A DNA stretch of 64,000 nucleotides, from sequence record OK272470.1. The stretch is one strand, 5' to 3'. This document shows positions 1 through 64,000 of this stretch, one piece after another (positions within the stretch are counted from its first letter, which is position 1; each line of letters starts with the position of its first letter). Both the position numbers and the translations under genes were made by a program. Under the pieces are notes generated by a model that saw only the letters and a program-made list of their open reading frames with translations, searched no databases and had not been told where the DNA came from. This DNA comes from Escherichia phage JLBYU50.

Positions 1-1
1 T

Positions 2-505
2 GTTAAAGACTTAGTTAAAGATTTAGGTACTACAGAAGGTAATATTCACGTAGACACAGAGAAAACTTTATCATCTGCAACAGCTATGTGTGGTAACACA
101 TCACATTACTTAGAAAGTATCTGTAAAGGTATTGATCATAATGTGTCAATACAAGATGGATCTGTTTACGTAACACCAAGATCACAAATGTCTAGTGCAA
201 GATGCGCATATATTAGTGCAGAAACAGGTTTAATTGGTAGTCCAGAACCTTTCCACAACGATATTAAACCGACACAAAAAGTAACTAAATCTTCCAAGAA
301 AGCTAAAAAGCCTACAGATGGTGTTAAGTTCAGATGTGAAATGAACGGTGCTATCTTACCAGAAAAAACTGTTTGGCTCAAGAGTCATAACTATGATGGT
401 GGTTTTAAGGTGGTGTCTGTTGTTCATACAGGAGATAGGGAAGGTAAAGACTGGACAACTGAAGTAGAGTCTGTATCTGTATCTGCAATTATTAAGAAGG
501 GATAG
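2..505 (+). CDS. 5'-truncated virion/baseplate-associated protein (ORF open to window start)
   Basis: Reading frame of ORF 86..505 has no stop back to position 2; first gene of co-oriented structural module. Confidence 0.45.
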   Translation, partial: VKDLVKDLGTTEGNIHVDTEKTLSSATAMCGNTSHYLESICKGIDHNVSIQDGSVYVTPRSQMSSARCAYISAETGLIGSPEPFHNDIKPTQKVTKSSKKAKKPTDGVKFRCEMNGAILPEKTVWLKSHNYDGGFKVVSVVHTGDREGKDWTTEVESVSVSAIIKKG

Positions 506-507
506 AA

Positions 508-1245
508 ATGGATGCTTTAAATTTTGTAACAGCAATCCGTGGATTAATCAACGAGCAAGTTGCGGAAGTACATACATCTTTACCTGTAAGGGTAATTGGT
601 GTAGATTATGGATCTAAGACAGTAACTTTAGAATCTATCGTAAAAAATACCAGATCTACTGAAGATGAAATAGATTACCCAACATTCCACGATGTTCCTT
701 TTATGGTAAATGGTGGTGGTACAGGTAGAATTTCATTTCCAATTAAAGCAGGAGATATTGGTGTTGTTGTCTTTTCAGAAAGAGATCCGTCGAATGCTTT
801 CCAGACAGATGGAGATACAGCCAGCAGCGGAACATTAATTCAACCTTGCGGTTTGTATCCAGCCTGTTTTATTCCTAAGATAGCAACAGCTACAGATTCT
901 TCAGAAGAAGTAGATTCTGAAAAAGTTGTTATCTCAAATAATAAGCAAACTTACGCTTCGTTTGATCCTAACGGTAATATATCTGTGTACAACACACAAG
1001 GTATGAAAATAGATATGACACCAAACAGTATCGTTCTTACTGATGCAGGAGGAGGAAAACTTACACTGCAAGGCGGGACTATGACATATAAAGGTGGCAC
1101 TGTAAATTTAAACGGTTTAACAATCACACCTGACGGTCGTATGAAAGATAGTGGTGGCATTGGTTTACACACACATACACACCCTGTACGCGGTGTTGAA
1201 ACTGGTGGTAGCACTGTTACTTCCGACAAACCAAATGGAGGTTAA
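508..1245 (+). CDS. baseplate central spike / puncturing-device candidate
   Basis: Gly-rich beta-rich C-terminal half ending in HTHTHP His cluster, as in iron-loaded spike tips; RBS aaggga upstream; structural neighbourhood. Confidence 0.5.
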   Translation: MDALNFVTAIRGLINEQVAEVHTSLPVRVIGVDYGSKTVTLESIVKNTRSTEDEIDYPTFHDVPFMVNGGGTGRISFPIKAGDIGVVVFSERDPSNAFQTDGDTASSGTLIQPCGLYPACFIPKIATATDSSEEVDSEKVVISNNKQTYASFDPNGNISVYNTQGMKIDMTPNSIVLTDAGGGKLTLQGGTMTYKGGTVNLNGLTITPDGRMKDSGGIGLHTHTHPVRGVETGGSTVTSDKPNGG

Positions 1246-1248
1246 CAG

Positions 1249-1884
1249 ATGGGAATACCATTTGATTTAAAACTTGATGGTTCTAACGATTTAGTAATGG
1301 TAGATGGTGATTTAACACTAACCACAACTAAAAGTGAAATTGCAGCACAGACGCTTGGAATAACACTTAGAACTTTCCGTGGAGAATGGTTCCTCAATTC
1401 TAATTTTGGGGTTCCATATCTGCAAGAGATTATTGGTGTTGCCAAGAAGAAAGAGATTGTTGATCGCATTTTCTTATCAACTATCGCAAGTAATGTTTAT
1501 ATAGATAATATTAATTCCTACACATCCTCTTATGATAGAGATGATAGGTATTACTCAATGAACGTTACTGTTACAGTTGGTGAACAAGTTGTTAGTGCTC
1601 TATTCAGTACACAGCCGTCTGAAGAATATATCTATCCAGAAGCTGGTGACGATAATGCAGCAATCACTTGTGAAGCATTTGAAATTGTTGAATCTGCAAA
1701 TAGACTCTATCGCTTTATTAACATTGTTGGTCTTCCTAAAGATACTTATTCTACTTGGTGGAATGAGTGGTCTAACGAGGCATTGCTTGAAAAATACCTT
1801 GTTAACGAAGCCAATAAAGGTCTTGCAACCAATTACAACTATGCTATAACAGCAACAATGGGAGCTACAAATAATAATGGCTGA
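1249..1884 (+). CDS. baseplate protein (gp25/W-like family candidate)
   Basis: N-terminal pattern DLKLDGSNDLVMVDGDLTL...RGEWFLNSNFGVPY typical of small baseplate wedge proteins; start abuts previous stop. Confidence 0.45.
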   Translation: MGIPFDLKLDGSNDLVMVDGDLTLTTTKSEIAAQTLGITLRTFRGEWFLNSNFGVPYLQEIIGVAKKKEIVDRIFLSTIASNVYIDNINSYTSSYDRDDRYYSMNVTVTVGEQVVSALFSTQPSEEYIYPEAGDDNAAITCEAFEIVESANRLYRFINIVGLPKDTYSTWWNEWSNEALLEKYLVNEANKGLATNYNYAITATMGATNNNG

Positions 1885-2350
1885 TTTAACTACAATCAAG
1901 GTGTCTGATCTACCTGTAACAACATCTGTTTCAGACACAGATTATTTTGTAACAGATCAATCAGGCATCACTAAGAAAACATCATTACGTGTTCTTCTTG
2001 CGGGTGCTGGTGTTACACGAAATCGTCTTTCTGCAAGGGGTACTGTTACAAATACCCTAGCTTTAGATATTAGCACGGCAGAGTATTTCTCTGCCACTTT
2101 ATCTAGTCCAACTTGCAGTATTTCATTTAGTAATGTTCCAGTTACAACTAACATTGTTCAAAACTTTACACTATCCCTACGTCAAGGCAGTGGAGCAAAT
2201 AAAGTAACGTGGCCTCAATCTGTTAAATGGAGTTTTGGTCGCGCTCCTGTTTTGAGTTATAAACAGGGAGCTACAGATATTTTTGAATTTGTTAGTTATG
2301 ATAATGGAGCTACCTGGATAGGTAGTTTAGTGATGGCAGGAGTGATTTAA
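1877..2350 (+). CDS. structural protein, unknown
   Basis: ATGA-type overlap with flanking genes, co-oriented in structural module. Confidence 0.5.
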   Translation: MADLTTIKVSDLPVTTSVSDTDYFVTDQSGITKKTSLRVLLAGAGVTRNRLSARGTVTNTLALDISTAEYFSATLSSPTCSISFSNVPVTTNIVQNFTLSLRQGSGANKVTWPQSVKWSFGRAPVLSYKQGATDIFEFVSYDNGATWIGSLVMAGVI

Positions 2351-5226
2351 TGTCAAGAATTAAGCACAGAATTGACAATGTTTTTCAACTGATCGATGGA
2401 CATATTCAGTTCTTAGATCGTAATACAGGTTTAACTGTAGATCCTACAGTGCAACACTATGTATTAAACCCACAAAACGTTCTAGCTAATAACAGACACT
2501 TTATAAACTGGACTGCTCAAGAAGGGCAACCAAACGGGGATGCTACAACAGAAGGTCAATCCGTGCTTATTCTTGGTTGCGCTTATGCATACCTGGCTTC
2601 CGGCGATACAAAGTATTTAGACTCTGCTAAAAAATATTGGCAAGCCTATATAGATTACTTCTTTGGTGGTCAACCTATCCCAGATCCGCCAGCAAAGTAT
2701 CGCCCTAACTGGATTATTAACGGTAAAGAACCACGTCTTGCACATTATCCTCTTACAGATGATGGCTACCCTACACACGGAGGTTTTAAGGGTAGCTTAA
2801 TGACGTGGACTAACGGTAGAACAGTTATTCCTCATGGTGCTCCACATTGGGGAGAATACCTTGACAAAGCATGGTTTGCTTTTAATGGTAATCTAGGATG
2901 GAACTCTGTAAACGCTACAGTATATGCTGTTAATGCAGATGGTACAACAGATTGGTCTAAGAAGGGAGATCAATGGGATGTTGATTGGATCATTGATCGT
3001 CTAGGACGTAAAGTTGATTGGGATGGAAATATCTTAGAAGAAGGTTTTCCAACATCTCAATACGGAACAGTTCAACTAAAAAATACTTCTGTAAATGGTA
3101 CATATAAATTTAACTACGCGACTTGTAACCCTGTTGAACACGGTGGTTATTTAATGGAGCGTAACACTATGTGGCATAACAGACCAGTTAACGTTCCGGT
3201 AGAAATGGGCTTTCAGGATAATGCGTCAGATGCCGAAACTTGGTGGTGTGATGCTAATTACCTGATGTACCAAATTACAGGGGAAAGAAAATATTGGCTA
3301 TGCTGGCAGTCTTCACTGTTAGTGTGTCAAGATTATTCAAACATTGATATGTTTGATAAATTCTTCCGTAAGTCTACATATGCAACTATTCCGTTTACAG
3401 ATGGCATCTCTTACGATTATTCGTATCCATCTACAGCAATACCTAAATATTCAAGAGATACTTTAGGTTATATTGTTATTAGACAAGATGTTGCTGCTCA
3501 AACAACATTAGAACAGCAAGCCATTTGGTTTAAAGTTGATCAGAACTCTAAGTTACGAGTCCAGTTTCAAGGTGTAGATGACGCAGGACAGGGTATTCTT
3601 TTCCGTCCAGAGTTGGAATTAAGTAAGACCAAAGATGAAAATAACACAGTAACTTACCGCTGTGGCTTACCACTAGGTACAGCTAATATGACAAGCATGG
3701 ATATTCCACTATCCAGCTTTATGAGAAGTACCCCTCCTAGTGGTGGAACATATATTATCGCAGATCCGCGAATTATTGTTGACTGGGGTGACAATACTGT
3801 GGTACAATATAAGTATGTAACAGGTATTGCTGGAACTAATAATGACCAGATTGTTACTGCATCAATGGATACGGATGGTGGTATCACTGTTGGTTTTTGG
3901 TTAACTCCTACATCAAAAGCTAATGTTAAGTCTATTACATATAGAACATATGAAGATGACTTTAACATGACTATCACGGATGCTCAAGGTTGGAGATGGT
4001 GGGTTATGCTTCCTAAAACACAAGGAGCATGGAGTACGAAGACTTTATCAGCTTCTGATTTTAAGTTAAGTGCTTACCAGCCTAATCATCCAGATACAGA
4101 TCCTAAACCTTCAGCAATAAATCTTACTGCGGTAGATCAGGTAAATTTAGTTCTTGATACGGCTCCTGTAAATGGTTTAACAGGAACAATAGATTTCTAT
4201 TGTATTAACGATGTACCTGAAAGATATTCGTCATCTTCTGGTGATGATTATACCATGTACTTCCGTATTACTGTACAGGCTTCAAGTCCTCATACTGCTA
4301 AATTAGGTGATTGTACTATTATTGACTATAAATTAAATAGTCTTAATTACACACCAGGAATAATTCCATTCTCTAATATCAGTGACCCAAACACTGCATT
4401 ATACGATGGATGGCGTGGTATTCCATACCCAGGATACCAGTATCCTTCCTTATACTGTTTCGCAGGTAGGGATATTGATTGGACACGTTTAAACAACAGT
4501 ATTGATTTCTTGTATGATGCTCAAATGTGGTTTTATAACACGTTTGATCCTGTGATGCCTGGGCCTATGGCACAAGCATATGTGTGGGATCGTTGGGATG
4601 CAAGAAAATACGGTGAACCTAATACGTTTACAATGAAACACTGGAATGAAAAAGCGTGGGATGGTTATGAAGCTCGTGCATTCTACTGTGCTTGTCATGC
4701 TGTATACGAACTTGTACAAAGAGGAGAAACACCTCCTGAAAAACTAGTAACTGTTTGTAAAAATTGGATCAACTACCTTAAATGGTTCCAAGACAATAAT
4801 GATGGAAGAACACCAACTATCTTTAACCCAGATGGTACAGTTCTTGCTCCTATAGATGACTTTACTAGTCATATGTCTGCACTGTTTATGGCGGGTTGTT
4901 CAATCATGGGCTTGGCAGGTTATGATTCACAAATTCCAAACATTGGTATTGTAGCAGACAGATGTTTTGATCTGATTCAGCAAAACTATATTGTGCTTTC
5001 CCCTAACCATCCGATGAATGGTTCCTGGAGTGTTGCACCACGCCCAGATTCAGATAACGGAATGTTCTTTGGTTTCCATGCTGGAGAACTATTACGTGGT
5101 TTTGGTTTATATGCCTTGTATCGTAAACTAAACCCTCAAAACGCTTTACCAATTTTGGATAATAGTAACATACCAACACTAACTGTTCTAACTATGAATG
5201 ATATTAGTGTTGATGTAACCAAATAA
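2350..5226 (+). CDS. large virion protein, putative tail fibre/baseplate-associated carbohydrate-active protein
   Basis: 958-aa ORF, Trp/Tyr/Asp-rich, translationally coupled to neighbours. Confidence 0.55.
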   Translation: MSRIKHRIDNVFQLIDGHIQFLDRNTGLTVDPTVQHYVLNPQNVLANNRHFINWTAQEGQPNGDATTEGQSVLILGCAYAYLASGDTKYLDSAKKYWQAYIDYFFGGQPIPDPPAKYRPNWIINGKEPRLAHYPLTDDGYPTHGGFKGSLMTWTNGRTVIPHGAPHWGEYLDKAWFAFNGNLGWNSVNATVYAVNADGTTDWSKKGDQWDVDWIIDRLGRKVDWDGNILEEGFPTSQYGTVQLKNTSVNGTYKFNYATCNPVEHGGYLMERNTMWHNRPVNVPVEMGFQDNASDAETWWCDANYLMYQITGERKYWLCWQSSLLVCQDYSNIDMFDKFFRKSTYATIPFTDGISYDYSYPSTAIPKYSRDTLGYIVIRQDVAAQTTLEQQAIWFKVDQNSKLRVQFQGVDDAGQGILFRPELELSKTKDENNTVTYRCGLPLGTANMTSMDIPLSSFMRSTPPSGGTYIIADPRIIVDWGDNTVVQYKYVTGIAGTNNDQIVTASMDTDGGITVGFWLTPTSKANVKSITYRTYEDDFNMTITDAQGWRWWVMLPKTQGAWSTKTLSASDFKLSAYQPNHPDTDPKPSAINLTAVDQVNLVLDTAPVNGLTGTIDFYCINDVPERYSSSSGDDYTMYFRITVQASSPHTAKLGDCTIIDYKLNSLNYTPGIIPFSNISDPNTALYDGWRGIPYPGYQYPSLYCFAGRDIDWTRLNNSIDFLYDAQMWFYNTFDPVMPGPMAQAYVWDRWDARKYGEPNTFTMKHWNEKAWDGYEARAFYCACHAVYELVQRGETPPEKLVTVCKNWINYLKWFQDNNDGRTPTIFNPDGTVLAPIDDFTSHMSALFMAGCSIMGLAGYDSQIPNIGIVADRCFDLIQQNYIVLSPNHPMNGSWSVAPRPDSDNGMFFGFHAGELLRGFGLYALYRKLNPQNALPILDNSNIPTLTVLTMNDISVDVTK

Positions 5227-5234
5227 GGAAAATA

Positions 5235-7394
5235 ATGAAACAGGCTATTTTTACTGTAACTCGAAATACGAGAGTAAATGCCAGTTCATTCAGCTATAAG
5301 ACCGTCGATGGAACGGCGGTCGCTGGTAGAGATTATGTAGCTAAACAGGGAACAGTAACGTTCCCTTCTGATGCAGATTCTGCTACTGTAGTGGTTGATG
5401 TATATGAACGTCCGGCAAACTCTTTAGATCTTTATTTTACTCTTGAGATTACTAGCATAAGTCAAAATAACATGATGATCAACGAAGAAATTCGTTGTGT
5501 TATTACGACTGATCAATCGAATACAACCCCACTAACTTGGCCTGTTGTGAAGTCTAGAATGTTTGATCCTAAGTTTTGGACAATAGATTCTCAAGCAACA
5601 GAGAGCTGTTCTATTATCTCTAATGGTGATTCTTTCACAGCAAGAATGGTTAATAGGACAGTGGCTGGTCTTGCTGGGATTATTTGGTCAACTTACGATA
5701 AATATGATCACAAAGGATTAGGCTACCAAGAACATTCTGACTTAAGTAAAGAGAAACTTTGGTTTAAAATGGAACTTAGTCAAGGTGTTCCTGGATTAAA
5801 AGAAGAAAAATTATTGCCATCCTTAACAGTGACACTGAAGGATGAAACAGTTCATTATGTATCTCTAAACTTTTATGCAGAAGAAGTTTCAGAGGACGGT
5901 AAAACAGCAACAATAAAATTAGATTTCTCAAATTTAAAATCTGGGCCAGAAAATGATATTGTTGTTGACACTACACAGATAGATAATATGTTCTTCTCCT
6001 TGATCTCCACAAGGTATCAAGAAATTGAAGATGTTATACCTGTAGACAATATGGATCTTTCCTTTAAGTTTACCATACTAGAGCCTGATACTGGTTACAG
6101 TATGATGAATATGGGTAATTTAAATGTTCCGGCGCACACCATAAGAATGTGTACATCTTATGATGATATGTATAACCTAACCCCAGAGCGAGTTATTTCT
6201 AACACCTATAGATTAGGTTATAGAGATATGATTAACCATTATAATGGTATGTCACACTATTATCAATTTAGTTGGGATGCTGGATCTAATAAATGGGCTT
6301 TGAACAGAACAGAATATTTAAACCCAGCAACAGAAGCCTGGTTTGACAATTTCCACGCTAATGCAAAAGCTATGGGCTACACAGTAATGAACTCCTTAAG
6401 TTTTGAACTTATGAGTACAGTGTGTCCTGTAGAATGGGTACAACATGCTTGGAATGATGATCTTGCTGCTACAGGTTATGAGCCACCAAGTTATGTTTTA
6501 TCTCCTTCAATTGATGAAGGGATGAATTATTTACAAGGTGTAATAAATAAGATAGCTTCTATATCCGCTGCCAATGATCTTCCTGTTATTATTCAGGTTG
6601 GTGAACCGTGGTGGTGGTATAACACAGCTACCAATCTACCGTGTATTTATGATTATACAACCAAAGTTGCATTTAATAATGAAACTGGATTATATGCACA
6701 AGATGTTGGTACAGTTAAGAATTATAAAACTGGTACACCATATGATGAATATTATGCATTCCTATCTAAAACATTAGGACTACGTGTTGCTAAGTTTGCA
6801 ACGGATACTAGATTAGCATATCCTGGAGCGAAAGTTACATTGTTACCATTTGTGCCATCCATTTTGGGTAATGGTATGATGGAGTTTGTTAACTTCCCTA
6901 AAGATTATTATATCCCAGAAAACTTTGACTTTTATTGTTCAGAATGTTATGACTGGTTGTTGGAAGGCAAGATGGAAAGATCTTTCGACGCTATCACAAT
7001 ACCTAATGAGCAACTAGGTTTTAGTTACGATAAGATACATTATCTTGCAGGGTTTGTTCCAGATGCAACTCTAGCACCATTATATGGCTTTGATCCTGAA
7101 TCAAACTATAGAACATATTTGTGGAAAATGATTATAGGCAATATTGTATTGAATGACCAGAAGTTTGTTGGTTTATATCAATACATATGGGCTTACCCAC
7201 AAATAATGCATGATTCAATAACTGTTCTTAATTCAAAATCCCAAGTGTTTTATATGGGTAATGTGCCTTTGAATTGCTACTTGCAAGATATCACTCTTAA
7301 ACAGGTAAATGTTGAGATTGCCACTATAAGTGGAATTACATTAGCCACTAAATCTGGAGAAGATTTAGTAACAACACAAAAATTTTATATATAG
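5235..7394 (+). CDS. virion protein with N-terminal Calx-beta-like domain
   Basis: Motif TVDGTAVAGRDYVAKQGTVTFPSDADSATV resembles Calx-beta; 719 aa. Confidence 0.5.
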   Translation: MKQAIFTVTRNTRVNASSFSYKTVDGTAVAGRDYVAKQGTVTFPSDADSATVVVDVYERPANSLDLYFTLEITSISQNNMMINEEIRCVITTDQSNTTPLTWPVVKSRMFDPKFWTIDSQATESCSIISNGDSFTARMVNRTVAGLAGIIWSTYDKYDHKGLGYQEHSDLSKEKLWFKMELSQGVPGLKEEKLLPSLTVTLKDETVHYVSLNFYAEEVSEDGKTATIKLDFSNLKSGPENDIVVDTTQIDNMFFSLISTRYQEIEDVIPVDNMDLSFKFTILEPDTGYSMMNMGNLNVPAHTIRMCTSYDDMYNLTPERVISNTYRLGYRDMINHYNGMSHYYQFSWDAGSNKWALNRTEYLNPATEAWFDNFHANAKAMGYTVMNSLSFELMSTVCPVEWVQHAWNDDLAATGYEPPSYVLSPSIDEGMNYLQGVINKIASISAANDLPVIIQVGEPWWWYNTATNLPCIYDYTTKVAFNNETGLYAQDVGTVKNYKTGTPYDEYYAFLSKTLGLRVAKFATDTRLAYPGAKVTLLPFVPSILGNGMMEFVNFPKDYYIPENFDFYCSECYDWLLEGKMERSFDAITIPNEQLGFSYDKIHYLAGFVPDATLAPLYGFDPESNYRTYLWKMIIGNIVLNDQKFVGLYQYIWAYPQIMHDSITVLNSKSQVFYMGNVPLNCYLQDITLKQVNVEIATISGITLATKSGEDLVTTQKFYI

Positions 7395-7402
7395 GAGTAA
7401 AA

Positions 7403-9976
7403 ATGTCAACTACAATTACTAATTTACCCGAAACATCAAAAGTTAATGGTTCTGATTACCTGGTTTTAGACCAACCTGATAAGACTGTTAAAAGCACAGT
7501 TTCCAACTTTCTTGCTGACACTGGGGTGGTTTTAGCCACCCAGTTGAAAGATACAGATGGAGCAGATTTAATACAATCCTCAAATGGTAATACTGTTCAG
7601 GAAGAGTTGAATAACAATCTTCTTAATGATCGTGAACAGTGGCATCGTAGTCTTGCTGAGGCAGGGTTAACCCTTGTCAACGGTAGCTTTGAAGAAGGGG
7701 CTACAGTAAACAATAAGACGGATGCTGTTTGGCATATTGCTGGTGGGCAGTGCTATACGTGGGGTGGTGAATTTCCTAAAACAGTAGCTGCTGGTTCAAC
7801 TCCAGAAACATCTGGTGGCATTGGTCTTGGTGCATGGGTTAGTGTTGTGGATATGTCATTAAGGGATAATCTTTCAAACTCCAGTAATGATAATTACGGT
7901 GATGCGCTGGTAGCAGTTAAGCAGCCGTATACTACCGCAATAAGTAGAACGCAGCATGATAAAAATGCTGATGTACTTGATATTTCGGATTTTGGTGTAG
8001 ACATAACTGGTGCTTCTGATGAGGGTAGTAAGTTACAACAGATATTTAATGAGTTGGCCGCAGCAGGCAAGACTATTCGTATGCGCGGTTCTGTAAAGAC
8101 TACTATTAACCTAGATATAAGGTGTAACGTGCTGTTTGAGCAGGGTTTCAAACTAACTGGCGTGAAACTAGAAACTGGACCTCAGACTTACATTAATATT
8201 TTTAATCGTAATGTAGATGTAAGCCATATTATCCTAGATGGTATTGTTATGTGTTTCTACCCCGTAAGTTCCACTACTACTGTTAGAAACAAAAGATGTA
8301 TTACGTTTACATCCAACACGTTAGAAGATTCATGTGTTCAGGTGGGCGGTAATAACCTATCTGTACGTAACGTGTTAATTTCTAACAATACTTTTAAGAA
8401 CTCTGGGTCACGTATTCCAACAGCAATTCGCCTAACTAATGTCTCAAATATTGAGGTGAGTTTTAACCTTATCCATGAGTATGGTAGACCTATTTACCAA
8501 ACAGCAACCCGCTCTTTCTCCAACTACAATGTCAATATACACCACAATAATATGGTTTGTGAGTATGGTATAACTCTTGCGGGTACTACTGCTTTTAGGG
8601 TTAGTAAGTTCACAATTGCTGACAATGACATTGTTTGCGAGGTAAGAAATACAGCAACAGGTGGTCGGGATGGTATTGATGTAGTTTATGGTACTAGTGG
8701 TTTGATTACTAACAATAACATAAGGACAAACGGAAGAAGCCTTAGACTGTCTAATACTAAGGTAGATGTACTGTTTAACGATATGATATCCAGCGCAACC
8801 AGTGCATTCTCAGTATTAATGGCGAGTTGTTATGAGTCATCATTTGTTGGTAACACTGTTTTCAATAACTCAACTGCTGAAATTATTGTTGTACATGTGC
8901 AGGATGAAGCTGGTGGGCTTTACCGGAGTAATAACATTCGTGTGGAATCTAATACAATCAAGGGATTTGGTAGGCTGATTCGGGTATTAGATACAAAGGA
9001 TTATGTTGTCATCAATAACAGATTAATCAGAACATCAAACAATGGTAATGCAGTTATTATTGCGGATGGGACTAGTGACAGAGGCCAGGTGCATAGCAAT
9101 GTGGTAGTTGGTCCTGCTGGAGTGGTAGTATCTGATATAGGCGGAACCAACAATGCAACAACCCCTGCTGATACACTGCTGAGTGTTGCAGCTAACAGCA
9201 AGACCATAACAGCCGTGGCGAATGGATTAGTTGATCCAGACTTGAATAATTCGAAGGCATTCATCTTCAATGTTCAGGTGTCTGATGTTCAACTATTACG
9301 TGCGGTATCTTCTACAGGCTCAGGAAATGCTAAAACCGTATCTCAGTTCATGTCGGGTATAACTGGGGCAACTCTGGCATGGAATGGTACTGCCTTCCTA
9401 TCAGAGATGTCTGGACCACCAGATATATTTGTGAATGGTGTACTTCAAGATTCCTATGGTGCAGAAGACTATGTGTTCTACAGATCAGGGATGCTTATTG
9501 ATTCCCAGAATAAACTCAGTGTTAGAGACTTCCAGTGTATTGGGGATGGGGATACCATAAACGATGGGACTGGTAATATGACCCTTCGTAATATGGCAGC
9601 AGCACAATCGGCTGAGGGCGCTATTCACAGTGCTTTCTTCCGTGCTCCTCTTGTTATGAATGGCTCAGTGTATGACCCTACAGTAACAGGTATTGCATCT
9701 TCAGATTTGTTTAGCACAGCTCTAGATCCAAGAATGGCTATAGGACAAAAAGCTGATGGAACCTACGTTATTATTTGTGTTAATGGCAGAAACGCAGATG
9801 GGGTAAGTCCAGGCTGCACTATGCAGCAGCTAGCTTCTAAGTTTGTAGCCCTTGGTTGTATCAACGCAATGAATTTGGATGGCGGCGGTTCAGCTACTCT
9901 TTGGTATAACGGTGCTATCATTAATGACCCGGCGGATGGAAGTGAACGCCCTGTTTACCATTGTATGTATGTGTAA
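7403..9976 (+). CDS. tailspike: N-terminal anchor, right-handed beta-helix, C-terminal phosphodiester glycosidase (NAGPA)-like domain
   Basis: N-terminus MSTTITNLPETSKVNGSDYLVLDQ typical of tail fibre anchors; Asn/Gly/Thr-rich beta-helix repeats; C-terminal NAMNLDGGGSATLWYNG motif. Confidence 0.6.
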   Translation: MSTTITNLPETSKVNGSDYLVLDQPDKTVKSTVSNFLADTGVVLATQLKDTDGADLIQSSNGNTVQEELNNNLLNDREQWHRSLAEAGLTLVNGSFEEGATVNNKTDAVWHIAGGQCYTWGGEFPKTVAAGSTPETSGGIGLGAWVSVVDMSLRDNLSNSSNDNYGDALVAVKQPYTTAISRTQHDKNADVLDISDFGVDITGASDEGSKLQQIFNELAAAGKTIRMRGSVKTTINLDIRCNVLFEQGFKLTGVKLETGPQTYINIFNRNVDVSHIILDGIVMCFYPVSSTTTVRNKRCITFTSNTLEDSCVQVGGNNLSVRNVLISNNTFKNSGSRIPTAIRLTNVSNIEVSFNLIHEYGRPIYQTATRSFSNYNVNIHHNNMVCEYGITLAGTTAFRVSKFTIADNDIVCEVRNTATGGRDGIDVVYGTSGLITNNNIRTNGRSLRLSNTKVDVLFNDMISSATSAFSVLMASCYESSFVGNTVFNNSTAEIIVVHVQDEAGGLYRSNNIRVESNTIKGFGRLIRVLDTKDYVVINNRLIRTSNNGNAVIIADGTSDRGQVHSNVVVGPAGVVVSDIGGTNNATTPADTLLSVAANSKTITAVANGLVDPDLNNSKAFIFNVQVSDVQLLRAVSSTGSGNAKTVSQFMSGITGATLAWNGTAFLSEMSGPPDIFVNGVLQDSYGAEDYVFYRSGMLIDSQNKLSVRDFQCIGDGDTINDGTGNMTLRNMAAAQSAEGAIHSAFFRAPLVMNGSVYDPTVTGIASSDLFSTALDPRMAIGQKADGTYVIICVNGRNADGVSPGCTMQQLASKFVALGCINAMNLDGGGSATLWYNGAIINDPADGSERPVYHCMYV

Positions 9977-10016
9977 TTATCTGGTGGGACTATGCTAATG
10001 GCGTAGATTTCATAGC

Positions 10017-10048
10017 AAAAAAAAACCCCGCTTCGGCGGGGTAATCAT
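10017..10048. terminator. stem-loop ccccgc-ttcg-gcgggg flanked by A9 run
   Basis: Perfect GC hairpin after tailspike gene; T-tract would be on the opposite strand, so orientation is ambiguous. Confidence 0.45.
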
Positions 10049-10166
10049 TGAGAATAACAATAGGAGTACATATGGAATCTCAACTCAGTCAACCTAAGCA
10101 GGTTATCAACGTCAAAGTGAACAAGCAGAGTATCGCTCATGATTTAAAAAGTAATGAGAACGCACT

Positions 10167-10412
10167 ATGAGAAAATTTTTAATAGGTATGTTCTGTACAT
10201 ATCCTGATAATAAAGTCAGTTCTACTAAAGTTTGGAATGCTATTGGTATGATTGTTATGTCCAGTATGTTTATTTATTTGGGAATTGATAAAGAAATTCC
10301 TGAATGGATGGGCTGGGCTTTTGTTTTTATGATCACACCATCCAGACTAATGAAGAATTTAATAGATTTACGTTGGGGCAGATCACCTGCTCCTGATAAG
10401 GAGGATAACTAA
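10167..10412 (+). CDS. small membrane protein
   Basis: 81 aa with hydrophobic segments; stop overlaps start of baseplate J-like gene. Confidence 0.45.
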   Translation: MRKFLIGMFCTYPDNKVSSTKVWNAIGMIVMSSMFIYLGIDKEIPEWMGWAFVFMITPSRLMKNLIDLRWGRSPAPDKEDN

Positions 10413-11899
10413 TGGCAGATTATGGTTTAACAGATGCTGGTTTTGTAATTCCAACGTTTGATGATATTTTAAATAATTATATGACAGCATTGAAAAACAC
10501 TTTCGGTGCAGATACAGCTACATCTGAAGATACTGTCTTTGGTCAACTGTTTCGTATTATTGCATATACAGATTACACCCTTTGGGAAGGTATGCAAGGT
10601 GTTTACAATACCCAAACCTTAGATGGTGCAGAAGGTATTTACCTTGATGAAATCTTCTCTAAAAGAGGTTTTTATCGTAAAGCTGCTTCTGCTGGTAGTG
10701 GTTATGCTTATGTTAAATCTAACAATAAGGCAGCTTGGACTTATGAACTAAGCACAGATGTTTATTTTAATGCTGATAACGATTTAACATATTATGTCAG
10801 TGCACCGACAATGTTGAATGCTAAGATTGGAGCATATACCATTTCTAAAGCAAACGCAACAGCTTCTGGTGAAACTTCCATTACTTTCTACATTCAAAGT
10901 GCCATTGATGGTGGGCTTAACAGTAAAACACTAAGTCCTAGCAATACAAACTTTATTGTAGACCTCACGAATTTCATTAAAGCTAACGTATCAACAACAG
11001 ATCGTGCTTTAGTATGGAATGATGCTAGTAATGTTTACATGGGTTATAATCCAGAAGATAATGTTAACCCAGTAGGTCTAGTAACACCAGTGAAATTTTA
11101 CGCATCTATTGCAATAGGTACAAAATGGAGTGAAATTCCAGTTACGTGTTCAGACGTTGGTTATAATCCAGTAGGTACAGAAAGTATTACAGGTATTTCT
11201 TCAACGTTTACAGGCTTTTTAGATACAGGTAACTTCTATCCGTTCTCTCCAGGTACAGATGTTGAAACAGATGCAGAATTCCGTTCTCGTTTCAATGATA
11301 ATATGGATGAAGCTAATGCTGCTACTCGTGCTGCTATTGTTAAAGCTCTATTACTGACAGATGGTGTGACAAAGGTTAAGATTTATGATAACCCTACACT
11401 ACACGATCAGGAACATGCTCCAGCTATGACATTCCAGACTATTGTGTATGGTGGTACAGCAGAAGAAGTTGCACAGGTTATTTATAATACTAAGCCTATT
11501 AACACCTTAACTTATGGTACGACAGCAATTACTATCATAACAGAAGATGGTGGTCAAGAAGTAATTCGTTTTTCTCCTGGGGATAATGCGGAATACTCGC
11601 TTAAACTGGTGTATCAAACTGGCAATGGTAGTGTGTTAAGTACAACAGAAAGGGAAAATATTGTTTCTGCTCTTGCAAACTTACAGGCTTATTTTGAATT
11701 AGGGTCAACAGTAACTAACGACCAGATAAAAGGTGTAATTTATTCTGCACTTGCGTTCGGACGCTTGACTTCTCTCCGTGTTTATGTTAAACTTAATACT
11801 GAGGATGACAGTAAATATAATGAGGGAGATATCACTCCAGCGTACAATGTTGTACCATCCTTTGACCTTGATAATATTTCCTACGAGTACGGAGTCTAA
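10412..11899 (+). CDS. baseplate J-like protein
   Basis: 495 aa; N-terminal MADYGLTDAGFVIPTFDDIL pattern characteristic of baseplate J family. Confidence 0.6.
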   Translation: MADYGLTDAGFVIPTFDDILNNYMTALKNTFGADTATSEDTVFGQLFRIIAYTDYTLWEGMQGVYNTQTLDGAEGIYLDEIFSKRGFYRKAASAGSGYAYVKSNNKAAWTYELSTDVYFNADNDLTYYVSAPTMLNAKIGAYTISKANATASGETSITFYIQSAIDGGLNSKTLSPSNTNFIVDLTNFIKANVSTTDRALVWNDASNVYMGYNPEDNVNPVGLVTPVKFYASIAIGTKWSEIPVTCSDVGYNPVGTESITGISSTFTGFLDTGNFYPFSPGTDVETDAEFRSRFNDNMDEANAATRAAIVKALLLTDGVTKVKIYDNPTLHDQEHAPAMTFQTIVYGGTAEEVAQVIYNTKPINTLTYGTTAITIITEDGGQEVIRFSPGDNAEYSLKLVYQTGNGSVLSTTERENIVSALANLQAYFELGSTVTNDQIKGVIYSALAFGRLTSLRVYVKLNTEDDSKYNEGDITPAYNVVPSFDLDNISYEYGV

Positions 11900-11901
11900 A
11901 A

Positions 11902-12531
11902 ATGGCAGTGAGTGTTGACCATGTGACAACGTGGGATAGTATCAATGAAGATGTTAAAGACCTACTGATTGAAGATTTTAAATCTTCTCCGAACATTGTC
12001 AAACTACTCTATATCATTTCTAGCGAAAAACAAAAGATAGATCAGGCAATGATCTATCTTGCCAAACACCGCTTAATCTCTACTGCAACTGGTAAGTATT
12101 TAGATCTTATTGGTGAAGAAATGGGGATGGAAAGAAATGGTGCTACAGATGAAGAGTATCGTACAATATTAAAAATCAGGGCTTATCGTGTTGCGTCTTC
12201 TGGTACGCGAGATGATATCATTGATATGTTCGCTCGTTTTACAGGAACAGAAAAAGAAACGATTAATACATACGTTGGATTAAATAAAACATTCGACGTA
12301 TTCTTTTATAATTTGTGTCTACAATCCGATCAGGCAGTAGCACAGTTACTTAACGTTTTCCCGATCCTAAGTAGTTATCGCTTAGGTGCGAAAGCGGGTT
12401 CAGCCTTTGGTTTCACTTCCTATTATGCCACAAAGCCACCTCATGGTATAGGTGGTTTAGGTTCTCTTTACACAGAGGCTGAAGGAGATGATACAGGGCG
12501 AATGACTATGCTGATAGCTCAAATAGAATAA
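11902..12531 (+). CDS. baseplate/tail protein (gpI-like position)
   Basis: Follows baseplate J gene with 2-nt gap; 209 aa. Confidence 0.45.
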   Translation: MAVSVDHVTTWDSINEDVKDLLIEDFKSSPNIVKLLYIISSEKQKIDQAMIYLAKHRLISTATGKYLDLIGEEMGMERNGATDEEYRTILKIRAYRVASSGTRDDIIDMFARFTGTEKETINTYVGLNKTFDVFFYNLCLQSDQAVAQLLNVFPILSSYRLGAKAGSAFGFTSYYATKPPHGIGGLGSLYTEAEGDDTGRMTMLIAQIE

Positions 12532-12544
12532 GGAGTTACCCTTA

Positions 12545-13528
12545 ATGGCAAAGCCACAATACTACCCTGACTGGGCGACACAAACAGTAACCCTCCCAGG
12601 AACGGGAAACACAAACAAGATTAGACCAAAAGAAACCATCCGTAATGTTGGTATGGACTTTGGTCAGATTATGACTTGTGAAGAAATGAACTGGATCTTA
12701 AACAATATTGGGTCTTGGATTCGCTATATGCAAGATGAATTCTTCCCAACATTGCCTACGACATATCTTCCTATAGTCGGTACTAAAATTACAATGGCAG
12801 GTGATGCTACAGGTGAAGTTACATGGAATGGTAATGCTGCTGTAACATTGTCTATTCAAGTAGTAGATAACAGCCATAATCACTTATCAGCTAACATTAC
12901 AGACGCAACATCAAACCAAGTTGTAGGGAATGTCCTTGTTAAGCGTGATAATGGTGGTGCTATCTATGCAGGTGATATTTACACTTGTGGTACAGGTGCT
13001 ACAGATCCTGCAACATTATTTTTTAGAAACTACAACGGACAAACAGTAGGTAATATGTCCTCTGAACCAGGTGCAGGTGGTCAACTCTATATTTATAGAA
13101 TAAATCCATCTACTGGAGGAACATCTTGTGGAGTCCGTTTGTATGATGCAGGTTATGTTTTAATAGACAATCCTCGTTCTAATTCTGGTCAAGATACTGG
13201 TAATGGTAATGCTCTTGTAAGATTAGATTATCTTAACTCAAGACTAAACTCATTGCAAAGCACACTGCAAAATAATATTAACAACGTTAATAGCAACTTG
13301 CAAGGCCAAATTAATAACATTAACAATAGAGTTTCTTCTGTTGTGTCTGGTATTCGTCTAGGAGCACGTATCCAAGCTGGTGTGTCTGAGTCTCGTTTCT
13401 ATGCTGGTCACGTGATCACAGGTTGGGGCTTTGGTGATAAGAAAGAACTTCGTGGTGCTTGGTATTGGTCAGCCCCGCTACAATATTATATTAATGGTAG
13501 CTGGATAACAGTAACCAACGTTTCATAA
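12545..13528 (+). CDS. tail fibre protein (short)
   Basis: Asn/Gln-rich heptad region NNINNVNSNLQGQINNINNR; RBS aaggag. Confidence 0.5.
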   Translation: MAKPQYYPDWATQTVTLPGTGNTNKIRPKETIRNVGMDFGQIMTCEEMNWILNNIGSWIRYMQDEFFPTLPTTYLPIVGTKITMAGDATGEVTWNGNAAVTLSIQVVDNSHNHLSANITDATSNQVVGNVLVKRDNGGAIYAGDIYTCGTGATDPATLFFRNYNGQTVGNMSSEPGAGGQLYIYRINPSTGGTSCGVRLYDAGYVLIDNPRSNSGQDTGNGNALVRLDYLNSRLNSLQSTLQNNINNVNSNLQGQINNINNRVSSVVSGIRLGARIQAGVSESRFYAGHVITGWGFGDKKELRGAWYWSAPLQYYINGSWITVTNVS

Positions 13529-13537
13529 GGAGAGTCT

Positions 13538-14089
13538 ATGAAAAAAGATGTTATTTTTACAGGTTTTGAATTGTACGAACCGGAATTAACAGAGGAAAAC
13601 ATTCTTTATCTTTCTGTTGGCGGTGGTTTTTTGCAAGACAAGGATGGTAATGATTGGTATCAACTTCAAAAAACCTTGATGGCTGAATATCCCGACGCTT
13701 ATTTTATTACCTTAGATGATAATAATATTGTACGTGGTGCTACTAAAGATGTTACTACCTATTTCCCTGCCGGACAATCTATTTTAGTTACATATAATGC
13801 ACCAGATAAAATAGAAGATGAAAGTAATATTGGCTCTTGGCAATATGTTAAAGGTAAATTTGTTCCTCACAATAGTCTTGCTATTGAAGATGCTACTCTT
13901 AAGTTAGAAAAGGAGTTAACTTGGGCTACGAATCAAGTGTCTGCGATTCAAGATTTAGAGGAATTACAAGGTTTATCTGAAGAACAAAAAGATTGGTTAG
14001 GAAAAGTTAAACTCTATCGTGCAACATTAATTCAAATTAACGTTGAAGATGCACCTAATATAACTTGGCCTACAAGACCTAAGAAATAG
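13538..14089 (+). CDS. hypothetical protein (possible tail fibre assembly factor)
   Basis: RBS aaggagag; position downstream of fibre gene. Confidence 0.4.
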   Translation: MKKDVIFTGFELYEPELTEENILYLSVGGGFLQDKDGNDWYQLQKTLMAEYPDAYFITLDDNNIVRGATKDVTTYFPAGQSILVTYNAPDKIEDESNIGSWQYVKGKFVPHNSLAIEDATLKLEKELTWATNQVSAIQDLEELQGLSEEQKDWLGKVKLYRATLIQINVEDAPNITWPTRPKK

Positions 14090-14098
14090 GGGCAATGT

Positions 14099-14440
14099 AT
14101 GGAGCTAACAGAAGTATGGGATATCGCTAAAGAGGCGATTATCCCTCTTATTGGCGTAATCTGGGTGGTCTTCAAACAGAAGATAGATGATATGGCAAGT
14201 GATTTGGATAAAATGGAAGACAAATACCGCGAACTAGAAAAGAAGTTGGTGTTTGTTGAATCCACTTATGCTACCAAAGCGGAACTTGCTCAAATGCTTA
14301 ACCAGATCAACTCTACATTAATGGCAAATAACACTGCCTTAGAACAGAAGATTGAAAAAATAATGGATTTAAAAAATGCTCCTGTTCAATTAATGTTAGA
14401 GGAGATTACGAAGCGCACACAAAGTAAGGACAAAAATTAA
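14099..14440 (+). CDS. membrane-anchored coiled-coil protein
   Basis: N-terminal hydrophobic helix IIPLIGVIWVVF followed by charged coiled-coil. Confidence 0.45.
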   Translation: MELTEVWDIAKEAIIPLIGVIWVVFKQKIDDMASDLDKMEDKYRELEKKLVFVESTYATKAELAQMLNQINSTLMANNTALEQKIEKIMDLKNAPVQLMLEEITKRTQSKDKN

Positions 14441-16854
14441 TGGCGAATTTTCCAACATATCCTGCTACGACACTAGAACAAGGTGTTGATCTGGTTATAT
14501 TCTCGTCTAACCAGATGCATGATGTTATTAATGGGGATGCTACAGCAACTGTAGAAACCGAAACAGGTTTAATACCTACACTGCGTAAAGCACTTGTTGA
14601 TAACTTCTTCTTTAAGAGTCCTGTTGCTTGGTCAGCAGGATCAACTGAAACTGTATTTAACCAGTTACGTTATTTTGAAAACGGTATCTTGAGTGGGTAC
14701 TATTATGCCCCATCTGCCACTACTGCGAACCCTGTACCTATGCAGGGAACACCTGTAGGAGACAGTAACTGGACTCTGTACGCTCTTAAAACTGAACAGT
14801 TAGCTTCAGATGTGTATCCTTGGTATTTTAAAGGTGCTACAGGATATGAAACAGAAATCAGTCCTCCTTATATCTTTGATAATGCTATTGTCACCATTAA
14901 CGGTGTAATTCAGATTCAAGGTGAAGCATTTACTATCAAAGATAGTAAAATTATTCTGGCAGAACCATTAGGTTTAGATCCGTCTACTGGTCTACCTAAC
15001 AAATTGTTTGCTTTTATTGGTAAAACAACAGCCTCTACTTCTTACGTAGAGAAAAACCTTTTGTCATCCACCACTGGTGCAGCAATGGTTGGTCTTCCAT
15101 CTGGAGGCAACCTGTTACAAGCTCAATACTTTGTAACGCCTGAGCAGTTTGGTGCAATTGGTGATGGAGTTACCGATGATACTCAAGCAATTTTAAAAAC
15201 CATTACTTTCGCTAACACGAATAACATTCAAGTACGTGCAGATAAGAATTATAGATTCACAAGCTCAATTGCTATGTCTGGTATTCGTTGGTATGGTGGT
15301 ACATTCACTGGTAACGGTGGAACAATGATTTCTACTGTGTCCTGTTGGATGGAAAACGTTCGCTTTGAAAAATGTTATGTTAAGATGTTAGGTGGTGATT
15401 GCCGATTCTATCGTAATATCTTCTCCAATGCAACATCTACAGCAGCATTCTTAATGCAAGCAATGACAAGTGAAGGTACGTTGGACTTCAGTTACAACGA
15501 AATGTATGGTTGTAAATATGCGATCCTGCAACAAGGTACTGGAGAAGTAATGACCTACGGGCGTTACTCTAACAACTATATTCACGATATTAAAGGTGAT
15601 GCTATTGAACTTAACGTAGTTCAAAAACACTACACTGAAGGTTTGATTATCGAGAATAACCACATTGCTAACGTAGATGCTTCTGGACAAGGGGCAAACT
15701 GGGGTATTGGTATTGGTGTAGCAGGTAGTGGCCCATATGGTGTTGATGTTCCTGATTCACAATATGTACGTAATTTCAGTATCGTTGGGAATAGGGTTTA
15801 CAATTGCCGTCAATGTTTACACGTTGAAATGGGTAAAAACTTCACAATACGTGATAATGAAGTTTATCCTAACACAGCAGTTTCAACAGGTACAGGTTTA
15901 ACTACTTGTGGTGTTGCATTATACGGATGCCAAGATTTTGAAGTTGATGGTTTAACTGGTTATCTGCTTAATGATCCATCTGTTTCAACACGCATGGTCT
16001 TTATTGACTGGGGTGTTAACAGTGGAAGATATGCGGGGCCACCAATTAACTTTACAATTAAGAATTTGGATATTCCAGAATCTTCAATTGAGATTGCAAC
16101 ATCTGGATCAGATGACTGGGAAAACTCTACAATTGTTAGTAATATCAATTGTAATGTTTTTAAATGGCGTGGGCTACCATCTAGCTCTACCTTTAATAAT
16201 ATTCGTTGCCGTAGTATTGACTTTATTGGTCAACACGGAAGCGGAGAAGGAAGTGGTGGCGGTTTCTATACTCGCAGCCAATTCACGTATATGAAGTGGG
16301 TAGGATGTACAGCACTTAGCGGAGATGAAACAACAGTTTCTTTTGCTAAAATCTACACTGATCGTTGCGATCAGGTTGGAAATAACTTTGGTGTTCCAAC
16401 TGCTGTTGATGGTACAGGTCATCGTGGGCCAGTTTTAACTACTATTTCTGAACAATATTTTACAGCTTATGATGAATTCCCAGGTGGGCGTGAATTCCCT
16501 ACTGGAACAGTTATTCATTGTGCAAGCGGTAAAAAACATGTTGTTACAGTAGGTGGTGCTTTCTTTAGTGCCAACGAGAAAATAAAAGCAACTGTTACAG
16601 GTCAAACCTATCTACAGTCTAATGCTTTAAACTGGGCTAGTAATGGCTACGCTAAAGCAGCAGGTACTAAGATTGTTATTCCAGGTGCAGGTGCAAATGG
16701 CGGCGATCTTGTGACAACTATAGCACGTGCTACATATGTGACAAATAGTTTGTACACAATAGATATTGCAGATCCAATTGTAACACCTACAGCAGAGAAT
16801 ACACAAATTAAAGCTCTGAACCCTGTTACTTTTGTTACTGTCAATAATGCTTAA
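14440..16854 (+). CDS. tailspike with pectate-lyase-like right-handed beta-helix
   Basis: 804 aa; repeated N/G/T-rich beta-helix rungs; terminator downstream. Confidence 0.6.
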   Translation: MANFPTYPATTLEQGVDLVIFSSNQMHDVINGDATATVETETGLIPTLRKALVDNFFFKSPVAWSAGSTETVFNQLRYFENGILSGYYYAPSATTANPVPMQGTPVGDSNWTLYALKTEQLASDVYPWYFKGATGYETEISPPYIFDNAIVTINGVIQIQGEAFTIKDSKIILAEPLGLDPSTGLPNKLFAFIGKTTASTSYVEKNLLSSTTGAAMVGLPSGGNLLQAQYFVTPEQFGAIGDGVTDDTQAILKTITFANTNNIQVRADKNYRFTSSIAMSGIRWYGGTFTGNGGTMISTVSCWMENVRFEKCYVKMLGGDCRFYRNIFSNATSTAAFLMQAMTSEGTLDFSYNEMYGCKYAILQQGTGEVMTYGRYSNNYIHDIKGDAIELNVVQKHYTEGLIIENNHIANVDASGQGANWGIGIGVAGSGPYGVDVPDSQYVRNFSIVGNRVYNCRQCLHVEMGKNFTIRDNEVYPNTAVSTGTGLTTCGVALYGCQDFEVDGLTGYLLNDPSVSTRMVFIDWGVNSGRYAGPPINFTIKNLDIPESSIEIATSGSDDWENSTIVSNINCNVFKWRGLPSSSTFNNIRCRSIDFIGQHGSGEGSGGGFYTRSQFTYMKWVGCTALSGDETTVSFAKIYTDRCDQVGNNFGVPTAVDGTGHRGPVLTTISEQYFTAYDEFPGGREFPTGTVIHCASGKKHVVTVGGAFFSANEKIKATVTGQTYLQSNALNWASNGYAKAAGTKIVIPGAGANGGDLVTTIARATYVTNSLYTIDIADPIVTPTAENTQIKALNPVTFVTVNNA

Positions 16855-16856
16855 TT

Positions 16857-16880
16857 AAAAAGGGGCGAAAGCCCCTTTAT
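16857..16880 (+). terminator. rho-independent terminator
   Basis: aggggc-gaaa-gcccct hairpin followed by TTTAT. Confidence 0.65.
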
Positions 16881-16895
16881 AAAAGGAGTAGTAAA

Positions 16896-18857
16896 GTGAT
16901 TTTAACACGTCCAAATAGTGCCATTGCAGACATGGTAGAGTCTCGCTATAGAAAGCGTAGAAGTTTTGCAAGTGGTTTTACCTTAAGAGATGCTCGTGAA
17001 GCATTGCTCTTTGAAGCTGACGGTAACTACTATCAGTGGAAAGGTTCTCTACCTAAAGTTGTACCTGCTAACTCTACTCCTACATCTACTGGAGGGATTT
17101 CAGATACAGCTTGGAAAAATGTGGGTAATGCAGATGACATTGCTCAAATAGAATCAGAATTAGATGCTATTGAAGCTGAAATTGAAGATCTTAGAGAATC
17201 CATTCCAGAAGCTGGTAAATCAGCTTACCAGATTGCCGTAGACAATGGTTTCCAAGGTACTGAGACAGACTGGTTGGCTTCTTTAAAAGGTGATCCAGGT
17301 GCTCCATTAAAGCTGCTAGGGACGCTATCTAATACCAACCAATTACCTACAACTGGAAACAATGCAGGAGATGCATGGATTGTAGGCGAGAATATGTATG
17401 CTTGGGATGGTACTGCTTGGAGAAAAGTAAACTCACAGGGGCCAGAAGGTAAATCAGCTTATCAAGTTTGGCTTGCAGCAGGAAACCAAGGTACAGAACT
17501 AGATTATCTTGCTTCAATTAAAGGTGATAAAGGGGAACCTGGCCCAGAGGGGCCACAAGGTGTGCCAGGTAACAATGCTAATGGTTTTGATTACCAAGGT
17601 GCAGCTAATTCCGTTTCAGATCTTCCTTCTGCATCTCCTGGAAACACATCTCAAGCATGGAGTATTGGTACATATCTATACGTGTCAAACGGTGTAGAAT
17701 GGATCAATATGGGCGCTATAGTGGGGCCAAAAGGAGATAAAGGCGACAAAGGAGATAAGGGTAACACTGGTGATTCTGCTTATCAAGTCTGGTTAAATGC
17801 TGGTAACGTTGGTACTATTGACGAATATATTGCCTCTCTGAAAGGAGAAAAAGGTGATAAGGGAGACAAGGGTGATCAAGGTGAGCAGGGTATACAAGGC
17901 TTGACGGGGCCAACTGGTGCAGGGTTGACAATTATTGATATTCTGACTGACACTTCTGAACTACCACAAACTGGAGAAGATGGTGATGGTTATCTGATCA
18001 ATAATGAACTTTGGGTTTGGTTGCAAGGAGCCACACAGTGGACAAATGTTGGTCGTTTAGCTGGTACTCCAATCACTGCAAAAGGACACGTTGCGTCTGC
18101 AAGTGCACTTCCTCCTACAGCCAATTACGGTGATGCTTATCTGACGGAAGATACAGGTCATCTTTACATTTACACCTATGATGAACAAACTCAAACTGCT
18201 GAATATGTAGATATGGGTAGTTTGAAAGGTGATAAGGGTGAAAAAGGTGACGCTGGTACTAACGGTACAGACGGTGCAACTTGGATTGTTAAAACAACAG
18301 ATCCAATCTCTAGTGATGGTAAACAAGGTGATTATGCCTTTAATATCTCCACTGGCGAGGTGTTCTTAAAAACATCTGCAACTGCCTGGACTTCTCAAGG
18401 TACACTGCCTAGCATCACAGATGCACCTAGTGACGGTAAAATTTATGCTCGTAAAGATGGAGCATGGGAAGAACTCACTAGTTCTGTAGATGGTCAAGAT
18501 ATAGTTCCAACAAAAGTAACAGCTAATTTTATAGAGGTTACAGCATACACCAACAACTCTGTTACAGGTGACTGGACACCTCCAGGAACACATAACATGA
18601 ATGTGTTGAATCTTACTGGTAACGCTACTATAAAAGCATGGCCTGGTGTCGAAGATAGCACAAAACCTAAACCATTCTCTGCAATAGTTTATCTTATCCA
18701 AGATGCCACTGGGGGTCATACTGTTACTTTAGATCCATCTTACAAAGTAATTGGTTCTAGTGATATTAATACAGATCCTAACGGAGTAACAATACTACAA
18801 CTAACATATTGTGGTATTGGCGATTACGTGGATGCTATTGTTGCTAAACGCACATAA
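16896..18857 (+). CDS. collagen-like repeat tail fibre (GTG start)
   Basis: Gly-X-Y tracts GDKGEPGPEGPQGVPG and GPKGDKGDKGDKGNTG; RBS aaggag 7 nt before GTG. Confidence 0.65.
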   Translation: MILTRPNSAIADMVESRYRKRRSFASGFTLRDAREALLFEADGNYYQWKGSLPKVVPANSTPTSTGGISDTAWKNVGNADDIAQIESELDAIEAEIEDLRESIPEAGKSAYQIAVDNGFQGTETDWLASLKGDPGAPLKLLGTLSNTNQLPTTGNNAGDAWIVGENMYAWDGTAWRKVNSQGPEGKSAYQVWLAAGNQGTELDYLASIKGDKGEPGPEGPQGVPGNNANGFDYQGAANSVSDLPSASPGNTSQAWSIGTYLYVSNGVEWINMGAIVGPKGDKGDKGDKGNTGDSAYQVWLNAGNVGTIDEYIASLKGEKGDKGDKGDQGEQGIQGLTGPTGAGLTIIDILTDTSELPQTGEDGDGYLINNELWVWLQGATQWTNVGRLAGTPITAKGHVASASALPPTANYGDAYLTEDTGHLYIYTYDEQTQTAEYVDMGSLKGDKGEKGDAGTNGTDGATWIVKTTDPISSDGKQGDYAFNISTGEVFLKTSATAWTSQGTLPSITDAPSDGKIYARKDGAWEELTSSVDGQDIVPTKVTANFIEVTAYTNNSVTGDWTPPGTHNMNVLNLTGNATIKAWPGVEDSTKPKPFSAIVYLIQDATGGHTVTLDPSYKVIGSSDINTDPNGVTILQLTYCGIGDYVDAIVAKRT

Positions 18858-18858
18858 T

Positions 18859-18885
18859 CAAAGCCCCTTCGGGGGCTTATTGTTT
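18859..18885 (+). terminator. rho-independent terminator
   Basis: aagcccc-ttcg-ggggctt hairpin then ATTGTTT. Confidence 0.65.
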
Positions 18886-18896
18886 AAGGAGATTAA

Positions 18897-21716
18897 ATGT
18901 ATCCTATTCCTTTATTTATGTCAACAACATCAGCTTCAGTAGTAACAGCTACATCTATAACCACTTCCTCTATTGGTATTGCAATAGTTGGTAGTAAAAA
19001 GCAACTGACATACACAGTTTCACCGGAAGATGGTGCGTTATTTGATATAGCTTTTTCATCTTCAGATAATACCAAAATGGTTATAGATAATAGTGGTATG
19101 ATGGAGTTTGTTGCCGAAGGTGGTTTTGATGCAATAATGACAGCTAAAAATAATTTAGGTGCTGTCTTAACTGATCAATCTGGTGGTTATGCTTCAGAAT
19201 TAAGCGTGTACACTGAAAGTCTATCAGCTATGGATGTAGGCACTACTCAACAGTTGGTTGCTACAATCAGTCCAGAAGGTGCTAAAGATCTTCCAGACAT
19301 GGTAATTACGTACACCACAACAGATCCAGAAGTAGCTACTGTAAGCCCTACAGGATTAATAACTGCTCTTAAAGATGGTAATTGCCGTATAGGTTGTACT
19401 GCAACTTATCAAGGAACAGTGGTGGCCTCTGATAGTTCTTATTTAGGTGTTAATGCTATTCCTGTTATTTCTAATGTAACAGCCGTGGCAAACAGCTATG
19501 GAGACGTTCGTGTTGCTTGGGATGTAGCTGATCCGCTAGATGGTGATACTTATACTGTAGAAGTATTAGATTTAAGTAATAATAGTGTTCAGTGGACTAC
19601 AACAACCACGAATACTTACGCTTACTTTGATATCTCTGACTCTATTCCTCTTTATGGGTTTGCTCCAACATACCTTAAAATTAGCGTTAAGAGCACCAAA
19701 GCAGCAGCCGTTATCTTTAATAACTCAATAGCTACAGATGATTCGTTCATTAAAGAAGTTATTGTTTTTGCTGGACAAGATAACGTAAATGCACACTTTA
19801 CAGAACTATCTGGTGCAAATAAAGCAGCAATGAGTAGCACAACAGCCCGTAATGCATATGCTACGCAACGTGGTTTAGCAAATGCTGAAGTTCTTCCGTT
19901 AAATACAGCTTCTGGATCATCAGCAGCAGATAAATATGCTGACGATAAAGCTGGAACAGGTACACCAGACAACTACTGGTATGATCTGGATAACACAGCA
20001 GATGGGCCATGCTTAACTAACTTTATCACTAAAGTCACACCTTATGCAAGTAAGGTTAAAGCCATTATTTGGGGACAAGGTGAAAATGATGCTGTATCAT
20101 CATCTTCAACTGTTGCAGGTAGATACAGTAACACTACACGTTACCATGATGCTACGATAGCTATCTTTGATAAGATGCGTACAATAGTTCCTGCTTCTCA
20201 AGCAAAAATTGTTTGGCAGATCCTGGGACGTTCTTATTTATATGGTGTAGAAGTTAATGGTGTGGATTGGCAGAAGTACAGAAATGTACAAAGAACCATC
20301 TCTACAGCACGTGATGATGTTATCATTGGTTCTTGGGTAGATGGTGCTGAACGTTACAGTGGTTATGTTTATGAAGAAGGTATTGATGGTCGTATCCATT
20401 ATATTTCTTCTGTATACCAAACAGCAGCTACAAAACTTGCTAAATCAGCAGCAGACGGTACAGACCTAACATCAACGTCACCTGTTTGGGTTGATATGGC
20501 TGTTCCAACTGGAGCAACAGCTACTTCCCAATCTAATCAAGATACAATTTTAGTATGGGATGCTCAAGGCTATAGTAAACACTACTTCCGTAATATTAAC
20601 GTCTTAACAGCATCTGTATTAACTGAACAAACGCTTAATACGAACAGCTATACGTTTACCTATGCAGATCAAGTAGAACAATATGGTTTTGCAGCAGGAA
20701 CTACTATATTTGATGTTGCATATTATGATGAAGCAAATGATGTGTTATCTCCTTTAGTACGTTTTAATGTTAACGTTACAGCAGGAACCGTAGAAGATAA
20801 ACCTGTAGTGATGGATTATGATTTAACACAAGAAACTCTTCCATCAGATGTTAAGGTTAATGGTGGGAACTCTTTTGCTCGTGCTTCTGGAGATACACTT
20901 GTAGCCACTAACACCTTGGTTGCTCCGTTGGAGTATGTTGGCACTACCCCTGTAGGTAGACGTGTAACAGCTAACACAGCTACACAAATTTTTGTCAACA
21001 ACGCCTTAACAAGCGCAAGCCCGTGGGTAAAGACCAACTTAACTGTTTCAACTTCATCTGATAAATCTCCGGCTGGAACTACTGCCAATGTATTCAAATT
21101 AACTCCGACTACAACATCTGGTAGTCATATCTTAACTGCAACATATACTAACGCGTACAACATATATGCCGGACGTAACTGGTCTGCCTCTGTTTTCTTG
21201 AAAGCGAACGGGATTACTAAGGCCAAACTAAGATTAAAAGCAGGAACTGAAGTTAATGAGGGTACTTTTGATTTAGCAGCAGGTACATTTACAGGAAGTG
21301 AAGCTAATATTATATCTATGGGTAACGGTTGGTATCGTGCTATTCTGCATAAAACAGGGATAGCCAAACAGTCCTCCATAAGTTTTGAAATAATTGCCTT
21401 GGATGCAACTGGTGCGGAGATTTTCGCTGGGGATGGTACTAGTAACCTTGCAGTTTGGTTGCCACAGCTTGAAGGTGCTCCTACAGGAGAAACATCAAAA
21501 GCTGGAGCGCCTTATGTCTGCACATATCCTGGAAGTTTAGGAGGAGTATCCTTCACTATACCAAGGAACGGACATACTGGTGTGGATGTTTACTATTCCA
21601 ACGGGGACGTTGTTCGTGACGTATTCTCTGGTACGGCATCTACTTGGACAATAAACTACTCCAGCTTGTACGATTGGGGATCAGTCTTTATTACAGGTTT
21701 GAAATATTACGACTAA
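18897..21716 (+). CDS. tailspike with Ig-like domain and SGNH/SASA-type carbohydrate esterase-like domain
   Basis: Ig-like segment (ATVSPTGLITALKDGNCRIGCTATYQG); FAGQDN and WGQGEND motifs resembling sialate-O-acetylesterase GQSN / WxQGESD. Confidence 0.55.
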   Translation: MYPIPLFMSTTSASVVTATSITTSSIGIAIVGSKKQLTYTVSPEDGALFDIAFSSSDNTKMVIDNSGMMEFVAEGGFDAIMTAKNNLGAVLTDQSGGYASELSVYTESLSAMDVGTTQQLVATISPEGAKDLPDMVITYTTTDPEVATVSPTGLITALKDGNCRIGCTATYQGTVVASDSSYLGVNAIPVISNVTAVANSYGDVRVAWDVADPLDGDTYTVEVLDLSNNSVQWTTTTTNTYAYFDISDSIPLYGFAPTYLKISVKSTKAAAVIFNNSIATDDSFIKEVIVFAGQDNVNAHFTELSGANKAAMSSTTARNAYATQRGLANAEVLPLNTASGSSAADKYADDKAGTGTPDNYWYDLDNTADGPCLTNFITKVTPYASKVKAIIWGQGENDAVSSSSTVAGRYSNTTRYHDATIAIFDKMRTIVPASQAKIVWQILGRSYLYGVEVNGVDWQKYRNVQRTISTARDDVIIGSWVDGAERYSGYVYEEGIDGRIHYISSVYQTAATKLAKSAADGTDLTSTSPVWVDMAVPTGATATSQSNQDTILVWDAQGYSKHYFRNINVLTASVLTEQTLNTNSYTFTYADQVEQYGFAAGTTIFDVAYYDEANDVLSPLVRFNVNVTAGTVEDKPVVMDYDLTQETLPSDVKVNGGNSFARASGDTLVATNTLVAPLEYVGTTPVGRRVTANTATQIFVNNALTSASPWVKTNLTVSTSSDKSPAGTTANVFKLTPTTTSGSHILTATYTNAYNIYAGRNWSASVFLKANGITKAKLRLKAGTEVNEGTFDLAAGTFTGSEANIISMGNGWYRAILHKTGIAKQSSISFEIIALDATGAEIFAGDGTSNLAVWLPQLEGAPTGETSKAGAPYVCTYPGSLGGVSFTIPRNGHTGVDVYYSNGDVVRDVFSGTASTWTINYSSLYDWGSVFITGLKYYD

Positions 21717-21748
21717 TAAAAAAGGAGCCTAATGGCTCCTTTTCTTTT
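21715..21748. terminator. bidirectional terminator between convergent structural (+) and replication (-) blocks
   Basis: ggagcc-taat-ggctcc hairpin flanked by A6 upstream and TTTTCTTTT downstream. Confidence 0.7.
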
Positions 21749-21751
21749 ATC

Positions 21752-22183
21752 TTAATCAGTGAAAATTACGCTTACATCTTCTTTAGAAAAGAGTTTATGA
21801 TCTTCACCTTTTGTCTCAAGAGTTTCATACAGGTTAAGAAGTTCTGAAACATCTTTCTCTACCAGTTTCTTCAATGTTGCAATTTTCTGTTTGCGATTCT
21901 TAATACGTTCAGCTACAACCTTACGTTGGTATCCAGCAGTACGATAACCTGAGAAAGTTACACCAGTGAGACTTGCAGTTACAGGATCGTAATGACGTTC
22001 AATCTGAAATTTATTAAAAGGTACAGCGTCATCACGAATAATCTTCCCGCCATTACTTACTTGACGAAGACCAGTAACTTGTTCTAGTCGTGCCATAGAA
22101 ATCTTTGGAGACAGACCAGAGTCTAGGTTCATACCATTGTTAATCAGTGCTTTCAGGGTGATTTTGCTGTTCAGTGTACTCAT
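21752..22183 (-). CDS. hypothetical protein
   Basis: RBS ggagga before ATG at 22183; 5' end overlaps 3' end of methyltransferase gene by 44 nt. Confidence 0.5.
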   Translation of the reverse strand: MSTLNSKITLKALINNGMNLDSGLSPKISMARLEQVTGLRQVSNGGKIIRDDAVPFNKFQIERHYDPVTASLTGVTFSGYRTAGYQRKVVAERIKNRKQKIATLKKLVEKDVSELLNLYETLETKGEDHKLFSKEDVSVIFTD

Positions 22184-22871
22184 TTAGTCGTTCCTCCGCT
22201 TGCTTAAAAATATTTACATCGGCTTCACAGCCTAAGTATTCTCTACCTGTTAAAAGTGCCGCAACTTGTGTTGTTGCACTTCCAGAGAAGAAGTCTAAGA
22301 CTACATCTCCTTCGTTGGTGTGTATATTAATAAGGTCACAAAACAAAGTCAAGTGTTTTTGTGTTGGATGAAAACGATCTGCTCCTTGATAGATAGGATA
22401 CTCAAACACACCCTTATGGTAGGAAGCATTGAAGGTTGGCTTAGAACCTTTAACACAAACAATAGCCATTTCTTTAGCGTTACTAAGGTAGTTAACACCA
22501 CTGTTGATGGGTACAGGGTTTGTTTTAATCCATTCAATAGTACGGAACATACGAAAACCAAGCGGTTCAAGGATTTCACGTAGCTCCTGGATCTTCCAGA
22601 TATCATACCAAACTATGCAAGTACCACCTTTTCTAAGCACCCTGTAGGCTTCTTTGAATACTTCTTTAAAGTAAGGAATATCTACAACATCCCAATCACC
22701 AAAGTTGTAAGATACACGGAATCTATCCGTATCTTTTCCAGTAGGCTCTCCAGATTGAAAATTTGTGTCACGAGAAATAGCATATGGTGGGTCAGTAAGA
22801 ATCAAATCTACACTATTGCTTTCGAGGGTTTGCAGGTAGTTTAATGCGGTGTTGTTTACAAATTCGCTCAT
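22140..22871 (-). CDS. DNA N6-adenine methyltransferase (beta-class, orphan)
   Basis: N-terminal DPPY catalytic motif and later VLDFFSGSATT SAM-binding motif; no adjacent restriction endonuclease. Confidence 0.75.
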   Translation of the reverse strand: MSEFVNNTALNYLQTLESNSVDLILTDPPYAISRDTNFQSGEPTGKDTDRFRVSYNFGDWDVVDIPYFKEVFKEAYRVLRKGGTCIVWYDIWKIQELREILEPLGFRMFRTIEWIKTNPVPINSGVNYLSNAKEMAIVCVKGSKPTFNASYHKGVFEYPIYQGADRFHPTQKHLTLFCDLINIHTNEGDVVLDFFSGSATTQVAALLTGREYLGCEADVNIFKQAEERLNEYTEQQNHPESTD

Positions 22872-22884
22872 TATATCTCCTTCA

Positions 22885-22910
22885 AAGAAAAGGAGCCGTT
22901 AGGCTCCTTA
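22885..22910 (-). terminator. rho-independent terminator downstream of SSB-like gene
   Basis: ggagcc-taac-ggctcc hairpin followed on - strand by TTTTCTTTG. Confidence 0.6.
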
Positions 22911-22931
22911 TATTCACACAATATTTAACTA

Positions 22932-23879
22932 TTAGAAACAGTGCAGGAAGTTTCGACCATACTGCAAACCAATAGGAGCAAATGGGATATCATCATCGAA
23001 ATCTTGAACAACAGGTTCTGGTTCTTTCGGTGCTGGCTCTTTCTTCTCTACTTTTTTAGTTTCTTTCTTAACTTCTTGTACTGGGGTAGACATTCCACGG
23101 ATAGCAGCAGCTACTTTATCAGACAAAGCAAGAACTTCACGAGCAGCTTCAATAATCTCTTCTGCCGTTACAGTTTTACCTGTATGATCACGACAAGCGT
23201 TAAGAATTGCGTGTCCAACTGAAGCACCAAGATCATAATCAGTCACATCAACGCCACGATCTTTAGCAATTTCTGCTTTCAGAGTAACAGTTGCAGATTG
23301 TACCACACCAGCCAAGTCGAAAGCATCACCTTTCACACCAGCACGTAGAAGCTCCAGAGCGCCGTTTACAGCGTGTCCTGTTTCAATCCCTACGGTATCA
23401 CGTTTTTTGTAGTTAGGCTTGCTACCTTCGTTATTAGATGGCTTATTTCCACCTTTTGAAGAAGATTGTGCTTGCTGAACACCTTCTGTTGAAAGAATAG
23501 TGATTTTACCTTTAGAGGAATTGTAGTATGTTTTGCCATTCCATTCAGAAGGTTTAACATCCATAGTTAGTTCTACACCTTTTTCGATAGTAACCCACTT
23601 GTCACCATCTTTAACTTGCAGGTTTTCATGTTCTGGATGCAGTTTAACTTCACCTAGGCTAACCCAAACACCTTTATCATCAGCACTAGCACCTTTCTCT
23701 TTAATAAGCAGAGATGCTTTGTGAGTTGATTCAATTTTCTTATCTGGCTGACCTGCAACCTTAATATAAGAGACTTTCATTTCATCAAACTTATCCAGTT
23801 TGACATATTCAACGATACCTTCAGCCCAGAATGCTTCTTTTTTAGTACGACGGTCGATTTCAGAATTAATTACTGGCAT
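22932..23879 (-). CDS. ssb: single-stranded DNA-binding protein-like
   Basis: Gly/Ser/Asn-rich linker then acidic DFDDDIPF motif (bacterial SSB C-terminal tip), here followed by 15 more residues. Confidence 0.6.
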   Translation of the reverse strand: MPVINSEIDRRTKKEAFWAEGIVEYVKLDKFDEMKVSYIKVAGQPDKKIESTHKASLLIKEKGASADDKGVWVSLGEVKLHPEHENLQVKDGDKWVTIEKGVELTMDVKPSEWNGKTYYNSSKGKITILSTEGVQQAQSSSKGGNKPSNNEGSKPNYKKRDTVGIETGHAVNGALELLRAGVKGDAFDLAGVVQSATVTLKAEIAKDRGVDVTDYDLGASVGHAILNACRDHTGKTVTAEEIIEAAREVLALSDKVAAAIRGMSTPVQEVKKETKKVEKKEPAPKEPEPVVQDFDDDIPFAPIGLQYGRNFLHCF

Positions 23880-23895
23880 AAATTCTCCTCTATAA

Positions 23896-24294
23896 TTACA
23901 TTACTTTAACACAAAACTCTCGTAAAAGAGTAGCGTCAGTTTCTTCCAACAGGTATTTACCAAGACCAATACCAAATCCTATTTCACCACTTTCAAAATG
24001 GAGGATTTGTATCTTTTCTCCACCAAGATTAATTACTTTTGCTTTTCCAGGATTATCCAAAACATCTCGTATTGTATCCTGTAGTAGCATAAGCTCACGT
24101 TTTGTGATAGTGGTTTCAGATATCTCTTTGTTTTCTACTCTCACTGTTAAACGATTGTATCCACCAAAGAGACATAGTATTTGAATAAAAAAGGTATTAT
24201 CTTGAGGTTCAACATCTTTTTTGGTTAGCTCAAGACGATTAGTTTCTCTACTGTAGAACGTCTCGACTAAGATTTTAGAACGATTATCTGTCAT
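23896..24294 (-). CDS. hypothetical protein
   Basis: 132-aa ORF, co-oriented, tightly packed. Confidence 0.45.
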   Translation of the reverse strand: MTDNRSKILVETFYSRETNRLELTKKDVEPQDNTFFIQILCLFGGYNRLTVRVENKEISETTITKRELMLLQDTIRDVLDNPGKAKVINLGGEKIQILHFESGEIGFGIGLGKYLLEETDATLLREFCVKVM

Positions 24295-24337
24295 TCAAGT
24301 CCTCATAATAACACATAATTATAATGTTTGTCAACAC

Positions 24338-24931
24338 TTAAATCTTAAATTCTTCGTTGTTAAATGAATCTAGTGTACGTACTTCTGGCTCTTTGGGAAT
24401 GAAAACGTCTTTTACAAAGCGGAACATAGGGAAACGTTCTGCCATTTTACGGACGTGTGCTTCTTTACCTGTGTATCGGTGATTAATAGTACAAATATTA
24501 GTTTTCAGTGCAAATTCAAAATCTGGATGATATACATAATTTTGACCATCCCAGTAACACAAGCAAATAGCTACATCAAAGTTCCATACGATTTCACTGC
24601 GTACACCTTCTTCCATGATCATAAAGTTAAACTTAAGATCTTTATAGTATGCTTCAAATACCCATTTCAAATGTGGTAGTTCGGCATAAGTGTGTTCTGT
24701 TTGCTTAGTAAGTTGTTTAACATTACGTGCACCAACACCCAACATCAAAAATTTCTCTACTAGTACGATTGTATTGTGGTTAGGCATACGCAAGTAAATA
24801 TCAATATCTTGCGCAGGTTTCTCTAATCGCCAATCACGTACAGCGCCGCCAGCTACAATTGCAAACGGATCTACCAGTTGGCACATACGTAACACTTCTA
24901 AAGCTCGTACTTTTTGATCTTCAATATTCAT
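24338..24931 (-). CDS. minimal nucleotidyltransferase (CCA-adding/poly(A) polymerase head-domain-like)
   Basis: AGGAVRD ... DIDIY motifs matching the GGxVRD / DxD catalytic core of class II tRNA nucleotidyltransferases; only 197 aa. Confidence 0.55.
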   Translation of the reverse strand: MNIEDQKVRALEVLRMCQLVDPFAIVAGGAVRDWRLEKPAQDIDIYLRMPNHNTIVLVEKFLMLGVGARNVKQLTKQTEHTYAELPHLKWVFEAYYKDLKFNFMIMEEGVRSEIVWNFDVAICLCYWDGQNYVYHPDFEFALKTNICTINHRYTGKEAHVRKMAERFPMFRFVKDVFIPKEPEVRTLDSFNNEEFKI

Positions 24932-24965
24932 ATTTTCTCCTATCTCTTATGGTCTTTGCGTTATT

Positions 24966-24985
24966 CTAGATGTTCAAACATCTAA
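24966..24985. promoter_or_regulatory. perfect palindrome tagatgtt-caa-aacatcta upstream of nucleotidyltransferase gene
   Basis: 8-bp inverted repeat with 3-nt spacer in the 5' region of the gene starting at 24931. Confidence 0.3.
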
Positions 24986-25003
24986 TTATGAAATGGTTTA
25001 AAA

Positions 25004-25048
25004 GTGTGGAACAACCTTGGCAATAATAGGTTGTCCCACATAAAAACT
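25004..25048 (-). terminator. rho-independent terminator downstream of DNA polymerase gene
   Basis: 11-bp stem (one mismatch) gtggaacaacc/ggttgtcccac followed on - strand by TTTTAAA. Confidence 0.55.
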
Positions 25049-25068
25049 CCTTTAAAATCAAAGAGATG

Positions 25069-27648
25069 TCAGTGACAACTAGCCCATGAGTTACCAACAT
25101 CGTAACCAGCAGTGAGAGGTACATTAAGATTGTAATACTCACCAGCTTTATTAACAGCAATAGATGCTAATTCTCCAGCACGACTGTAGGCTGTAAACCA
25201 ACCACCTTTCGGAGATTCATGTACGTTAGCCCAAATCTTGCCAGTACGTTTCTCTTCCTCTTCTTTCCAGGTATTAACTTTATCCAAACATTCTTTATCA
25301 ATTTTCTTTTGTTCTTCTGGATCATCAACTTGAGTCCAACCTAAAGATTCTTTAGAGAACCATTTAAAATGCACCAGATCACGAGTTACTTCAAGCTGTG
25401 CTTCATCGTGGTATGCAATCATTTGTTGAACGAATGACTTATTTTTCCAGTCATCAACAAAAAAGTCAACAGCTAATCCTTCTTCTTCGATAAGATCATC
25501 GTAGATAACCATTGCTCTTTTTGCACAAATAACACCACCACTCTGGAACAGAGAGTTAAGTATTGCGTGTGCAGATCGTGTAGGTACTTTCCTTCCATCA
25601 ATACCAAGAATGTATTTCTTACCTGTTTTAACCCAAAAATCATGCAGACGTTCTTTAAGAAGAGCAAGAGGTTTTGCAGCTTCCCAGAAAGCATCGTATA
25701 CAAGCTGTCCTGTATACATATCACTACCAATGGTTTTTGCTACTTTTGCAGCTTGAGCACCATAAGTAATACCATACTTAACAGATTTAGCAGGGCTTCG
25801 TTCAAACTTACGACCAATAGTATCAGAAATACGTCGAGCCATCATTGTATGAACATCATTAGGTTTTTCCAACAATAGAGCATTACAATATTCGTGTGGT
25901 TCCTGCTCGTACCGCCAACAGTAGTGTGATTCTATTTTTGCCTCAAGAGAATCAAAGTCATAACCAATTTGGAAGTATTTTGGAACTTCTACACCAAATA
26001 AGTTACGCATTTCATATCCGTACAGAGATGTTACACGTGGGATATTTGCTACTAACCTATGTTTCATACGAGATGTAGCTGCATCACACGTTGCAGCAGG
26101 AGTTGGTATACGACCATCAGCCCTTACTGCTGCCAGATAACCTTTATCGTAATCCTCTTCATCTTCTTCCCAATCAGCACCACCCCCTAAAATAGAGTTC
26201 CTACGGTGTTTATACGTAAGATACTGCACAATCTGCGTAGCATAAGGAAACTTTTCACCTAGTGCTTCCAAGTTAGGACAAATATCTTTCTCTTGCCCTT
26301 TTGTAAAGGAAGGGTTAGTAAGCACTTTAACACCACGACCTTTAGCTTTAGCAATACGATCTCTTAGTTTCCATTCCAAAGTTTCTGGTGTGCACTCCAG
26401 ATGATCACATCTGTCCTGGCAGAAGTTAGATGCTAATGTTTGATCAACGTAGTCACGAATAGCTTTCTCCATTTGTGCTTCATCTTTCTTAATCTTAGTG
26501 CCAGATTTAAGAGTGATATCTTTATCTTTATATTCAGATGGACTCCAACCTAAACCAACTAACCAGTTTTTAATATGTGTAGTGTCATCTAAAGTAGCAG
26601 GTACTGTAGGATCACAAATAGGTTCTTCTGCTGGAATAGGGAGTTTAAACTCTTTACCTAATGCAAATAACCACCAACCATCTTCTTTTTGTACAAGTTC
26701 ACCAGAATGTTTCTCTGCAAACTTTATCATGTTACTTGAAGGTTCACCATTCTTTTTAAACTGTAGTTTAGGTGGAATGAATGATTTCAAATAACCTTTA
26801 GTAGCAGGTTTGGGAGGTAGTACAGGTTCTGCCTCTAAACGACATGCTTCCATTCGAGCATCCAGATCACGAATATTATCTTCTGCTTGTTTCATATTGA
26901 AAGCAAAGCCACGGTGCTCTTGACGTGTAATAATATCAGCTACACGTTGTTCTAAGTTAAATGGTTCAGACCACTTATTATAATCACCCCACTCTTCCAT
27001 CAAATAACGGAACACTGCGGTGTTAGCTTTGTTATCGTAAATACAGTAATACAGCATATCTGCTGCAAATGTTTTAAATCTTTCAGTTTCAGGAATGTTT
27101 TTTCTAAAATCAATTTTAACATCCCCTCCAGCTTTCTTAGATAACTCTGCCAGACTATGACCACCGAAGCGATCAGGGTTTAGTGTCTTACTTAAGATCA
27201 TAGTATCACAAATTTCAATGTTACTATTACCCCAAGTATTGTACTTAATACTATAGTTGAGTTTAAAAAATAATTTAATTGCCAGTAAGTCGAAGTTAAT
27301 GATGTTGTGTCCAACTACTTTGGTAATTTTATAGTTTGAATTACCTTTAAATTTACCTGTTCCATTTACAAAATCAGGAAAATCTTTAAGAGGGAAATGG
27401 GTATATTCTAAATGCTCATATTCCTCCAGTCGGTATTCATACTTTCCGTCAGTCTCAATATACGGACGACCATCGAAAAGATATTTATCACCATCATGGA
27501 AAGCAATAATCTCTCCAGTATCATGACTTTCGCACACAATACAGTGCATTGCAAAACTATCTTTTAAACGATATGGACTTGCCAAGTAATCTACACTTTC
27601 GTCATTAAGCAAGTTGTTACTTTCAATGTCGAAAGTAAAAGCTCCCAT
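25069..27648 (-). CDS. DNA polymerase, family A, with 3'-5' exonuclease domain
   Basis: Exo I FDIESNN; motif A-like GYDFDSLEAKIE; motif B-like KSVKYGITYGAQ; motif C MIAYHDEAQLEV. Confidence 0.8.
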   Translation of the reverse strand: MGAFTFDIESNNLLNDESVDYLASPYRLKDSFAMHCIVCESHDTGEIIAFHDGDKYLFDGRPYIETDGKYEYRLEEYEHLEYTHFPLKDFPDFVNGTGKFKGNSNYKITKVVGHNIINFDLLAIKLFFKLNYSIKYNTWGNSNIEICDTMILSKTLNPDRFGGHSLAELSKKAGGDVKIDFRKNIPETERFKTFAADMLYYCIYDNKANTAVFRYLMEEWGDYNKWSEPFNLEQRVADIITRQEHRGFAFNMKQAEDNIRDLDARMEACRLEAEPVLPPKPATKGYLKSFIPPKLQFKKNGEPSSNMIKFAEKHSGELVQKEDGWWLFALGKEFKLPIPAEEPICDPTVPATLDDTTHIKNWLVGLGWSPSEYKDKDITLKSGTKIKKDEAQMEKAIRDYVDQTLASNFCQDRCDHLECTPETLEWKLRDRIAKAKGRGVKVLTNPSFTKGQEKDICPNLEALGEKFPYATQIVQYLTYKHRRNSILGGGADWEEDEEDYDKGYLAAVRADGRIPTPAATCDAATSRMKHRLVANIPRVTSLYGYEMRNLFGVEVPKYFQIGYDFDSLEAKIESHYCWRYEQEPHEYCNALLLEKPNDVHTMMARRISDTIGRKFERSPAKSVKYGITYGAQAAKVAKTIGSDMYTGQLVYDAFWEAAKPLALLKERLHDFWVKTGKKYILGIDGRKVPTRSAHAILNSLFQSGGVICAKRAMVIYDDLIEEEGLAVDFFVDDWKNKSFVQQMIAYHDEAQLEVTRDLVHFKWFSKESLGWTQVDDPEEQKKIDKECLDKVNTWKEEEEKRTGKIWANVHESPKGGWFTAYSRAGELASIAVNKAGEYYNLNVPLTAGYDVGNSWASCH

Positions 27649-27713
27649 TCTCCCTCCTTAAAATATTTCTAAAGTCTTAATTTGTTAATACTGTACCATA
27701 AATTAATTGTTTT

Positions 27714-27736
27714 GTAAAGGGGCTTTCGCCCCTTCT
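27714..27736 (-). terminator. stem-loop downstream of ORF 27739..28134
   Basis: aagggg-ctttc-gcccctt hairpin; weak U-tract. Confidence 0.45.
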
Positions 27737-27738
27737 TG

Positions 27739-28134
27739 TTATTTATTGTCAGCACTTAATTGTACTTTAATAAGGCAATTAGGGACACCATTGGTATTTC
27801 TCAAGCCTACACGTTCAATTTTAACTGTCCCTGTTAAGCCACTAAAAGTGGAAACAATGTTATTAATGTTTTCATCCTTACTAGCGATATCAAGAACAAC
27901 TTTATCACTAACATTTTTCAACATACGATCTACAAGCTCTCCCACAAAACCACTGGTAGTTTGAATGAGAAGGTATAGACAACCATCCTCAAACCACAAA
28001 TGTTCACCATAAGCATAACCGTATGGTTCTAACTCCGATCCATCTTGAAATTTAAACTTAGCAATAGTTTTCGTATAATCATACCCTAACGCAGAAGGGG
28101 ATACCCCATAGAGGATATTTTCGTTGTCTTTCAT
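27739..28134 (-). CDS. hypothetical protein between polymerase and primase-helicase
   Basis: Start reassigned to ATG at 28134 (RBS aaggagag); longer track ORF would overlap helicase gene. Confidence 0.5.
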   Translation of the reverse strand: MKDNENILYGVSPSALGYDYTKTIAKFKFQDGSELEPYGYAYGEHLWFEDGCLYLLIQTTSGFVGELVDRMLKNVSDKVVLDIASKDENINNIVSTFSGLTGTVKIERVGLRNTNGVPNCLIKVQLSADNK

Positions 28135-28144
28135 ATTTCTCTCC

Positions 28145-29917
28145 TTAATAAGAACCATCAGGAATATTCTCTGGGTTACTTGTGTATTGATCGTAATCGT
28201 GAAGTGTAGCTGTTTTAATCTCATAGAAGAAACTACCTGCTGCACCAGTCTCTGAGAACTCACGGTTCTTTAGAATGTAGCAATATGTGCGGTTACGTTC
28301 CATAGGATCTTCAGCTTGTTTATCACGCTCCAGCGCAATTGTGATACCAGCACCTTTAGCAAGGAAGCTACTACCCATTGCATCATCTTCTACAATATGT
28401 TCATTACTATTGTTAGAAGACTTTTTAACGTGTGAAATTACAACAATGGTAATTGCGTACTCTTTCATAATGCGTTTGAGCCACGTCGCAAGTTCCTCTT
28501 GTTGTGACACGTCCATACCAGAAAGCAAGTCAGAATAAGGGTCGATAACAAGAATGGTTACTCCGAAATAAATAATCATTTCCAGAACCTTCTCTTTAAT
28601 CACATCTACGTTAGCTCCACGATCATCACAAACATAGAAACGTGGTGTTCCATCTTCTCGTTCGTAAAAATCACGAATCTTTTCTTCATTATCTTTTAAA
28701 ATCTTTTCCTTCTCTTCTTTCGTTTTACGGTGAAGAGGGATATGCAAGAATGAAGACAGTAAGTTACGAGAATACTTCTTATACGTTGCCTCCAAAGATA
28801 AAATACCAAGAGTATGTTCTGGGTGTGCAAGAATAATGTGCTTCGTAATCTCGTTAACCAACAGTGTTTTACCGATACTTGTTTTTGCAAGTATAACAGT
28901 AATTTCTTCTTCTACCAAGCCTCCACCTAACATATTAGAAGCAACACGCATGAATGGAGGAAGGGTGATCATTTTAGCTTCCAGGCATTCCAAGGCTGCT
29001 TCATACAGTACGTTAGAAGCGTAAACACCAGCAGGTGTGTACAGTTTAGCTTTGAAAAAGCGATCAATAAAATGATCAATTTTTCCTTCTACTAGTGCCT
29101 GGTTAGGATCTTTAACATCAGTTAGTTCCATCACGTAAACTTTATTACGTGGTAAGATTTTAACACATTTCTCAACTGCTGCACGTCCAGCGTCATCATT
29201 GTCCATACATAGAACAATCTTTTTAAATTGGTCTAAGAATTTATAACGATGTTGAAGCTGCTTATGCAGAGATGTTTCGCCACAAGTACCAGATACTACA
29301 GCAGGAACAGGATATTTACCACCCTTGTTATAATCTTTTAGCATCTGTGTTGCAGCCAGCATATCGTGTTCACCACCAACGATTAGAATAGTACCGCTGT
29401 GGTTACGATATTTAAACTCCCCAAAAAGATCACAATCCTTTCCTGTTTCACCGATAGGATGTGAGAAATCTTTTGGATCGATACGTTGTTTATACCCCGC
29501 AATATTGTAATCTTTAGTTGTAGGGTATAGTGTTGAAATTACTTCGCCAGTAGCTTCATCGTACATATAACGTACACCGAAAGGCTTAGAGATATCTTCA
29601 CGAATACCGCGATAACCTTTTGGATTAGTTCCAGTGCTGGCTTTTAGTTTATCATGTACTTCTGGATTAAACTCACTACCCAAGATATCCTCCTCTTCAA
29701 TTTCTTCGCCGTGTGCATTTAACCATTTTTGATCAGGGATAGTAAAGCCACAAGAAAAACAATGTGCGCCTCGATGGTCTTCATCGGCATCTAAGCCATA
29801 TACCATCAAATTGTTTTGTGATCGATCACGCCCTCCTTTCATACAACGAGGACACCCAGTATGTCCTTCTTGACTTAGATCAATGTTATACCCATATTTA
29901 TTTACAACATAAGACAC
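28145..29917 (-). CDS. bifunctional DNA primase-helicase (T7 gp4-like)
   Basis: N-terminal zinc ribbon CPRCx17CFSCG; TOPRIM-like IVGGEHDML and LCMDNDDAG; P-loop ILAKTSIGKT in C-terminal helicase half. Confidence 0.8.
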   Translation of the reverse strand: MSYVVNKYGYNIDLSQEGHTGCPRCMKGGRDRSQNNLMVYGLDADEDHRGAHCFSCGFTIPDQKWLNAHGEEIEEEDILGSEFNPEVHDKLKASTGTNPKGYRGIREDISKPFGVRYMYDEATGEVISTLYPTTKDYNIAGYKQRIDPKDFSHPIGETGKDCDLFGEFKYRNHSGTILIVGGEHDMLAATQMLKDYNKGGKYPVPAVVSGTCGETSLHKQLQHRYKFLDQFKKIVLCMDNDDAGRAAVEKCVKILPRNKVYVMELTDVKDPNQALVEGKIDHFIDRFFKAKLYTPAGVYASNVLYEAALECLEAKMITLPPFMRVASNMLGGGLVEEEITVILAKTSIGKTLLVNEITKHIILAHPEHTLGILSLEATYKKYSRNLLSSFLHIPLHRKTKEEKEKILKDNEEKIRDFYEREDGTPRFYVCDDRGANVDVIKEKVLEMIIYFGVTILVIDPYSDLLSGMDVSQQEELATWLKRIMKEYAITIVVISHVKKSSNNSNEHIVEDDAMGSSFLAKGAGITIALERDKQAEDPMERNRTYCYILKNREFSETGAAGSFFYEIKTATLHDYDQYTSNPENIPDGSY

Positions 29918-29929
29918 ATGATTCTCCTA

Positions 29930-30199
29930 CTAAAATGATTCGTTTGTCTCCATAATATATTGCATTTCCAAATCTTCCATATGTTTCTTAAATTGGTAAA
30001 CAATTTCCGATGGGGAAATATCTATATCAAAAAGTTCTTTTGTACCAGAATAAAATCTAATACCATCAACAATAAGACCACCATAATAATCCCAATCACT
30101 TTCTCGTGAGAAAGGGTTAGGTTCTTCATAATAGTAATCTACTTCAACAATAATAGGTTCTTTATTATCTTGTTTATACTCAAAATCAAAAGTGTTCAT
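29930..30199 (-). CDS. hypothetical protein
   Basis: 89-aa ORF; start overlaps stop of upstream gene. Confidence 0.45.
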   Translation of the reverse strand: MNTFDFEYKQDNKEPIIVEVDYYYEEPNPFSRESDWDYYGGLIVDGIRFYSGTKELFDIDISPSEIVYQFKKHMEDLEMQYIMETNESF

Positions 30200-31143
30200 T
30201 ATAAATCCTCGATAAGCAGTCTGCGGGTTTCATTTAAATCATCAATATTGTAGTTATCTCTTACATACTTAGCAAGAGCCAATCCTTTCTCAATACAAAC
30301 ATCAGGGGATTCGATTAAGTATTCTACAATATCTTTCCACTCTTTAACTGAATCAGCAAAGAAGATTAGATCTTTAAATTCTTCAGTATAGTAGTTCTCT
30401 CGTGGTGAACAAACGAGTGGCAAACCTTTAGCACCAGCTTCAAGAATTTTTAAATTACTTTTGGCATTATTAAAATGATTATTTACTAACGGAGCTATGG
30501 AGATTTGATGACCATCGTATGCTTCCATATAGCACTCATAAGGACGAATACCTTCATAAACACAATTTGGTTGAATATCTTCTTTAATTTGCAACCATTG
30601 AGCACTACTTAACTCTTCGTGATCTCTACGAAATCCACATAAAGTTAAATCTTTACCAAAACTAGGAAGAATAGCTAAATCATGTTTATGTGTTTCACTT
30701 CCCGCCCAAACCAGTGGACTTTTAGAATAACGATCTTTAGTAAGAACAAACTGTCCTTCATCAAAAGGTAGTCCGTTAGGCACAATATGTACATTATCAT
30801 TGTATTGGCTTAATTCAACCTTTAATGCTGGAGTTGTTGTAGTTACAAGATCGCTTCTTTCAAGGAACCATTTTAGGTCATCTCGGATTTGATTTTCAAA
30901 TAATCCTTCCAGCATATGCCCTTCAGGAATAATTAAAGAATCATCCAGATCCATTACCAATTTAAACCCAAGTTGTTTAAGAGCCAGGAAACCTGGCTTT
31001 CCACGGGTTGGTACTCCATTGAACACAAAAATATTATGCTTAGGATTAATGGTCAGTTTGCGTTTATATGGCAAAATGATTCTGTGAAAATCACATACAC
31101 TATACTTTTCATTTCCGCGTGTGTCAAGAATAATATTAGGCAT
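30199..31143 (-). CDS. glycosyltransferase (GT-B fold candidate), paralog 1
   Basis: C-terminal SNLKILEAGAKGLPLV (GT-B type EAxAxGxP motif); paralogous to next gene (VWAGSETHKHDL vs VWAGGASHEPDL). Confidence 0.55.
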   Translation of the reverse strand: MPNIILDTRGNEKYSVCDFHRIILPYKRKLTINPKHNIFVFNGVPTRGKPGFLALKQLGFKLVMDLDDSLIIPEGHMLEGLFENQIRDDLKWFLERSDLVTTTTPALKVELSQYNDNVHIVPNGLPFDEGQFVLTKDRYSKSPLVWAGSETHKHDLAILPSFGKDLTLCGFRRDHEELSSAQWLQIKEDIQPNCVYEGIRPYECYMEAYDGHQISIAPLVNNHFNNAKSNLKILEAGAKGLPLVCSPRENYYTEEFKDLIFFADSVKEWKDIVEYLIESPDVCIEKGLALAKYVRDNYNIDDLNETRRLLIEDL

Positions 31144-31154
31144 ATCGCTCCTTA

Positions 31155-32168
31155 TTAAAGACTTTCAATAACTTGACGACGCAGTTCATTGGCATCTGCA
31201 AGATTATAATTAAGACGAACGTGTTCTGCAAGCATCATACCACGATCTTCTGTGTATCTAGGGTTCCTCATTAGCTTGACAACTTCATAATGCCAAGATG
31301 CTTTAGAGTCTGCATAGATAACAGCCTTTGCATCTACCGGATTGAAGTACGGCAGCACAGGAGAACAGATAATAGGAAGACCCTTTGCACCTGCTTCCAA
31401 AATCTTCAAATTGCTTTTACAGTTGTTGAAGTCATTATCTACCAGAGGAGCAATTGCAATACTGTGACCGTCATACACAGACATATACTCACCTAAATTT
31501 TTAATAGCTGGTTTATACTGTGCATTTGGAATTTTACGTTTTACTTTAACCCACTCCGCAGTAGTTAGATACTGACTATTATTTCCAACAGGTGCAGAAG
31601 GATACACTTCATACCCTGCAATTGTCAATAGTGTATCATCAAATGTATTAGCTACAAGAGATAAATCAGGCTCATGGCTTGCTCCTCCAGCCCAAACAAT
31701 AGGCGTGTCAGAATAACGGTCTTTTGTTAAAGTAAATTGACCTTCGTCGTAAGGCAGTGCGTTTCTAATAACGACAACATTACGATTTAAATGACGAATT
31801 TTGTAAGCTAGGTATTCTGTTGTTACTGTAACAACATCTGCTAACTTAACCATCTCTACAATAGTCTTTGAGTGATTAGTAAATACGCCAGCCATATAAT
31901 GTTCAGGATTAAGCGAATAAAAATCATCTAAATCAACAATAATCTTAACACCTTGTGCCTTCAGGCGTTTAACTTCGTCTGATCCACGAGAATACACTCT
32001 ATTAAAAACTAAAACGTCTTTCTTAGGCTTAAACGTATTTCCCGCAAATGGCATTACAATACGATGGTAATCACAACCACTGCCTAACTTATTATCACAC
32101 TTAAGTACAGGAGTATTAGGATTTACCATATTTTTGAGCCTCCTCATAAGAGATAAAAGTTTTACCAT
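31155..32168 (-). CDS. glycosyltransferase (GT-B fold candidate), paralog 2
   Basis: SNLKILEAGAKGLPIICSP; alternative start ATG at 32129 with RBS gaggagg would reduce overlap with upstream gene. Confidence 0.55.
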   Translation of the reverse strand: MVKLLSLMRRLKNMVNPNTPVLKCDNKLGSGCDYHRIVMPFAGNTFKPKKDVLVFNRVYSRGSDEVKRLKAQGVKIIVDLDDFYSLNPEHYMAGVFTNHSKTIVEMVKLADVVTVTTEYLAYKIRHLNRNVVVIRNALPYDEGQFTLTKDRYSDTPIVWAGGASHEPDLSLVANTFDDTLLTIAGYEVYPSAPVGNNSQYLTTAEWVKVKRKIPNAQYKPAIKNLGEYMSVYDGHSIAIAPLVDNDFNNCKSNLKILEAGAKGLPIICSPVLPYFNPVDAKAVIYADSKASWHYEVVKLMRNPRYTEDRGMMLAEHVRLNYNLADANELRRQVIESL

Positions 32169-32802
32169 TGCGAAGATCCTCCAGTGATTGTTTATATTGT
32201 TCCCAGTTTACACCAATCCCCTGTTCTTTCTCTTCTTTTGACAGATTCGCAAAAGGTAAAGGATTATCTCCAAACACATCGTCAGGATGGATAAACGCCA
32301 TAATTCGAATAGGACATGGTACGCCGTGAATACCTCGATTCAAACCTGCCAGTGGAACACGCTGAATCCACTCTGCATCCTCATATCCATAACCGTGAGT
32401 GTATGAGCGGAAATAGCCAGCTTTCTCAATAACTGCACGGGAATACATACCAAACTGGCACATGCCTAGCTCCCAAATAACCACTTCTCCTTCAATACCT
32501 TTTACTTTATCTTTAAAATATTCAGGCATACCAAAGAAATCCCAACCGTTTTCCTTCGCCTGTTTTACAAAGTATGTTTCCCAACCTGGTACAACCGGAT
32601 AGCAATCATCATCAAAAATAAACCAGTAGTCATACCCTTCATCATAAAACTTTTTCATCAGTTCATTACGGGCATATGCAACACCTTTTCGTTCACGATC
32701 ATACTGTACAACAAAAGTAGCATTAGGATCAGTTACAAGATAATCTTTAAGAGGACGCTTACCTACAGTAATAACACCAACACCAATTTTTGTATTTTCC
32801 AA
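32116..32802 (-). CDS. glycosyltransferase (GT-A fold candidate)
   Basis: DxD-like FIFDDDCYP and GYGYEDAEW motifs. Confidence 0.45.
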   Translation of the reverse strand: MENTKIGVGVITVGKRPLKDYLVTDPNATFVVQYDRERKGVAYARNELMKKFYDEGYDYWFIFDDDCYPVVPGWETYFVKQAKENGWDFFGMPEYFKDKVKGIEGEVVIWELGMCQFGMYSRAVIEKAGYFRSYTHGYGYEDAEWIQRVPLAGLNRGIHGVPCPIRIMAFIHPDDVFGDNPLPFANLSKEEKEQGIGVNWEQYKQSLEDLRNGKTFISYEEAQKYGKS

Positions 32803-32811
32803 AATAACTCC

Positions 32812-33375
32812 TTAAATAATTTTATTCATGTCTTGACAATGTAAAAGGTGTGAAACAGCTTTTCTAGGATCATCATTACCTAAACGGTATGTGTGAAATA
32901 AATATAACCCACGTAGTAAACCTAGCCTTTTATTGTTAGCGTGCAATGCTTTAGAGAAAATTATATCAAACTGTATTGATCTTTCCTCAAAAGGAATTTC
33001 ATTCCACAGACTCTTACGAAAGAGAAGAAAGAATCCTGCTAAGATAGCATCTGTAGGTACTTCCTCTATTGAGTTTCCCCATTCTAGATGTGCTCTTTTT
33101 GCAATCTCAATGTGGTGTAATATATTCGGATCTTCACTTCTTTCATTATTAAATAATTGATATGTTGATCCCAATCTGTTACAAGATGCACCAAGAACAT
33201 CAAAATCAGGATTTGAACGGACTATTGATTCCAGCCAAGCAGGTTGTTCTGGAAGAAGAAACATTGTATCAATGTCTCTTAGGCAAATCCAACTATCTTC
33301 TGGTAAGACACTTATTGTGTCATTGATACCTTTTCCAATATCTCCAGAAAGATAGGGAGTTATGTGAAATATCAT
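32812..33375 (-). CDS. hypothetical protein (possible glycosyltransferase-like)
   Basis: 187 aa, co-transcribed with the three glycosyltransferase candidates; DID acidic motif. Confidence 0.4.
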   Translation of the reverse strand: MIFHITPYLSGDIGKGINDTISVLPEDSWICLRDIDTMFLLPEQPAWLESIVRSNPDFDVLGASCNRLGSTYQLFNNERSEDPNILHHIEIAKRAHLEWGNSIEEVPTDAILAGFFLLFRKSLWNEIPFEERSIQFDIIFSKALHANNKRLGLLRGLYLFHTYRLGNDDPRKAVSHLLHCQDMNKII

Positions 33376-33432
33376 ACTCCCTCCGTATTATTACTTTAGC
33401 ATTTTTAGACTAAAAAGTCCAAATGGTTTTAC

Positions 33433-33627
33433 CTATTGATTACGTTTTGCGAGTTCCATTTGGATAGCTAAACTGTGATCTCGTGCTTCCATATACTCTT
33501 TATATGTTTCATTAAGATGATCACGACAAACATCACGCAGTTTAATCAGTTTATCTGTAGGGATACCACTAAGATCATCCCAAGATTTTACAACTTCACC
33601 AGTATCATTGATCCCAATGGTTTTCAT
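33433..33627 (-). CDS. hypothetical small protein
   Basis: 64-aa ORF. Confidence 0.4.
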   Translation of the reverse strand: MKTIGINDTGEVVKSWDDLSGIPTDKLIKLRDVCRDHLNETYKEYMEARDHSLAIQMELAKRNQ

Positions 33628-33883
33628 CTACAACCTCCTTAATTGCTACAGCACAGTTTTTGCAGATACACTGCCCTTTACCTTTAGAAATCTGGATGTA
33701 AGGTTCATTTTCATTTTCGCCCTTACGTGAGTCATATATTACAGAATTGAAGCACACAACGCAAATATTTTTTAATATTGTATACTTATCAACTTTCTTT
33801 TTTGTTTTAAAGTTAACTTCAATAACATCAGCCATCAGTGTAACACTCCCAGTATGTTGCTTTGTGACATAACCATAGAACAT
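33605..33883 (-). CDS. hypothetical Cys-rich small protein
   Basis: CVVCFN ... CICKNC pairs suggest a zinc ribbon. Confidence 0.4.
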   Translation of the reverse strand: MFYGYVTKQHTGSVTLMADVIEVNFKTKKKVDKYTILKNICVVCFNSVIYDSRKGENENEPYIQISKGKGQCICKNCAVAIKEVVDENHWDQ

Positions 33884-34113
33884 TCAACATTATCGTGACT
33901 ACGTGAAAAACGTTCCCAAACATCTTCATCGACTCGTAAAGCTATACAAGGATAGACGTTATCATTGATCATTTCAATTGAATAAACATCTACATTGTCT
34001 TCGTCTTCGATGAACATCATTGCAAACTGTTCTAAATGTTTCCTAATGTAATGTACATCCTCTTCTGTAAGACCAATAACAAGATAACTTGCAACGATAA
34101 CGCCCTCTTTCAT
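33835..34113 (-). CDS. hypothetical protein
   Basis: 92-aa ORF. Confidence 0.4.
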   Translation of the reverse strand: MKEGVIVASYLVIGLTEEDVHYIRKHLEQFAMMFIEDEDNVDVYSIEMINDNVYPCIALRVDEDVWERFSRSHDNVECSMVMSQSNILGVLH

Positions 34114-34123
34114 CTATATCTCC

Positions 34124-34633
34124 TTAGCGATAGAATTGATGTTCTTTGTAGCGGTACACTAGAACCATATCTTTTTCCCAGTGTGCTCTTATTGTAGATT
34201 TTTTAAAGTATAATGCTCCTTTTGTAATATCTAATGCAATTCGTAATTCTGGAAAATGCGTATCGAGATAAAGTAGACGTTCTGCTATAGCCTTAGCTTC
34301 CTTCCACTTATCACGTTCCATAACGTTGAATGTCTTTGTGTAAGAGAATTGTCCTTTTTGAAACAAAACTTCTTTTATAGTATCAGGGAAATATGAATCT
34401 CTAGCCCTATTCAATACTACATTACCAACAGCAGACATACCGCGCTTTCCTTGATTACGACTTTCTGCATAGATTGCACAAGCTAATAGATTTTCTTTAC
34501 TATCACGCTTTGTACACTTGTGAACTACTTTAGCAGTTTTTACGTTTGCAGCTTCGGCTTGCGCCACAACAGGTGTAAATGTAAAAGCAGTTAAGGATAG
34601 TAACGCAATTGCGACAAAGGTTTTTATTGACAA
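34124..34633 (-). CDS. secreted SleB-like cell wall hydrolase (candidate endolysin)
   Basis: Signal peptide MSIKTFVAIALLSLTAFTFTPVVAQA; core AIYAESRNQGKRGMSAVGNVVLNRARDSYFPDTIKEVLFQKGQFSY matches SleB-type hydrolase signature. Confidence 0.7.
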   Translation of the reverse strand: MSIKTFVAIALLSLTAFTFTPVVAQAEAANVKTAKVVHKCTKRDSKENLLACAIYAESRNQGKRGMSAVGNVVLNRARDSYFPDTIKEVLFQKGQFSYTKTFNVMERDKWKEAKAIAERLLYLDTHFPELRIALDITKGALYFKKSTIRAHWEKDMVLVYRYKEHQFYR

Positions 34634-34695
34634 ACTTGCCTCCTATTTTGTTAAACGAACTTTTATTGTAACACAGAAGAGGCTGTTTTGCAAGT

Positions 34696-34718
34696 GGAGG
34701 GGGATTATCCCCCTCTTA
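34696..34718 (-). terminator. stem-loop (gaggggga-tta-tccccctc) downstream of ORF 34726..35328
   Basis: 8-bp GC-rich perfect stem; U-tract weak. Confidence 0.4.
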
Positions 34719-34725
34719 GACTCTG

Positions 34726-35328
34726 TTAGATATTGTAAACCTTTGTATGAGTTACTACACCATCTTCTACAAAATCAACACGTTCTTGATCCGTAACTAG
34801 TGCAGACAATACTTTAAATTTAATTTTTACACGTTCAAAAGCTGGTTGACCATCTTTAAGATAATTATGTTCAGTTGTCACTGTCTTGTTTACAAAATCA
34901 ACTTTTGCTTTACCGTTTTCGCGTAAATGGAATGTTTTTCCTGCTTTATACACAATTTCAACATTGCCTTCGAGAGTAATTCCTTCAAAAAGTTCACCCT
35001 CTTCTTCATTTTCTTCACTTTTGAACAGACGACGAAACTCTTCCATATCAAGATAAACAACATCTTCAGAATAACTATCAGTAAGGTATGTCTTACCATC
35101 CATTAACCCGAAATATTGCCAGATCGCAGAATAAACATCACTGGTTGATCCAAGGGTTTCTCTGAGTTTAGTTCCACGGATTACTTCATAAACTTCAAAA
35201 TTGAAACCAGACTGCAAAGCATTAAACAGTACATCACTAACTTCTAAAGCATAATCTTCATTGTTGTCAATATCCACAAGAAAATTACCGCTACGAATAA
35301 GTTTTTGACCTTCTAAAGTAATACCCAT
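34726..35328 (-). CDS. hypothetical protein
   Basis: 200-aa ORF between TerD-like gene and lysin. Confidence 0.5.
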   Translation of the reverse strand: MGITLEGQKLIRSGNFLVDIDNNEDYALEVSDVLFNALQSGFNFEVYEVIRGTKLRETLGSTSDVYSAIWQYFGLMDGKTYLTDSYSEDVVYLDMEEFRRLFKSEENEEEGELFEGITLEGNVEIVYKAGKTFHLRENGKAKVDFVNKTVTTEHNYLKDGQPAFERVKIKFKVLSALVTDQERVDFVEDGVVTHTKVYNI

Positions 35329-35349
35329 TGTTTTCTCCTCTTTTATTTA

Positions 35350-35375
35350 AAATATGCGCCCCGAAGGGCGCTATG
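35350..35375 (-). terminator. rho-independent terminator downstream of TerD-like gene
   Basis: gcgccc-cgaa-gggcgc hairpin followed on - strand by ATATTTTAAAT. Confidence 0.6.
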
Positions 35376-35380
35376 ATTTA

Positions 35381-35977
35381 TTACTCGAACCAATCGTCGC
35401 CAGCGCCAAACGCTTTAACTACATCGTAAATGTCAAGCCCAGCTTTACCTACACCATATGCTTTCAGTTTCCATTCGTTATCTTCTCGCACCAGGGAGGC
35501 AACGTGGCAAATGGTATTACCTGCAAGTTCTGGAGCCAAGAAGTCAAAATCCAGCAGTTCAACGTTACGTTCATCATCGAAGATTTTAAGGAAACCTTCG
35601 GTAGCGTGACCAAGGCGTTTCTTACCCGTTTCGTCATCAATAGTAATTACGAATGCAATTTCCTGTGCTTCAGCAGAGATATTATCCAGTGTAACATCAA
35701 TCTGCTCCATTTGTCCTACACCATCACGAACATCTTCACCTGCAAAAGTAGAACGTTCAGGATCAAATTTCTGCGCGTAGCACACCAGGTGACGAGGAGA
35801 CAACAGTTCCGGCAGACCAGATGCATTGTGTCGGCAAATCAGAGCACTAACATCCAGATCCAGTTTTTCGTTAGATTTCCAAGAGAATTCCAGACGAATG
35901 CGTTTCAGTGCTGGTGCAATCTTTTTCAGAGAAACTTTTTCGCTAGAACCTTTTTTCAGGGAAATTTTCTGAGTCAT
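35381..35977 (-). CDS. TerD-domain stress protein
   Basis: N-terminal repeated ISLKK...VSLKK; central FAGEDVRDGVGQMEQIDVTL resembling TerD Ca-binding GDN..G.GDDE..I motif. Confidence 0.65.
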   Translation of the reverse strand: MTQKISLKKGSSEKVSLKKIAPALKRIRLEFSWKSNEKLDLDVSALICRHNASGLPELLSPRHLVCYAQKFDPERSTFAGEDVRDGVGQMEQIDVTLDNISAEAQEIAFVITIDDETGKKRLGHATEGFLKIFDDERNVELLDFDFLAPELAGNTICHVASLVREDNEWKLKAYGVGKAGLDIYDVVKAFGAGDDWFE

Positions 35978-36049
35978 AATTTATTATCTCCTTTGTTGTT
36001 AATTTACGTTGTCTATTTTACTAATCTTTTCTACAAAGTCAAGCGTTTT

Positions 36050-36844
36050 TTACGCTTTTGCTCCAAATTTTTTAACCCACTCACCAAACTCTTCGGATAA
36101 CAGTTTATCGTAAAGTTCTTCATCAGACAAGGACAAATCTGCAATACCGATAAAATCAACATTATCGTATTCTTTTGCCAAGTCTTTCAGGAATTTAAAG
36201 TTTGCATTACCTACACCAACCATAAACCAGTAAACAGGTGTATTGCGGTGTTTGTTCAGTAAGCTACGTACTGCTGAAGTATCCATGTTCTCCCCGTCAG
36301 TTTGGAAGAAAATCATTGCAGGAGTACGATCAACTTGTGCATCAGTATCTACAACCTGTTCTACAACAGTACGTGTTACTTCTACAAGTTCTTTTTTACC
36401 AGTTAGTTTAGCAAGGAAACCTTTAGCTGGAACTTCTTCATACTCAACGACTTCGCGTGTAATATTTTTCATAGGTACACTACCGAAGTATGTATCATAA
36501 ATGTCTTGCATTACTGGAGCATAAGCTGTACCACCATTGATGCAAACATTAGACATACAAGAGCCGACATAATCATCATATACATCAGCCGTTGCAGGAG
36601 GCAGTTCAAAAGAAGAACTATTGAAAGCCCACATGTCAATCTGCGCATTATCATCAAACTTCATACCAAACGGCAGCAGCTTACCTACAAAATCACTAAC
36701 AGTGCCATCACGATATAGCTCACACATACTACCCGAAATATCTAAGGCGCTACCGACACGAAGAACAACATCGTTAATCTTTTTCTTACGCAGAGATACA
36801 GTAAGAGTTTCTTGACGTTTTTTAAGACTGATTTTATTGGACAT
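36050..36844 (-). CDS. von Willebrand factor A domain protein (TerY-like)
   Basis: MIDAS motif DISGSM near N-terminus; N-terminal ISLKK...SLRKKK resembling TerD leader. Confidence 0.6.
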   Translation of the reverse strand: MSNKISLKKRQETLTVSLRKKKINDVVLRVGSALDISGSMCELYRDGTVSDFVGKLLPFGMKFDDNAQIDMWAFNSSSFELPPATADVYDDYVGSCMSNVCINGGTAYAPVMQDIYDTYFGSVPMKNITREVVEYEEVPAKGFLAKLTGKKELVEVTRTVVEQVVDTDAQVDRTPAMIFFQTDGENMDTSAVRSLLNKHRNTPVYWFMVGVGNANFKFLKDLAKEYDNVDFIGIADLSLSDEELYDKLLSEEFGEWVKKFGAKA

Positions 36845-36845
36845 A

Positions 36846-37115
36846 TTATTTCTCCTTTCTGACTGTAATGTTAGTAACTTCTAAATCCACTTCTACCACT
36901 TCTGTATCATATAAAATACAGTTAAGTTGACCTCTTTGTGAACCGTTCAGACACATTGCTTGGTTTGTATTAACCTTAATAAACACTAAGTTTATGAACG
37001 TATCTAAACCAGAATCTTGATAGGCAACATAATATACAAATGTATCACCTGTGTCAAGTTCTCCAAAACATTTAGGTTCATCTGATTTGTCGTCTTTGAT
37101 ATTAAATTTAAGCAC
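36846..37115 (-). CDS. hypothetical protein
   Basis: 89-aa ORF, overlapping stop/start with neighbours. Confidence 0.4.
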   Translation of the reverse strand: MLKFNIKDDKSDEPKCFGELDTGDTFVYYVAYQDSGLDTFINLVFIKVNTNQAMCLNGSQRGQLNCILYDTEVVEVDLEVTNITVRKEK

Positions 37116-37671
37116 TGTCTTCTCCTTTACCTGCTCTCAAGCCTAAATAGAAAGCCTCTCTGGTGATTTTTTGCAACTCGTTTAAAGAGATAGTTACAAC
37201 TAAATCATCTTCAATTTCTAGCTTTGAGTCTTCTTCTGTCTCAATGCAAGTATTATGCACTTTGTGGTAAGGATTGTCAACACGTTTAAATTTATTATTT
37301 TCAGTGCTGAAGAAGCAATCTGGATCTTCTTCTCCATCACCCCAACCCTGGTTAGGGTCTTCTTCAGATCTTTCTGTTGGGATCTCACCTGTAAAGTGCT
37401 CTTCTAATACCAGAGCAATCCCATCTCCAAGATCGGAAGAGAACATCAAATTACAAACTTCTTCCCAAGGCATAGACCACTTAAATCTTTTACGATTGCC
37501 ATGTTTATCTTCTTCGTTAGAGAAAACACTACCATAGCTATCATAATTGCCATACATCTCTTCAACAACTTTACCACCTTTCAAAAGAAATAGGTAGCAA
37601 GGAGAGCCATCGAAAGAGGTAGAAAGAGCAGCATTACCAGACTCTTTGCACAAGAAACTAAAACACCCCAT
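37108..37671 (-). CDS. hypothetical acidic protein
   Basis: 187-aa ORF. Confidence 0.45.
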   Translation of the reverse strand: MGCFSFLCKESGNAALSTSFDGSPCYLFLLKGGKVVEEMYGNYDSYGSVFSNEEDKHGNRKRFKWSMPWEEVCNLMFSSDLGDGIALVLEEHFTGEIPTERSEEDPNQGWGDGEEDPDCFFSTENNKFKRVDNPYHKVHNTCIETEEDSKLEIEDDLVVTISLNELQKITREAFYLGLRAGKGEDSA

Positions 37672-37871
37672 TATACACCAACCTTAAGATCAATTATAGC
37701 CAAAGTGGTTTCAGAGTGTGTTTGCTCGTCTACAGGTGCAGTCATGTGATAATACAAAAAATCTTCGGCATCATACCAATCTGACTCTTGACCTTGTTTC
37801 CAACCATCAATGAAAGCATCTTCCATAATTGTTTGTAACTCTTCACGAGTTAAGTGAATATCTTTACTCAT
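37671..37871 (-). CDS. hypothetical small protein
   Basis: 66 aa, start/stop overlaps. Confidence 0.4.
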   Translation of the reverse strand: MSKDIHLTREELQTIMEDAFIDGWKQGQESDWYDAEDFLYYHMTAPVDEQTHSETTLAIIDLKVGV

Positions 37872-38104
37872 TACACATTCTCCTCTTTTACCAATTCCAT
37901 CGTTGAACTATCAAAACCATCTTTAGAAGAATAGGTATAGACAGAACGTAGTTCTCGCAGGACAGTGAATACATTGGGATCATCTAACCAAGCATCCTGG
38001 AGGAGAACATAACGATCTTCATTGTCGTACTGGACAGCAATCATAGAACCAGACAGTTTGTAAATTTTAATATTCATAATATATTTCTCCTTAAAGTAGA
38101 CCAC
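37871..38104 (-). CDS. hypothetical small protein
   Basis: 77 aa. Confidence 0.4.
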   Translation of the reverse strand: MVYFKEKYIMNIKIYKLSGSMIAVQYDNEDRYVLLQDAWLDDPNVFTVLRELRSVYTYSSKDGFDSSTMELVKEENV

Positions 38105-39194
38105 GTTTAACAGTTTGAATCATACCATCTTCAAGAGATTGCACTTCTTGAATGTAATCAATACGCGCAGCACGGGCTTCAGTGTTGATTCGGTTAGTTT
38201 CTTCCAACATTTTAACTAAGTTTTCTTGATCGCGACGTAATGTCTCAATATCCAATACTTGACGATTAGCAAGTTGTGTAGCTTCAATTTGGTTTTGTGC
38301 CGCCAGATCACTACCCATTGCAATAGCAGCATTAAATTCATTCAGCACATTGTTCTGTGTATCGGCTGCTTTCTTCTGGCGTAGACTTTCAATATACATA
38401 GAAAAGTTTGCAGAGTAAGCAGGGATAACATTATTCACAATATTACGGGCTGATCGCATCAAACTTGCAGATACTTTCTGCATACTTTGTACACGTGGCC
38501 CCATCTGAACACACAGTAAGCGTAGGGCTTTCAGGTCTGCAATACGAATTTCAAGCAGATCCATAGTATCACGAGTACGTTGACGCTCTTCTACCTCATT
38601 TTCAGGCAGTGTATTAAGGCGAACTTCTTCTTTTTCATACGTAGCTGTTAGAAGCTCTATATCTCTGTTTAAGCTAAGAGCATATTTGGCAATAGCCTCT
38701 TCTAAACGTTGCAGATATCGTAAAGAATCTTCTTCTTTTTTCAAGTCTGTTTGGAGTGTCTTTACCAAACCTTCAATACGATTATTGATGGTGTCAAATT
38801 CTCCAAACAAATCTTCTTTCATACCTAATACTTTCTTAACTAGTTTACCTAAGCCTTTAGATTGCTTAATAGAGTTAGGATCAAGTTGCTTTGCTTGCTT
38901 AATAAGTGCAGTTAAACGTTCACTCATTTCATCCCCCTGAGATGAACGCTGGTGTTTAAGCACTTCAGCATTAAGGTTACGAAGAGTAAGTCCTGCATCA
39001 GCACCAACTTGTTCAATCTCTTCACGAGACATTGGAGGCAGCATTTGTACAGGTCGTGCAACAGCAGGGGCATATACAGGGCTTGCATCCATAGCACTTG
39101 GAGCAAATAAAGACTTACTTTTTTCTGTTGTTGCCGTGAATACACTCATTTCAGACGGTTTGCTTTTTACGGCACTGATAAAAGGACTGGACAT
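38091..39194 (-). CDS. TelA-like (toxic anion resistance family) coiled-coil protein
   Basis: 367-aa all-helical protein; assignment rests on overall pattern and genomic linkage with TerD/TerC/vWA genes. Confidence 0.45.
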   Translation of the reverse strand: MSSPFISAVKSKPSEMSVFTATTEKSKSLFAPSAMDASPVYAPAVARPVQMLPPMSREEIEQVGADAGLTLRNLNAEVLKHQRSSQGDEMSERLTALIKQAKQLDPNSIKQSKGLGKLVKKVLGMKEDLFGEFDTINNRIEGLVKTLQTDLKKEEDSLRYLQRLEEAIAKYALSLNRDIELLTATYEKEEVRLNTLPENEVEERQRTRDTMDLLEIRIADLKALRLLCVQMGPRVQSMQKVSASLMRSARNIVNNVIPAYSANFSMYIESLRQKKAADTQNNVLNEFNAAIAMGSDLAAQNQIEATQLANRQVLDIETLRRDQENLVKMLEETNRINTEARAARIDYIQEVQSLEDGMIQTVKRGLL

Positions 39195-39262
39195 TCAATT
39201 TCCTCCATATTCTTTAGTAGATGGTGATACCTCTGTACCACCATCATAACACAAATTAAGTA

Positions 39263-40114
39263 TTAAACAAACATATCTAAATAATTTGTAGTAATAAACG
39301 CCCCATCTGCTTCCAGATTAACATAACCAGTAGCATTAGTGGTTAAGAAATCCAGATCGAAGGACTCTTTAACACCCCGTACCTCAACACGAGAGATATC
39401 GAATACAGGTAGTGTAACAGCCTCTTCGTGCAATACCGTACCTTTGTAGGTTGCCTTAATGATAAACTTGATATTACCCGTTCCAGCATCATACAAAACA
39501 CTTTCAAACCCTTTGAGAGTATATTTATCACCAGAAGTGAAGTGCAAAGTTGCTTTGTTTACAGTACGTTTTTTACGAGGAGTTCCTTTCACACGTTTAT
39601 GATCACTACGTTTTTTGTACTTAGGAATGAATACAAACGATACATTCTGAAGAAAGGTATCAACATCAAGGATTTTAATATCCTCTGTTGCAGCAAATTT
39701 TGAAGTCGTTGCATCAAAATGCTTTTCCCTGCGATCATACATAAAGATATCAAACCGATCTTCTAAATCAAACAAATTATGTATTTTAATTTCAGAATGC
39801 TTGCGCATTGCAGCAACCTTGAACTCTTCAAAACGTGGGTGTTCTACAAGTTCTTCAAGTTTTACACCAAAGACAGTATATTGCTTCGGAGTTTTTTCTG
39901 GTGTTGGCATTACAGAAGCATAATCCCCGATTGCGCTCTTAAAGCAAAATTGTTCTTGACCTGTATTTTTACCAACGAATTTACAGTATTCATCATTGTG
40001 CATACTTTCCTTAGTAGTACCAACAAACTCAAAACCATCTTTATTCTTCTCAAGAATTTCTTGATTAAAGATCCAACCTTCCAGGCGATACACTTTACCA
40101 ACTTCTAGTTTCAT
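39263..40114 (-). CDS. hypothetical protein
   Basis: 283-aa ORF. Confidence 0.5.
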   Translation of the reverse strand: MKLEVGKVYRLEGWIFNQEILEKNKDGFEFVGTTKESMHNDEYCKFVGKNTGQEQFCFKSAIGDYASVMPTPEKTPKQYTVFGVKLEELVEHPRFEEFKVAAMRKHSEIKIHNLFDLEDRFDIFMYDRREKHFDATTSKFAATEDIKILDVDTFLQNVSFVFIPKYKKRSDHKRVKGTPRKKRTVNKATLHFTSGDKYTLKGFESVLYDAGTGNIKFIIKATYKGTVLHEEAVTLPVFDISRVEVRGVKESFDLDFLTTNATGYVNLEADGAFITTNYLDMFV

Positions 40115-40149
40115 CTGTTTCTCCTTCTTATTTAATCTGTATTAAATTA

Positions 40150-40740
40150 TTAACGACGACGTGAGCTACTAAAACTACGTTTCGACGAAGAATAACTTTT
40201 CGAAGACTTACTATAAGAGCTAATAGGACTTGAGTAAGACTTACGAGCAGAGTAATCACTATTCACTTTTGTTGTTGATGGGCGTGAATACGTTTGTACA
40301 CTTTGCTGCTTAATTGTGTTTTGTTTAGTGGTTGTATATGTATTTCCTTGTTTATCATAAAAACTATGCTTTTGTGTTGTATATGCTTTGCTATTAGTTG
40401 TAGGAGCAGCGTTGTTATTGATAATTGTTGTATTGCTACCGCCATCTCTATAACCACCACCGCCACTATTACCACTCAACATATGACCAAGAAGCATACC
40501 TGTAGCAAACTCACCTACACCAGAAGAACCACTGCCGCCTCCTTGCACAACAACTGTTGAAGGTTGTGCAGGTGCTGCTTGAACAACTTGAGGTGCAGGT
40601 TGATTTACATATTGTTCATCTACCATCTGATTTGGTGTTTGTTGGTAACGTTGATTTTGTACATTTTCAGAATCATCACAACCTACCAGCAATACACTAC
40701 CTAAAACAACTGCAACAATAAAAGATTTAATGTTTTTCAT
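40150..40740 (-). CDS. outer-membrane lipoprotein with Gly-zipper-like and Ser/Tyr-rich regions
   Basis: Start reassigned to ATG at 40740; signal peptide with lipobox LLVGC; GGGSGSSGVGEFATGMLLGHMLSGNSGGGG. Confidence 0.5.
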   Translation of the reverse strand: MKNIKSFIVAVVLGSVLLVGCDDSENVQNQRYQQTPNQMVDEQYVNQPAPQVVQAAPAQPSTVVVQGGGSGSSGVGEFATGMLLGHMLSGNSGGGGYRDGGSNTTIINNNAAPTTNSKAYTTQKHSFYDKQGNTYTTTKQNTIKQQSVQTYSRPSTTKVNSDYSARKSYSSPISSYSKSSKSYSSSKRSFSSSRRR

Positions 40741-40933
40741 TTGTAACCCTCTCATTTAAAGTCTCAACACAATTTTTAAAATCCCTAGAGAAACAATACA
40801 TCTGTTCTCCGTTCCTGTTGATAGTAATTGTATGGTTATCAATATATGTTGTCAAGATAAAAATCAAACAAAACAACCCTAGAGCAAAACAAATATTTTC
40901 AAACAGAATCCAAAGAACACGTAAAACCACCAT
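40727..40933 (-). CDS. small membrane protein
   Basis: 68 aa with hydrophobic LGLFCLIFILTTYI segment. Confidence 0.35.
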   Translation of the reverse strand: MVVLRVLWILFENICFALGLFCLIFILTTYIDNHTITINRNGEQMYCFSRDFKNCVETLNERVTNEKH

Positions 40934-40946
40934 CAGATCACCTCAA

Positions 40947-40968
40947 TAAAGCCCCCGAAGGGGCTTAA
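40947..40968 (-). terminator. stem-loop downstream of TerC-family gene
   Basis: aagcccc-cgaa-ggggctt hairpin. Confidence 0.55.
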
Positions 40969-40972
40969 TGAA

Positions 40973-41950
40973 TTAAGCAACAGCCTGGTCTTCTTTTTCA
41001 GGGAAGATTAAACTTGCAATAACACCCAACCCAAGAGTACCTAACACAATATACATACTGATCGTCGGATCAATGTGTGCTGGTAGGAAACTCACTTTTG
41101 CGTGCAGAGTTTCTGCAAACGGGTGATACATCAGTTTTACACCCACAAATACCAGGACTACGATAACTGCTTTCTCCAGATGAACCAAATACTTCAGTGC
41201 AACACTAAGAACAAAGAACAGAGCGCGTAAACCTAAGATTGCACAGAGCATCGAAGAGAACACCAGCAGAGGTTCTTGTGTCACTGCAATTACTGCTGGA
41301 ACAGAGTCTACTGCAAAGATTACGTCAACCATTTCCATTACAAACACACAAACCAGAGCCGGAGTTGCTACACGAACACCATTTTTGATTGTGAAGAACT
41401 TCTCACCATCCATCTGATCAGATACAGGGAACAGCTTACGAACAATGCGAGTAGCCCAGTGTTTAGAGTAATCAACTTCTGCATCATTATCTCCAGCGAA
41501 TACCATTTTAGCCGCACAGAAAAGGATGACAGCACCGAAGAAGATATTAACATACCAGCCCAAACTCAACAAGTAAGTACCTACTGCTACAAACACACCT
41601 CGGAAGACAATCGCACCTGCAATACCCCAAAGTAGAATCTTGTGTTGCAAGTGTGTGCTTTTAATACCAAAACTTGCGAATACTGCCACAAATACTACTA
41701 AGTTATCTACAGAAAGAGATTTCTCCAACACATACCCACTCAAGAACAAACTCGCAAAATCAGCACCGTGTTGGAAGTATACAAAACCATAGTAGGCTAA
41801 TGATACCCCAATCCAGAAAATTGACCAACCAACTGCCGATTTAAATGAAATCTCTTTGTTTTCTCTGTGTCCAAAGAAATCAATACAAATCGACAACACT
41901 AAAATACCCACTAAAACAACCACATCAATAATTGGGAAACCCAGTTGCAT
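40973..41950 (-). CDS. TerC-family integral membrane protein
   Basis: Multi-TM 325-aa protein with duplicated signature LEKSLSVDNLVVFVAVF and FAVDSVPAVIAVT. Confidence 0.75.
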   Translation of the reverse strand: MQLGFPIIDVVVLVGILVLSICIDFFGHRENKEISFKSAVGWSIFWIGVSLAYYGFVYFQHGADFASLFLSGYVLEKSLSVDNLVVFVAVFASFGIKSTHLQHKILLWGIAGAIVFRGVFVAVGTYLLSLGWYVNIFFGAVILFCAAKMVFAGDNDAEVDYSKHWATRIVRKLFPVSDQMDGEKFFTIKNGVRVATPALVCVFVMEMVDVIFAVDSVPAVIAVTQEPLLVFSSMLCAILGLRALFFVLSVALKYLVHLEKAVIVVLVFVGVKLMYHPFAETLHAKVSFLPAHIDPTISMYIVLGTLGLGVIASLIFPEKEDQAVA

Positions 41951-41968
41951 TCTTTTCTCCTCTTTAAT

Positions 41969-41987
41969 GCGGAGGACAATCCTCCGC
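41969..41987 (-). promoter_or_regulatory. hairpin in 5' leader of TerC-family gene
   Basis: gcggagg-acaat-cctccgc stem-loop immediately upstream of the RBS gaggag. Confidence 0.35.
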
Positions 41988-42027
41988 TCTATGTCTTATA
42001 CTATAAACTGTTTTTAAAGAAAGTCAA

Positions 42028-42327
42028 CTAGTTCAGTTCTGTAATTTTAAGTTTATCTTCTTTGTTAATGATAGGGAAAGCTACAGCATCACCTACGTCA
42101 TCAATAAAGCAAATAGCAAGGCCACCTTCCACTTTGCTAATCTGACCATTAAAGGCGTGATACGGGGCAGGAACTTGATCTCCATCTTCAAGGAGAATAG
42201 CCTCGTAAACCTTGCCGATAGTACAATCACGAGTGTTTCTAAATTTTTCAAGCACTTCAACATTTACTTTACGCATATAAAATCCTCTCTTATTTGTTAG
42301 ATTGAAAGATACCACGGAGTACCGCAA
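42028..42327 (-). CDS. hypothetical protein
   Basis: 99-aa ORF. Confidence 0.45.
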   Translation of the reverse strand: MRYSVVSFNLTNKRGFYMRKVNVEVLEKFRNTRDCTIGKVYEAILLEDGDQVPAPYHAFNGQISKVEGGLAICFIDDVGDAVAFPIINKEDKLKITELN

Positions 42328-42496
42328 GAATGAACGTCACACAGACTACACTCCAAAACGTTACAGGAACATGATGCCAGTCTAAGCCGATAATGTCAAT
42401 CATATAATTGTATGCTAAAAGCAGTAGCCAACTAGGGATTAACACAATCAAGAACACAACAATAAAACAACCTAATACTGCTAAAACACCTGCCAT
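42290..42496 (-). CDS. small two-helix membrane protein
   Basis: 68 aa, two hydrophobic helices. Confidence 0.4.
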   Translation of the reverse strand: MAGVLAVLGCFIVVFLIVLIPSWLLLLAYNYMIDIIGLDWHHVPVTFWSVVCVTFILAVLRGIFQSNK

Positions 42497-42505
42497 ACTT
42501 TCTCC

Positions 42506-42883
42506 TTATTTCAGTTTGTAAACAATTACATTTAAACCTTTGTTTACTAGAGTTTCTTCGATCATAAGTTTTACAATATTCCAAGAACCTCCAGCCAAAC
42601 CACAACCAAGCATTGGTAAACCTACAATTTTACCGCCTGAAGATACAACATCGTCTCCCATACTATCTAGCGCATTGTAGATAGCTTCATAATTCAGGTC
42701 ACGCTTACCTTCCTCACGACGACTATAACCATATTGTCCATATAAATTATAAATTGTCAAATTGTTTTCTGTATATTTGGTAAACGTACCTAATTTTTTA
42801 TAATCACCACGTTTAGTGGCACAATCTGCTTTAAACGCACCAGGCCACTTGCTTTTAATTTTTGGTGCAATACCACTACCCAT
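42506..42883 (-). CDS. macro-domain-like protein (N-terminally truncated relative to canonical macro)
   Basis: MGSGIAPKIKSKWPG resembles macro Gly-rich phosphate loop; C-terminal KIVGLPMLGCGLAGGSWNIV resembles second macro signature; start overlaps stop of AAA+ gene. Confidence 0.4.
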   Translation of the reverse strand: MGSGIAPKIKSKWPGAFKADCATKRGDYKKLGTFTKYTENNLTIYNLYGQYGYSRREEGKRDLNYEAIYNALDSMGDDVVSSGGKIVGLPMLGCGLAGGSWNIVKLMIEETLVNKGLNVIVYKLK

Positions 42884-43829
42884 AGTGCAAAAACAGTTGA
42901 AGATGCTCTTCTCCTGACTTATGGTCTACAGCTACAACATAACGATTACCGCTAAACAAACCTTGTGCTGTCATACCGTCAATATCGGTATCTGCCGAAA
43001 CATCTCCTGTACGATCTACACCGTTAACTTTCAGGAGTTTAACTTCTTTTGCAGCATAGCGGTGTTCAGTAATACTGATACCCATTAATGCAAGTGCATC
43101 AGAGAATTTGTCATTAGGGTAACGGTTAAGTTCTTCTACTAGTGACTGAACAATATCAAAGTTCAAGTCCACGGAAAGATTATAAAGCGTTTCAAAATCT
43201 GGTAAAAAGGCTTTGTTCTCCAGATTTTTAGCCAGATAGTCATCCATAGTAGCTTTAGGTAGTTTCTTATAGCTAAAGCTGTAGAAAATACGGCTAGGAC
43301 GATTACGCAAAAATTCTGATACATAACCATCATTTTTAGTCAATACAAACAGCTTGTCATAGCCACCAACACCATCCAGCAGGGTAAGCAAACCATCCTG
43401 TGCATCTTTTTCAGCATACAGTTTATCAAATTCATCGATCATAATCATCACAGGTTGTGTGATTTTAGACATAAAATTGATAAAGCCTTCACCATTAAAA
43501 GCACTACCGATAGAAATAGTAGGAATACCCATTTCACGAAGAGCAGAAGATAGCATTTTAGCTTGCAAAGTTTTACCGCTACCCTTCGTACCCTCAAGGA
43601 GAACACCTGTGTTTTTACCTTTGCGGCTAAGGAACGTCTTGATAATACGTTCTGATTTATCATCAGTATCACCGTATGTTACTGAAGGGACTTCCATATC
43701 GTTTTTAGGATACAGGAAGAACTCACCACTTTGAGTAACACCTACACCAAAAGTTCCTGCTGGAATTTCTTCAATATCTGTACCAGACTTCTGACGCAGG
43801 AAGATTTGATTGCCGAATACTGTAAACAT
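42876..43829 (-). CDS. AAA+ ATPase (paralog A)
   Basis: Walker A GTKGSGKT; Walker B IMIDEFDK; sensor-1 FVLTKN; Arg-finger NRPSRIFY. Confidence 0.65.
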   Translation of the reverse strand: MFTVFGNQIFLRQKSGTDIEEIPAGTFGVGVTQSGEFFLYPKNDMEVPSVTYGDTDDKSERIIKTFLSRKGKNTGVLLEGTKGSGKTLQAKMLSSALREMGIPTISIGSAFNGEGFINFMSKITQPVMIMIDEFDKLYAEKDAQDGLLTLLDGVGGYDKLFVLTKNDGYVSEFLRNRPSRIFYSFSYKKLPKATMDDYLAKNLENKAFLPDFETLYNLSVDLNFDIVQSLVEELNRYPNDKFSDALALMGISITEHRYAAKEVKLLKVNGVDRTGDVSADTDIDGMTAQGLFSGNRYVVAVDHKSGEEHLQLFLHYG

Positions 43830-43849
43830 AGTTTTCTCCTCTATTTAAT

Positions 43850-44320
43850 TTAGTCAGATTCCCAAATGTTGTCTTTCTTAACCCACATTCGTTGATTATC
43901 TGAACCTCTATAACGTTTCGTTGTTGGTTGATTCATATCATACTTACCATCTATCACTATGTCAACCAGTTTTTTAATTTTTTCTGGAATTTCTTCAAAA
44001 AGATATCCTGTATATAAGACAATATCTTTTTTGTTTCCAAAACAATCTCTTACCTTTTCAAGAACATACTCTACAGTATCAATGTTCTCTTTGTCAAGAG
44101 GTTCACCACCTAAAACTGTTAATCCTTTAATGAAAGGTCGAGATAAATCTTTCAAGATAAGATCTAATGTTTCAGTAGTGAACTCTTGTCCGTAGTTATA
44201 CGACCAGGCTTTCTGGTTAAAGCAGCCACGGCAACCGTGGCTACAACCGCTCACCCACAAAGAGCATCTTACACCGTCACCGTTGAGCATGTCAACAGGT
44301 TCATATCCGGCGTAATTCAA
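43850..44320 (-). CDS. nrdG: anaerobic ribonucleotide reductase activating protein (radical SAM)
   Basis: CSHGCRGCFN radical-SAM cysteine cluster; 156 aa; start overlaps nrdD stop. Confidence 0.8.
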   Translation of the reverse strand: MNYAGYEPVDMLNGDGVRCSLWVSGCSHGCRGCFNQKAWSYNYGQEFTTETLDLILKDLSRPFIKGLTVLGGEPLDKENIDTVEYVLEKVRDCFGNKKDIVLYTGYLFEEIPEKIKKLVDIVIDGKYDMNQPTTKRYRGSDNQRMWVKKDNIWESD

Positions 44321-46116
44321 AAATGTTTCTCCCTTTCTAATACTTCTTGCATTTTACCTTTATTATAAGGGCGAGAGTTAGGGGCAGAAAGGTATCCTGA
44401 CACTCTTCTGATCACAGATATGGATTCTTCTTCATGATTACCGCAACTTGGACACTCGAAGCCTTTAGCCGTTGCTTTAAATTCACCATGAAAACCACAT
44501 TTGAAACACTGATCTACAGGTTGGTTCACGCCAAAATAAGGAATTTTATTGTAGGCATAATCTACAAGAGTTTCCAGTGCTTGCAAGTTATTTTTAAGGT
44601 TTGGTGTTTCTACATAACCTATGTTCCCACCATTACTAATTTGTGCAAAACCTTCCTCATAATCCCACTTTTGGAACGGGGTAGTGTGCATCCACACAGG
44701 TTGATGGAAAGAGTTTGTCAAGTAGTCACGATCAATAGAACCAGGATAGCGATCATTTAATGCTTTGGCAAATTTATAGCACAAGGATTCTGCTGGTGTT
44801 CCATACAAACTAAAAGCTAAACCAGAACGTTCTTTAAATGTGCCACAGATATCCTTCATATATTGAAGGATGTTTTTACCCATTGCTTTTGGATTGGTGT
44901 TACCTGGGTATAAAATCTCCATAGCTTCTGCTAAACCTACGTAACCGATACTAATAGAGGCATAACCACCTTCGAATAGTTTACCAATCTCTTCATTAGC
45001 TTCTAGTCGAGCTAAAGCCCCTTCCATAAACAATGTAGGGTTTTGAGATGCTTTGGTATGTCTAATACGGTTAACACGTAGCATATGTGCCTTATACGCC
45101 ATCTCCATATGTTGTTCCAACAGTTCAGTAAATAAGATGCCCTTTTCACGGGACTCTGCTGCAATGATAGGTAAGTTTAAAGAAACTACGCCTAAGTTGA
45201 AACGACCATCATATTTTTCACCTTGCTCTGTTGCATAGTATGACAAGAAGCTACGGCAACCCATGCTTGTGACGCGACCATCTGAAGATCCTGTAACCTC
45301 TTTGTTTAAAGGTACAGAGATAAAATCAGGATAAATGCGTTCAGCACAACACTCCATTGCCAGTTGCTTCAAATCATAGTTTGGATCGCCAGCTTTCATG
45401 TTAACACCATCTTCCAAGAAGAAGATAACTTTAGGAAACACAGGAGTTACTCTATCTTTTCCCAACCCTTGTTTGTGCACCATTAGGTAGTTTTTAGTGA
45501 TCATTCTACCAAAAGCAGAGGTATCCAAGCCTAAACTAATTGTTATAAAAGGTGACTGACCATTTACACTCATTAGAGTGTTCACCTGGTAGATTAAAGT
45601 TTGCATTGCATCATAGACCTGTTTATCTACCATACGCATAGCAATATCATAATCACCAACATCAGCATATATTTTATTAAAACTTGCTTTAACGTATTGA
45701 CTAAGCCCAGTATCAACATGTGCACAAGTTTGTCCACCATATTGGCTAGAAGCTACTGCTTGAATAATTTGAGTTAGGACAGTAGTCGCTACACCGATAG
45801 ATTTTGGTTTTTCAATATGTGCATTACCAATACGGAAACCGTTCTCAAGCATATCTTGGTAATTTACCAGGCAACAATTAGTTAAAGGTGAGAGTAAATA
45901 ATCTAAATCGTGGATGTGACCATACCCACTTTTATGCCATTCTGCTAAATCTTCAGGTAAAATATGGGTCATTGCCATGTGCTTGCTTAGGATACCTGCT
46001 AGTAAATCTCGGTGAGTATTAACAATCATTGCAGGTTTGTTTGCATTTTCACGAGTAAATTCTTCGGATGTTTGTTCGAGGAATCCGATTACATCCTCAT
46101 ATAGTTTTTGGGTCAT
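44317..46116 (-). CDS. nrdD: anaerobic ribonucleoside-triphosphate reductase
   Basis: 599 aa; C-terminal Zn ribbon CFKCG...CPSCGNHEE and glycyl-radical motif RRVSGYL. Confidence 0.85.
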   Translation of the reverse strand: MTQKLYEDVIGFLEQTSEEFTRENANKPAMIVNTHRDLLAGILSKHMAMTHILPEDLAEWHKSGYGHIHDLDYLLSPLTNCCLVNYQDMLENGFRIGNAHIEKPKSIGVATTVLTQIIQAVASSQYGGQTCAHVDTGLSQYVKASFNKIYADVGDYDIAMRMVDKQVYDAMQTLIYQVNTLMSVNGQSPFITISLGLDTSAFGRMITKNYLMVHKQGLGKDRVTPVFPKVIFFLEDGVNMKAGDPNYDLKQLAMECCAERIYPDFISVPLNKEVTGSSDGRVTSMGCRSFLSYYATEQGEKYDGRFNLGVVSLNLPIIAAESREKGILFTELLEQHMEMAYKAHMLRVNRIRHTKASQNPTLFMEGALARLEANEEIGKLFEGGYASISIGYVGLAEAMEILYPGNTNPKAMGKNILQYMKDICGTFKERSGLAFSLYGTPAESLCYKFAKALNDRYPGSIDRDYLTNSFHQPVWMHTTPFQKWDYEEGFAQISNGGNIGYVETPNLKNNLQALETLVDYAYNKIPYFGVNQPVDQCFKCGFHGEFKATAKGFECPSCGNHEEESISVIRRVSGYLSAPNSRPYNKGKMQEVLEREKHF

Positions 46117-46135
46117 TAATCCTCCGTGGAAAATA

Positions 46136-46160
46136 AAAGCCAGCTTAATGCTGGCTTTAG
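46136..46160 (-). terminator. rho-independent terminator
   Basis: aagccagc-ttaat-gctggctt hairpin followed on - strand by TTATTTTCC. Confidence 0.65.
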
Positions 46161-46205
46161 GGTGGATCTTTATTTTAAATCTTTTTCGTAAGATTGTCCT
46201 TGATC

Positions 46206-47156
46206 TTAGTCAAGGTTTTTGGTAATACGTGTACAACCGTCAGAAGTCAAACCGTCAACTTGAGTTTCCCAAGTACCATGAATATTTCGGAACAATGTTG
46301 TTACACCTTTTGGTTCATTAATAATGATTGCCATAACAAGTTTAGGATCGATAACAGACATAATCTTTTCCTCAATACCCTCTGTAATAACATTATTGCG
46401 CACAATATTAATTGCATCTTCTTGTACAGTAAGAGCACTTACGTTCTTAAGAGTATATACCTGCTGCGTAGTGTAAATGATACGAACATAGCTTACAGAA
46501 CGAGTAGGCACAGGTTTACGCGGTCGGCGAAAACGTGGTTTTGGTGAAGATTCAGTCTTACTTTCATTTTTTGAATAATACTCCTCAAACAGTTTAGTAA
46601 ATGTTTTTACATCAACTACAAATCGATCTTTCCTATATGGAGAATTCTTATGTGCACCATTAATACCACTGTTTTCATCGAAGAAAGTAATGTTTTCTTC
46701 AGTTGAATACATTAGATAATGATCTGCATTTTTCCAATGTGGTTGTGGACAATGAGGATTACAAACGGAAAGCAAGTAATTAATATTTTCTTCCGTGGCC
46801 TCAGTATCCAGGAAACACGTATTATGCACAGTCAGTTGTACTTTTTCAGCCATATCTTTTTCTTTATCCTCTTTAGCAAGATATTCAGTACGAATAATCT
46901 CCAGAAAACCTTCAGGTGTTACTTCCATAAATTTATATTCAGGATGAAGCTCCATATATTCAAATCCACAACCATCTAATTGCTGTAGAAAGTTAGGGTA
47001 GAAGAACAAGTCATTAACACTATGAATCAGATCATTGATTTCTGCTTCAGATGTGTAACCAAAACTTTTGTGAATTGCTTCGTTAAGAATATGCAGGATA
47101 CCCATCTCTTCTGCTGCTTTTTTAACTTCCAGTTTATTAGCGTAAAATGCAATCAT
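46206..47156 (-). CDS. hypothetical protein
   Basis: 316-aa ORF. Confidence 0.5.
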   Translation of the reverse strand: MIAFYANKLEVKKAAEEMGILHILNEAIHKSFGYTSEAEINDLIHSVNDLFFYPNFLQQLDGCGFEYMELHPEYKFMEVTPEGFLEIIRTEYLAKEDKEKDMAEKVQLTVHNTCFLDTEATEENINYLLSVCNPHCPQPHWKNADHYLMYSTEENITFFDENSGINGAHKNSPYRKDRFVVDVKTFTKLFEEYYSKNESKTESSPKPRFRRPRKPVPTRSVSYVRIIYTTQQVYTLKNVSALTVQEDAINIVRNNVITEGIEEKIMSVIDPKLVMAIIINEPKGVTTLFRNIHGTWETQVDGLTSDGCTRITKNLD

Positions 47157-47173
47157 TATGTTCTCCTTCTAAA

Positions 47174-47608
47174 TTAGTTTAAAATTTCTTTTGCAATGGT
47201 AGAAGCAAGTTTTCCATCATATTGATTCGGATACTCTGCTTTAAGGTGTTTCATCATATCTGGCATTTTCTTGCCTGTCAAGGCAAATTCTTCAGCAATA
47301 GCTCGAAGATCATCTTCAGATAGCATTTCTGGCAAATATTTTTCCAGAGTGGTGATATCACGCATAGCTCGCTCACATTTGCTAATGGAGGCATTAACTT
47401 TCTTAAGCGAGTCTAGTTCCTCTTTAGCGTGTGCAATACCAATCTTAACAATGTTAATCATAATATCGTCTTCTGATTTATTCAGATTTACCTTTTGAGT
47501 ACGAGCAAGGTCAAACTCACCAATAATATTAGTTAACAAAGCAAAAGCACCCTTATCGGTTGTACGTGCTAAGATACGATCTGCTTTCATTTGTGTCACA
47601 ATAGACAT
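47174..47608 (-). CDS. YqeY/GatB C-terminal-like domain protein
   Basis: KYLPEMLSEDDLRAIAEEFALTGKKMPDMMKHLKAEYPNQYDGKLASTIAKEIL matches YqeY signature (YLPxQLSEEE..., GRADGKLVS). Confidence 0.6.
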   Translation of the reverse strand: MSIVTQMKADRILARTTDKGAFALLTNIIGEFDLARTQKVNLNKSEDDIMINIVKIGIAHAKEELDSLKKVNASISKCERAMRDITTLEKYLPEMLSEDDLRAIAEEFALTGKKMPDMMKHLKAEYPNQYDGKLASTIAKEILN

Positions 47609-47620
47609 TCTATTCTCCTC

Positions 47621-48193
47621 TTATTCGCTAATGCTTTGAATCTTATTTACAACACGGTTTATTGCCAGTGAAGCCCTAGGCTCCGCAATACCTGTTGCAT
47701 AGATATAAGGATGACCTTTTGGAGACTCCCTCATACCGAATGAACCTAATTCTAAACCATATTCATCCTCTACGTCAACCCCCATATTAGTGGGTACTAA
47801 ATATGTTTTAACTCCATAATAAGTAGAGAAGAAACAGCGCATAGCGTTAGCATACTCTTCAATTGTAGCATCAGGGTAGAACTCAATCAACTCCAATTTC
47901 AAGAAAATATTAAAATGAGTATCATCTAAATTTTCTTCTGTGCGGTAACATGGTGTTAGTGCCATATACGGATTACCTACTGCAAATTCAAAACCATCCT
48001 TCTCCATTTGCAGGAAAGATTGTTCTGCACTAGCTACATAGTATTTACCGTTAGGATGCCCTAATGGGCGATCCTCTTTATTTTCTGGTAGTGTATACGC
48101 CAGTATATCAGCATCCACGAGATATGGAACTTCTAACATTTGTGCAAATCGACCATAGTAATCAATAGCTTGAGCTATTACTGCAACATTCAT
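47621..48193 (-). CDS. hypothetical protein (possible class II aminoacyl-tRNA synthetase-like core)
   Basis: CYRTEENLDDTHFNIFLKLELIEF resembles class II motif 2 (fRxE...H..EF..E); weak motif-3-like GIAEPRASLAI. Confidence 0.3.
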   Translation of the reverse strand: MNVAVIAQAIDYYGRFAQMLEVPYLVDADILAYTLPENKEDRPLGHPNGKYYVASAEQSFLQMEKDGFEFAVGNPYMALTPCYRTEENLDDTHFNIFLKLELIEFYPDATIEEYANAMRCFFSTYYGVKTYLVPTNMGVDVEDEYGLELGSFGMRESPKGHPYIYATGIAEPRASLAINRVVNKIQSISE

Positions 48194-48441
48194 GATCGAC
48201 CTCCATTGCGGAATGCACGTTTAGTAATGTTTGACATAGTGATCAAATCTTGAAGCGTCATACCAGGAAAATGCTGTTCAAGAACACCTTCAACAGCGCC
48301 TACAATATCTGACAACTCAATAAGTTGCATCAGCTTGCAATCTTGATCAATAGCATCTTGAAGTTCATAAAGCTCTTCTTGAATCTTAGCAACAGAACCA
48401 TACTCCTCTTTGCTAATCTCCTTCAAATGATACCCTGCCAC
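48190..48441 (-). CDS. hypothetical protein (possible MazG-like all-alpha NTP pyrophosphatase)
   Basis: EELYELQDAI ... ELSDIVGAVEGVLEQ acidic helix pattern; weak. Confidence 0.3.
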   Translation of the reverse strand: MAGYHLKEISKEEYGSVAKIQEELYELQDAIDQDCKLMQLIELSDIVGAVEGVLEQHFPGMTLQDLITMSNITKRAFRNGGRS

Positions 48442-48451
48442 TTTAACCCCC

Positions 48452-50188
48452 TTAGTTTACCAGTTTATTTATGTCTGGTAAAAGATTTATTTCACCTAAG
48501 AAATCACCTTCACCTTCCTCTAGCCAACTCTCATATGCTTGTGCATGATTATAGTTACCATCAAAAGAATCTGCAACAAATTTTTCTACAGTTTTTCGAG
48601 ATGTGCCAGCGCCAAATACACCAAGTTTAATACCATTGATCGGTAAAGTGGTGCTTGTTGGTACTTTCTCTGTTGCAACACGGTTGATATCTATAATCTC
48701 CTGTACGGTTGTGTTCCATTGTAAGCATTTAACACAACGGGTATGCGCTACATACAGTAGGTTTCGCTCTGCCTCTTCCAGTCCTACCCATTCACCAGTC
48801 TTTTTATCATAGTTGGAAGGAAAATCATTAGCAACAATAACCTGATCCCACTCCAAACCTTTAGACTTGTGTGCTGTAGTCAGTGTGACTTTTGCTGTAG
48901 GAGAATTTCTATGCGTTCTAAGTGTATGTGCTATGGTGTTCGCCTTACCAGAAACTACGATGTTTAACAAGCGTTTAGCATCTGGATCAGCCTCTGCACA
49001 CTCAACAAATTCATCCCAGTCTGCGTAAGGTAATACAGTTTCATGTTTTACTTTCTCAATATCTCCTCTACGAAGAGCATTAACACTATCTACCATAGAG
49101 ATAAAATCCCTGGTATCTACGTTAATAATAATTTCTTCCCCATCTGCAATACGATCCATTGCCTCCATAAGCAAGGTTAAATTCTTGCGAAAGATGATAG
49201 TGTAAGGTTTTGTATAGTCTACAACATCTGATTTGTAGCTACCTACTACAGTATCAAAGCCTTTACCAACCAAAGGATGACGCAAAGGTTCTTTATCGCT
49301 TAAAATCATATTGGCAATGTTTGCCACTTTGGGGCCAAAACGGAAGCAAGCAGTTAATGGAAGCTCTGCCCCATATGTAGATGTTTCCTTCATCATATTT
49401 TGGCTTCCACGGAACTGGTAGATGCTCTGATATTCGTCACCCACCACTACTACTTGTTTTGCAGATTTAGCATTTCGCAGAATAGACAAGAATGCAGGGT
49501 TAACATCCTGGAATTCATCACCAAAAATAATATCATAACCAAGATCAGCACCAGACAATTCAAACAATTTTACATAGGTGTCATGCGTCATCAAAGTATC
49601 TGTGTTAGGATCGATGCGCTCTCGCCACAATTGTTTTGCATACTTAACTACTTCTGTAATTAGTTTGTGTTCGTTAATACCTTTTCTTTTAATATCTGCA
49701 AGATGTACACCAGGAAAATGTTTACGGCTAATAAAAGGATCATCCGAAAATTCAAACTTACCTACGGTTTGCTTGATCATTAAACCAATCATAGCACGAG
49801 TTAAAAGTGTTTTCCCTCGTTTATCAATAAGATTATTAATCTTAAATTTCTTTGCTATCTCGCTACCTGTACCTGCAACGTTAACATACTGTCCTTCTGG
49901 TCGTGACAGTTTTGCACGTAAACGATGATCCAGGAATTGATAGCAAATAGAATGCAATGTACGGCATTCTACATTTAGTGGCATCTTACGTCGTGCTTCT
50001 TCTGCCATGCTTTTATTGAAAGCTAAGTAAAGAATGCGATCTTCTGTACTGTTAGCCAGCAAATAAAGTGTTGACGTTTTGCCTGATCCAGATTTAGCTT
50101 GGATAGTTAAAAAACGATGGTCTGGAAAAGCCTCCTTAATAGCTGTTTGCTCTTCTGTTGGAGTAAAACTCAACTCTTTCTTAGCCAT
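48452..50188 (-). CDS. superfamily 1 DNA helicase (UvrD/Dda-like)
   Basis: Walker A AKSGSGKTST; motif II FGDEFQD; start reassigned to ATG at 50188 (RBS agagagg). Confidence 0.7.
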   Translation of the reverse strand: MAKKELSFTPTEEQTAIKEAFPDHRFLTIQAKSGSGKTSTLYLLANSTEDRILYLAFNKSMAEEARRKMPLNVECRTLHSICYQFLDHRLRAKLSRPEGQYVNVAGTGSEIAKKFKINNLIDKRGKTLLTRAMIGLMIKQTVGKFEFSDDPFISRKHFPGVHLADIKRKGINEHKLITEVVKYAKQLWRERIDPNTDTLMTHDTYVKLFELSGADLGYDIIFGDEFQDVNPAFLSILRNAKSAKQVVVVGDEYQSIYQFRGSQNMMKETSTYGAELPLTACFRFGPKVANIANMILSDKEPLRHPLVGKGFDTVVGSYKSDVVDYTKPYTIIFRKNLTLLMEAMDRIADGEEIIINVDTRDFISMVDSVNALRRGDIEKVKHETVLPYADWDEFVECAEADPDAKRLLNIVVSGKANTIAHTLRTHRNSPTAKVTLTTAHKSKGLEWDQVIVANDFPSNYDKKTGEWVGLEEAERNLLYVAHTRCVKCLQWNTTVQEIIDINRVATEKVPTSTTLPINGIKLGVFGAGTSRKTVEKFVADSFDGNYNHAQAYESWLEEGEGDFLGEINLLPDINKLVN

Positions 50189-50189
50189 T

Positions 50190-50666
50190 TCAACCTCTCT
50201 TAATTTGTTTAACAAGCATAGGAACAAAATCTCGTTTTAAAATTTGTTCAATAATATGATCAGGTAGCTGTTGGAAATTATAATTAAAAGCTACTGTCTC
50301 ACCTTTAGGTGTTTCTACCCGCACATATAACATGTTACGAAGTTTATCCACTTGTGCTGTGTATTCTAAACCATGTAATTGATGTAATGCAAACATCAAA
50401 TCATCAGTTTCAGTTTGGAATCTATCCCTTCCCTGCATCAAGGACAAGGAAAAAGGTAGATTTTCCCTAAGAGCCACCTTCTTAGGCACTAGTGAAGGGA
50501 AATACTCCCCAATAACTTCCTGTGTAAGCTGAATACACTCTTTTTCAAGCTGGTTTTGTTCCTTGAGTTCACAAACACTCTTTTGTAAAGTATTAACCTC
50601 TTTTTGCAAAGCTGCTAGTTGAGCACTTAACTTTCTTTTTTGATTACGACCAAAACGTTTAGACAT
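50190..50666 (-). CDS. hypothetical coiled-coil protein
   Basis: 158 aa, N-terminal heptad region. Confidence 0.45.
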   Translation of the reverse strand: MSKRFGRNQKRKLSAQLAALQKEVNTLQKSVCELKEQNQLEKECIQLTQEVIGEYFPSLVPKKVALRENLPFSLSLMQGRDRFQTETDDLMFALHQLHGLEYTAQVDKLRNMLYVRVETPKGETVAFNYNFQQLPDHIIEQILKRDFVPMLVKQIKRG

Positions 50667-50780
50667 ATTTCCCCCTAGTAAAACCCCTTAACAATTTGTA
50701 TTAACTCGGCACAACGGTTGACCAACTTTTCCTCACACAGTACACGTTGTGGCATATGTTGTATAATATACTCCATTTGC

Positions 50781-51191
50781 TCATGCCATGTCCACTTTTC
50801 TTTTTTTGTCCGGGATAACATCACTAGCACGAGAATTATCTTTTAATGTTTGTATAATCCAATTGCTTGGAAAGTGCTCTCCACCTTTCTTAAATGGTTT
50901 ATAGTGGCCTAGAGTGAATTGAGAATCCCCTGTTAGAGCACCCAATTTATTTAGATGGATAATCAAACTACGAAACACATAGTATTCATAGATGTTATCC
51001 ACCGTATAGCAAGCATAATATTTCAAGATGCCCTTATCTCGCGGATACTTACCAACATCCAGATTGCACCAGTTGACATTTTCTGGATCATAGTGGTGTT
51101 CCTTAAGCCATATTTCTCTTTCATCAAAGTCTGGATATATTACCGCTCTGCTTACAGAGTCAACAAGTGGAGATTGAGCATCAAAAAACAT
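50781..51191 (-). CDS. hypothetical protein
   Basis: 136-aa ORF. Confidence 0.45.
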   Translation of the reverse strand: MFFDAQSPLVDSVSRAVIYPDFDEREIWLKEHHYDPENVNWCNLDVGKYPRDKGILKYYACYTVDNIYEYYVFRSLIIHLNKLGALTGDSQFTLGHYKPFKKGGEHFPSNWIIQTLKDNSRASDVIPDKKRKVDMA

Positions 51192-51212
51192 TATATTTTC
51201 CTTATTGGTTTG

Positions 51213-51578
51213 TTAAACGTTTTCTAAATCTTTTAAGGCATTACCCAACGTTAGAACAATAACATCGTTTGCTGCCTCTTCCCCATTGATATTGGTGAAA
51301 TTTGGTGTTACAAAAGTAACCATATAAAACTCGTCCACCTGGAAGATAGCAATAACACCATCCATCTTAACATCTTGACGAAAGGAAAAACCAATCATCT
51401 TCTCTTGCAAAGGCATATCCCCTTCCTTCATTACCGCTAGGGAGTTTTCAGGAATGTTATATTTATCTGCTCCAATGTAGATGTACGTAATGTTATCTTT
51501 ATCGTGATGATACAGGGTTGCTTTTTCCATATCTAAACCTGACAGATCAAATACGTTAATTTCTTGTGTAGTCTTCAT
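51213..51578 (-). CDS. hypothetical protein
   Basis: Start reassigned to ATG at 51578 with RBS gggagga. Confidence 0.45.
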   Translation of the reverse strand: MKTTQEINVFDLSGLDMEKATLYHHDKDNITYIYIGADKYNIPENSLAVMKEGDMPLQEKMIGFSFRQDVKMDGVIAIFQVDEFYMVTFVTPNFTNINGEEAANDVIVLTLGNALKDLENV

Positions 51579-51966
51579 AAATATCCTCCCAAATCCAATA
51601 ATCATCTGTGTAAGTAGGATGCCTTTTATCCCACTCTGTTCTAGCCCAAGCAACCGCTGCTACCAACACATCACCATGACAAGGTTGAGGTGAGCAGAAG
51701 CAAACTAAGTCTTTCCCTTCTAATTCTAACAAATCCTCAAGAGTGATTTTACCACAACGAATTTGTTCCCACAACCACTCTTTATATCTTTGTATAGTTG
51801 ACCCTCGTGGTTCATCATCCTTTAACTTAAAAGGATTTGCAAACTTTGAGGCTTTTAACCCCATATGAGGCATAGCTCTGCCAATGTAAACTGCACCTTC
51901 AGGTATTACTTTACCTAAGTGGTAGAAATTCAATACTCTCATATTAACCCAAACACATTTGTGCAA
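51556..51966 (-). CDS. DUF4326-like protein
   Basis: VYIGRAMPHMGLKASKFANPF ... YKEWLWEQI ... GKDLVCFCSPQPCHGDVL matches DUF4326 pattern. Confidence 0.55.
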   Translation of the reverse strand: MHKCVWVNMRVLNFYHLGKVIPEGAVYIGRAMPHMGLKASKFANPFKLKDDEPRGSTIQRYKEWLWEQIRCGKITLEDLLELEGKDLVCFCSPQPCHGDVLVAAVAWARTEWDKRHPTYTDDYWIWEDIYEDYTRN

Positions 51967-52294
51967 TCAAGCCCTGTATAAATTTATTAGCTTCTTTACT
52001 GTCGTAGTCAGTTTCTTCTGGATATCCATCTTCATCGTACACAACTGTACCTTCAATATACCCTGCCTCAATTAAGGCGCGGATCATATCAAATTGCCAG
52101 CATGAGTTACCAAATGGACGTTTACCATTAAAACACTCTTCTTCTTTCCATAACGTAGAGAGTAGTTGTCGGAAATATTCCCGTACAGTGACAGTACCAA
52201 GATCTGAATCCTCAAACATAACATCCAGGGCATCAGGATTGCTTTTCTCTACATAAGGGATATATTTAACACCATTAATAGTTACATCAAGCAC
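51944..52294 (-). CDS. hypothetical protein
   Basis: 116-aa ORF. Confidence 0.45.
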   Translation of the reverse strand: MLDVTINGVKYIPYVEKSNPDALDVMFEDSDLGTVTVREYFRQLLSTLWKEEECFNGKRPFGNSCWQFDMIRALIEAGYIEGTVVYDEDGYPEETDYDSKEANKFIQGLIAQMCLG

Positions 52295-52657
52295 TTATTT
52301 CTCCTTATCATCATATTCTAGGAACATATCTGCACGATATGCTTTACGCTCTTCAAACTTAGCAGGATCTACAACAATAAGCAATACAAGGTTAACATCT
52401 AAATACTTCTTAACAAATAGAAATAAATCTTTTCCACAGTTAAAACCTATACCAGTATAGGCATCCCCATATTGATCTACTGATTTGATCTTCTTACTAA
52501 CCGTACACTCTATGCTATTCTTTTCTTCTTGGTATAAGGCTTTCCCACCCCAATATGTAAAGAATTTAGTACCGTCAGCACCAAGTTTAAAACCCTCTGT
52601 TGCATGTCCCGCAAATGAAAGTAAGCATAACCAAGTGATCATCAGGTACTTTAGCAT
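52295..52657 (-). CDS. secreted periplasmic protein
   Basis: Start reassigned to ATG at 52657; signal peptide MLKYLMITWLCLLSFAGHA. Confidence 0.45.
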   Translation of the reverse strand: MLKYLMITWLCLLSFAGHATEGFKLGADGTKFFTYWGGKALYQEEKNSIECTVSKKIKSVDQYGDAYTGIGFNCGKDLFLFVKKYLDVNLVLLIVVDPAKFEERKAYRADMFLEYDDKEK

Positions 52658-52658
52658 T

Positions 52659-53141
52659 TTAACCACCCAATTGCAAATGTTTAGAAAGAACAATATCCCA
52701 CTGATCACCACAACCGTTATCTATGCGGAACATAATGTACGTATCATCTTCTTCTACGACATATAATACTTCATAGGAATTACAACAGCCTTCCCAATTT
52801 TTAACAGCCTCTGGTGTATCATGTGTAAAAATTTCATTACCATCATATGACCAAAACAAAGGGGTAAGGTTTTCGAAGGTCAGTGAAGTAGGGTTTACTT
52901 CATCTTTAACTGCTTCCTCATATTCTTTATGCGTTTGTACTGCTTTAGTTAGTGTACTCATGTCTATCTCCTTTTCTCCTTCTTGACTATGGAGGATAGC
53001 AAACTCTCTAAACTCCACTTCACGCCACGTTTTTAGGTAGTGCTTTATAATTTTATCAACATCTGCCTGTTCAACATTACTTTTCAAGCAATAGTAATCA
53101 TGGTCTTCGCCCATTCTACCCCATATGCTATACATTGTCAT
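52659..53141 (-). CDS. hypothetical protein
   Basis: 160-aa ORF. Confidence 0.45.
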   Translation of the reverse strand: MTMYSIWGRMGEDHDYYCLKSNVEQADVDKIIKHYLKTWREVEFREFAILHSQEGEKEIDMSTLTKAVQTHKEYEEAVKDEVNPTSLTFENLTPLFWSYDGNEIFTHDTPEAVKNWEGCCNSYEVLYVVEEDDTYIMFRIDNGCGDQWDIVLSKHLQLGG

Positions 53142-53409
53142 CTGATTGATCCTTTACATTGTTCTTGGCATACACAGGAATAACATCATTATGATCTTTA
53201 TTACTTTCATCTGTTAAAGCCCAAAACAACTTACCTGCTGGATGTTTAAAGATGTAAGCAATAGGTTCCTCTTCCTGGGCTTCTTTGCTACGGATACCAT
53301 CCCGCCAGGCAAGCCAAGTGTAGATCATCACTTCTTGACGTTCTTCTTCGTTAGGCCACATATGTGATGGAAAGTTTTTATCAAACCATTGCTTAAATTC
53401 TTCAGTCAT
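53128..53409 (-). CDS. hypothetical protein
   Basis: RBS aaggag 6 nt before ATG at 53409. Confidence 0.5.
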   Translation of the reverse strand: MTEEFKQWFDKNFPSHMWPNEEERQEVMIYTWLAWRDGIRSKEAQEEEPIAYIFKHPAGKLFWALTDESNKDHNDVIPVYAKNNVKDQSDDNV

Positions 53410-53419
53410 AGTCTACTCC

Positions 53420-53584
53420 TTAGCGTACAAAGTTAACTTCTGCTTCTTTCAGCTTTGACACTTCTACATAACCACCATGATCATCTTTAATCCATTCTTT
53501 TCCTTTACGGATGATAACAGGATATGTAGAGTGAGTAAGTTTAGGTACAGATCTTTTTGTTTTAGTGATAGAAATGTTTTGCAT
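53420..53584 (-). CDS. hypothetical small protein (54 aa, not in ORF track)
   Basis: ATG at 53584 preceded by RBS aaggag; stop TAA directly precedes RBS of next gene. Confidence 0.4.
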   Translation of the reverse strand: MQNISITKTKRSVPKLTHSTYPVIIRKGKEWIKDDHGGYVEVSKLKEAEVNFVR

Positions 53585-53644
53585 AGTAGTCTCCTTAGTA
53601 AATTTTACATAGAGTCTAGATTATTTAGTAGATAGAGTCAATAA

Positions 53645-53911
53645 CTAATTACTGTTAGATCTGTATTCTGTCTTCCATTCACAATGGTAAACTTCAACAG
53701 GTTCTAACTTCCAATGTTCAGGAACTAATTCAGGGCAATATCTACAAAAGAGAAATAGATAGATAACTAAGACAGGTATTAAATAGTAAAATGGTATACG
53801 ATCATAACCATACTTACGAGATAACATGTAGACATATAGATAGGGTATAACAATTAATCCTATAACTATAAGTAAGAAGAGAAGTATAAACCTTAGTGTA
53901 GTAACATCCAT
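53645..53911 (-). CDS. small membrane protein
   Basis: Two hydrophobic helices (LRFILLFLLIVIGLIVIPYLYV; LIPVLVIYLFLF). Confidence 0.45.
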   Translation of the reverse strand: MDVTTLRFILLFLLIVIGLIVIPYLYVYMLSRKYGYDRIPFYYLIPVLVIYLFLFCRYCPELVPEHWKLEPVEVYHCEWKTEYRSNSN

Positions 53912-54074
53912 AGTATTCTCCTATACAGTAATATACTCTGTTCCTGCCCCTCCATGAGTGACAGGAACAATATCTATAGAGAATACTAACTCGCTTCGCT
54001 CGTCACCTTTCAGGTTTAGGGTAGCATGTTTTTCTGAAAAAGTCAATACTCTCCACAAAACTTTACAAAATACT

Positions 54075-54347
54075 TTACATAGGTACAACAGAGTCTGTTT
54101 TGAAGTCGTACATATGATTTACACCTGTGATTTTTGACATAGAGATTGCACGTTTAGCACCTGCAATTACCTGGTCTGTCTTCTTAATCTCTTCACGGAA
54201 CTTACGTACAGTTAAAGAGAAGAAACGATGATCCATCCATTGACGATTCACACGATCACGCTTGAAGTGACGGAAATCTTCAATCTGTTTATTGCGCAAT
54301 CGGCGCAGTACATGCAATAGTTGATAGTAAGGGTGTTTATTTTTCAT
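54075..54347 (-). CDS. hypothetical basic protein
   Basis: 90-aa Arg/Lys-rich ORF. Confidence 0.45.
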   Translation of the reverse strand: MKNKHPYYQLLHVLRRLRNKQIEDFRHFKRDRVNRQWMDHRFFSLTVRKFREEIKKTDQVIAGAKRAISMSKITGVNHMYDFKTDSVVPM

Positions 54348-54350
54348 AAA

Positions 54351-54779
54351 TTATTCTCCAAATCGAAAATCGTCAATATCATCAAACCATACACAATGGC
54401 GAGTCCTTTCTTTTTCTGTTGCAGACATTGTTTCAACAGCTTTAGGACTAAGCACAACAGGAATGTAACGAACAGGTCGTTCATAATAGTAGCCATACTT
54501 TTCTGTATTAGCTGCCTCAAAGACTTTACGGCGTTCTTCAAGATCTTCTATGGTGAATCCTACCATATAACCATCATGTTTGCTACCCCATCCTTCCTCA
54601 CTTTCAACAATCGGGATATAAAAGCCGTTACGCGTCCCTGACACTGGTTTTTCTTGAGCCTGAAGGCAAGCCTCCCATCCTGCTTTAAAGACGTTATAGA
54701 GCGATTTACGCACGTTATGAGTGCCGCTTTCGCTTGCTGGATAGAGTTCATTAAATTTGTCTTGAATTTGTTGTGTCAT
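54351..54779 (-). CDS. hypothetical protein
   Basis: 142-aa ORF. Confidence 0.45.
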   Translation of the reverse strand: MTQQIQDKFNELYPASESGTHNVRKSLYNVFKAGWEACLQAQEKPVSGTRNGFYIPIVESEEGWGSKHDGYMVGFTIEDLEERRKVFEAANTEKYGYYYERPVRYIPVVLSPKAVETMSATEKERTRHCVWFDDIDDFRFGE

Positions 54780-54993
54780 ACTCGCCCCTTAGTGATTATT
54801 TGACCAGCTAAACAAATAGCTTGTAGTACAATAAAGAAGTAGCCTAATTTTACACTACCCGATACCCAGAATGCAATGTTTGCAAACAAACAAAAAGCAA
54901 TATTAAGTCTAAAGAATAACATTTAATCCCCTTCATATTTAGGTAAAGGCATATATGCCACAATAGGAGGGTAATCAAAGTGAAAATGATGGT

Positions 54994-55122
54994 TCACCAC
55001 GATAATCTTACCCGACATACTTTTATGCACTTCACAATACCCTTTTCACCATCTTCCATTACCACCACATACTCACCTAGTGGAATATCGTATGGATCTT
55101 CTACTTTTACCCATTCTGTCAT
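54994..55122 (-). CDS. hypothetical small protein (42 aa), possibly 5' part of a frameshifted gene
   Basis: ATGA overlap with upstream small ORF; a second frame continues for 31 more codons from 55018 to 54923. Confidence 0.3.
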   Translation of the reverse strand: MTEWVKVEDPYDIPLGEYVVVMEDGEKGIVKCIKVCRVRLSW

Positions 55123-55274
55123 TTTGTAAACTCCTCATAGTAAGGTAAAGCCTTGATCAGTTGTTCTGAAGTGCCATTTTGTACCCACGTAACACCATTG
55201 TCAACAGAAACATACCCTTTTTTGTCAATAAATTTACGCAGACAGCCCGTGAACTTATTTTTGTAGATAACCAT
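55119..55274 (-). CDS. hypothetical small protein (51 aa, not in ORF track)
   Basis: RBS aaggag 5 nt before ATG at 55274; stop overlaps next start. Confidence 0.4.
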   Translation of the reverse strand: MVIYKNKFTGCLRKFIDKKGYVSVDNGVTWVQNGTSEQLIKALPYYEEFTK

Positions 55275-55286
55275 GTTTACTCCTTG

Positions 55287-55643
55287 TTACATCCACAGGT
55301 TATGAAAATACTTAGCAAACAAAATGCGACCTTCTAAACGATCTTGCCGCTGTTTTTCATTAACTTCTTCTGGTGGAGTTGAGTCCTTAAAAGAAGACTC
55401 CATTTTTTCAAGAATTTCTAACCAGTGTTCTGCTGCTCGTTCTTCCATATAAGGTAGATAGTCACCTTTAGCGTGTGGGTACATCCGACGAAGTAACCCG
55501 CTAGGAATTTTAACATTGTTTGTGGCTATCACTTTTGCACGATATGCAGAAAGTGCATTGTAGATCAGTTTACTTAGTGTCACATCTAGATCAAGAAGAT
55601 CACTCTCTTCAAATTGAATTTCATCGTGTACAATTTTCATCAT
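55287..55643 (-). CDS. hypothetical protein
   Basis: 118-aa ORF. Confidence 0.45.
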   Translation of the reverse strand: MMKIVHDEIQFEESDLLDLDVTLSKLIYNALSAYRAKVIATNNVKIPSGLLRRMYPHAKGDYLPYMEERAAEHWLEILEKMESSFKDSTPPEEVNEKQRQDRLEGRILFAKYFHNLWM

Positions 55644-55924
55644 GCTTTCTCCCGATCTGCCTCTAATTTCAATAAGAAAGCTGTATACTCTTCCGAGCCT
55701 TGGTGTAAAAACATGCGATAAGAGCTTACTAGTTTCTTCGTTGTCGTATAACGTTCCATTTCCCCAACAACACCTCCACCCAAGGTGTAGAGCACAACAC
55801 CCTCAAACCCAACATGAGTTACTACTTCAATCAAATCTGTGTTATCCCAATGGTAGTTAGGTGACACAATAAGATCGCCAACTGCCAATTTAATGTTTGC
55901 TGCTTCGTTTTGTGAATAATACAT
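55640..55924 (-). CDS. hypothetical protein
   Basis: 94-aa ORF, ATGA overlap. Confidence 0.45.
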   Translation of the reverse strand: MYYSQNEAANIKLAVGDLIVSPNYHWDNTDLIEVVTHVGFEGVVLYTLGGGVVGEMERYTTTKKLVSSYRMFLHQGSEEYTAFLLKLEADREKA

Positions 55925-55936
55925 TTGGTTCTCCTC

Positions 55937-56227
55937 TCACATTAAAACACGTTTTGCATTGCTTGGTGCATTGTCGAACATGTTTATCACTTTGTCAAGT
56001 TTGTGTATTAACTCGTTCGTAATGTTCCACTCTTTGTATGATCTCCATTGTTTCTTATTCTCACCTACCTGGTGTAAAACTTTGATGGGTGCATTCAAAC
56101 GTACATTGCGTTCTTTGTCCTCTTCAAAAGAGGCTAACCATTTTTCGTTATGTCCATGAACAGCAATAATAATGCCAAAACCATCAAAAGTTTCTGTAAT
56201 ATTCTTAGTTGCTAGTGTGATGTTCAT
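55937..56227 (-). CDS. hypothetical protein (first gene of - strand block)
   Basis: 96-aa ORF adjacent to divergent promoter region. Confidence 0.45.
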   Translation of the reverse strand: MNITLATKNITETFDGFGIIIAVHGHNEKWLASFEEDKERNVRLNAPIKVLHQVGENKKQWRSYKEWNITNELIHKLDKVINMFDNAPSNAKRVLM

Positions 56228-56286
56228 ATCTAACCTCTTTTGTTACGATACACACAGAGTACCAGAAATTAATTTCAGATCAAGTA

Positions 56287-56315
56287 TTGACATACTGTTT
56301 TATTGTGCTAATCTT
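56287..56315 (+). promoter_or_regulatory. sigma70-like promoter in divergent intergenic region
   Basis: TTGACA at 56287-56292, about 16-17 nt spacer, TAATCT -10-like element. Confidence 0.45.
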
Positions 56316-56346
56316 AATGCATACACAAATGAGAGGAGATAAACGA

Positions 56347-56898
56347 ATGCAAAACATCGATCTTACTTGGATAGAAGCCAAAGAAGCAATGTTAAAAGGC
56401 AAACGCGTTAAACATAAATACTTTTGCGAAGGAGAATGGTTTGAAATGCGTAACCGATCCATTGTAGATGAAAAAGGGAATGACATGCAACAATGGTTCA
56501 AAAATGAAATTTGGCAGGGAACAGGTTGGTCTGTAGTTGAAGAGCAGCCTAGCTCAATCGCACTGTTTAGCCCTATTATGTATCGCGTTATCGGTGCTTT
56601 AGTTGTTGATCACGGGATTGCAGTGGAAAAAGAATACTGGGAAGAGGTATCTTTTTTCAACCTGGCTTCTTATGCAAAAAGCCATATGCACTTGTTTGAA
56701 GAAGGGGATGAATTTGTTCTTCGTATGCGATATGGCAAAGAATTCAGATTACCACTTGATAACGATGTAGACACTGTTGTAAAATGGTTAGCAGAGCATT
56801 ATGCTTACGATGCAATTTGTGGTCGCAGCTTCGGCAACGAACGCTGGGACATGATTTGTGAAAAATATGATTTTGAGCCGGAATACGGAGTTTTATAA
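56347..56898 (+). CDS. protein with DUF2829-like N-terminal domain (Tad2-like candidate)
   Basis: Start reassigned to ATG at 56347 (RBS gagaggag); N-terminus LTWIEAKEAMLKGKRVKHKYF resembles DUF2829 opening FGEALEALKxGKKVxRxGW. Confidence 0.4.
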   Translation: MQNIDLTWIEAKEAMLKGKRVKHKYFCEGEWFEMRNRSIVDEKGNDMQQWFKNEIWQGTGWSVVEEQPSSIALFSPIMYRVIGALVVDHGIAVEKEYWEEVSFFNLASYAKSHMHLFEEGDEFVLRMRYGKEFRLPLDNDVDTVVKWLAEHYAYDAICGRSFGNERWDMICEKYDFEPEYGVL

Positions 56899-57149
56899 TG
56901 TTAAGTATCAAACCTAAAATGATAACAGCAGATGAAGCAGACTTTATTTTCAAATGTGGACATGTATGGAGAGAATTCACAAAAGGGAATGAAGTGGTGG
57001 TTGTTGTCGAACACAAGATATCTATCCAGGATCTGTTTGGACAATATGTTGATGTTATTAAATTAGGTATTGACAAGGGTTTAGTTGAGGTGTTAACATT
57101 AGATCAAGTTGAAGCAGAGCACCTCGATAAAGTAGTGGTTGAATTTTAA
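56898..57149 (+). CDS. hypothetical protein
   Basis: 83-aa ORF, TAATG overlap with upstream gene. Confidence 0.45.
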   Translation: MLSIKPKMITADEADFIFKCGHVWREFTKGNEVVVVVEHKISIQDLFGQYVDVIKLGIDKGLVEVLTLDQVEAEHLDKVVVEF

Positions 57150-57169
57150 AATACAGACGGGAGAAAGGT

Positions 57170-57343
57170 ATGAGTTTCTTTGTTACAGTATTTATGGCTA
57201 TCTGGATTGTAGTCTCACTCGTTCTTTTCCTGGTGGGTTGTCTGGAAGAGATTAAGAAAGCGGTTATTTGCGGTTTCTTTGGCTTTATTATCTCTCCTGC
57301 CTGGATGTGGTTCTTCATTATGATTGGTTTCCTTAAAAGGTAA
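57170..57343 (+). CDS. small hydrophobic membrane protein (57 aa, not in ORF track)
   Basis: RBS gggagaaagg before ATG at 57170; two predicted TM helices. Confidence 0.4.
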   Translation: MSFFVTVFMAIWIVVSLVLFLVGCLEEIKKAVICGFFGFIISPAWMWFFIMIGFLKR

Positions 57344-57357
57344 GTGAGGAATAAAGA

Positions 57358-57795
57358 ATGAGTAAAACAAACGCAATCGCAGATAAAGCAACTGATGTAC
57401 TTCTGAACATGGTTAACGTCACTATTCAAACAATGAGTGATGTTGTGGAGTTTGGAAAACAACAAATTCCAGAAGTAATCCATCAATTATTAGTGTGGAA
57501 AGCAGTATCCGCAGGTTTATGGCAACTTTTTGGTATTTGCTTTATGTTTATTACTTTTATTGCTGTGCGGAACCTCGTAAAAGCAATTAAAGATAAAGAA
57601 TGCCTGTGGTCACGAGATCGCTATGGTGAAGTATCTGCTTTACCTATTGTTGGTCTTGTTGTCTGTGCTTTCTTTTTCTTTTTAGGATTTGTTATTTTCT
57701 TTTCGAATTTTGATTGGCTAAAAATCATTATTGCACCAAAAGTGTATCTGATTGAATTTGCTGCTGATTTAATTCGTTCATCTCAACAAAAATAA
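57358..57795 (+). CDS. membrane protein
   Basis: 145 aa with two long hydrophobic helices. Confidence 0.5.
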   Translation: MSKTNAIADKATDVLLNMVNVTIQTMSDVVEFGKQQIPEVIHQLLVWKAVSAGLWQLFGICFMFITFIAVRNLVKAIKDKECLWSRDRYGEVSALPIVGLVVCAFFFFLGFVIFFSNFDWLKIIIAPKVYLIEFAADLIRSSQQK

Positions 57796-57806
57796 AAGGG
57801 GTTAAA

Positions 57807-58934
57807 ATGAAATACACGATTTATGGTGATATTGTAAGTGTAAATAAAGATATGGGCGTGGAATCTAACTATCTTCCACCTGGATTCTATACTGTTAGTC
57901 GTGATCCCCTTGGCAATTATTTTTTAAGCCGTGGTAATCTGACAGGTGTACCGGATGTTTTGTATGGTGAAACAGAAAAACGAGCAAATCACGTTATCCG
58001 TACATTCCATCGCCGGAGTGCACAAGGTAAAAACACAGGCTTGCTTCTGACAGGAACTAAGGGCAGTGGTAAAACTATGTTAGCCAAACTCATTAGTCGT
58101 GACCTTGTAGAAGAAGGTATTCCAACTATTATGGTTACTCAAGCCTACAGTGATGCTAATTTCATTGAACTTATTAGCAAGATCACCGACAAAGCAGTGA
58201 TTATTTTTGACGAGTTTGATAAAGTGTATGAGAAGAAACAAGATCAAGAAGCACTTCTCACTTTGTTAGATGGTACTGGCAGTGGTAATAAACTGTTTAT
58301 TCTGACTAAAAACAGTGGTTTTATTTCTGAATTCTTTTTAAATCGTCCTAGTCGTGTGTTTTATAATTTTAATTATGATAAAATCTCACTAGAAACTATG
58401 ATTGACTATTTAGATAAAAACCTAGATAACAAAGCACACTTTGATAATTTCCAAAGACTTTGGGATGTAAGTTTAGAGTTGTCCTTTGATGTGATCCAAG
58501 GTATAGTAGAAGAACTTAATTTCTACCCTGATTTATCCTTTAAAGAATGCATCTCTATGATGGGCGTTTCTTTAGGTGGTGGTAATAAATGGGATATCAG
58601 CAGTGTTGTTATTAATGGGAAACTTCAGAAAGTTAGCTGGGTATCTAGTTGGCATAACTTTACACCTGCAATCTTTTTAGGTGGCTCGTGCACACTAGAC
58701 GTGTACTTGTCATCTCCAAGTGATGCAGACTCTAAAGAAGCCCTTGCTAATAGCTCTTACGTGGTTTTTGATGATGAAGGAGATGCTCGAATTCCATTGA
58801 ATGCGACAAAAATGAAAGCAGATCTTATTACAGGCGGTAAAATCGTTGTGTTTAGTGATGATCCAGAAGATTCTTTCCGTATTGTTCTGGAGCCAACTAT
58901 CACCAATGGTGCAACTTTGGCAAGTGTGTTTTAA
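57807..58934 (+). CDS. AAA+ ATPase (paralog B)
   Basis: Walker A GTKGSGKT; Walker B IIFDEFDK; sensor-1 FILTKN; Arg-finger NRPSRVFY; collinear with paralog A across about 300 aa. Confidence 0.65.
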   Translation: MKYTIYGDIVSVNKDMGVESNYLPPGFYTVSRDPLGNYFLSRGNLTGVPDVLYGETEKRANHVIRTFHRRSAQGKNTGLLLTGTKGSGKTMLAKLISRDLVEEGIPTIMVTQAYSDANFIELISKITDKAVIIFDEFDKVYEKKQDQEALLTLLDGTGSGNKLFILTKNSGFISEFFLNRPSRVFYNFNYDKISLETMIDYLDKNLDNKAHFDNFQRLWDVSLELSFDVIQGIVEELNFYPDLSFKECISMMGVSLGGGNKWDISSVVINGKLQKVSWVSSWHNFTPAIFLGGSCTLDVYLSSPSDADSKEALANSSYVVFDDEGDARIPLNATKMKADLITGGKIVVFSDDPEDSFRIVLEPTITNGATLASVF

Positions 58935-58949
58935 GTAAGCCAGCAAATA

Positions 58950-58975
58950 AAAACCCGCTTCGGCGGGTTTTCTTG
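58950..58975 (+). terminator. rho-independent terminator
   Basis: acccgc-ttcg-gcgggt hairpin followed by TTTTCTTG. Confidence 0.75.
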
Positions 58976-59008
58976 TATTAATACCAGATTTAATAAAAGG
59001 AGTAGTAG

Positions 59009-60001
59009 ATGGGAACACCAAAATCATGGGAACAATATAAAGAAGAATTAACACCTCTTGCTAAAAATCGCAATATTCAAATCCTGGGTTATGTTGGTGA
59101 ATGGAAAGGGAATAAAACAAAACTTGATTTGTTGTGTCATTGTGGGTATAGATGGCAAAGTACAGCTATTACGGACTTTAAACGTGGTGGTGGTTGCCCC
59201 AGTTGTAATTTAGATAGCTTACGCAAACGTATAATCATCCCTGACGATCAACACATACAAGATTTCATGAATACTGGCGCTTTCCAACCAGGAACCATCT
59301 TCATCAATACAGGGGAACGTACTGGAAATAGTGACAGTATTTGGTGTATAAAATGTCCTATTTGCTCATACGACGAATATGTACAAGCTGGAGTATGTGA
59401 TGGTAAGTTTTATTCTACAAAGAGTAGTCTTAAAAACGGGAGTCTCGCTTGTCGTTGTTCTACACGTTATGTGTTTAGCGATCAGCAGTTAACATACCGC
59501 ATGAGAAAGGAGTTGCAGAAAAAAGATTTGATTTTTATTGAATGGGTAGGCAAACCTTCTGTAAGATTAGGTAAGTTTAAATATCTTTGTCTTGTACATG
59601 GGGAGCAGATAGGGAGTGCTAGTAACTTATTAAGCCACGGTCGAGGTTGTCCTATGTGTGCTGGTCATAGTCAGCAGCAGTTATATATTAATATTGTTAA
59701 GGATGATAATATTATAGTTGCTCTTAAGTTTGGTATAGCTAAAGATAGTGATAGGCGATTAAACATTCAAAATAGCCGTAATCTGTTTTTTATGGAACGT
59801 ATTTGTTTATATGATTTTAGCACAGTGAAACAGTGTAAGGCTGCTGAAAGAGCTATAAAGAAAAAATTAAAAACTGGTATTTTAACAGCAAGAGAGTTGA
59901 AAGACGGTCATACAGAAACAGTAAGTGTTTCTGATTTGGAAAATCTTCAAAAAATTATTACACAATATGGTGGCAAATTAGTATATAGTAAGGAGGTGTA
60001 A
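59009..60001 (+). CDS. zinc-ribbon repeat protein with C-terminal T5orf172 (GIY-YIG-like) domain
   Basis: Three Cys modules (CHCGYRWQ...GCPSCN; CPICSYDEY...CRCSTRY; CLVHGEQ...GCPMCAG); C-terminal VALKFGIAKDSDRRLNIQNSRNLFF resembles T5orf172. Confidence 0.5.
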   Translation: MGTPKSWEQYKEELTPLAKNRNIQILGYVGEWKGNKTKLDLLCHCGYRWQSTAITDFKRGGGCPSCNLDSLRKRIIIPDDQHIQDFMNTGAFQPGTIFINTGERTGNSDSIWCIKCPICSYDEYVQAGVCDGKFYSTKSSLKNGSLACRCSTRYVFSDQQLTYRMRKELQKKDLIFIEWVGKPSVRLGKFKYLCLVHGEQIGSASNLLSHGRGCPMCAGHSQQQLYINIVKDDNIIVALKFGIAKDSDRRLNIQNSRNLFFMERICLYDFSTVKQCKAAERAIKKKLKTGILTARELKDGHTETVSVSDLENLQKIITQYGGKLVYSKEV

Positions 60002-60553
60002 ATGCGGATTACTGATAAGTATGTGTTCTTCTTTTCAGCAAAAGATGAATTTAGCAACTGGTATCTATCATCTTTTATTGAACCTTTAGCTCCCAAGTAT
60101 AATAATTCTATTACAAGTTCTGTTGAATTTACTTGTGTGGAACAATATATGATGTGGAGAAAAGCATGTTTATTTTATGATTACAACATTGCATCTTCTA
60201 TTTTAACCGGAGATCTAAGATATACAGGAGAAAAAGAACAAGCATATTATAAGCGACTAGGCAGATTAGTTAAAGATTATGATGAAGATACCTGGACTTC
60301 TTTACGGGAGAAGATTGTCAAACGTGGTTTGTATCTTAAATACACACAAAATGAAGATCTCAAAAATAAACTTATAGCCTACGCAGATAAGGAGTTCGTA
60401 GAGGCAAGCCCTTATGATTCTATTTATGGTATCAAAATGGGGATGTGGGATCGGGACGTGGAAAATAAGGATTGTTGGAAAGGACAAAATCTTTTAGGAA
60501 AATGGCATACAGACCTTGCTGTTTATCTAAAAGCACAATCTGATATTTCCTGA
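60002..60553 (+). CDS. NADAR (YbiA-like) domain protein
   Basis: Collinear with E. coli YbiA: FSNWY, VEQYMMWRKA, RGLYLKYTQNEDLKNKLIAY, FVEASPYDSIYG, GQNLLGKWH; ATG overlaps upstream stop. Confidence 0.75.
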   Translation: MRITDKYVFFFSAKDEFSNWYLSSFIEPLAPKYNNSITSSVEFTCVEQYMMWRKACLFYDYNIASSILTGDLRYTGEKEQAYYKRLGRLVKDYDEDTWTSLREKIVKRGLYLKYTQNEDLKNKLIAYADKEFVEASPYDSIYGIKMGMWDRDVENKDCWKGQNLLGKWHTDLAVYLKAQSDIS

Positions 60554-60772
60554 TATTTTGAAAATTTTTATTTTTATAAAAAGGGGTGTGGGTTTCATGT
60601 ACGGAAATTCACCCTCTGCACAGTATATCCAGAGTAAGTAGTATTCTATACCCTGTTAATAAAGTATTTAATTTGTTTGTTGGACTATGGTATCTGATCT
60701 TTAAAAGGCATACTATCTCTTAACTACTACTTATAACAGAACAGTAAAATCATTTTTATAAAAAGTACAAAA

Positions 60773-60969
60773 TTATTTAAAGTTTTTACAGATTTTTGGG
60801 TACAAATTTTGAAAATGAAAAGTTCAAGTTTGGTCAAAATTATTTAAAGTTTTTGTACGTATTTCTATTCAGATTTTGAAAATGAAAACTTCAATTTTTT
60901 AAAAATTCCCCAGTTTATTTAAAGTTTTTTTGCCTTTTTCCGTAGAAAAATCAAAAATGAAAAGTTCAA
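60773..60969. repeat. three tandem copies of a composite element (ttatttaaagttttt - 21 nt - TTGAAaatgaaaagTTCAA)
   Basis: Unit A at 60773, 60840, 60915; palindromic unit B at 60809, 60876, 60951; A-to-B spacing 36 nt in each copy. Confidence 0.7.
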
Positions 60970-60992
60970 TTTCGTGTTTTTATAGGTGTGTT

Positions 60993-61050
60993 AATGAGAA
61001 TCATTTTCGTTTGTAAATGAGAATCATTAGCAAATGAGAATTTTCTCATT
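60993..61050. repeat. three copies of palindromic site AATGA-gaa-TCATT
   Basis: aatgagaatcatt at 60993-61005 and 61016-61028; extended palindrome aatgagaattttctcatt at 61033-61050. Confidence 0.65.
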
Positions 61051-61286
61051 TAGAGAATAACGCGCAGGGGTGGTGTTTGTCTCGCGCTCCCGTGTCCCCT
61101 CGCCATACAATAAGAATAGCATAACCAACAACAAAAGCAAGCGATTATTTTTATCTTTACATTTCTTTACAAATTTATTTTGGACGAGCTACCGGCGATC
61201 AACCTTCCAACCAGTGCCCCCTGGTATGTTAGCCCCGCCTTTACGCCGTGGGGGTGGCGTTTCCTCTTCTGTATGTAAAACAGTAT

Positions 61287-61320
61287 AAGCCCGATCCCTG
61301 GGCTTGTCAATATTATTTTT
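61287..61320. terminator. stem-loop aagccc-gatccct-gggctt with T-run on + strand
   Basis: Hairpin followed by gtcaatattattttttgtttt on + strand; overlaps 3' end of - strand ORF 61313..61579. Confidence 0.35.
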
Positions 61321-61579
61321 TGTTTTCTTGCCAGGATAGGACACCTAACCAAAAATACATGTCGCCCCGCGCCCCTGGCGGGATCTTGCTTTCCCCGCCG
61401 CCACTGCAAGCCCATAGATAACCATTTACGAACGTATCAAAGTGATCTATCTCTTCCACCTTATGATCGCCCAGGTTGAGAACGGTTTCAACCTTTAAGC
61501 CCGTTGCGCTTGCTACCTGGTGCACCGTGCCGCCTTGCCAGCCCAATGAGTGCATGAGATGTAAAGGAGTATTTGTCAT
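61313..61579 (-). CDS. hypothetical protein encoded in GC-rich islet
   Basis: 88-aa ORF, RBS aaaggg; own sigma70-like promoter; GC content visibly higher than phage average. Confidence 0.45.
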   Translation of the reverse strand: MTNTPLHLMHSLGWQGGTVHQVASATGLKVETVLNLGDHKVEEIDHFDTFVNGYLWACSGGGESKIPPGARGDMYFWLGVLSWQENKK

Positions 61580-61626
61580 GGTATCGCCCTTTCTTTGATG
61601 TGCGCCCTGGTTGGCGCGGTAGAAAG

Positions 61627-61655
61627 ATAATAGCCGTTTCCTTTATAGATAGCAA
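61627..61655 (-). promoter_or_regulatory. sigma70-like promoter for ORF 61313..61579
   Basis: On - strand TTGCTA, 17-nt spacer, TATTAT. Confidence 0.45.
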
Positions 61656-61691
61656 GCAAAAAAGAAATGAAAAAAAGATTAAAAAAAATGG

Positions 61692-61720
61692 TTGACGTTC
61701 CTCACCTGGTAGCGTAGTAT
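61692..61720 (+). promoter_or_regulatory. sigma70-like early promoter
   Basis: TTGACG, 17-nt spacer, TAGTAT, upstream A-tract. Confidence 0.55.
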
Positions 61721-61773
61721 TCATCTTGTCGAGGGGGCAATAGTGCCGCTCATAACAGAAGAGAGAAATAATC

Positions 61774-62046
61774 ATGGCATCATATAGCGCATCAATGATC
61801 GTAACGGGTATCACTGGTAAACCTATGCGCGGTGGCGGATCTTTCGCTAACATCAACATTGACGGGCGTTTATCCCTGGACGCAGCGATCACAGTGGCAC
61901 GGGAAACATTTAAAAAAGAATGTAATTTCAATAAACAAGATTATCTCGGTTTCGCTATTGAAAAAACCGCGCGCTTTGTGGATTATAAAAGCCCGAAAAT
62001 GATCGACACTACACTAAAAGCGCAAGATGTAGCGTTTTTGCTTTAA
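61774..62046 (+). CDS. early protein, unknown
   Basis: 90-aa ORF with RBS gagaga; downstream of promoter. Confidence 0.45.
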   Translation: MASYSASMIVTGITGKPMRGGGSFANINIDGRLSLDAAITVARETFKKECNFNKQDYLGFAIEKTARFVDYKSPKMIDTTLKAQDVAFLL

Positions 62047-62049
62047 GGT

Positions 62050-62077
62050 TTGACACTGAAAAATAATTGGGTAATAT
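62050..62077 (+). promoter_or_regulatory. sigma70-like early promoter
   Basis: TTGACA, 16-nt spacer, TAATAT. Confidence 0.55.
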
Positions 62078-62132
62078 ATACGACATAAGGCGGGGAAATG
62101 GTTTCCCGCCAAATCAAAGAAAGGGTAATGCA

Positions 62133-62495
62133 ATGAGCAAGCAAATCAATACTATCATGTTTAATCTGGTATCTTTCCGCGATGACGTGAAAAACCTTTC
62201 GCGTGATGCAGTGGATGCACGGATCGAAAGCTATCGCACACAGATCGCAACGTTACCGCTGAAACGTGATCAACATGCCGCTAATATGATGCTGGATGCT
62301 ATGATTAAAAAGATGATTCAGTGTGATATTACCCTGGCTTATGAATATGCTGGCGATCTCTTTGTAACATATAGCAAGCCCGTTCCAGGTATGAGCACCA
62401 CGGAAGAATTGCATGCCTTAAATCTGCGACAAGATGCATGGGATAACATGCGCCGTGTTATGGTATGGGTAGAAAGCGGTAAAATTTACGAATAA
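62133..62495 (+). CDS. early protein, unknown
   Basis: Start reassigned to ATG at 62133 (RBS aaaggg); upstream track extension lies inside promoter. Confidence 0.45.
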   Translation: MSKQINTIMFNLVSFRDDVKNLSRDAVDARIESYRTQIATLPLKRDQHAANMMLDAMIKKMIQCDITLAYEYAGDLFVTYSKPVPGMSTTEELHALNLRQDAWDNMRRVMVWVESGKIYE

Positions 62496-62501
62496 AAACG
62501 G

Positions 62502-62530
62502 TTGACATTGCACTAAAACCTGATAAGCTA
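62502..62530 (+). promoter_or_regulatory. sigma70-like early promoter
   Basis: TTGACA at 62502-62507, TGaTAAGCT extended -10-like element. Confidence 0.5.
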
Positions 62531-62573
62531 TCTTAAAGCGGGAACTATTCCCGCTTACATAGGATAAAACTTT

Positions 62574-62720
62574 ATGAAACAATATGTAATGAGTATTCAT
62601 ACCAAAAACGGCGCTACTGTTACGACTCCGGCACGGTTTGCACTTGTAAACCGTTGCAAGAGACTAAAACGAGAGCTAAAAAATAACCGTGCAACGGGCT
62701 TTAAACGCTGGGGAGGATAA
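62574..62720 (+). CDS. small basic protein (48 aa, not in ORF track)
   Basis: ATG at 62574 after aggat RBS; Arg/Lys-rich. Confidence 0.35.
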   Translation: MKQYVMSIHTKNGATVTTPARFALVNRCKRLKRELKNNRATGFKRWGG

Positions 62721-62722
62721 TC

Positions 62723-62983
62723 TTGTTTTTTCTAAAAGTTTTTGATAATGTGATCGCTTTTGAACATGCTACAACGTTCGACCTGGCGAGATACGCTATC
62801 AGGTTTAAAGATAATGTTTATCCCCGTGCTGGCGGCGGTTACACTATTTTTAATCATCGCAACGCGCAACTGACTGATGTAACTAATCCAGATCCTGGAG
62901 TGTATCGCATAGGCTGGCTACCGTCAAAAGACGCTGCAAGCATGTTTAAGGTGTGTAAACTACTAACAGAAGAGGCGAACTAG
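62723..62983 (+). CDS. early protein, unknown (TTG start)
   Basis: RBS ggagga before TTG at 62723. Confidence 0.4.
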   Translation: MFFLKVFDNVIAFEHATTFDLARYAIRFKDNVYPRAGGGYTIFNHRNAQLTDVTNPDPGVYRIGWLPSKDAASMFKVCKLLTEEAN

Positions 62984-62984
62984 C

Positions 62985-63539
62985 ATGGGGCGTGAATATG
63001 TGATCCAGTCCTGGGTAAAGCATGATGCTAATGATCCGCGCATAATACCAGATGACATGATCGATCACATGGTAGGGTATAGCGGGGAGCAGATAGGAAA
63101 TCGAGCGGCAAAGAGCAACGGCAACACCAGGACGCGATCCGTTCGTCCTGGATGGCTGGCGAATGGTAACGCTGACATTGCAAGCGCCGCAGATCCAAGC
63201 GATGACGCTAAAAATAATCCCTTGTACAGCATTGATCCGGCTTTTAAGGTGTTGGAAGAGTATCCCGCTAAATTAGCCGCACTAGATAAGGCATACGAAG
63301 AAAAGCGCATGGCCTGGACTGTATACAACACCGCTAAAATGGTGCTAGATGCAAAACTAATTAAAGCCCAGGAGAAGATCAATAAACTTGTTACCATAGC
63401 GCAAGAGGAAGACCAGGGCGACCAGGAGGAAGAGGAAGAAATCATGCCTACCCTGGAAGAGGAAGAGATCCAGCCATACATGCCGACGGAAGAGGAAAAA
63501 AGACAAGCCTTAAAAAATTATGAAAATTGCATTGTGTAA
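62985..63539 (+). CDS. early protein with acidic C-terminal tail
   Basis: 184 aa; C-terminus QEEDQGDQEEEEEIMPTLEEEEIQ. Confidence 0.5.
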   Translation: MGREYVIQSWVKHDANDPRIIPDDMIDHMVGYSGEQIGNRAAKSNGNTRTRSVRPGWLANGNADIASAADPSDDAKNNPLYSIDPAFKVLEEYPAKLAALDKAYEEKRMAWTVYNTAKMVLDAKLIKAQEKINKLVTIAQEEDQGDQEEEEEIMPTLEEEEIQPYMPTEEEKRQALKNYENCIV

Positions 63540-63542
63540 GGG

Positions 63543-63571
63543 TTGACATATGCAAACAAGCCCCGTAATAT
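63543..63571 (+). promoter_or_regulatory. sigma70-like early promoter
   Basis: TTGACA, 17-nt spacer, TAATAT. Confidence 0.55.
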
Positions 63572-63619
63572 GTACCACATAGAGCGGGGCAACTTCTCAA
63601 AGGTGAAATAAAAAATCAG

Positions 63620-63647
63620 TTGACACCTGAAATCAGTAAGCTATAAT
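63620..63647 (+). promoter_or_regulatory. sigma70 consensus-like early promoter
   Basis: TTGACA, 16-nt spacer, TATAAT. Confidence 0.6.
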
Positions 63648-63684
63648 GCTTATATAGATTGAAACATTACTAAGGAATAAAAGC

Positions 63685-63864
63685 ATGGCTATTATTGCGA
63701 AGACTGAGATCGTAGGTTTAAATTCTATCCTCCTGGCATATGAGGAAGCTATAGAAATGTATGTGGTTTCCTATGGTGATTATATCCGTGAATATAATTC
63801 TATTGATCTAGCTTTTGAATGCTATATTCGCCAGGTAAATAAAGCATACGATGATTATCGTTAA
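63685..63864 (+). CDS. small early protein (59 aa, not in ORF track)
   Basis: RBS aaggaa before ATG at 63685; downstream of tandem promoters. Confidence 0.4.
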   Translation: MAIIAKTEIVGLNSILLAYEEAIEMYVVSYGDYIREYNSIDLAFECYIRQVNKAYDDYR

Positions 63865-63884
63865 AAGTTTTAGTCTTGTGCTAT

Positions 63885-63912
63885 TGACAACGAACGATAG
63901 TACAAGCATAAT
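63885..63912 (+). promoter_or_regulatory. sigma70-like early promoter
   Basis: TTGACA, 16-nt spacer, CATAAT. Confidence 0.5.
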
Positions 63913-63959
63913 AACTTTTATCGGGAACACTCCTAACTAATCAAAAGAGATTAAAGATT

Positions 63960-64000
63960 ATGGCTAAAAATATTAATGTTTCTGCTTATGCTACCCTGGC
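63960..64000 (+). CDS. 3'-truncated early ORF (runs off window)
   Basis: ATG at 63960 downstream of promoter. Confidence 0.3.
   Translation, partial: MAKNINVSAYATL

Follow-up and report, generated by a model that had tools for sequence, protein, structure and literature searches.

Does the open reading frame at positions 508 to 1,245 of the Escherichia phage JLBYU50 sequence (OK272470.1) encode the membrane-piercing central spike of the baseplate, and does the HTHTH string near the end of its product mark an iron-binding apex? Both proposals had been made in an earlier note on this DNA, and both were followed up here within the window (i.e., the whole 64,000-nucleotide stretch that was analysed). 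The gene almost certainly encodes a phi92-like (genus Justusliebigvirus) central spike, an orthologue of phi92 gp138 acting as an iron-tipped trimer that would pierce the outer membrane and then dissociate. Near-identity to a protein of solved structure, domain content, conservation of an HxH motif, and gene context were all observed for the JLBYU50 protein, and none of the results contradicts its identification as a spike. The feature is already known, being a two-substitution orthologue of the protein that founded the "iron-loaded spike" concept.

The spike gene and its neighbours

The open reading frame is present on the plus strand exactly as the earlier note had placed it, and its boundaries are exactly those of PHI92_gene_138. 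The features of the gene and its surroundings are as follows:

1..505, plus strand: baseplate hub gene, 3' part (phi92 gp137, T4 gp27-like; phrog_196 'baseplate hub', E 7.5e-33)
495..500, plus strand: ribosome-binding site AGAAGG, located 7 nt ahead of the start codon and within the end of the hub gene (phi92 annotates a ribosome-binding site at the equivalent position)
508..1245, plus strand: central baseplate spike gene, phi92 gene 138 orthologue (ATG start, 245 aa plus stop)
1243-1245, plus strand: spike stop codon
1249..1884, plus strand: phi92 gp139 orthologue (sheath initiator, T4 gp25-like; phrog_4233, E 1e-78; phrog_120 'baseplate wedge subunit', E 6e-22)

The hub gene, which is truncated by the start of the window, stops 2 nt ahead of the spike start codon, and the orthologue of gp139, the sheath initiator of phi92 (PMC13450770), begins 3 nt past the spike stop; these short gaps indicate that the spike gene belongs to a tightly packed baseplate operon. 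The gene order is that of phi92 genes 137-138-139, with the spike adjoining the gp27-like hub gene in the baseplate module, and many fibre genes lie directly downstream of the spike region. Scans for promoters and terminators over positions 1-3000 yielded no more candidates than expected from shuffled sequence. Antisense open reading frames within the spike gene (e.g., 951..1229, minus strand, 92 aa) were dismissed because the gene on the opposite strand is 99% conserved, with mostly synonymous substitutions.

Identity with the phi92 spike and distribution among phages

When the protein was compared with all PDB chains using phmmer, 243 of its 245 residues (99.2%) were the same as in phi92 gp138 (chains 3pqi_A, 3pqh_A, and 21vq_t; E 7e-161, full length), the only substitutions being V141 and K213, where phi92 has I and T, respectively. 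The two genes show 10 nucleotide differences in 738, 8 of which are synonymous. PDB entries 3PQI and 3PQH are crystal structures with titles that read 'bacteriophage phi92 membrane-piercing protein', while 21vq is the cryo-EM structure of the phi92 spike in the baseplate, where it forms an axial trimer at the tail tip, in agreement with the membrane-piercing central spike that had been proposed. Positions 1-2400 of the window share 99.0% identity with positions 72362-74761 of phi92 (FR775895.2), and the identity reaches 99.2% for several further genomes of Justusliebigvirus.

A homologue of the spike was detected by tblastn in 425 of 50,697 phage records. The spike is 100% identical in at least 39 records (Justusliebigvirus genomes) and at least 99% identical in 55, and annotated records with a near-identical spike mostly name it "baseplate spike" or "baseplate central spike". 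The identical protein is still a 'hypothetical protein' in many records despite the solved structures. At E<=0.01 the spike had no match in the PHROGs library, unlike in Pfam and the PDB; this is treated as a gap in the library rather than as evidence against the identification. Five unannotated 'Campylobacter phage' records (MG065639, MG065645, MG065656, MG065689, and one more) are 98.8% identical to positions 1..2400 of the window; they list C. jejuni as host, a label that looks doubtful, and four of them are listed with a 100% identical spike.

Domain architecture and structure

Three regions were delimited along the chain, the first two by matches above the gathering scores to both Pfam domains of the spike family:

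580..804, plus strand: N-terminal OB-fold domain, residues 25-99 (Pfam PF18352; score 41.7 bits, cut-off 26.1, E 1.2e-10)
925..1158, plus strand: intertwined triple beta-helix (trimerisation) domain, residues 140-217 (Pfam PF21930; score 85.7 bits, cut-off 27, E 2.1e-24; profile matched in full, 1-75)
1159..1242, plus strand: apex domain region, residues 218-245, which includes HTHTH (same as the C-terminus of 3pqh_A, 3pqi_A, and 21vq_t)

In phi92, the OB-fold N-terminal domain docks the spike onto the hub and tube, and an apex domain is also described (PMC13450770); the apex start given here, residue 218, is an approximation set where the PF21930 match stops. The C-terminal residues 140-245 contain 18% Gly compared with 12.7% for the whole protein, and Thr and Asn are also abundant. 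The Gly-rich C-terminal region described in the earlier note is therefore real, but it does not end with the string quoted there, since GIGLHTHTHPVRG (residues 217-229) is followed by 16 further residues (VETGGSTVTSDKPNGG) before the stop.

The AF2 model (alignment A1), which represents a single chain with metals not modelled, has a mean pLDDT of 65.7 and a pTM of 0.39, with pLDDT rising to about 90 over residues 150-210, where it consists of a run of short beta-strands. The low overall confidence is what would be expected of a chain whose folding requires an intertwined trimer, and the model was relied on for the beta-helix part only. A Foldseek search of the PDB with this monomer model returned the phi92 spike 3pqi first (E 4.5e-26), together with 3pqh_A, on which the model superimposes with a TM-score of 0.84 (normalised to the target) and an rmsd of 4.2 A. 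The next matches were the central spikes of PhiTE, the Pseudomonas phages SN, E217, and Pa193, Bas63, R2 pyocin, and Pam3; the phiKZ spike and the spikes of two extracellular contractile injection systems were also matched, and P2 gpV (3qr8) appeared at rank 47 with a probability of 0.97. Of the two comparisons suggested by the earlier note, with phi92 gp138-type spikes and with P2 gpV, the former thus gave near-identity and the latter a match in fold. Both a trimeric beta-helix and a cluster of His residues at the tip, either of whose absence from a model would, according to the earlier note, refute its proposal, are present in the solved structures of what is essentially the same protein, so that the proposal stands. 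When the query was restricted to the last 75 aa or the last 54 aa, phmmer recovered only the phi92 chains and chance matches, indicating that the apex has no sequence-detectable relatives among the other solved spikes.

The histidine motif and the iron cage

The HTHTH string is present at residues 221-225 (nt 1168-1182), as had been noted, and its conservation was assessed in homologues gathered from a large protein collection (38 with at least 53% identity, of which 21 were aligned with the window protein, n=22). Conservation in these 22 sequences delimits one further feature:

1174..1182, plus strand: conserved HxH motif H223-T224-H225, putative Fe ligands

In all 22 sequences, which include homologues with as little as 53% identity, H223 and H225 do not vary, and conservation of T224 is at least 90%. 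Position 221 (nt 1168-1170) is not conserved, being occupied by H, D, or N and in many of the 22 by D or N. Since H223 and H225 are invariant and H221 is variable, the conserved element is the canonical HxH rather than HxHxH. Judged from the alignment, the HxH motif is more than a chance occurrence, and the His that opens HTHTH is an additional one, specific to the clade.

In the phi92 baseplate, the spike trimer (OB-fold domain, intertwined beta-helix, and Fe-loaded apex) is mounted on the hub where the tube ends, one Fe ion is held at the tail tip by three HxH motifs, and the spike is lost from the tail tip upon contraction (PMC13450770). Three symmetry-related copies of HxH make up an octahedral cage around one Fe ion (bioRxiv 10.1101/2023.02.25.529910). 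The coordination of iron by paired His residues at the apex, which the earlier note had given as established knowledge, thus holds for phi92 itself. The trimer, the iron binding, and the position in the baseplate are taken from the published phi92 structures: by analogy with the 99.2% identical phi92 protein, for which this arrangement is known, the JLBYU50 spike would be a homotrimer with one Fe in an octahedral six-His cage.

From the conservation pattern, we infer that the Fe ligands are H223 and H225. The cryo-EM study of phi92 gives no residue numbers for the ligands (PMC13450770), and none were found in the literature searched, where a full-text search for His223/His225 returned unrelated papers only. 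A profile search of the PDB (A1) aligned PhiTE across the apex region with no HxH at the matching position, so that this alignment does not help to decide which His residues are ligands. H221, as found in the phi92 clade, could conceivably combine with nearby residues in a second ion site, specific to this clade and located immediately above the Fe cage, an idea that must be considered very doubtful; such a site, if real, might tune the stability or release of the tip.

Proposed mechanism and alternative roles

Three chains would assemble into a needle, with the N-terminal OB-fold domains seated on the gp137 hub, itself a trimer, where the tail tube ends, and the middle parts intertwined in a triple beta-helix. 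The C-termini would taper into the apex, where H223 and H225 of each chain would enclose one iron octahedrally and stiffen the tip. We infer that mechanical piercing and later dissociation take place during infection: contraction of the sheath would cause the tube to drive the spike through the host outer membrane, and the spike would then dissociate, leaving the tube open for the tape-measure protein and DNA.

The term 'puncturing' rests on structure and position, not on genetics. In the laboratory, P2 phages with the gpV apex deleted, or with the His cage changed to Phe, infect like the wild type (bioRxiv 10.1101/2023.02.25.529910), and because apex and cage are dispensable under these conditions, the need for iron in piercing is unproven. 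These mutants favor a role in which the central spike serves mainly as a plug for the tube and a nucleus for assembly, with the iron cage acting as a device for folding and stability and taking no part in membrane penetration. Such a role is nevertheless unlikely, given that HxH is very highly conserved in unrelated spikes, that an unfolded, wider P2 apex (the only variant with lowered plating) cuts plating about two-fold (bioRxiv 10.1101/2023.02.25.529910), and that piercing is suggested both by the sharp-needle geometry and by the location at the front of the tube.

An additional enzymatic role is suggested by records of the BASEL collection (JohannJBalmer, EmilieFrey, and PaulScherrer), in which the identical protein is named 'baseplate central spike and tail lysozyme', implying a T4 gp5-like protein that also digests peptidoglycan. 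This can be given next to no credence: Pfam detects only the OB-fold and the beta-helix, with no lysozyme or hydrolase domain in the 245 residues (E<=1), and OB-fold, beta-helix, and apex together account for all 245 aa. The solved homologues are pure spikes, and an apex with HxH is characteristic of spikes without the gp5/PAAR arrangement (bioRxiv 10.1101/2023.02.25.529910). While intermolecular HxH cages are also known from phage fibres and tailspikes (bioRxiv 10.1101/2023.02.25.529910) and many fibre genes lie immediately downstream, the chance that the protein is a fibre or tailspike in which the cage keeps the trimer chains in register is close to nil, as the N-terminal OB-fold domain is spike-specific, the gene directly follows the hub gene, and the modelling of the near-identical protein on the central axis of the phi92 baseplate already refutes this reading.

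The membrane-piercing spike of JLBYU50 represents the archetype of the iron-loaded phage spike, whose structure was determined in 2012 and, in situ, once more in 2026. It occurs in E. coli phages of a common group and has little discovery value. The analysis does confirm that an apex HxH motif can be recognised from sequence alone, with the correction that the conserved pair consists of H223 and H225 only.

Other features of the window

Several observations were made elsewhere in the window, which has a G+C content of 37.9% and a change in gene orientation from plus to minus at about 21.7 kb; no tRNA gene (ARAGORN) and no Rfam family at gathering score were found in the whole window (1..64000). 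The phi92 gp142 orthologue (5235..7394, plus strand) has an N-terminal Calx-beta domain and matches the N-terminal and TIM-barrel domains of the Pfam 'non-contractile tail sheath protein', family names that are odd for a phage with a contractile tail; the protein is probably a fibre-associated glycosidase. It is followed by an 857-aa tailspike (7403..9976, plus strand) in which a Tail_spike_N domain is combined with a phosphodiester-glycosidase (NAGPA) domain at the C-terminus. Its similarity to the endosialidase gp143, found at the same locus in phi92, is confined to the first 54 residues (96%), and positions 7555-10171 of the window have no DNA match in phi92. Judged by these comparisons, the tailspike is a swap of the receptor-binding module behind a conserved adaptor.

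A single 939-aa open reading frame with a Big_2 domain (18897..21716, plus strand) matches phi92 gp152 over residues 1-198 (97%) and phi92 gp153 over residues 335-628 (92%). In phi92, these are two separate coding sequences, and gp153 is flagged 'no RBS identified; weak prodigal statistics'; phi92 may hold a disrupted or mis-annotated version of the long gene. The open reading frame that matches the phi92 DNA polymerase gene 159 (25069..27648, minus strand) encodes 859 aa, compared with 1104 aa for the phi92 product: a stretch of about 730 nt in phi92 (L002 24826-25557) is absent here, while both flanks are 98% identical. The difference in length could be due to an in-frame insertion in phi92 (e.g., an intein or homing element) or to a deletion in JLBYU50.

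Comparison with other spike systems

The same tip role is filled in T4 by gp5 with gp5.4 (PAAR) and in the T6SS by VgrG with PAAR, through a combination of OB-fold, beta-helix, and metal-binding cone cap (bioRxiv 10.1101/2023.02.25.529910). In these systems the sharp tip resides on a separate PAAR protein, whereas in JLBYU50 the spike chain itself includes the apex; a PAAR-capped spike is one without a C-terminal HxH, and the JLBYU50 spike has an HxH apex of its own. T4 gp5 also carries a lysozyme domain between the OB-fold and the beta-helix, which the JLBYU50 spike lacks according to Pfam.

The three-part plan of OB-fold, intertwined beta-helix, and apex with Fe held in three HxH motifs is shared with P2 gpV (PDB 3QR7/3QR8; PMC13450770; bioRxiv 10.1101/2023.02.25.529910). 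P2 gpV is shorter than the JLBYU50 spike, with Fe ligands H197/H199 (bioRxiv 10.1101/2023.02.25.529910), and the two proteins show no phmmer similarity at E<=1 and 11% identity in the structural alignment. The spikes of PhiTE (9cuy_Y), SN (Orf41; 4ru3), E217 (gp43; 8eon_F), Pa193 (gp44; 9b45_g), and R2 pyocin (4s37) have homologous OB-fold N-domains (profile E 2e-22 to 4e-11), with 13-23% identity to the JLBYU50 spike and C-terminal parts that align poorly. With phi92 gp138, the JLBYU50 protein shares the length of 245 aa, the HTHTH string, the C-terminus, and the position between gp137 and gp139; the two phages themselves differ, JLBYU50 being another Justusliebigvirus with another tailspike at the gp143 locus.

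Follow-up and report, generated by a model that had tools for sequence, protein, structure and literature searches.

Escherichia phage JLBYU50 carries, within the 64,000-nucleotide stretch of its DNA analysed here (sequence record OK272470.1; hereafter the window), six very long open reading frames (ORFs). The question raised by this locus is whether these encode, as originally predicted, six tail fibres or tailspikes with different enzymatic modules, which together would form a multi-receptor, multi-depolymerase apparatus with a broad or switchable host range across O-antigen or capsule types. By sequence, the phage is a Justusliebigvirus, i.e., a phi92-like E. coli myophage of the Stephanstirmvirinae. 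DNA identity is 95.8% to Escherichia phage PHB05 (vB_EcoM_PHB05, NC_052652), covering 100% of the region, and ~98% to the BASEL phage PaulScherrer/Bas60 (MZ501100), with 88% of the region covered. Five of the six large proteins are 97–99.5% identical to phi92 gp141, gp142, gp150, gp151, and gp152/153. The features of the region are as follows.

1877–2350, + strand: 157-aa gp140-like small tail-fibre protein, 100% identical to phi92 gp140 (phrog_9017 "tail fiber protein", E=1.3e-69)
2350–5226, + strand: 958-aa gp141 orthologue, modelled as an (alpha/alpha)6 glycoside hydrolase (GH)-like barrel with beta-sandwich domains inserted at ~aa 353–660
5235–7394, + strand: 719-aa gp142 orthologue, with Calx-beta (aa 4–91), NCTSP_N (aa 109–285), and a TIM barrel (aa 299–660)
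7403–9976, + strand: 857-aa tailspike in the gp143 slot, with an anchor (aa 1–~75), Tail_spike_N (aa 92–149), a putative beta-helix (~aa 230–640), and a NAGPA domain (aa 680–857)
10025–10042, + strand: terminator hairpin CCCCGCTTCGGCGGGG, marking the 3′ end of the tailspike cassette
10167–10412, + strand: 81-aa gp144-like small protein, 96–100% identical to its counterparts in phi92, PHB05, and PaulScherrer; annotated in relatives as a membrane protein
10412–12531, + strand: baseplate wedge proteins, 495-aa gp145 and 209-aa gp146 orthologues, 99% identical to phi92
12545–14089, + strand: 327-aa short tail fibre gp147 ("fibre III") and 183-aa assembly chaperone gp148
14099–14440, + strand: 113-aa gp149-like protein, 99–100% identical to relatives
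14440–16854, + strand: 804-aa putative colanidase tailspike, gp150 orthologue, with an anchor (aa 1–179), a catalytic body, and a C-terminal TSP_Ig-like domain
16862–16875, + strand: stem-loop GGGGCGAAAGCCCC after the putative colanidase gene, seen directly in the sequence
16896–18857, + strand: 653-aa collagen-like tail fibre, gp151 orthologue with a GTG start, a Tail_spike_N adaptor, four GXY runs, and a fibritin-like C-terminus
18861–18878, + strand: terminator-like stem-loop after the 653-aa gene
18897–21716, + strand: 939-aa multidomain protein, the full-length form of phi92 gp152+gp153
21720–21743, + strand: terminator-like stem-loop ending the + strand late block and facing converging − strand genes

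All six ORFs (958, 719, 857, 804, 653, and 939 aa) are present at precisely the coordinates and lengths originally claimed, and all lie on the + strand. They had been described as consecutive, but six other genes (window positions 9977–14439, ~4.5 kb) separate the 857-aa gene from the 804-aa gene. The expectation of a terminator or ribosome-binding site (RBS) at each gene held: all six ORFs have an AGGAG/AAGGA-type RBS, and G+C-rich stem-loops follow the 857-, 804-, 653-, and 939-aa genes at the positions listed above. Across the whole region, 15 terminator-like sites were counted, no excess over shuffled sequence (12.2 ± 3.9), and the four stem-loops are therefore argued from their position just 3′ of stop codons. 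According to the ORF list, the block is a single co-oriented late set; a strand switch 3′ of the 939-aa gene is supported by both this list and GC skew.

This arrangement is that of the phi92 gp140–gp153 block, for which gene order is identical in phi92, PHB05, PaulScherrer, and PD06. Identity to phi92 is 97–100% for the block proteins (gp140, gp141, gp142, gp145–gp147, gp149, gp150, and gp151 orthologues among them); not counted here are the slot spike and the 939-aa protein, and the chaperone gp148 reaches ~81%. The multivalent adsorption apparatus of phi92, with several co-expressed receptor-binding proteins (RBPs), is credited to Schwarzer et al. (2012, J Virol 86:10384), as cited in the Eryne announcement and BASEL II; a multi-receptor apparatus underlying broad host range is also found in the Eryne announcement, BASEL I, BASEL II, and the phi92 cryo-EM paper (Chen et al. 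2026, PMC13450770). For the genus, co-expression of fibres is reported in the Eryne announcement and BASEL I, and dependence on the N4 glycan receptor (NGR) together with a very broad lysis range in the Eryne announcement and BASEL II. With high confidence, we interpret window positions 1877–21743 as the distal baseplate and receptor-binding module, i.e., the published phi92 "nanosized Swiss army knife", with its RBPs co-expressed on the baseplate wedge. This reading draws on the orthology, domain content, and cassette boundaries determined here, and on the literature for 97–99.5% identical orthologues with respect to virion location and receptors; enzymatic competence we infer. The predicted multivalent apparatus with broad host range is thus supported and agrees with the already published phi92 and genus model; as in phi92, broad host range would stem from several co-expressed fibres and spikes. 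The tail-fibre/tailspike block is real but ordinary, since the phi92-type co-expressed RBP set is already well described.

By cryo-EM, phi92 displays three co-expressed fibre sets, in which fibre III (gp147) is the sole fibre confidently assigned; fibre II has no assignment, placement of gp143 at the tip of fibre I is those authors' inference, and gp141, gp142, gp152, and gp153 go unmentioned (Chen et al. 2026, PMC13450770). The same structure includes the gp145/gp146 orthologues in its wedge heterotrimer, and in JLBYU50 these wedge proteins match Baseplate_J (495-aa protein, E=3.5e-11), phrog_6, and phrog_4056. The 327-aa short fibre is 98.5% identical to phi92 gp147, and its 183-aa chaperone matches Caudo_TAP (E=1.4e-9); the pair is homologous to Mu GpS/GpU, with LPS outer-core glucose proposed as the secondary receptor (BASEL I). 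Contraction has been proposed to be triggered when fibre III and the periphery of the baseplate rearrange (PMC13450770; BASEL I). A profile search with the 113-aa gp149-like protein gave no significant family. Two fibre loci had escaped the original prediction: one encodes gp147 and its chaperone gp148, the other the 157-aa gp140-like protein, whose phi92 counterpart is given as a fibre-like candidate by Chen et al. (2026, PMC13450770).

The 857-aa spike occupies the slot that in phi92 encodes the endosialidase gp143. Its first 54 aa are 96% identical to phi92 gp143, the remainder being unrelated, and aa 1–170 are common to PaulScherrer; the cassette breakpoint lies at aa 75–94, leaving aa 1–~75 as a genus-specific anchor. 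Pfam detects Tail_spike_N (E=4.3e-19) and, as predicted, a NAGPA module (PF09992, E=4.6e-25, 89.2 bits vs a cutoff of 25). The invariant catalytic motif of NAGPA, DGGGS (PMC13474241), is intact at aa 826–830 (nt 9878–9892) and is kept in nine of nine homologue clusters of the NAGPA-type module. In between, a beta-helix body may be present: the NosD match is weak (20.7 bits, below the 23.6 cutoff), and aa 160–220 match the N-terminal segment of the Sf6 tailspike. NAGPA-type spike modules are rare, with 9 protein clusters in a collection of 5.8 billion proteins, and PHB05 (two records; 88% aa identity) is the sole other phage to carry one among 50,697 deposited phage records; the module also occurs in one P2-like and one N4-like phage. 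In PHB05 and in two contigs, one P2-like (L006) and one N4-like (L007), the NAGPA cassette is likewise followed by a conserved ~65-nt segment with hairpin CCCCGCTTCGGCGGGG; a related hairpin follows the other slot alleles of PaulScherrer and phi92. PHB05 differs in that an additional gp144-like gene and a C-terminal NAGPA remnant lie downstream of its cassette, whereas the slot of PaulScherrer, which is ~98% identical elsewhere, encodes a 624-aa spike and then a 101-aa ORF.

This organization resembles the modular tailspikes described in the available text of Pas et al. (2023, PMC10408124), where the exchange principle (Justusliebigvirus included) joins a conserved anchor to a receptor-binding domain that can be swapped, with a terminator motif conserved downstream. 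The difference is that the receptor-binding module is here a NAGPA-type phosphodiester glycosidase domain, which falls outside the O-antigen-typed subtypes named in that text. Through the Tail_spike_N adaptor, the 857- and 653-aa proteins also resemble TSP1–4 of CBA120 (Ackermannviridae) and gp63.1/gp66 of Gamaleyavirus G7C; PDB matches for such adaptor proteins are 5W6F, 5W6H, 4OJ5, and 4QNL.

The 804-aa protein is 99.5% identical to phi92 gp150, and PDB entry 6E0V ("Bacteriophage Phi92 gp150") matches its aa 180–804 (E=0). Its colanidase label derives from a WcaM-like segment (aa 358–551, E=1.5e-28; phrog_6117 "colanic acid degradation") and from the "potential role" given in the literature (Chen et al. 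2026, PMC13450770). The 653-aa protein (97.4% identical to phi92 gp151) is the collagen-like fibre that had been predicted, with Tail_spike_N (E=3.3e-21), Collagen (E=7.5e-8), and GXY runs at aa 210–227, 277–294, 317–343, and 445–462; 9-nt repeats at 17730–18250 are the collagen-coding units. Its C-terminus gives a weak Fibritin_C match (E=0.0012, 19.4 bits, below the 21-bit cutoff), and the Pfam search of this fibre gave no enzyme domain.

Six tail fibre/tailspike genes had been claimed, but classical hallmarks are found in these three only: Tail_spike_N in the 857- and 653-aa proteins and gp150 orthology in the 804-aa protein. It is possible, if doubtful, that only some of the six are RBPs and that the 958-aa protein, perhaps with the 719- and 939-aa proteins, has a mainly structural role at the periphery of the baseplate or the base of the fibres. 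Enzyme-like folds would then be relics or generic glycan-binding surfaces, and independent specificities would number nearer three or four.

Several observations on the 958-aa protein favour such a structural role. The Calx-beta module that had been placed in it exists (E=1.3e-9) but sits in the 719-aa protein; for the 958-aa protein itself, neither domain annotation (Pfam and NCBIfam, relaxed to E<=1) nor a sequence search of the PDB yielded a match. Its model has the (alpha/alpha)6 barrel fold of GH48, GH105, GH88, GH8, and GH76, at 8–12% identity to the fold matches and with membership in none of these GH families. Full-length family members with 44–57% identity occur in phages and prophages of Enterobacter, Pseudomonas, Stenotrophomonas, Gluconobacter, and others, and some carry a fused Tail_P2_I baseplate domain or an NCTSP domain; this breadth of conservation makes it unlike a host-specific fibre, and within the genus the protein varies by <1%, in contrast to the slot spike. 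On the other side, many Asp, Glu, Trp, Tyr, and Arg residues are invariant in the family alignment, which fits a preserved glycan-binding or active site; D64, E68, D294, E296, D336, D750, and E913 are candidate catalytic acid/base residues. The 958-aa protein is probably a conserved peripheral baseplate or fibre-base protein.

For the 719-aa protein (99.2% identical to phi92 gp142), a beta-helix had been predicted, but besides Calx-beta Pfam identifies NCTSP_N (E=4.7e-21) and TIM-barrel_NCTSP (E=7.7e-82). At aa 338 it carries GMSHY, the NGR-specific motif for which phi92 gp142 is the example (bioRxiv 10.64898/2026.04.02.716166). Motif and orthology to this published NGR receptor-binding protein identify it as an RBP for NGR, which counts against a purely structural role. 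Favouring such a role, phage N4 gp64/gp65, to which the 719- and 939-aa proteins are closest among solved structures, are sheath-forming heterodimers (PDB 9LC0, 9YF4/5). The 719-aa protein resembles gp64 (aa 356–608 with gp64 107–367, E=5e-32) and gp65 (aa 269–344 with gp65 340–416, GMSHY included), and the 939-aa protein resembles gp65 in three segments (aa 277–451 with 428–603, aa 192–610 with 619–1059, and aa 534–632 with 1082–1291), the NGR glycan being the common receptor. Jointly, the 719- and 939-aa proteins cover much of the gp64/gp65 module set. Unlike in N4, however, these modules are divided between two genes 11.5 kb apart in a contractile-tailed phage, and a sheath role is not expected in JLBYU50, the relatives of which are contractile myoviruses.

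The 939-aa protein comprises two Ig-like domains, one FN3-like domain, an SGNH/SASA-fold domain (~aa 285–520), beta-domains, and an optional C-terminal GTA-head-spike-fibre-like domain (~aa 694–863). It is intact here, whereas in phi92 a 218-bp deletion plus loss of the last 938 bp gave rise to the split and truncated gp152 + gp153. The predicted Ig-like module is present as Big_2, and with Calx-beta, NAGPA, and collagen it completes the modules that domain annotation bore out. The predicted SASA-like esterase fared less evenly: as with the GH-like barrel of the 958-aa protein, structure prediction recovers the fold (SGNH, flavodoxin-like), but Pfam SASA stays sub-threshold (14.4–16.2 bits vs a cutoff of 24.8), being matched in 10 of 22 relatives (best E=1.6e-5), and the nucleophile Ser is lacking because Asp (D295) stands in its place. 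SGNH block I thus reads GQDN rather than GQSN in this protein and all close relatives (GGDN in homologues P0152–P0154), whereas distant fused homologues retain GQSN/GQSH and N4 gp65 has Ser (GESQ) in its first esterase-like repeat. The lost nucleophile favours a structural part; the C-terminal domain, present or absent depending on the phage, is by contrast typical of a receptor-binding tip.

Six independent active depolymerase or esterase fibres, each for a different O-antigen or capsule type, are a reading that we consider improbable. Speaking for it, all but one of the six proteins contain an enzyme-like fold or domain (GH-like barrel, TIM barrel, NAGPA, colanidase, or SGNH), but the multi-depolymerase claim is not supported, given the SGNH domain devoid of its nucleophile and the 653-aa fibre devoid of an enzyme domain. 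Moreover, the known targets, NGR and colanic acid, are conserved glycans, and five of the six vary so little within the genus that they cannot track variable O- or K-antigens.

Genetic switching of host range inside one phage, whether by phase variation, invertible segments, or a diversity-generating retroelement (DGR) acting on fibre genes, is exceedingly unlikely, as nothing was found in its favour: a repeat search of the block gave no long inverted repeats flanking fibre segments and no template/variable repeat pair, its repeats being the collagen-coding units only; no recombinase or reverse-transcriptase domain occurs in the scanned flanking ORFs or in relatives' annotations of the block; and the genes form a single co-oriented block in a genus for which the literature describes co-expressed fibres (Eryne announcement, BASEL I).

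We thus propose the following for the receptor-binding module of JLBYU50. The 719-aa gp142 orthologue would bind the conserved NGR via its N4-gp65-like GMSHY segment and gp64-like TIM barrel, with the phage proposed to bypass the O-antigen as a consequence. The 804-aa gp150 orthologue is predicted to degrade colanic acid, and the 653-aa fibre and 939-aa protein would add further, probably binding-only, contacts. At the fibre base, the 958-aa GH-like barrel would be a conserved part that may act on a conserved glycan. With gp148 as its folding chaperone, the short fibre gp147 would bind the LPS core, and its rearrangement would trigger sheath contraction. The 857-aa spike would fill the one freely exchangeable slot, joining the genus-specific anchor to a horizontally mobile cassette that ends in the terminator hairpin; its putative beta-helix and NAGPA-type domain most likely bind and cleave a capsule or O-antigen with a glycosyl-1-phosphate linkage. 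From phage to phage, host range changes through the exchange of cassettes rather than through switching inside any one phage, and such shifts would proceed through swaps of the slot cassette together with gain or loss of the 939-aa C-terminal domain.

The open reading frame (ORF) listing recovered all six long tail fibre ORFs of the original prediction, each at its predicted coordinates and length. They are not consecutive, as had been claimed, since six further genes lie between the third and the fourth.

Features of the locus, with protein identity to phi92 orthologues
1877-2350: 157-aa fibre-like protein directly upstream of the six-ORF block (gp140, 100%)
2350-5226, + strand: 958-aa ORF, gp141 orthologue (99.3%)
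5235-7394, + strand: 719-aa ORF, gp142 orthologue (99.2%)
7403-9976, + strand: 857-aa ORF, in the slot of gp143
9977-14439: six genes, for an 81-aa protein, a 495-aa Baseplate_J wedge protein and a 209-aa wedge protein (gp145 and gp146, 99%), a 327-aa short tail fibre (gp147, 98.5%), a 183-aa Caudo_TAP chaperone and a 113-aa protein
14440-16854, + strand: 804-aa ORF, gp150 orthologue (99.5%)
16896-18857, + strand: 653-aa ORF with a GTG start, gp151 orthologue (97.4%)
18897-21716, + strand: 939-aa ORF, gp152/153-type

Ribosome-binding sites of the AGGAG/AAGGA type are found at all six ORFs. The upstream trio (958, 719 and 857 aa) abuts with only these sites between genes, and G+C-rich stem-loops lie 3' of the 857-, 804-, 653- and 939-aa genes; a promoter scan returned 56 matches versus 64.7 in shuffles, i.e., fewer than in shuffled sequence. 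Strand polarity of the window flips at ~21.7 kb and ~56 kb, concordant with GC skew. A switchable host range had also been proposed. No switching device is present at the block: a genetic switch was rejected upon repeat analysis, and the flanking ORFs scanned showed no recombinase or reverse-transcriptase domain, leaving the claim unsupported. Likewise, tRNA-associated mobility was rejected, as no tRNA genes were detected across 1-64000.

Gene order in the block matches phi92 gp140-gp153 one for one, an orthology that, like the domains, motifs and cassette boundaries described here, is directly observed. At the DNA level the two loci differ in three segments only: (i) 7555-10171, the slot cassette; (ii) 19487-19704 (218 bp); and (iii) 20781-21718, the latter two being missing from phi92. 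Among 50,697 phage records, the best megablast match of 2350-21716 is vB_EcoM_PHB05 (95.8% identity, 100% of the query), with KKE7M, PaulScherrer (Bas60), ALITA, alia and others at ~98% over 85-88% of the query; all of these belong to Justusliebigvirus, subfamily Stephanstirmvirinae. Matches of 60-80% identity in Campylobacter and other phages are, we would guess, low-complexity collagen-repeat matches. The fibre chaperone gene gp148 (13538-14089) is ~81% identical to those of phi92 and PHB05 and 97% to that of PaulScherrer, whereas the adjoining short fibre shares 98.5-98.8% identity with each of the three, a sign that the chaperone gene is locally mosaic. Outside the block, the DNA polymerase gene (25069-27648, - strand) encodes 859 aa versus 1104 aa in phi92, where 733 bp are inserted as compared with the window (at ~25920), possibly an intein or mobile insertion.

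The published phi92 framework covers the same system, and the multi-receptor adsorption apparatus of the original prediction is thus sound as a rediscovery of a known system; as stated, the multi-fibre finding is already known, with near-identical loci deposited and annotated. By phi92 cryo-EM (2026; PMC13450770), the wedge is built from gp145/gp146, fibre III is gp147 and gp143 is inferred to sit at the tip of fibre I; fibre II carries no protein assignment, and gp141, gp142, gp152 and gp153 are nowhere mentioned. Dependence on the N4 glycan receptor (NGR) was shown by BASEL II and Sellner et al. Less documented are the NAGPA-type slot cassette, the extent of sharing with N4 gp64/gp65 and a Ser-to-Asp change in the SGNH domain, none of which alters this categorization.

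For the likeness to phage N4, 6758-12192 of the N4 sequence L005 was compared with 5235-7394 and 18897-21716 of the window. The 719-aa protein contains Calx-beta (aa 4-91), NCTSP_N and NCTSP TIM-barrel domains (Pfam), as well as GMSHY at aa 338, described as a perfectly conserved NGR-specific motif with phi92 gp142 as an example (bioRxiv 10.64898/2026.04.02.716166). By BLASTP, its aa 356-608 align with N4 gp64 107-367 (29.6% identity, E=5e-32), and its aa 269-344 and 106-159 with gp65 340-416 and 55-109, respectively. For the 939-aa protein, aa 277-451, 192-610 and 534-632 align with gp65 428-603, 619-1059 and 1082-1291 (the last in parts 1082-1171 and 1203-1291), and N4 gp65 is the best Foldseek match of its model (E=3.8e-24). 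The two proteins thus jointly cover much of the gp64/gp65 domain set, with the GMSHY segment, TIM barrel, SGNH-fold repeats and β-domains of N4 being split between them here. Convergence was proposed in the same 2026 preprint (bioRxiv 10.64898/2026.04.02.716166), in which the shared domain is reported as 59-76 aa only; the extent aligned here far exceeds this. Fused homologues also exist (P0156, P0157, P0163 and P0164) that unite NCTSP_N and TIM-barrel domains with the esterase-like part in one protein, with P0156 bearing a Mu Gp48 baseplate domain in addition. Such module sharing may reflect common descent, or horizontal transfer, of an entire NGR-recognition machine, as opposed to convergence.

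An Ig-like plus SASA-like esterase module had also been listed. In the 939-aa protein, Ig-like Big_2 domains are borne out by Pfam. Block I of its SGNH/SASA fold reads FAGQDN (19770-19790, aa 291-298), with Asp295 in place of the nucleophile Ser, where strand 287-293 meets helix 295-305. GQDN is found in all close relatives and GGDN in homologues P0152-P0154, whereas distant homologues retain GQSN/GQSH; in N4 gp65, the first repeat carries GESQ. With the canonical nucleophile missing, esterase activity is doubtful, and the domain is possibly a pseudo-esterase for glycan binding; a PDB sequence search with the esterase-like segment alone returned N4 gp65 only and no SGNH enzyme. Some deposited genomes label this type of protein "tail carbohydrate esterase," an annotation against which the loss of Ser cautions. 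The AF2 model (pLDDT 71) is good over aa 20-630 and poor over aa 630-743. The C-terminal domain (20781-21716, aa 629-939) is optional: PHB05, alia and PaulScherrer have it, whereas phi92 and PD06 (628-aa homologue) lack it. Part of it (aa 694-863) resembles NF048003 "GTA_spike_fiber" (70.1 bits versus a cutoff of 36; NCBIfam). In phi92, the lack of 19487-19704 splits the gene into gp152 and gp153.

The 958-aa protein has no sequence matches in Pfam, NCBIfam or PDB, and the Calx-beta module lies in the 719-aa protein, not here. Its AF2 model from a 73-sequence alignment is confident (pLDDT 87.8, pTM 0.84) and predicts a GH-like barrel, missing from the earlier module list, that is interrupted by β-sandwich domains at about aa 353-660. 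Homologues number 309, with 44-57% full-length identity across phage and prophage sequences from many genera. Some members are fused to Tail_P2_I (PF09684; P0088 and P0105), to gp142-type NCTSP domains (P0096, 1557 aa) or to PF21722 (proteins of about 1600 aa). Broad conservation and the Tail_P2_I/NCTSP fusions suggest a conserved fibre-base component rather than a host-specific fibre, and the fused homologues hint that gp141 may dock on the wedge and carry gp142. The N4-like module set would further suggest that phi92 fibre II, as well as the fibre I arm, consists of non-fibrous multidomain proteins (gp142 and the 939-aa type) plus GH-like gp141, not of trimeric fibres.

In the slot, the 857-aa spike has Tail_spike_N (aa 92-149), a weak NosD-type β-helix signal and then the expected NAGPA-like module (aa 680-857, 89.2 bits; Pfam). 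It resembles phi92 gp143 in aa 1-54 only and the PaulScherrer protein in aa 1-170 only, whereas it is 88% identical to that of PHB05 over its full length. Among the 50,697 phage records, PHB05 is the sole other phage with the receptor-binding part (aa 170-857), followed by Erwinia phages at 27-30%; only 9 clusters were found in a 5.8-billion-protein collection. One lies in a P2-like myovirus (contig L006, 8001-10780; 97% in the search itself, 94.5% over aa 75-857), directly 3' of the gpI gene, and another in an N4/G7C-like podovirus (contig L007, 8001-10680; 87% in the search itself, 84.6%). The cassette (7625-10042) runs from a breakpoint at aa 75-94 to ~65 nt past the stop codon; in all three genomes it is accompanied by this ~65-nt segment ending in the hairpin CCCCGCTTCGGCGGGG, which matches the conserved downstream terminator motif of Pas et al. 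2023 (PMC10408124). Amino acid identity of 85-95% over the shared part (aa 75/94-857) implies that phages of three different architectures exchange the cassette. Since it matched none of 5,426 complete E. coli genomes, origin from a common E. coli prophage was rejected at the DNA level; at the protein level, one TPA entry from E. coli shows 64-67% identity. In PHB05, the stretch 3' of the cassette (10815-11650) holds another gp144-like gene, at 87% identity, and a 69-aa NAGPA C-terminal remnant, at 93%. In the window gp144 occurs once and no such remnant is present; the PHB05 arrangement looks like a recombination scar.

DGGGS, the catalytic motif of NAGPA (PMC13474241), is intact at aa 826-830 of the spike and in all homologues. 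This makes an active glycosyl-phosphodiester hydrolase plausible, though for all enzyme-like modules of the block we infer enzymatic competence. Sugar-1-phosphate linkages are present in some K- and O-antigens of E. coli, which offers a lead, not a result, on the spike substrate. Tentatively, the NAGPA-type spike would represent a class of phage depolymerase against capsules or O-antigens with glycosyl-phosphate linkages.

Of the remaining proteins, the 804-aa one matches PDB 6E0V "Bacteriophage Phi92 gp150" (E=0, aa 180-804), with a WcaM-like segment (E=1.5e-28) and a C-terminal TSP_Ig-like domain. The collagen-like module is accounted for by four GXY runs in the 653-aa protein, which also has Tail_spike_N and a fibritin-like end; the domain search returned no enzyme domain for it.

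The most likely working of the apparatus is the published one, with virion positions and receptors taken from literature on near-identical proteins. All block proteins would be expressed late from the single co-oriented block, then mounted on the wedge. Binding of gp142 to the conserved NGR glycan would let the phage pass the O-antigen layer, the slot spike would handle strain-specific capsule or O-antigen, gp150 would remove colanic acid, and gp151 and the 939-aa protein would provide extra contacts. Finally, gp147 would bind the LPS core and, through its rearrangement, bring about contraction. A joint reading, in which the N4-type NGR machine is homologous or transferred, fibre II and the fibre I arm are non-fibrous, and the NAGPA-type spike is an uncharacterized depolymerase class, is put forward tentatively, as we think it somewhat likelier to fail in part than to hold throughout.

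Phi92-like multi-fibre apparatuses are relevant to phage therapy and host-range engineering, as NGR binding, which serves as a conserved "O-antigen bypass," is joined in them with a depolymerase for colanic acid and with a single plug-in slot that takes a strain-specific spike; this combination is established knowledge, of which the window is one more example. Within it, a rare NAGPA-type slot cassette with its terminator and an intact catalytic motif travels among P2-like, N4-like and phi92-like phages. Coverage of gp64/gp65 by gp142 and the 939-aa protein bears on phi92 fibre II in cryo-EM maps, as well as on whether NGR recognition is homologous or convergent between podoviruses and myoviruses.

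Follow-up and report, generated by a model that had tools for sequence, protein, structure and literature searches.

A tailspike of Escherichia phage JLBYU50 with a beta-helix shaft and a C-terminal NAGPA-family domain on a mobile cassette

INTRODUCTION

Tailspike enzymes set the strain range of phages and serve as tools for stripping capsules and O-antigens. To our knowledge, the well-studied ones all cleave bonds between sugars or take off acyl groups. A spike of the phosphodiester glycosidase (NAGPA) type would add chemistry against sugar-phosphate-sugar bridges, which are found in some E. coli O-antigens (O152). Several capsules and teichoic-acid-like polymers contain such bridges as well.

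NAGPA, the vertebrate uncovering enzyme, cleaves the glycosidic C-O bond adjoining the phosphate; in the human enzyme, the D286A variant is inactive, substitution of the phosphate-stabilising R316 abolishes activity, and E226 and T227 read the N-acetyl group (PMC13474241). The bacterial and phage family has thousands of members in ~7,900 representative clusters. In the literature, we found neither activity data on these homologues nor a defined substrate for them, and no characterised phage NAGPA-type enzyme, tailspikes included; a phage enzyme of this type is so far predicted by annotation alone. Of relevance here is also the structure-based prediction of depolymerases in Curtobacterium prophages (PMC9862828).

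Here, we present an analysis of one tailspike gene in a stretch of 64,000 nucleotides from Escherichia phage JLBYU50 (record OK272470.1; the window). The window derives from an E. coli myovirus of the Stephanstirmvirinae and has 96% identity to phage PHB05. An earlier note, made from the sequence alone, had read the gene product as a beta-helix tailspike with a NAGPA-like C-terminal domain; HMM, profile and fold searches bear out this reading.

RESULTS

A four-part tailspike in the tail cluster

Based on the ORF list and the annotation of the PHB05 orthologue, the tailspike gene is complete (7403..9976; this and all features below lie on the + strand), starts with ATG and encodes 857 aa followed by a stop codon. 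Nine nucleotides separate its ATG from the stop codon of the upstream gene, and it is flanked by genes for tail proteins and by baseplate J/wedge genes. The PHB05 orthologue (YP_009984503.1) is annotated "tail spike protein" and has the identical position in the tail/baseplate cluster. The protein consists of four parts, i.e., an N-terminal adaptor, a TSP1/Gp66 domain, a beta-helix and a NAGPA domain. No NCBIfam model matches it and there is no full-length PHROGs family for it; its PHROGs matches are to N-terminal tailspike families and to the NAGPA family phrog_31144 of unknown function, and to nothing else.

Comparisons of identity and of shared nucleotides delimit a lineage-specific adaptor at aa 1-90 (7403..7672), which is 96% identical to that of PHB05 and 7-28% identical to the corresponding part of other carriers of the beta-helix and NAGPA module. 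The initial ~445 nt of the gene are common to 81 Stephanstirmvirinae records; the remainder of the gene is not. Presumably, the adaptor docks the spike onto the baseplate or the fibre network. It is followed by a TSP1/Gp66-type tailspike N-terminal domain at aa 92-149 (7676..7849; Pfam PF18668, E 4.3e-19), the sequence matches of which include CBA120 TSP1/3/4 and other solved tailspikes. The residues up to ~150 would, together, be responsible for virion attachment.

The shaft and the linker

AlphaFold2 and Foldseek delineate a right-handed parallel beta-helix at aa ~190-560 (7970..9082) with an N-terminal DFG..G..D cap motif. Regular beta structure with three strands per rung is predicted for aa ~190-550, with pLDDT values of 80-95 over aa 190-500. 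The Foldseek matches of the helix are the tailspikes CBA120 TSP1/2/3, Sf6, HK620 and Det7 together with pectate-lyase-like helices, i.e., they are generic and single out no specific enzyme family. In Pfam, the JLBYU50 helix has a weak NosD match, and members of its family are matched by the Beta_helix, NosD and Pect-lyase_RHGA_epim models. The rungs, the tailspike matches and the Pfam matches of the family thus agree with the "long beta-helix" of the earlier note. The helix is joined to the C-terminal domain by a linker at aa 561-600 (9083..9202), which is poorly conserved in the identity comparison and has low pLDDT; its identity in P0008 and P0009 is 45%, the lowest among the segments of the module.

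The C-terminal domain belongs to the NAGPA family

Pfam, profile and Foldseek searches place a NAGPA/phosphodiester glycosidase domain at aa ~601-857 (9203..9973). Pfam NAGPA (PF09992) matches aa 680-857 over model positions 11-168 of 169 with an E value of 4.6e-25 and a score of 89.2 bits at a gathering cut-off of 25, well above chance level. Phmmer and profile searches match uncovering enzymes of solved structure (6u11, 6pku, 6pky, 6pki and 6pkg) as well as the bacterial homologues 3ohg, 6ozd and 5h3k; the profile matches to 6ozd, 3ohg, 6pku, 6pky and 6u11 have E values from 4e-28 to 4e-20. The AlphaFold2 models are moderately confident, with a mean pLDDT of 62-63 (63 for the domain model) and low values over aa 628-745. 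In a Foldseek search with the domain model, the best 15 matches are all NAGPA-family structures (E 9e-9 to 6e-4; probability 0.96-1.00, with 14 of the 15 at 1.00), and no structure outside the family has an E value under 0.1. The vertebrate enzymes and 3ohg reach TM values of ~0.5; the values of 5h3k and 6ozd are 0.26-0.35. Judging from the model, the three-subdomain alpha/beta fold of the NAGPA catalytic core appears to be present.

The HMM search and the structure prediction proposed in the earlier note thus both lead to NAGPA. Its assignment of the C-terminal ~150 aa stands with regard to the identity of the domain and falls short with regard to size, since the domain comprises ~257 aa. The note had named a match to a chaperone or peptidase family as the observation that would overturn the assignment, and a C-terminal folding module as an alternative. 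We found no Peptidase_S74, intramolecular-chaperone or peptidase family at E ≤ 0.1 in Pfam and none among the Foldseek matches, and the folding-module alternative is not supported.

Conservation is concentrated in the NAGPA domain

The DGGGS core noticed previously is confirmed by translation: NAMNLDGGGSATLWYNG is encoded at 9863-9913 (aa 821-837), and the catalytic loop itself comprises D826-S830 (9878..9892). It aligns column for column with the DGGGS of 6pku and 6u11, making D826 the counterpart of human D286. D826, G828, G829, S830 and R849 are invariant across 55 NAGPA-family sequences and 23 tailspike-family sequences. R849 (9947..9949), which aligns with the conserved arginine of 3ohg and 6ozd, is the putative counterpart of human R316; the HMM alignments to the vertebrate enzymes end short of R316, and the manual alignment that pairs the two arginines assumes a 7-residue insertion, the C307-C314 loop, in the vertebrate enzymes. 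R777 (9731..9733) lies in a conserved PR.AIGQ strand (human R240, SARTAIG); it is invariant in the 23-member family and nearly so in the wider NAGPA family. Together with R777, R708, Q782, N841 and P843 are invariant in the 23 family members, which share 22-67% identity. The positions of human E226/T227 correspond approximately to G763/I764 in the phmmer alignment, which is uncertain in this loop, and are not conserved. This argues against assuming a specificity for GlcNAc; family membership would be unaffected.

Across the same 23 members, the NAGPA domain accounts for 18 of 19 invariant columns, and enzyme-type conservation continues right up to the C-terminus. Columns at ≥70% identity make up 26% of the NAGPA domain versus 6% of the helix, i.e., helix conservation is four-fold below that of the tip. 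The most distant of the full-length relatives share 74-79% identity in the NAGPA domain and 63-64% in the helix. As far as an alignment can tell, a pattern of invariant residues such as this one typically marks a maintained active site rather than a scaffold.

The conserved residues of the helix are mainly Asn and Gly together with R269, R337, R370, R399 and R415; we give low weight to the idea that these arginines form a ladder stacked on one helix face. No Asp or Glu of the helix is invariant across the 23 relatives, and there is no invariant acidic pair. The best acidic candidate is E359, which is D/E in 17/23, next to Y360, which is Y in 15/23. In the pairwise alignment with VL73 gp50, none of the acidic helix residues checked by eye is conserved. 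The helix might nonetheless have a lineage-specific active site of its own, e.g., around E359.

The module is a mobile cassette

Based on identity and GC content, the neck, the beta-helix and the NAGPA domain (aa 157-857; 7871..9973) form a horizontally exchanged receptor/enzyme cassette. The cassette is 57-97% identical in nine proteins bearing at least four unrelated N-termini, and GC content is 0.43-0.45 at 9000-9999 versus 0.33-0.37 in the flanking genes. The beta-helix and NAGPA module is, therefore, a mobile cassette, and it behaves like a host-specificity cassette because only the ~445 nt at the start of the gene are common to relatives and the module sits on unrelated adaptors. Its carriers include a P2-like prophage, in which it is located after gpI; a podovirus contig; a lambdoid E. 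coli prophage; a P22-like arrangement in a Buttiauxella assembly; and the Erwinia autographivirus VL73. The copy in prophage L006 is followed by convergent gtrC, gtrB and gtrA, an O-antigen seroconversion cassette. This layout of tailspike and gtr genes is typical of P22/Sf6-type phages with O-antigen-cleaving tailspikes.

A word-index homologue search returned close relatives alone; the wider family was seen by an exhaustive HMMER search. Among 1.84 billion representatives, the beta-helix and NAGPA architecture is present in ~25 clusters (50% identity). Searching 5,426 complete E. coli genomes with blastn in distant mode gave no match to the module.

DISCUSSION

The explanation that we favour, and judge to lie just on the probable side, is that the gene encodes an O-antigen- or capsule-specific tailspike in which the NAGPA domain would be the conserved catalytic centre and would cut sugar-1-phosphate linkages. 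We place the putative catalytic centre in the NAGPA tip because constraint is concentrated there and not in the helix. Because the tip is a well-conserved copy of an animal domain that severs a sugar from a phosphate, the phage probably uses it on phosphate-linked sugars of the host surface polysaccharide. The suggestion of the earlier note that the domain could cleave phosphodiester-linked sugars is indirectly supported by the invariance of the DGGGS residues and R849, by the stronger constraint on the NAGPA domain than on the helix, and by the prophage copy beside gtrABC. What we infer about catalytic activity, about the separate roles of shaft and tip, and about the type of substrate is as follows. 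The gene product would be one of the several tailspikes with which a phi92/phAPEC8-like Stephanstirmvirinae myovirus binds its receptors. Its beta-helix shaft would bind the host surface polysaccharide, most likely O-antigen and less likely capsule, and the distal NAGPA domain would hydrolyse the C1-O bond of an alpha-glycosyl-1-phosphate (sugar-1-P-sugar), as does the vertebrate uncovering enzyme, by means of the DGGGS loop (D826) and R849. The phosphate-bridged glycan would thereby be depolymerised or stripped, opening access to the outer membrane. We favour O-antigen as the target because the L006 tailspike adjoins the gtrABC cassette. E. coli does make suitable substrates: alpha-D-GlcNAc-(1-P->6)-alpha-D-Glc is part of the O152 O-antigen backbone (PMC10609480), and this linkage is a chemical parallel of the NAGPA substrate GlcNAc-1-P-6-Man. 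A search on phage PHB05 returned no host serotype.

A spike with two enzymes is unlikely, yet it has several points in its favour. The helix groove would then act as a backbone endoglycosidase or lyase and the NAGPA tip as an accessory "uncovering" enzyme, which would remove a terminal sugar-1-phosphate-linked decoration or free chains at a membrane-proximal GlcNAc-1-P anchor, e.g., in ECA-phosphoglyceride. The active site is on the helix in most characterised tailspikes, and tailspikes are the structural neighbours of the helix in Foldseek; moreover, acidic residues and tyrosine predominate at positions 359 and 360. In favour of an accessory tip, the vertebrate enzyme is an exo-acting cap remover (PMC13474241), and the lipid of ECA-phosphoglyceride is attached through a phosphodiester (PMC10743462). 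E. coli, Buttiauxella and Erwinia, the hosts, are all Enterobacterales, as the ECA version of this explanation would have it. However, the lack of an invariant acidic pair and the four-fold lower conservation of the helix argue against an enzyme in the groove, and the ECA version is weakened by the members in Gilliamella, which belongs to the Orbales. The Orbales are outside the ECA-making Enterobacterales. In addition, the module is rare among otherwise near-identical phages, pointing to a serotype-specific rather than a universal target. Because of this rarity and the presence of the module in Gilliamella prophages, we rate ECA-phosphoglyceride as an unlikely target.

Less probable still is a tip without catalysis, in which the NAGPA-fold domain would bind carbohydrate or stabilise the trimer and any enzymatic activity would reside in the helix or be absent. 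Many tailspike C-terminal domains are lectin-like or structural, and the missing equivalents of the sugar-reading E226/T227 would fit such a role; however, the catalytic loop, R849, R708, R777, Q782, N841 and P843 are all invariant, and no other part of the protein is as conserved as this domain. Finally, the domain might be an intramolecular chaperone that cuts itself off once the trimer has assembled, like those of the endosialidases and the phi29 gp12 appendage. Its C-terminal position behind a poorly conserved linker would suit this role, and presumably the equivalent slot in subfamily relatives may hold chaperone-type proteins, but we reject this highly improbable reading, since the domain has no match to Peptidase_S74 or another chaperone family, its fold matches NAGPA only, and its enzyme-type conservation runs to the last residues.

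Returning to the tailspike with a catalytic NAGPA tip, we tentatively speculate that it could represent the first class of phage depolymerases that cut phosphate-bridged (glycosyl-1-phosphate) backbones by uncovering-enzyme chemistry, with the helix as a substrate-guiding shaft, possibly lined by arginines, and the active site at the distal tip; this stronger proposal is possible but falls short of probable. If true, it would provide the first natural substrate class for the large, functionally orphan bacterial NAGPA family. The question of the NAGPA substrate is directly testable here because the host of a phage spike has an identifiable surface glycan. The spike is also a candidate host-range determinant that separates JLBYU50 and PHB05 from dozens of near-identical therapeutic-candidate phages.

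Compared with vertebrate NAGPA, the phage domain belongs to the same Pfam family, has the same fold and has an identical DGGGS loop with the essential Asp; the SAR-T-AIG strand is kept (R777), and the invariant R849 lies where R316 would be expected. Identity is ~17-25%, and the phage domain is without the propeptide, the EGF stalk, the membrane anchor and the C307-C314 disulfide loop. The vertebrate enzyme is a membrane-tethered dimer acting on an N-glycan, whereas the phage domain is fused to a beta-helix, which is assumed to be trimeric (the prediction here was of a monomer), and presumably acts on a bacterial polysaccharide. Vertebrate NAGPA takes off a terminal sugar; a depolymerase role would need an open, endo-acting cleft.

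The bacterial NAGPA/DUF2233 proteins 3ohg (Bacteroides ovatus), 6ozd (BPSS2145, Burkholderia) and 5h3k (Slr0280), which are of unknown function, are closer in sequence to the C-terminal half of the phage domain, including the ...PSDG.ER... ending. In contrast to the JLBYU50 protein, they stand alone or are otherwise fused and have no beta-helix shaft, and none is a phage tail protein. NAGPA proteins of phages of Gram-positive hosts (Staphylococcus/Mammaliicoccus vB_SscM-1 and ZCSS1, Bacillus SPbeta YomE and VMY22, and Lactobacillus LP65 Orf92) are likewise uncharacterised virion- or lysis-associated proteins annotated as "phosphodiester glycosidase family protein"; the 36-48% identity extends over the last ~85-115 residues only. 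Several of their names in BFVD (cell wall hydrolase autolysin, PlyB-like endolysin, CHAP domain protein and peptidase) are of the cell-wall-hydrolase type and not of the tailspike type, and their targets are likely teichoic-acid or cell-wall linkages.

Erwinia VL73 gp50, the MIF8 homologue and the Gilliamella prophage proteins likewise combine a beta-helix with NAGPA. Identity is 31% over aa 371-851 for VL73 gp50, i.e., half of the helix and the NAGPA domain, and 26% across nearly the whole module for the Gilliamella proteins. These proteins, all annotated as hypothetical, differ from the JLBYU50 spike in their N-terminal adaptors, hosts and divergent helix surfaces. With the beta-helix tailspikes that have a TSP1/Gp66 N-terminal domain (CBA120 TSP1-4, Det7, the phi92 gp150 colanidase, Sf6, HK620 and P22), the JLBYU50 spike shares this domain, the cap motif, the right-handed beta-helix, a position in a multi-spike cluster and the cassette-like exchange of all sequence beyond the adaptor. 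In those tailspikes, catalysis takes place on the helices or between them, and a small beta-sandwich forms the C-terminal domain; the JLBYU50 spike, with no conserved acidic pair in its helix, instead has a predicted C-terminal enzyme domain of 257 aa whose conservation exceeds that of the helix.

RESULTS

The tailspike of phage JLBYU50 is encoded by an ORF of 857 codons on the plus strand (7403..9976; ORF list). Based on the C-terminal peptide NAMNLDGGGSATLWYNG (9863-9913, +) with its DGGGS motif (D826-S830; 9878-9892, +), the earlier note proposed that this protein ends in a NAGPA-like domain of ~150 aa preceded by a long beta-helix. The NAGPA assignment is correct and far beyond chance, with aa 680-857 matching nearly the whole Pfam model PF09992 at 89 bits (cut-off, 25 bits; E 4.6e-25); the length was underestimated, the enzyme domain comprising ~257 residues. 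Pfam also identified a TSP1/Gp66 tailspike N-terminal domain (aa 92-149; E 4.3e-19) and a weak NosD-type beta-helix match. AlphaFold2 modeled the proposed helix as a regular, right-handed beta-helix from aa ~190 to 550 (pLDDT 80-95 up to aa 500), followed by a low-confidence linker and a C-terminal alpha/beta domain. Using Foldseek with the model of the latter domain, all significant matches were NAGPA-family structures (E 9e-9 to 6e-4), i.e., the guinea-pig, zebrafish, and Xenopus uncovering enzymes and 3ohg (TM ~0.5) as well as 5h3k and 6ozd (lower TM), and no non-NAGPA structure fell below E 0.1. Peptidase and chaperone families, which the earlier note had named as the alternative, gave no matches in the Pfam search of the tailspike. 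The full-length model also resembles the CBA120 TSP1/2/3, Det7, Sf6, and HK620 spikes and pectate-lyase-like helices, and its helix matches single out no specific enzyme family. We conclude that the protein genuinely belongs to the TSP1/Gp66-type beta-helix tailspikes, and HMM, motif, and fold all place its C-terminal domain firmly in the NAGPA family.

Human NAGPA cuts the glycosidic C1-O bond adjoining the phosphate with retention of configuration, and substitution of D286 in the invariant DGGGS loop or of R316 abolishes activity (PMC13474241). In alignments, the phage DGGGS motif matches the solved enzymes column for column, and G781, V793, G795, G804, A822, N824, D826, G828, G829, S830, G837, and R849 are invariant in 55 diverse NAGPA proteins. 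The bacterial structures 3ohg and 6ozd have a conserved Arg in the column of R849. Because HMM alignments stop short of this region, we infer that R849 is the counterpart of human R316 by taking the vertebrate-specific C307-C314 loop as an insertion. In the sequence alignment, the human N-acetyl-reading residues E226/T227 are not conserved in the phage protein; therefore, specificity for GlcNAc should not be assumed.

We aligned a family of 23 beta-helix proteins, all with a NAGPA domain and 22-67% identical to the query. The NAGPA domain accounts for all but one of the 19 invariant columns (L658, G679, R708, P749, R777, G781, Q782, V793, G804, A822, D826, G828, G829, S830, G837, N841, P843, and R849), the remaining one, G394, being in the helix; similarly, 26% of the columns in the NAGPA domain reach ≥70% identity versus 6% of those in the helix. 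The two most divergent full-length relatives retain 74-79% identity in the NAGPA domain, 63-64% in the helix, and 45% in the linker. Conserved helix positions are Asn, Gly, and several Arg (R337 in 20/23 proteins, R399 and R415 in 18/23, and also R269 and R370). Conservation of Asn and Gly in a helix is typical of structural ladders; the Arg residues could, judged from this alignment, bind an anionic, phosphate-bearing polymer.

A word-index search returned nine full-length relatives (66-97% identity), which are conserved from aa ~157 on and have N-termini of at least four unrelated types. A P2-like prophage has the conserved cassette in its tail-fibre slot, immediately downstream of gpI, and a podovirus-type contig that also encodes an SU10-type portal and adaptor carries another copy. 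In an E. coli draft genome (GCA_048123725.1), the cassette lies in a lambdoid prophage next to ybhC, int, and xis, and an assembly of Buttiauxella sp. SF967 (CBCPKK010000004.1) contains it with 94% identity. The lambdoid contig ends 40 nt past its spike gene; here, ea8.5 is separated from the tailspike by 2.6 kb (7345-10001) without a called gene, and a 560-aa ORF with a TTG start (8269-9951) lies in this gap directly upstream of the spike. A more distant copy is gp50 of the Erwinia autographivirus VL73 (31% identity over aa 371-851), encoded after the terminase. Searching 1.84 billion cluster representatives exhaustively with HMMER, we obtained 7,948 NAGPA-type matches, only 26 of them with E ≤ 1e-30; ~25 clusters aligned over helix and NAGPA domain. 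Seven viral contigs in IMG/VR match much of the module and one further contig its NAGPA end only; full-length members are present in Gilliamella genomes, and a blastn search of 5,426 complete E. coli genomes revealed no copy. N-termini in the 23-member family include Tail_spike_N, the P22 Head_binding domain, a tail-collar fibre N-terminus, and the endosialidase N-terminal extension. Thus, beta-helix plus NAGPA proteins are a rare but genuine phage tailspike family.

Escherichia phage vB_EcoM_PHB05 (Stephanstirmvirinae), for which we found no host data, covers the first 24 kb of the window in full at 96.3% identity; dozens of other Stephanstirmvirinae phages are 97.5-98.5% identical, yet with a coverage of only 89-90%. 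The tailspike gene shares just its initial ~445 nt with 81 related records; the remainder was found only in PHB05 (87% nucleotide identity). GC content is 0.43-0.45 over 9000-9999 in the module versus 0.33-0.37 in flanking genes. Aligned with PHB05, the gene is near-identical over nt 1-300 and from nt ~445, with sharp divergence between (7700-7850, spanning the Tail_spike_N domain); it is a recombination mosaic inside one gene. Between the tailspike and baseplate wedge genes, PHB05 (9977-10999) is ~590 bp longer than the window (9977-10412) and has two additional small ORFs annotated as "membrane protein" and "hypothetical protein"; the window retains a GC-rich hairpin (10025-10042) and, as its sole ORF there, one for an 81-aa membrane protein (10167-10412).

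The tailspike gene sits within a tail/baseplate cluster. Upstream are genes for a large tail protein and for a 719-aa protein (5235-7394, +) with Calx-beta and non-contractile tail sheath domains, the latter of the N-terminal and TIM-barrel types (PF23844, PF23845; E 8e-82); its family is of unknown function in PHROGs, and the gene is part of the fibre cluster, in a phage whose tail is contractile. Downstream are genes for baseplate-J/wedge proteins, a short fibre and assembly protein, a colanidase-type spike, and two fibres. After the baseplate genes, three more large receptor-binding proteins are encoded (14440-21716, +): the colanidase-type spike (804 aa, TSP_Ig-like domain; PHB05 orthologue annotated "colanic acid degradation"), a Tail_spike_N protein with collagen repeats (653 aa, GTG start), and a Big_2 protein (939 aa). 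The virion, therefore, has several different host-recognition proteins; a multivalent adsorption apparatus is a known trait of Stephanstirmvirinae (PMC12695924), and this cluster is that apparatus. Over the window as a whole (1-64000), gene orientation switches at ~22 kb and ~56 kb (GC skew and ORF list), no tRNA genes were detected, and the ORFs at 35354-36100 (+) and 35381-35977 (-) overlap almost fully, one of them probably being spurious.

DISCUSSION

We favor, with modest confidence, the idea that this tailspike is specific for O-antigen or capsule, that its helix would bind the polymer, and that the distal NAGPA domain would hydrolyze sugar-1-phosphate linkages through D826 and R849. The conservation pattern in the family alignment is consistent with an active site preserved at the tip and a binding shaft that evolves faster. 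In the main rival, which we consider unlikely but worth weighing, the spike would be two enzymes in one: a helix that cleaves the backbone and a tip that takes off a cap or anchor attached by a phosphodiester. E359 in the helix is D/E in 17/23 family proteins, and no acidic helix residue is invariant across the 23. The tip's target could, on this rival, include the ECA-phosphoglyceride link; however, this is unlikely because the module is rare and Gilliamella carries members. That the tip is non-catalytic, serving in binding or stabilization, is still less probable and hard to square with the invariant catalytic loop. To an autocleaved intramolecular chaperone, which is without support in Pfam or Foldseek, we give almost no credence.

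Tailspikes recruit enzymes freely, and a NAGPA-tipped tailspike is therefore unsurprising in principle. Some homologues are already labeled "phosphodiester glycosidase family protein" by annotation pipelines, and NAGPA folds recur in phages infecting Gram-positive hosts (vB_SscM-1, VMY22, LP65, and SPbeta YomE), with several BFVD entries bearing names of cell-wall-hydrolase type (e.g., cell wall hydrolase autolysin, PlyB-like endolysin, and CHAP domain protein); proteins of giant viruses and ascoviruses have such folds as well. It is conceivable that the Gram-positive phage folds are putative enzymes cutting GlcNAc-1-P linkage units of wall polymers. NAGPA-like depolymerases have been predicted in Curtobacterium prophages (PMC9862828). 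In the literature, we found no account or test of a Gram-negative phage tailspike that combines a beta-helix with a catalytic NAGPA domain at its distal end. The tailspike is of interest as a lead toward new depolymerase chemistry and as a way of finding what the orphan NAGPA proteins of bacteria act on.

In P22- and Sf6-type phages, a gtr O-antigen glucosylation cassette adjoins the tailspike targeting O-antigen. The Buttiauxella contig resembles P22 in layout, with convergent gtrC, gtrB, and gtrA following the tailspike (2593-7857 for spike and gtr cassette); upstream, an 827-aa ORF (49-2532) is without a match in Pfam. The spread of the module over temperate and virulent phages, together with its rarity in near-identical Stephanstirmvirinae, points to a serotype-specific glycan, as, by analogy, does the gtr adjacency. 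E. coli does make polymers suited to NAGPA-type cleavage: alpha-D-GlcNAc-(1-P->6)-alpha-D-Glc, a chemical parallel to the NAGPA substrate GlcNAc-1-P-6-Man, is part of the O-antigen backbone of O152 (PMC10609480, table citing Olsson 2005).

Follow-up and report, generated by a model that had tools for sequence, protein, structure and literature searches.

Gene identity and genomic setting

The window analysed here, a stretch of 64,000 nt from Escherichia phage JLBYU50 (OK272470.1), contains a complete gene on the plus strand at positions 16896..18857, which the list of open reading frames gives as running from a GTG start through its stop codon and encoding 653 aa. We found that this gene is 97.8% identical in nucleotide sequence to phi92 gene 151 over 1962/1962 nt (~97% at the amino acid level) and that 55 phage records carry it at 95-99% identity. 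Phi92 gp151 (YP_009012483 / CBY99580) is the same gene, with an equal length of 653 aa, an identical order of modules and identical flanking genes, and the two differ by point substitutions only. Residues 1-653 also matched positions 1-656/656 of PHROG 15437, 'tail fiber protein' (E=0, 1347.7 bits), a family in which Phapecoctavirus orthologs are ~60% identical and keep the module order unchanged. The gene is the already catalogued and already known phi92-like gp151 tail fibre, and existing GenBank records label it "lateral tail fiber protein with type I collagen domain".

The gene belongs to a baseplate/tail-fibre block, in which a tailspike precedes it and a tail protein follows. It is flanked on its 5' side by the colanidase gp150 (PHROG 'colanic acid degradation') and on its 3' side by gp152, a tail protein with Big_2 domains, and the order gp150-gp151-gp152 is common to phi92, PHB05, alia, and phAPEC8. 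The preliminary description of this DNA had called the product a collagen-like tail fibre, an identification that is borne out by orthology to phi92 gp151, PHROG 15437, the Pfam Collagen and Tail_spike_N matches described below, and the location in the baseplate/fibre block.

Between the gp150 stop and the gp151 start, we read from the sequence a G+C-rich hairpin, GGGGC-GAAA-GCCCC followed by TTTAT (16862..16880, plus strand). This hairpin did not satisfy the T-run rule of the terminator scan, and the annotation of phage ASO2A has terminators at the corresponding position. A Shine-Dalgarno sequence, AAGGAG, was likewise read from the sequence 7 nt 5' of the GTG start (16883..16888, plus strand), and the phi92 annotation places a ribosome-binding site, AGGAG, there as well. 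Directly after the stop codon, the terminator scan returned the terminator-like hairpin AAGCCCC-TTCG-GGGGCTT (18861..18878, plus strand), and a terminator is annotated at the matching site in both phAPEC8 and ASO2A. A search of positions 14000-22000 on both strands gave no Rfam match, and the number of promoter-like sequences equalled the shuffled expectation. Antisense open reading frames of 62-117 aa lie inside the gene; it is the plus frame that all indels among relatives keep.

N-terminal docking domain and helix

The protein begins with a predicted docking domain: aa 11-77 (16926..17126, plus strand) aligned to positions 3-69/70 of Pfam Tail_spike_N (PF18668) at 75.6 bits (cut-off 25; E=3.3e-21). 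A phmmer search of the PDB retrieved tailspike N-termini (E 4e-14 to 5e-7), and Foldseek matched the domain to G7C gp63.1 (4qnl) and to CBA120 TSP1/TSP3 (6nw9, 4oj5). At its aa 95-148, the neighbouring tailspike (7403-9976) shares 43% identity with this domain, and since this variable tailspike has a paralogous Tail_spike_N, both proteins probably plug into similar sockets. In the CBA120 and G7C proteins, the homologous PF18668 domain leads into an enzymatic beta-helix tailspike, whereas here it leads into a shaft of collagen and small modules with a small beta-sandwich tip; searches by Pfam, PHROGs, and fold found neither a beta-helix nor an enzyme domain. The gp151-type protein has the tailspike anchor in common with PF18668 proteins, not the spike. 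In CBA120 and G7C, the N-terminal region reportedly joins one receptor-binding protein to another.

The docking domain is followed by a single 21-residue helix in the AF2 model (aa 82-102, 17139..17201, plus strand; IAQIESELDAIEAEIEDLRES). The phi92 annotation carries the note 'coiled-coil fold', and the helix is a probable short coiled coil whose three-stranded state we infer.

Two repeated modules

Module A, which carries the SAYQ motif at aa 109, 187, and 294, is present in three copies of ~28 aa each on the plus strand: A1 (17211..17294, aa 106-133, AGKSAYQIAVDNGFQGTETDWLASLKGD), A2 (17445..17528, aa 184-211), and A3 (17766..17849, aa 291-318). Each is predicted by AF2 to form a helix-loop-helix, with helices at aa 110-116 and 123-131 in A1, 188-194 and 201-208 in A2, and 295-301 and 308-315 in A3. 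The copies start 78 and 107 aa apart because the true super-unit consists of an A module, an optional collagen tract, and a B module. That the SAYQ module recurs had been recognized in the preliminary description and stands, with three copies. The repeat size of ~40 aa given there does not, and its literal pattern has zero matches, since a residue is lacking between [DN] and GT; relaxed by one position, it recovers all three copies. The inventory of repeats was sound for module A and the collagen tracts but lacked the five B modules.

Module B is a four-strand beta unit of ~45 aa with the consensus LPxxGxxGDAYxV..LYVW.G..W...G, and its five copies, all on the plus strand, scored between 65.4 and 72.3 bits with a profile HMM. 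B1 (17304..17438, aa 137-181, 67.6 bits) has AF2 strands at aa 139-144, 159-163, 166-170, and 175-178 with pLDDT ~82-86, and AF2 strands are also predicted in B2 (17583..17720, aa 230-275, 72.3 bits), B3 (17922..18059, aa 343-388, 65.4 bits), and B4 (18069..18227, aa 392-444, 72.1 bits), the last of which has an enlarged hairpin insertion. B5 (18279..18410, aa 462-505, 65.7 bits) is a divergent B-type module without the LP motif and is missing from homologue P0014. The full-length monomer model reached a pTM of 0.26, and therefore only local secondary structure was taken from it, namely helix hairpins for module A and four-strand units (pLDDT ~82-86) for module B.

Comparison of the protein with itself gave a score of 73 for the best 20-aa BLOSUM62 diagonal, against 33 +/- 4 (maximum 57) in 200 shuffles, and the number of windows that scored >=45 was 174, compared with a shuffled mean of 0.01. 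The self-comparison thus upholds the repeats far above shuffles in the protein, while in the DNA they are visible but diverged: module A copies are 56-64% identical, and exact direct repeats within the gene reach 14 nt at most. Short arrays with a 9-nt period underlie the collagen tracts, and neighbouring GDK triplets differ in their synonymous codons.

At least 1203 homologous proteins were found at E<=1e-10, and no PDB relative emerged by sequence profile. PDB profile searches with the module B and module A alignments returned nothing significant, the best matches being 8y6v gp184 (E=0.22) and HincII (E=0.37). A possible relative of module A is DUF2934 (Pfam PF11154, a 37-position profile), which had no match in the gp151-type protein at E<=1, matched ortholog P0002 at module A3 with E=0.022, and scored above threshold (35-41 bits vs 22) in homologues with 11-20 A copies.

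Collagen-like tracts

We found four uninterrupted Gly-X-Y tracts on the plus strand, of 6, 6, 9, and 6 triplets, which at 0.286 nm per residue correspond to ~23 nm for the 27 triplets in total. Three stretches matched Pfam Collagen (PF01391; 32.5 bits vs a gathering score of 27.2). Tract 1 (17523..17576, aa 210-227) has the same length in all orthologs examined, whereas tract 2 (17724..17777, aa 277-294, GPKGDKGDKGDKGNTGDS), which includes a 9-nt tandem array at 17730-17755, ranges from 5 to 11 triplets among orthologs. Tract 3 (17844..17924, aa 317-343) has 8-10 triplets in orthologs, provides the best stretch of the Collagen match (aa 317-341), and overlies a 9/18-nt tandem array at 17844-17881 that is a repeat_region in the annotation of phage alia. 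Tract 4 (18228..18281, aa 445-462), with a 9-nt tandem array at 18225-18250, is polymorphic and forms the boundary for distal swaps in relatives. Both Gly-X-Y strings singled out beforehand, GDKGDKGDKGNTG (aa 280-292, nt 17733-17771) and GEKGDKGDKGDQGEQGIQG (aa 317-335, nt 17844-17900), are present.

The tracts are rich in Lys, Asp, and Glu and contain 2-4 KG[DE] motifs each, flanking residues counted, so that stabilization by salt bridges rather than hydroxyproline is presumed. By analogy with the prophage protein EPclA, three chains would form a collagen triple helix in each tract. Low confidence in the AF2 monomer model is confined to these tracts (pLDDT<50), as expected of a chain that depends on partners. 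Kinship with the streptococcal Scl or Legionella Lcl adhesins was considered and rejected, as NCBIfam scores were 27-52 bits against cut-offs of 325-500 and reflect Gly-X-Y composition only.

Foldon-like motif and C-terminal domain

After the last shaft module lies a foldon-like beta-hairpin (18411..18482, plus strand; aa 506-529, SITDAPSDGKIYARKDGAWEELTS), which AF2 places at aa 517-520/523-526. Pfam Fibritin_C (PF07921) matched it at profile positions 69-92/93 with 19.4 bits, under the cut-off of 21 (E=1.2e-3), and matched homologue P0029 with 36.9 bits; PDB entry 8rk3 matched aa 492-532 (E=2.8e-4). The motif DAPSDGKIYARKDGAWEEL resembles EAPRDGQAYVRKDGEWVLL, the foldon of T4 fibritin (wac), and the hairpin is predicted at this motif. 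The T4 foldon is C-terminal, however, whereas the motif here is internal (aa 506-529 of 653) and has a Pfam score below threshold; and where the fibritin shaft is a long segmented coiled coil, the protein here has collagen, small domains, and one 21-residue helix. The chain ends in a confidently predicted beta-sandwich (18537..18854, plus strand; aa 548-653) that resembles fibre and spike accessory domains and is the presumed distal tip.

Together, these features lead us to consider it probable (roughly 0.8) that the gene encodes the gp151-type lateral fibre of a Justusliebigvirus (phi92-like) myophage, a homotrimer arranged as beads on a rod.

Variation among relatives and alternative readings

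Among the 55 near-identical records, the gene measures 1962 nt in 46 and 1971 nt in 8, and is split at the record ends in 1. The extra 9 nt of the 1971-nt genes were examined in PHB05, where they amount to one added Gly-Glu-Lys triplet in tract 4 (7 triplets). Across the orthogroup (58-98% identity; Justusliebigvirus and Phapecoctavirus), tract 2 ranges from 5 to 11 triplets and tract 4 from ~3 to 13, with 10, 11, and 13 triplets in three Phapecoctavirus isolates, and every indel among relatives spans a multiple of 9 nt and leaves the Gly register intact. The number of A modules is always 3, as it also is in Citrobacter phage Tr1, and that of B modules 4-5; only among distant homologues do module numbers vary (A 0-20, B 0-15). 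In several relatives, aa 1 to ~460 are retained and unrelated distal parts follow tract 4. The pattern of variation therefore points to triplet slippage and the swapping of distal domains, not to the addition or removal of 28-aa modules. The proposal that recombination between repeats could vary the length of the fibre thus survives for triplet indels and distal swaps and fails for module gain or loss in orthologs; equally, the copy-number variation that was looked for among relatives appears in distant homologues and is absent for module A within the orthogroup.

A more dynamic reading is that the repeats are an active device for length variation, in which recombination often adds or removes modules or collagen stretches and produces a mix of fibre lengths. 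It would fit the 9-nt-period arrays beneath the tracts, the one-triplet difference between PHB05 with seven other records and the rest, the ranges of tracts 2 and 4 in the orthogroup, and the module numbers of distant homologues. There is also precedent: in PMC7242381, which cites Desiere, Lucchini, and Brussow, collagen-like repeats are proposed as hot spots of recombination or deletion in Streptococcus thermophilus phages and virophages. According to the same source, the deletion of 81 nt from a collagen-like virophage gene went along with a shift in host range, and experiments have shown such repeats being lost in frame, with a link to altered host range. Compared with these systems, close relatives here show single-triplet changes only. 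With 56-64% DNA identity and exact matches of at most 14 nt, the modules are a poor substrate for homologous recombination, and adjacent GDK triplets use differing synonymous codons. Both the constancy of three A modules in every ortholog, spanning two genera and Citrobacter phage Tr1, and the length of exactly 1962 nt in 46/55 near-identical records argue in the same direction. The sole large internal deletion found, a 486-nt loss in EP57, whose variant is 512 aa long, was considered as a repeat-mediated event and rejected, its junction being without repeat or microhomology; it may be an assembly artefact, because neighbouring fibre genes in that 130-kb record are also shortened. We therefore regard an active device as unlikely. 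The repeats do exist, but they are old and stable, which makes the finding an ordinary one.

Less likely still is that the protein decorates the head or neck, in the manner of T4 fibritin whiskers or the Pa223 capsid spike, rather than the baseplate. Pseudomonas phage Pa223 gp52 (PDB 9ny6) occupies the three-fold axes of the capsid, has a 40-residue N-terminal arm, is without collagen tracts, and is 11% identical in sequence to the protein here. The long segmented coiled coil of fibritin is missing, with one 21-residue helix only, and Tail_spike_N (E=3e-21), whose solved relatives are all tail-borne receptor-binding proteins, is common to this protein and the adjacent tailspike; the gene, moreover, lies inside the baseplate/tail-fibre block with a tailspike and a tail protein on either side. 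A non-structural factor that aids the folding or attachment of other fibres, in place of a receptor-binding component, appears most improbable of all. 'Tail assembly protein' is the product name in records such as KMB37, ZYD, AV123, and ALITA, and PHROG 19976 of that name gives a partial match (E=3e-36, aa 260-330), but this match covers only low-complexity collagen, whereas the full-length family is 'tail fiber protein'. A docking domain, a shaft, a putative trimerization motif, and a distal beta-sandwich make up a fibre architecture, unlike that of a small chaperone such as the nearby gp148-type protein for tail fibre assembly. The PHROG identities 'tail assembly protein' and 'tail sheath' were both set aside as partial matches on collagen or A-module stretches.

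Proposed organization of the gp151-type fibre

In the lateral fibre that we favour, the Tail_spike_N domain would dock the trimer onto a baseplate-associated fibre scaffold and the short helix would form a coiled coil. The shaft would then consist of small globular nodes alternating with four short collagen triple helices, the nodes being three helix-loop-helix A modules (three hairpins per trimer) and five four-stranded B modules. The foldon-like hairpin after the last shaft module may set the register of the three chains, and the C-terminal beta-sandwich, as the distal tip, would make contact with the cell surface. The repeats would go back to an A-(collagen)-B unit duplicated in ancient times, giving a thin, jointed, and probably flexible fibre whose length may have been tuned over evolution by the insertion or deletion of single triplets (9 nt) in tracts 2 and 4, and whose specificity may have been changed by replacing all parts distal to tract 4.

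Recombinant collagen-like fibre proteins of E. coli prophages assemble as trimers with genuine collagen triple helices and carry a trimerization domain at their C-terminus, and the Col domains differ in length by multiples of three residues (PMC3368898). These side-tail-fibre proteins, EPclA/EPclB of E. coli O157 prophages (Ghosh et al. 2012, PMC3368898), have short collagen domains flanked by non-collagen trimerization modules. Those flanks are PfN (PF08400), Pf2 (PF03406), and PfC (PF06820), whereas here they are Tail_spike_N, the A and B modules, and the foldon-like motif; none of the three EPcl domains appeared in the Pfam scan at E<=1.

A 2026 cryo-EM study of phi92 independently lists gp151 as 1 of four putative fibre proteins and did not place it in density (PMC13450770). 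More speculatively, gp151 might be the phi92-type baseplate fibre II, or an extra thin fibre too flexible for cryo-EM averages, docked through the Tail_spike_N socket system of the variable tailspike. Its reach could be tuned in 0.86-nm steps by the number of triplets in tracts 2 and 4, and the A and B nodes could be two widespread trimeric building blocks without a solved structure. We hold this fuller picture as tentative.

As a discovery, the locus carries little weight, with 55 deposited records at 95-99% identity and a collagen-domain tail fibre annotation already present. Phi92-like phages, with their broad host range, are nonetheless therapy candidates, and in them the gp151-type fibre would be part of a multivalent, phi92-type adsorption apparatus. 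The domain map begins with the docking domain, takes in the three A nodes and five B nodes together with four rods of collagen, and ends with the foldon-like motif and the distal beta-sandwich. It indicates where such a fibre may be cut or swapped for engineering or for the expression of fragments for structure determination, with tract 4 as a natural junction.

A modular fibre gene shared with phi92

The region 16896-18857 on the plus strand is a single long ORF with a GTG start that encodes 653 residues, its coordinates exactly as in the preliminary description. A megablast search with this gene returned 56 phage records, 55 of them at 95-99% identity across essentially the entire gene. Among the matches was gene 151 of Escherichia phage phi92 (97.8% identity; annotated "tail fiber protein"), after which we call the product gp151. 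Records of the BASEL collection name it "lateral tail fiber protein with type I collagen domain", and PHROG 15437 "tail fiber protein" covers residues 1 to 653. The gene order is also that of phi92, inside the baseplate/fibre block, with the colanidase tailspike gp150 upstream and a Big_2 tail protein downstream. Therefore, the phi92 match and shared synteny place the phage in Justusliebigvirus; the gene had been catalogued before and, as phage tail-fibre genes go, is ordinary.

In GenBank, the same gene, at 98-99% identity, appears not only under the two names just quoted but also as a tail spike protein, a hypothetical protein or a "tail assembly protein", the last label probably stemming from a collagen-only PHROG match. 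The gp151 gene at 97.7% identity, or its Phapecoctavirus version, is also carried by "Campylobacter phage" records (MG065639, MG065645, MG065656, MG065689 and MG065650; host C. jejuni) with phi92-like genome sizes, which are probably coliphage contaminants or have mislabelled hosts.

A Shine-Dalgarno sequence (AAGGAG) lies 7 nt 5' of the GTG start. On the same strand, a G+C-rich hairpin (GGGGC-GAAA-GCCCC, 16862-16880) separates the gp150 stop codon from the gp151 start, and a terminator-like hairpin (AAGCCCC-TTCG-GGGGCTT, 18861-18878) stands immediately 3' of the gp151 stop codon. Because relatives annotate rho-independent terminators at both sites, gp151 may form its own transcription unit inside the late operon, attenuated separately. 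An Rfam search of both strands of the gp151 region gave no match, and promoter-like sequences were just as numerous as in shuffled sequence.

Repeat architecture and domains of gp151

Self-comparison of gp151 revealed repeats well beyond what chance would give: the highest-scoring 20-aa diagonal reached 73 (33 +/- 4 in 200 shuffles), and 174 windows scored at least 45 (shuffle mean, 0.01). The protein contains four uninterrupted Gly-X-Y tracts, at residues 210-227 (tract 1, 6 triplets), 277-294 (tract 2, 6), 317-343 (tract 3, 9) and 445-462 (tract 4, 6), and both Gly-X-Y strings quoted earlier were located, at residues 280-292 and 317-335. The SAYQ module, previously claimed to occur at least three times, was found in three copies (at residues 109, 187 and 294); the pattern proposed for it was one residue off and had no literal match, and relaxing it by one position recovered all three. 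This A module is 28 residues long (106-133, 184-211 and 291-318) rather than about 40. A B module of about 45 residues, present in five copies with the consensus LPxxGxxGDAYxV..LYVW.G..W...G, had been overlooked. The true super-repeat is an A module, an optional collagen tract and a B module, which accounts for the spacing of 78 and 107 residues between A copies. At the DNA level, A copies share 56-64% identity, exact direct repeats within the gene reach 14 nt at most, and short arrays with a 9-nt period underlie the collagen tracts.

Sequence, HMM and the predicted model place these modules and tracts at residues 106-505. They are preceded by a predicted single helix (82-102) and, N-terminal to it, by a Tail_spike_N docking domain (residues 11-77; Pfam, E=3e-21), whose relatives in sequence and fold are the N-termini of proteins carried on phage tails: G7C gp63.1 and CBA120 TSP1, TSP3 and TSP4. 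The adjacent 857-aa tailspike (7403-9976) has its own copy of the docking domain, at 43% identity. In the predicted model, each A module is a helix-loop-helix and each B module a four-strand unit (pLDDT ~82-86); pLDDT falls below 50 in the collagen tracts, as expected since a single chain was modelled. At residues 506-529, a foldon-like motif, DAPSDGKIYARKDGAWEEL, resembles the T4 foldon, is modelled as a beta-hairpin and scores 19.4 bits with Pfam Fibritin_C, just below the cut-off of 21. A predicted beta-sandwich (548-653) ends the protein. Sequence-profile searches found no solved relative of the A or B modules. The A module is weakly related to Pfam DUF2934, whose threshold was passed only through summed matches in many-copy homologues (11-20 copies; our P0024, P0029 and P0105), which hints that this "unknown function" family is akin to the SAYQ helix-hairpin module of phage fibres.

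A putative jointed lateral fibre

Going beyond these features, we infer that gp151 most likely assembles as a homotrimer into a jointed lateral fibre. Its Tail_spike_N domain would dock onto the baseplate fibre scaffold, and trimeric A and B nodes would alternate in the shaft with four short collagen triple helices, together 27 triplets or ~23 nm. Each tract has few prolines and, counting flanking residues, 2-4 KG[DE] motifs, which suggests stabilisation by salt bridges. The foldon-like hairpin would fix chain register, and the C-terminal beta-sandwich would act as the distal contact point. Between genera, this tip domain is 53-66% identical, conserved as much as the remaining protein, unlike the hypervariable neighbouring tailspike slot; this argues for a conserved receptor.

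A cryo-EM study of phi92 from 2026 (PMC13450770) lists gp151 as one of four putative fibre proteins, terms its function uncharacterised and reports that its model did not fit fibre II; in maps of other phages, collagen-like fibre portions are frequently not resolved. A position on the capsid or neck would agree with the foldon-like motif and with a weak resemblance to the capsid spike of Pa223, but is disfavoured by the Tail_spike_N docking domain and by the position of the gene.

The tailspike at 7403-9976 (plus strand) carries Tail_spike_N at residues 92-149, has a NAGPA phosphodiester-glycosidase domain at its C-terminus and sits in the slot of the phi92 endosialidase gp143; window positions 7554-10172 have no match in phi92. 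Only PHB05 matches this tailspike over its full length (87%), other relatives matching only the first ~445 nt, and the slot is the one that this phage group uses for its hypervariable receptor-binding protein. Downstream of gp151, an intact 939-aa ORF (18897-21716, plus strand) has two Big_2 domains as well as a stretch with weak likeness to SASA esterases; its phi92 equivalent is split by frame changes into gp152 and gp153 and lacks the final ~310 codons (window ~20753-21703). The 719-aa gp142 ortholog (5235-7394, plus strand) has a Calx-beta domain followed by PF23844 (N-terminal domain) and PF23845 (TIM-barrel domain) from families named "non-contractile tail sheath protein", an unexpected combination in the fibre locus of a contractile-tailed phage.

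Length variation and distal exchange

The preliminary description had proposed that the repeat units allow length variation by recombination. The repeats themselves were confirmed; this interpretation was supported in part, for triplet number and the distal part but not for gain or loss of A modules among orthologs. In the 55 close records the gene measures 1962 nt in 46 and 1971 nt in eight, and is split at record ends in one; in PHB05, the 1971-nt record that we aligned, the additional 9 nt are one Gly-Glu-Lys triplet in tract 4. Phapecoctavirus orthologs (~60% identical) keep the module order and, owing to 9-nt indels, their tract 4 is 10, 11 or 13 triplets long. Modules and tracts were counted by HMM across 120 homologues. 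Within the orthogroup, A modules always number three and B modules four or five, whereas distant homologues range from 0 to 20 and from 0 to 15, respectively. Orthogroup tract 1 always has 6 triplets, tract 3 has 8-10, tract 2 has 5-11 and tract 4 about 3 to 13. Up to about residue 460, gp151 is collinear with its counterparts in Citrobacter phage Tr1 and in several metagenomic relatives, whose distal parts beyond tract 4 are unrelated.

The only large internal deletion was in phage EP57 (vB_EcoM_EP57, OR544956; positions 301-1839 of the retrieved record L006), where an in-frame loss of 486 nt takes out half of A3, tract 3, B3, B4 and tract 4; its junction showed no repeat and no microhomology. 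The neighbouring colanidase and tail-protein genes of EP57 are far shorter than those of phAPEC8, and its genome is 130.7 kb as against ~150 kb. Either this fibre locus has undergone several deletions or its assembly is faulty.

Length change in triplet steps and distal swapping have already been described in phage collagen-like fibre proteins (PMC3368898; PMC7242381). In gp151, the modules are ancient, diverged duplications and present-day length variation consists of single-triplet changes; specificity, as judged from the homologues compared, would change by replacement of the part distal to tract 4.
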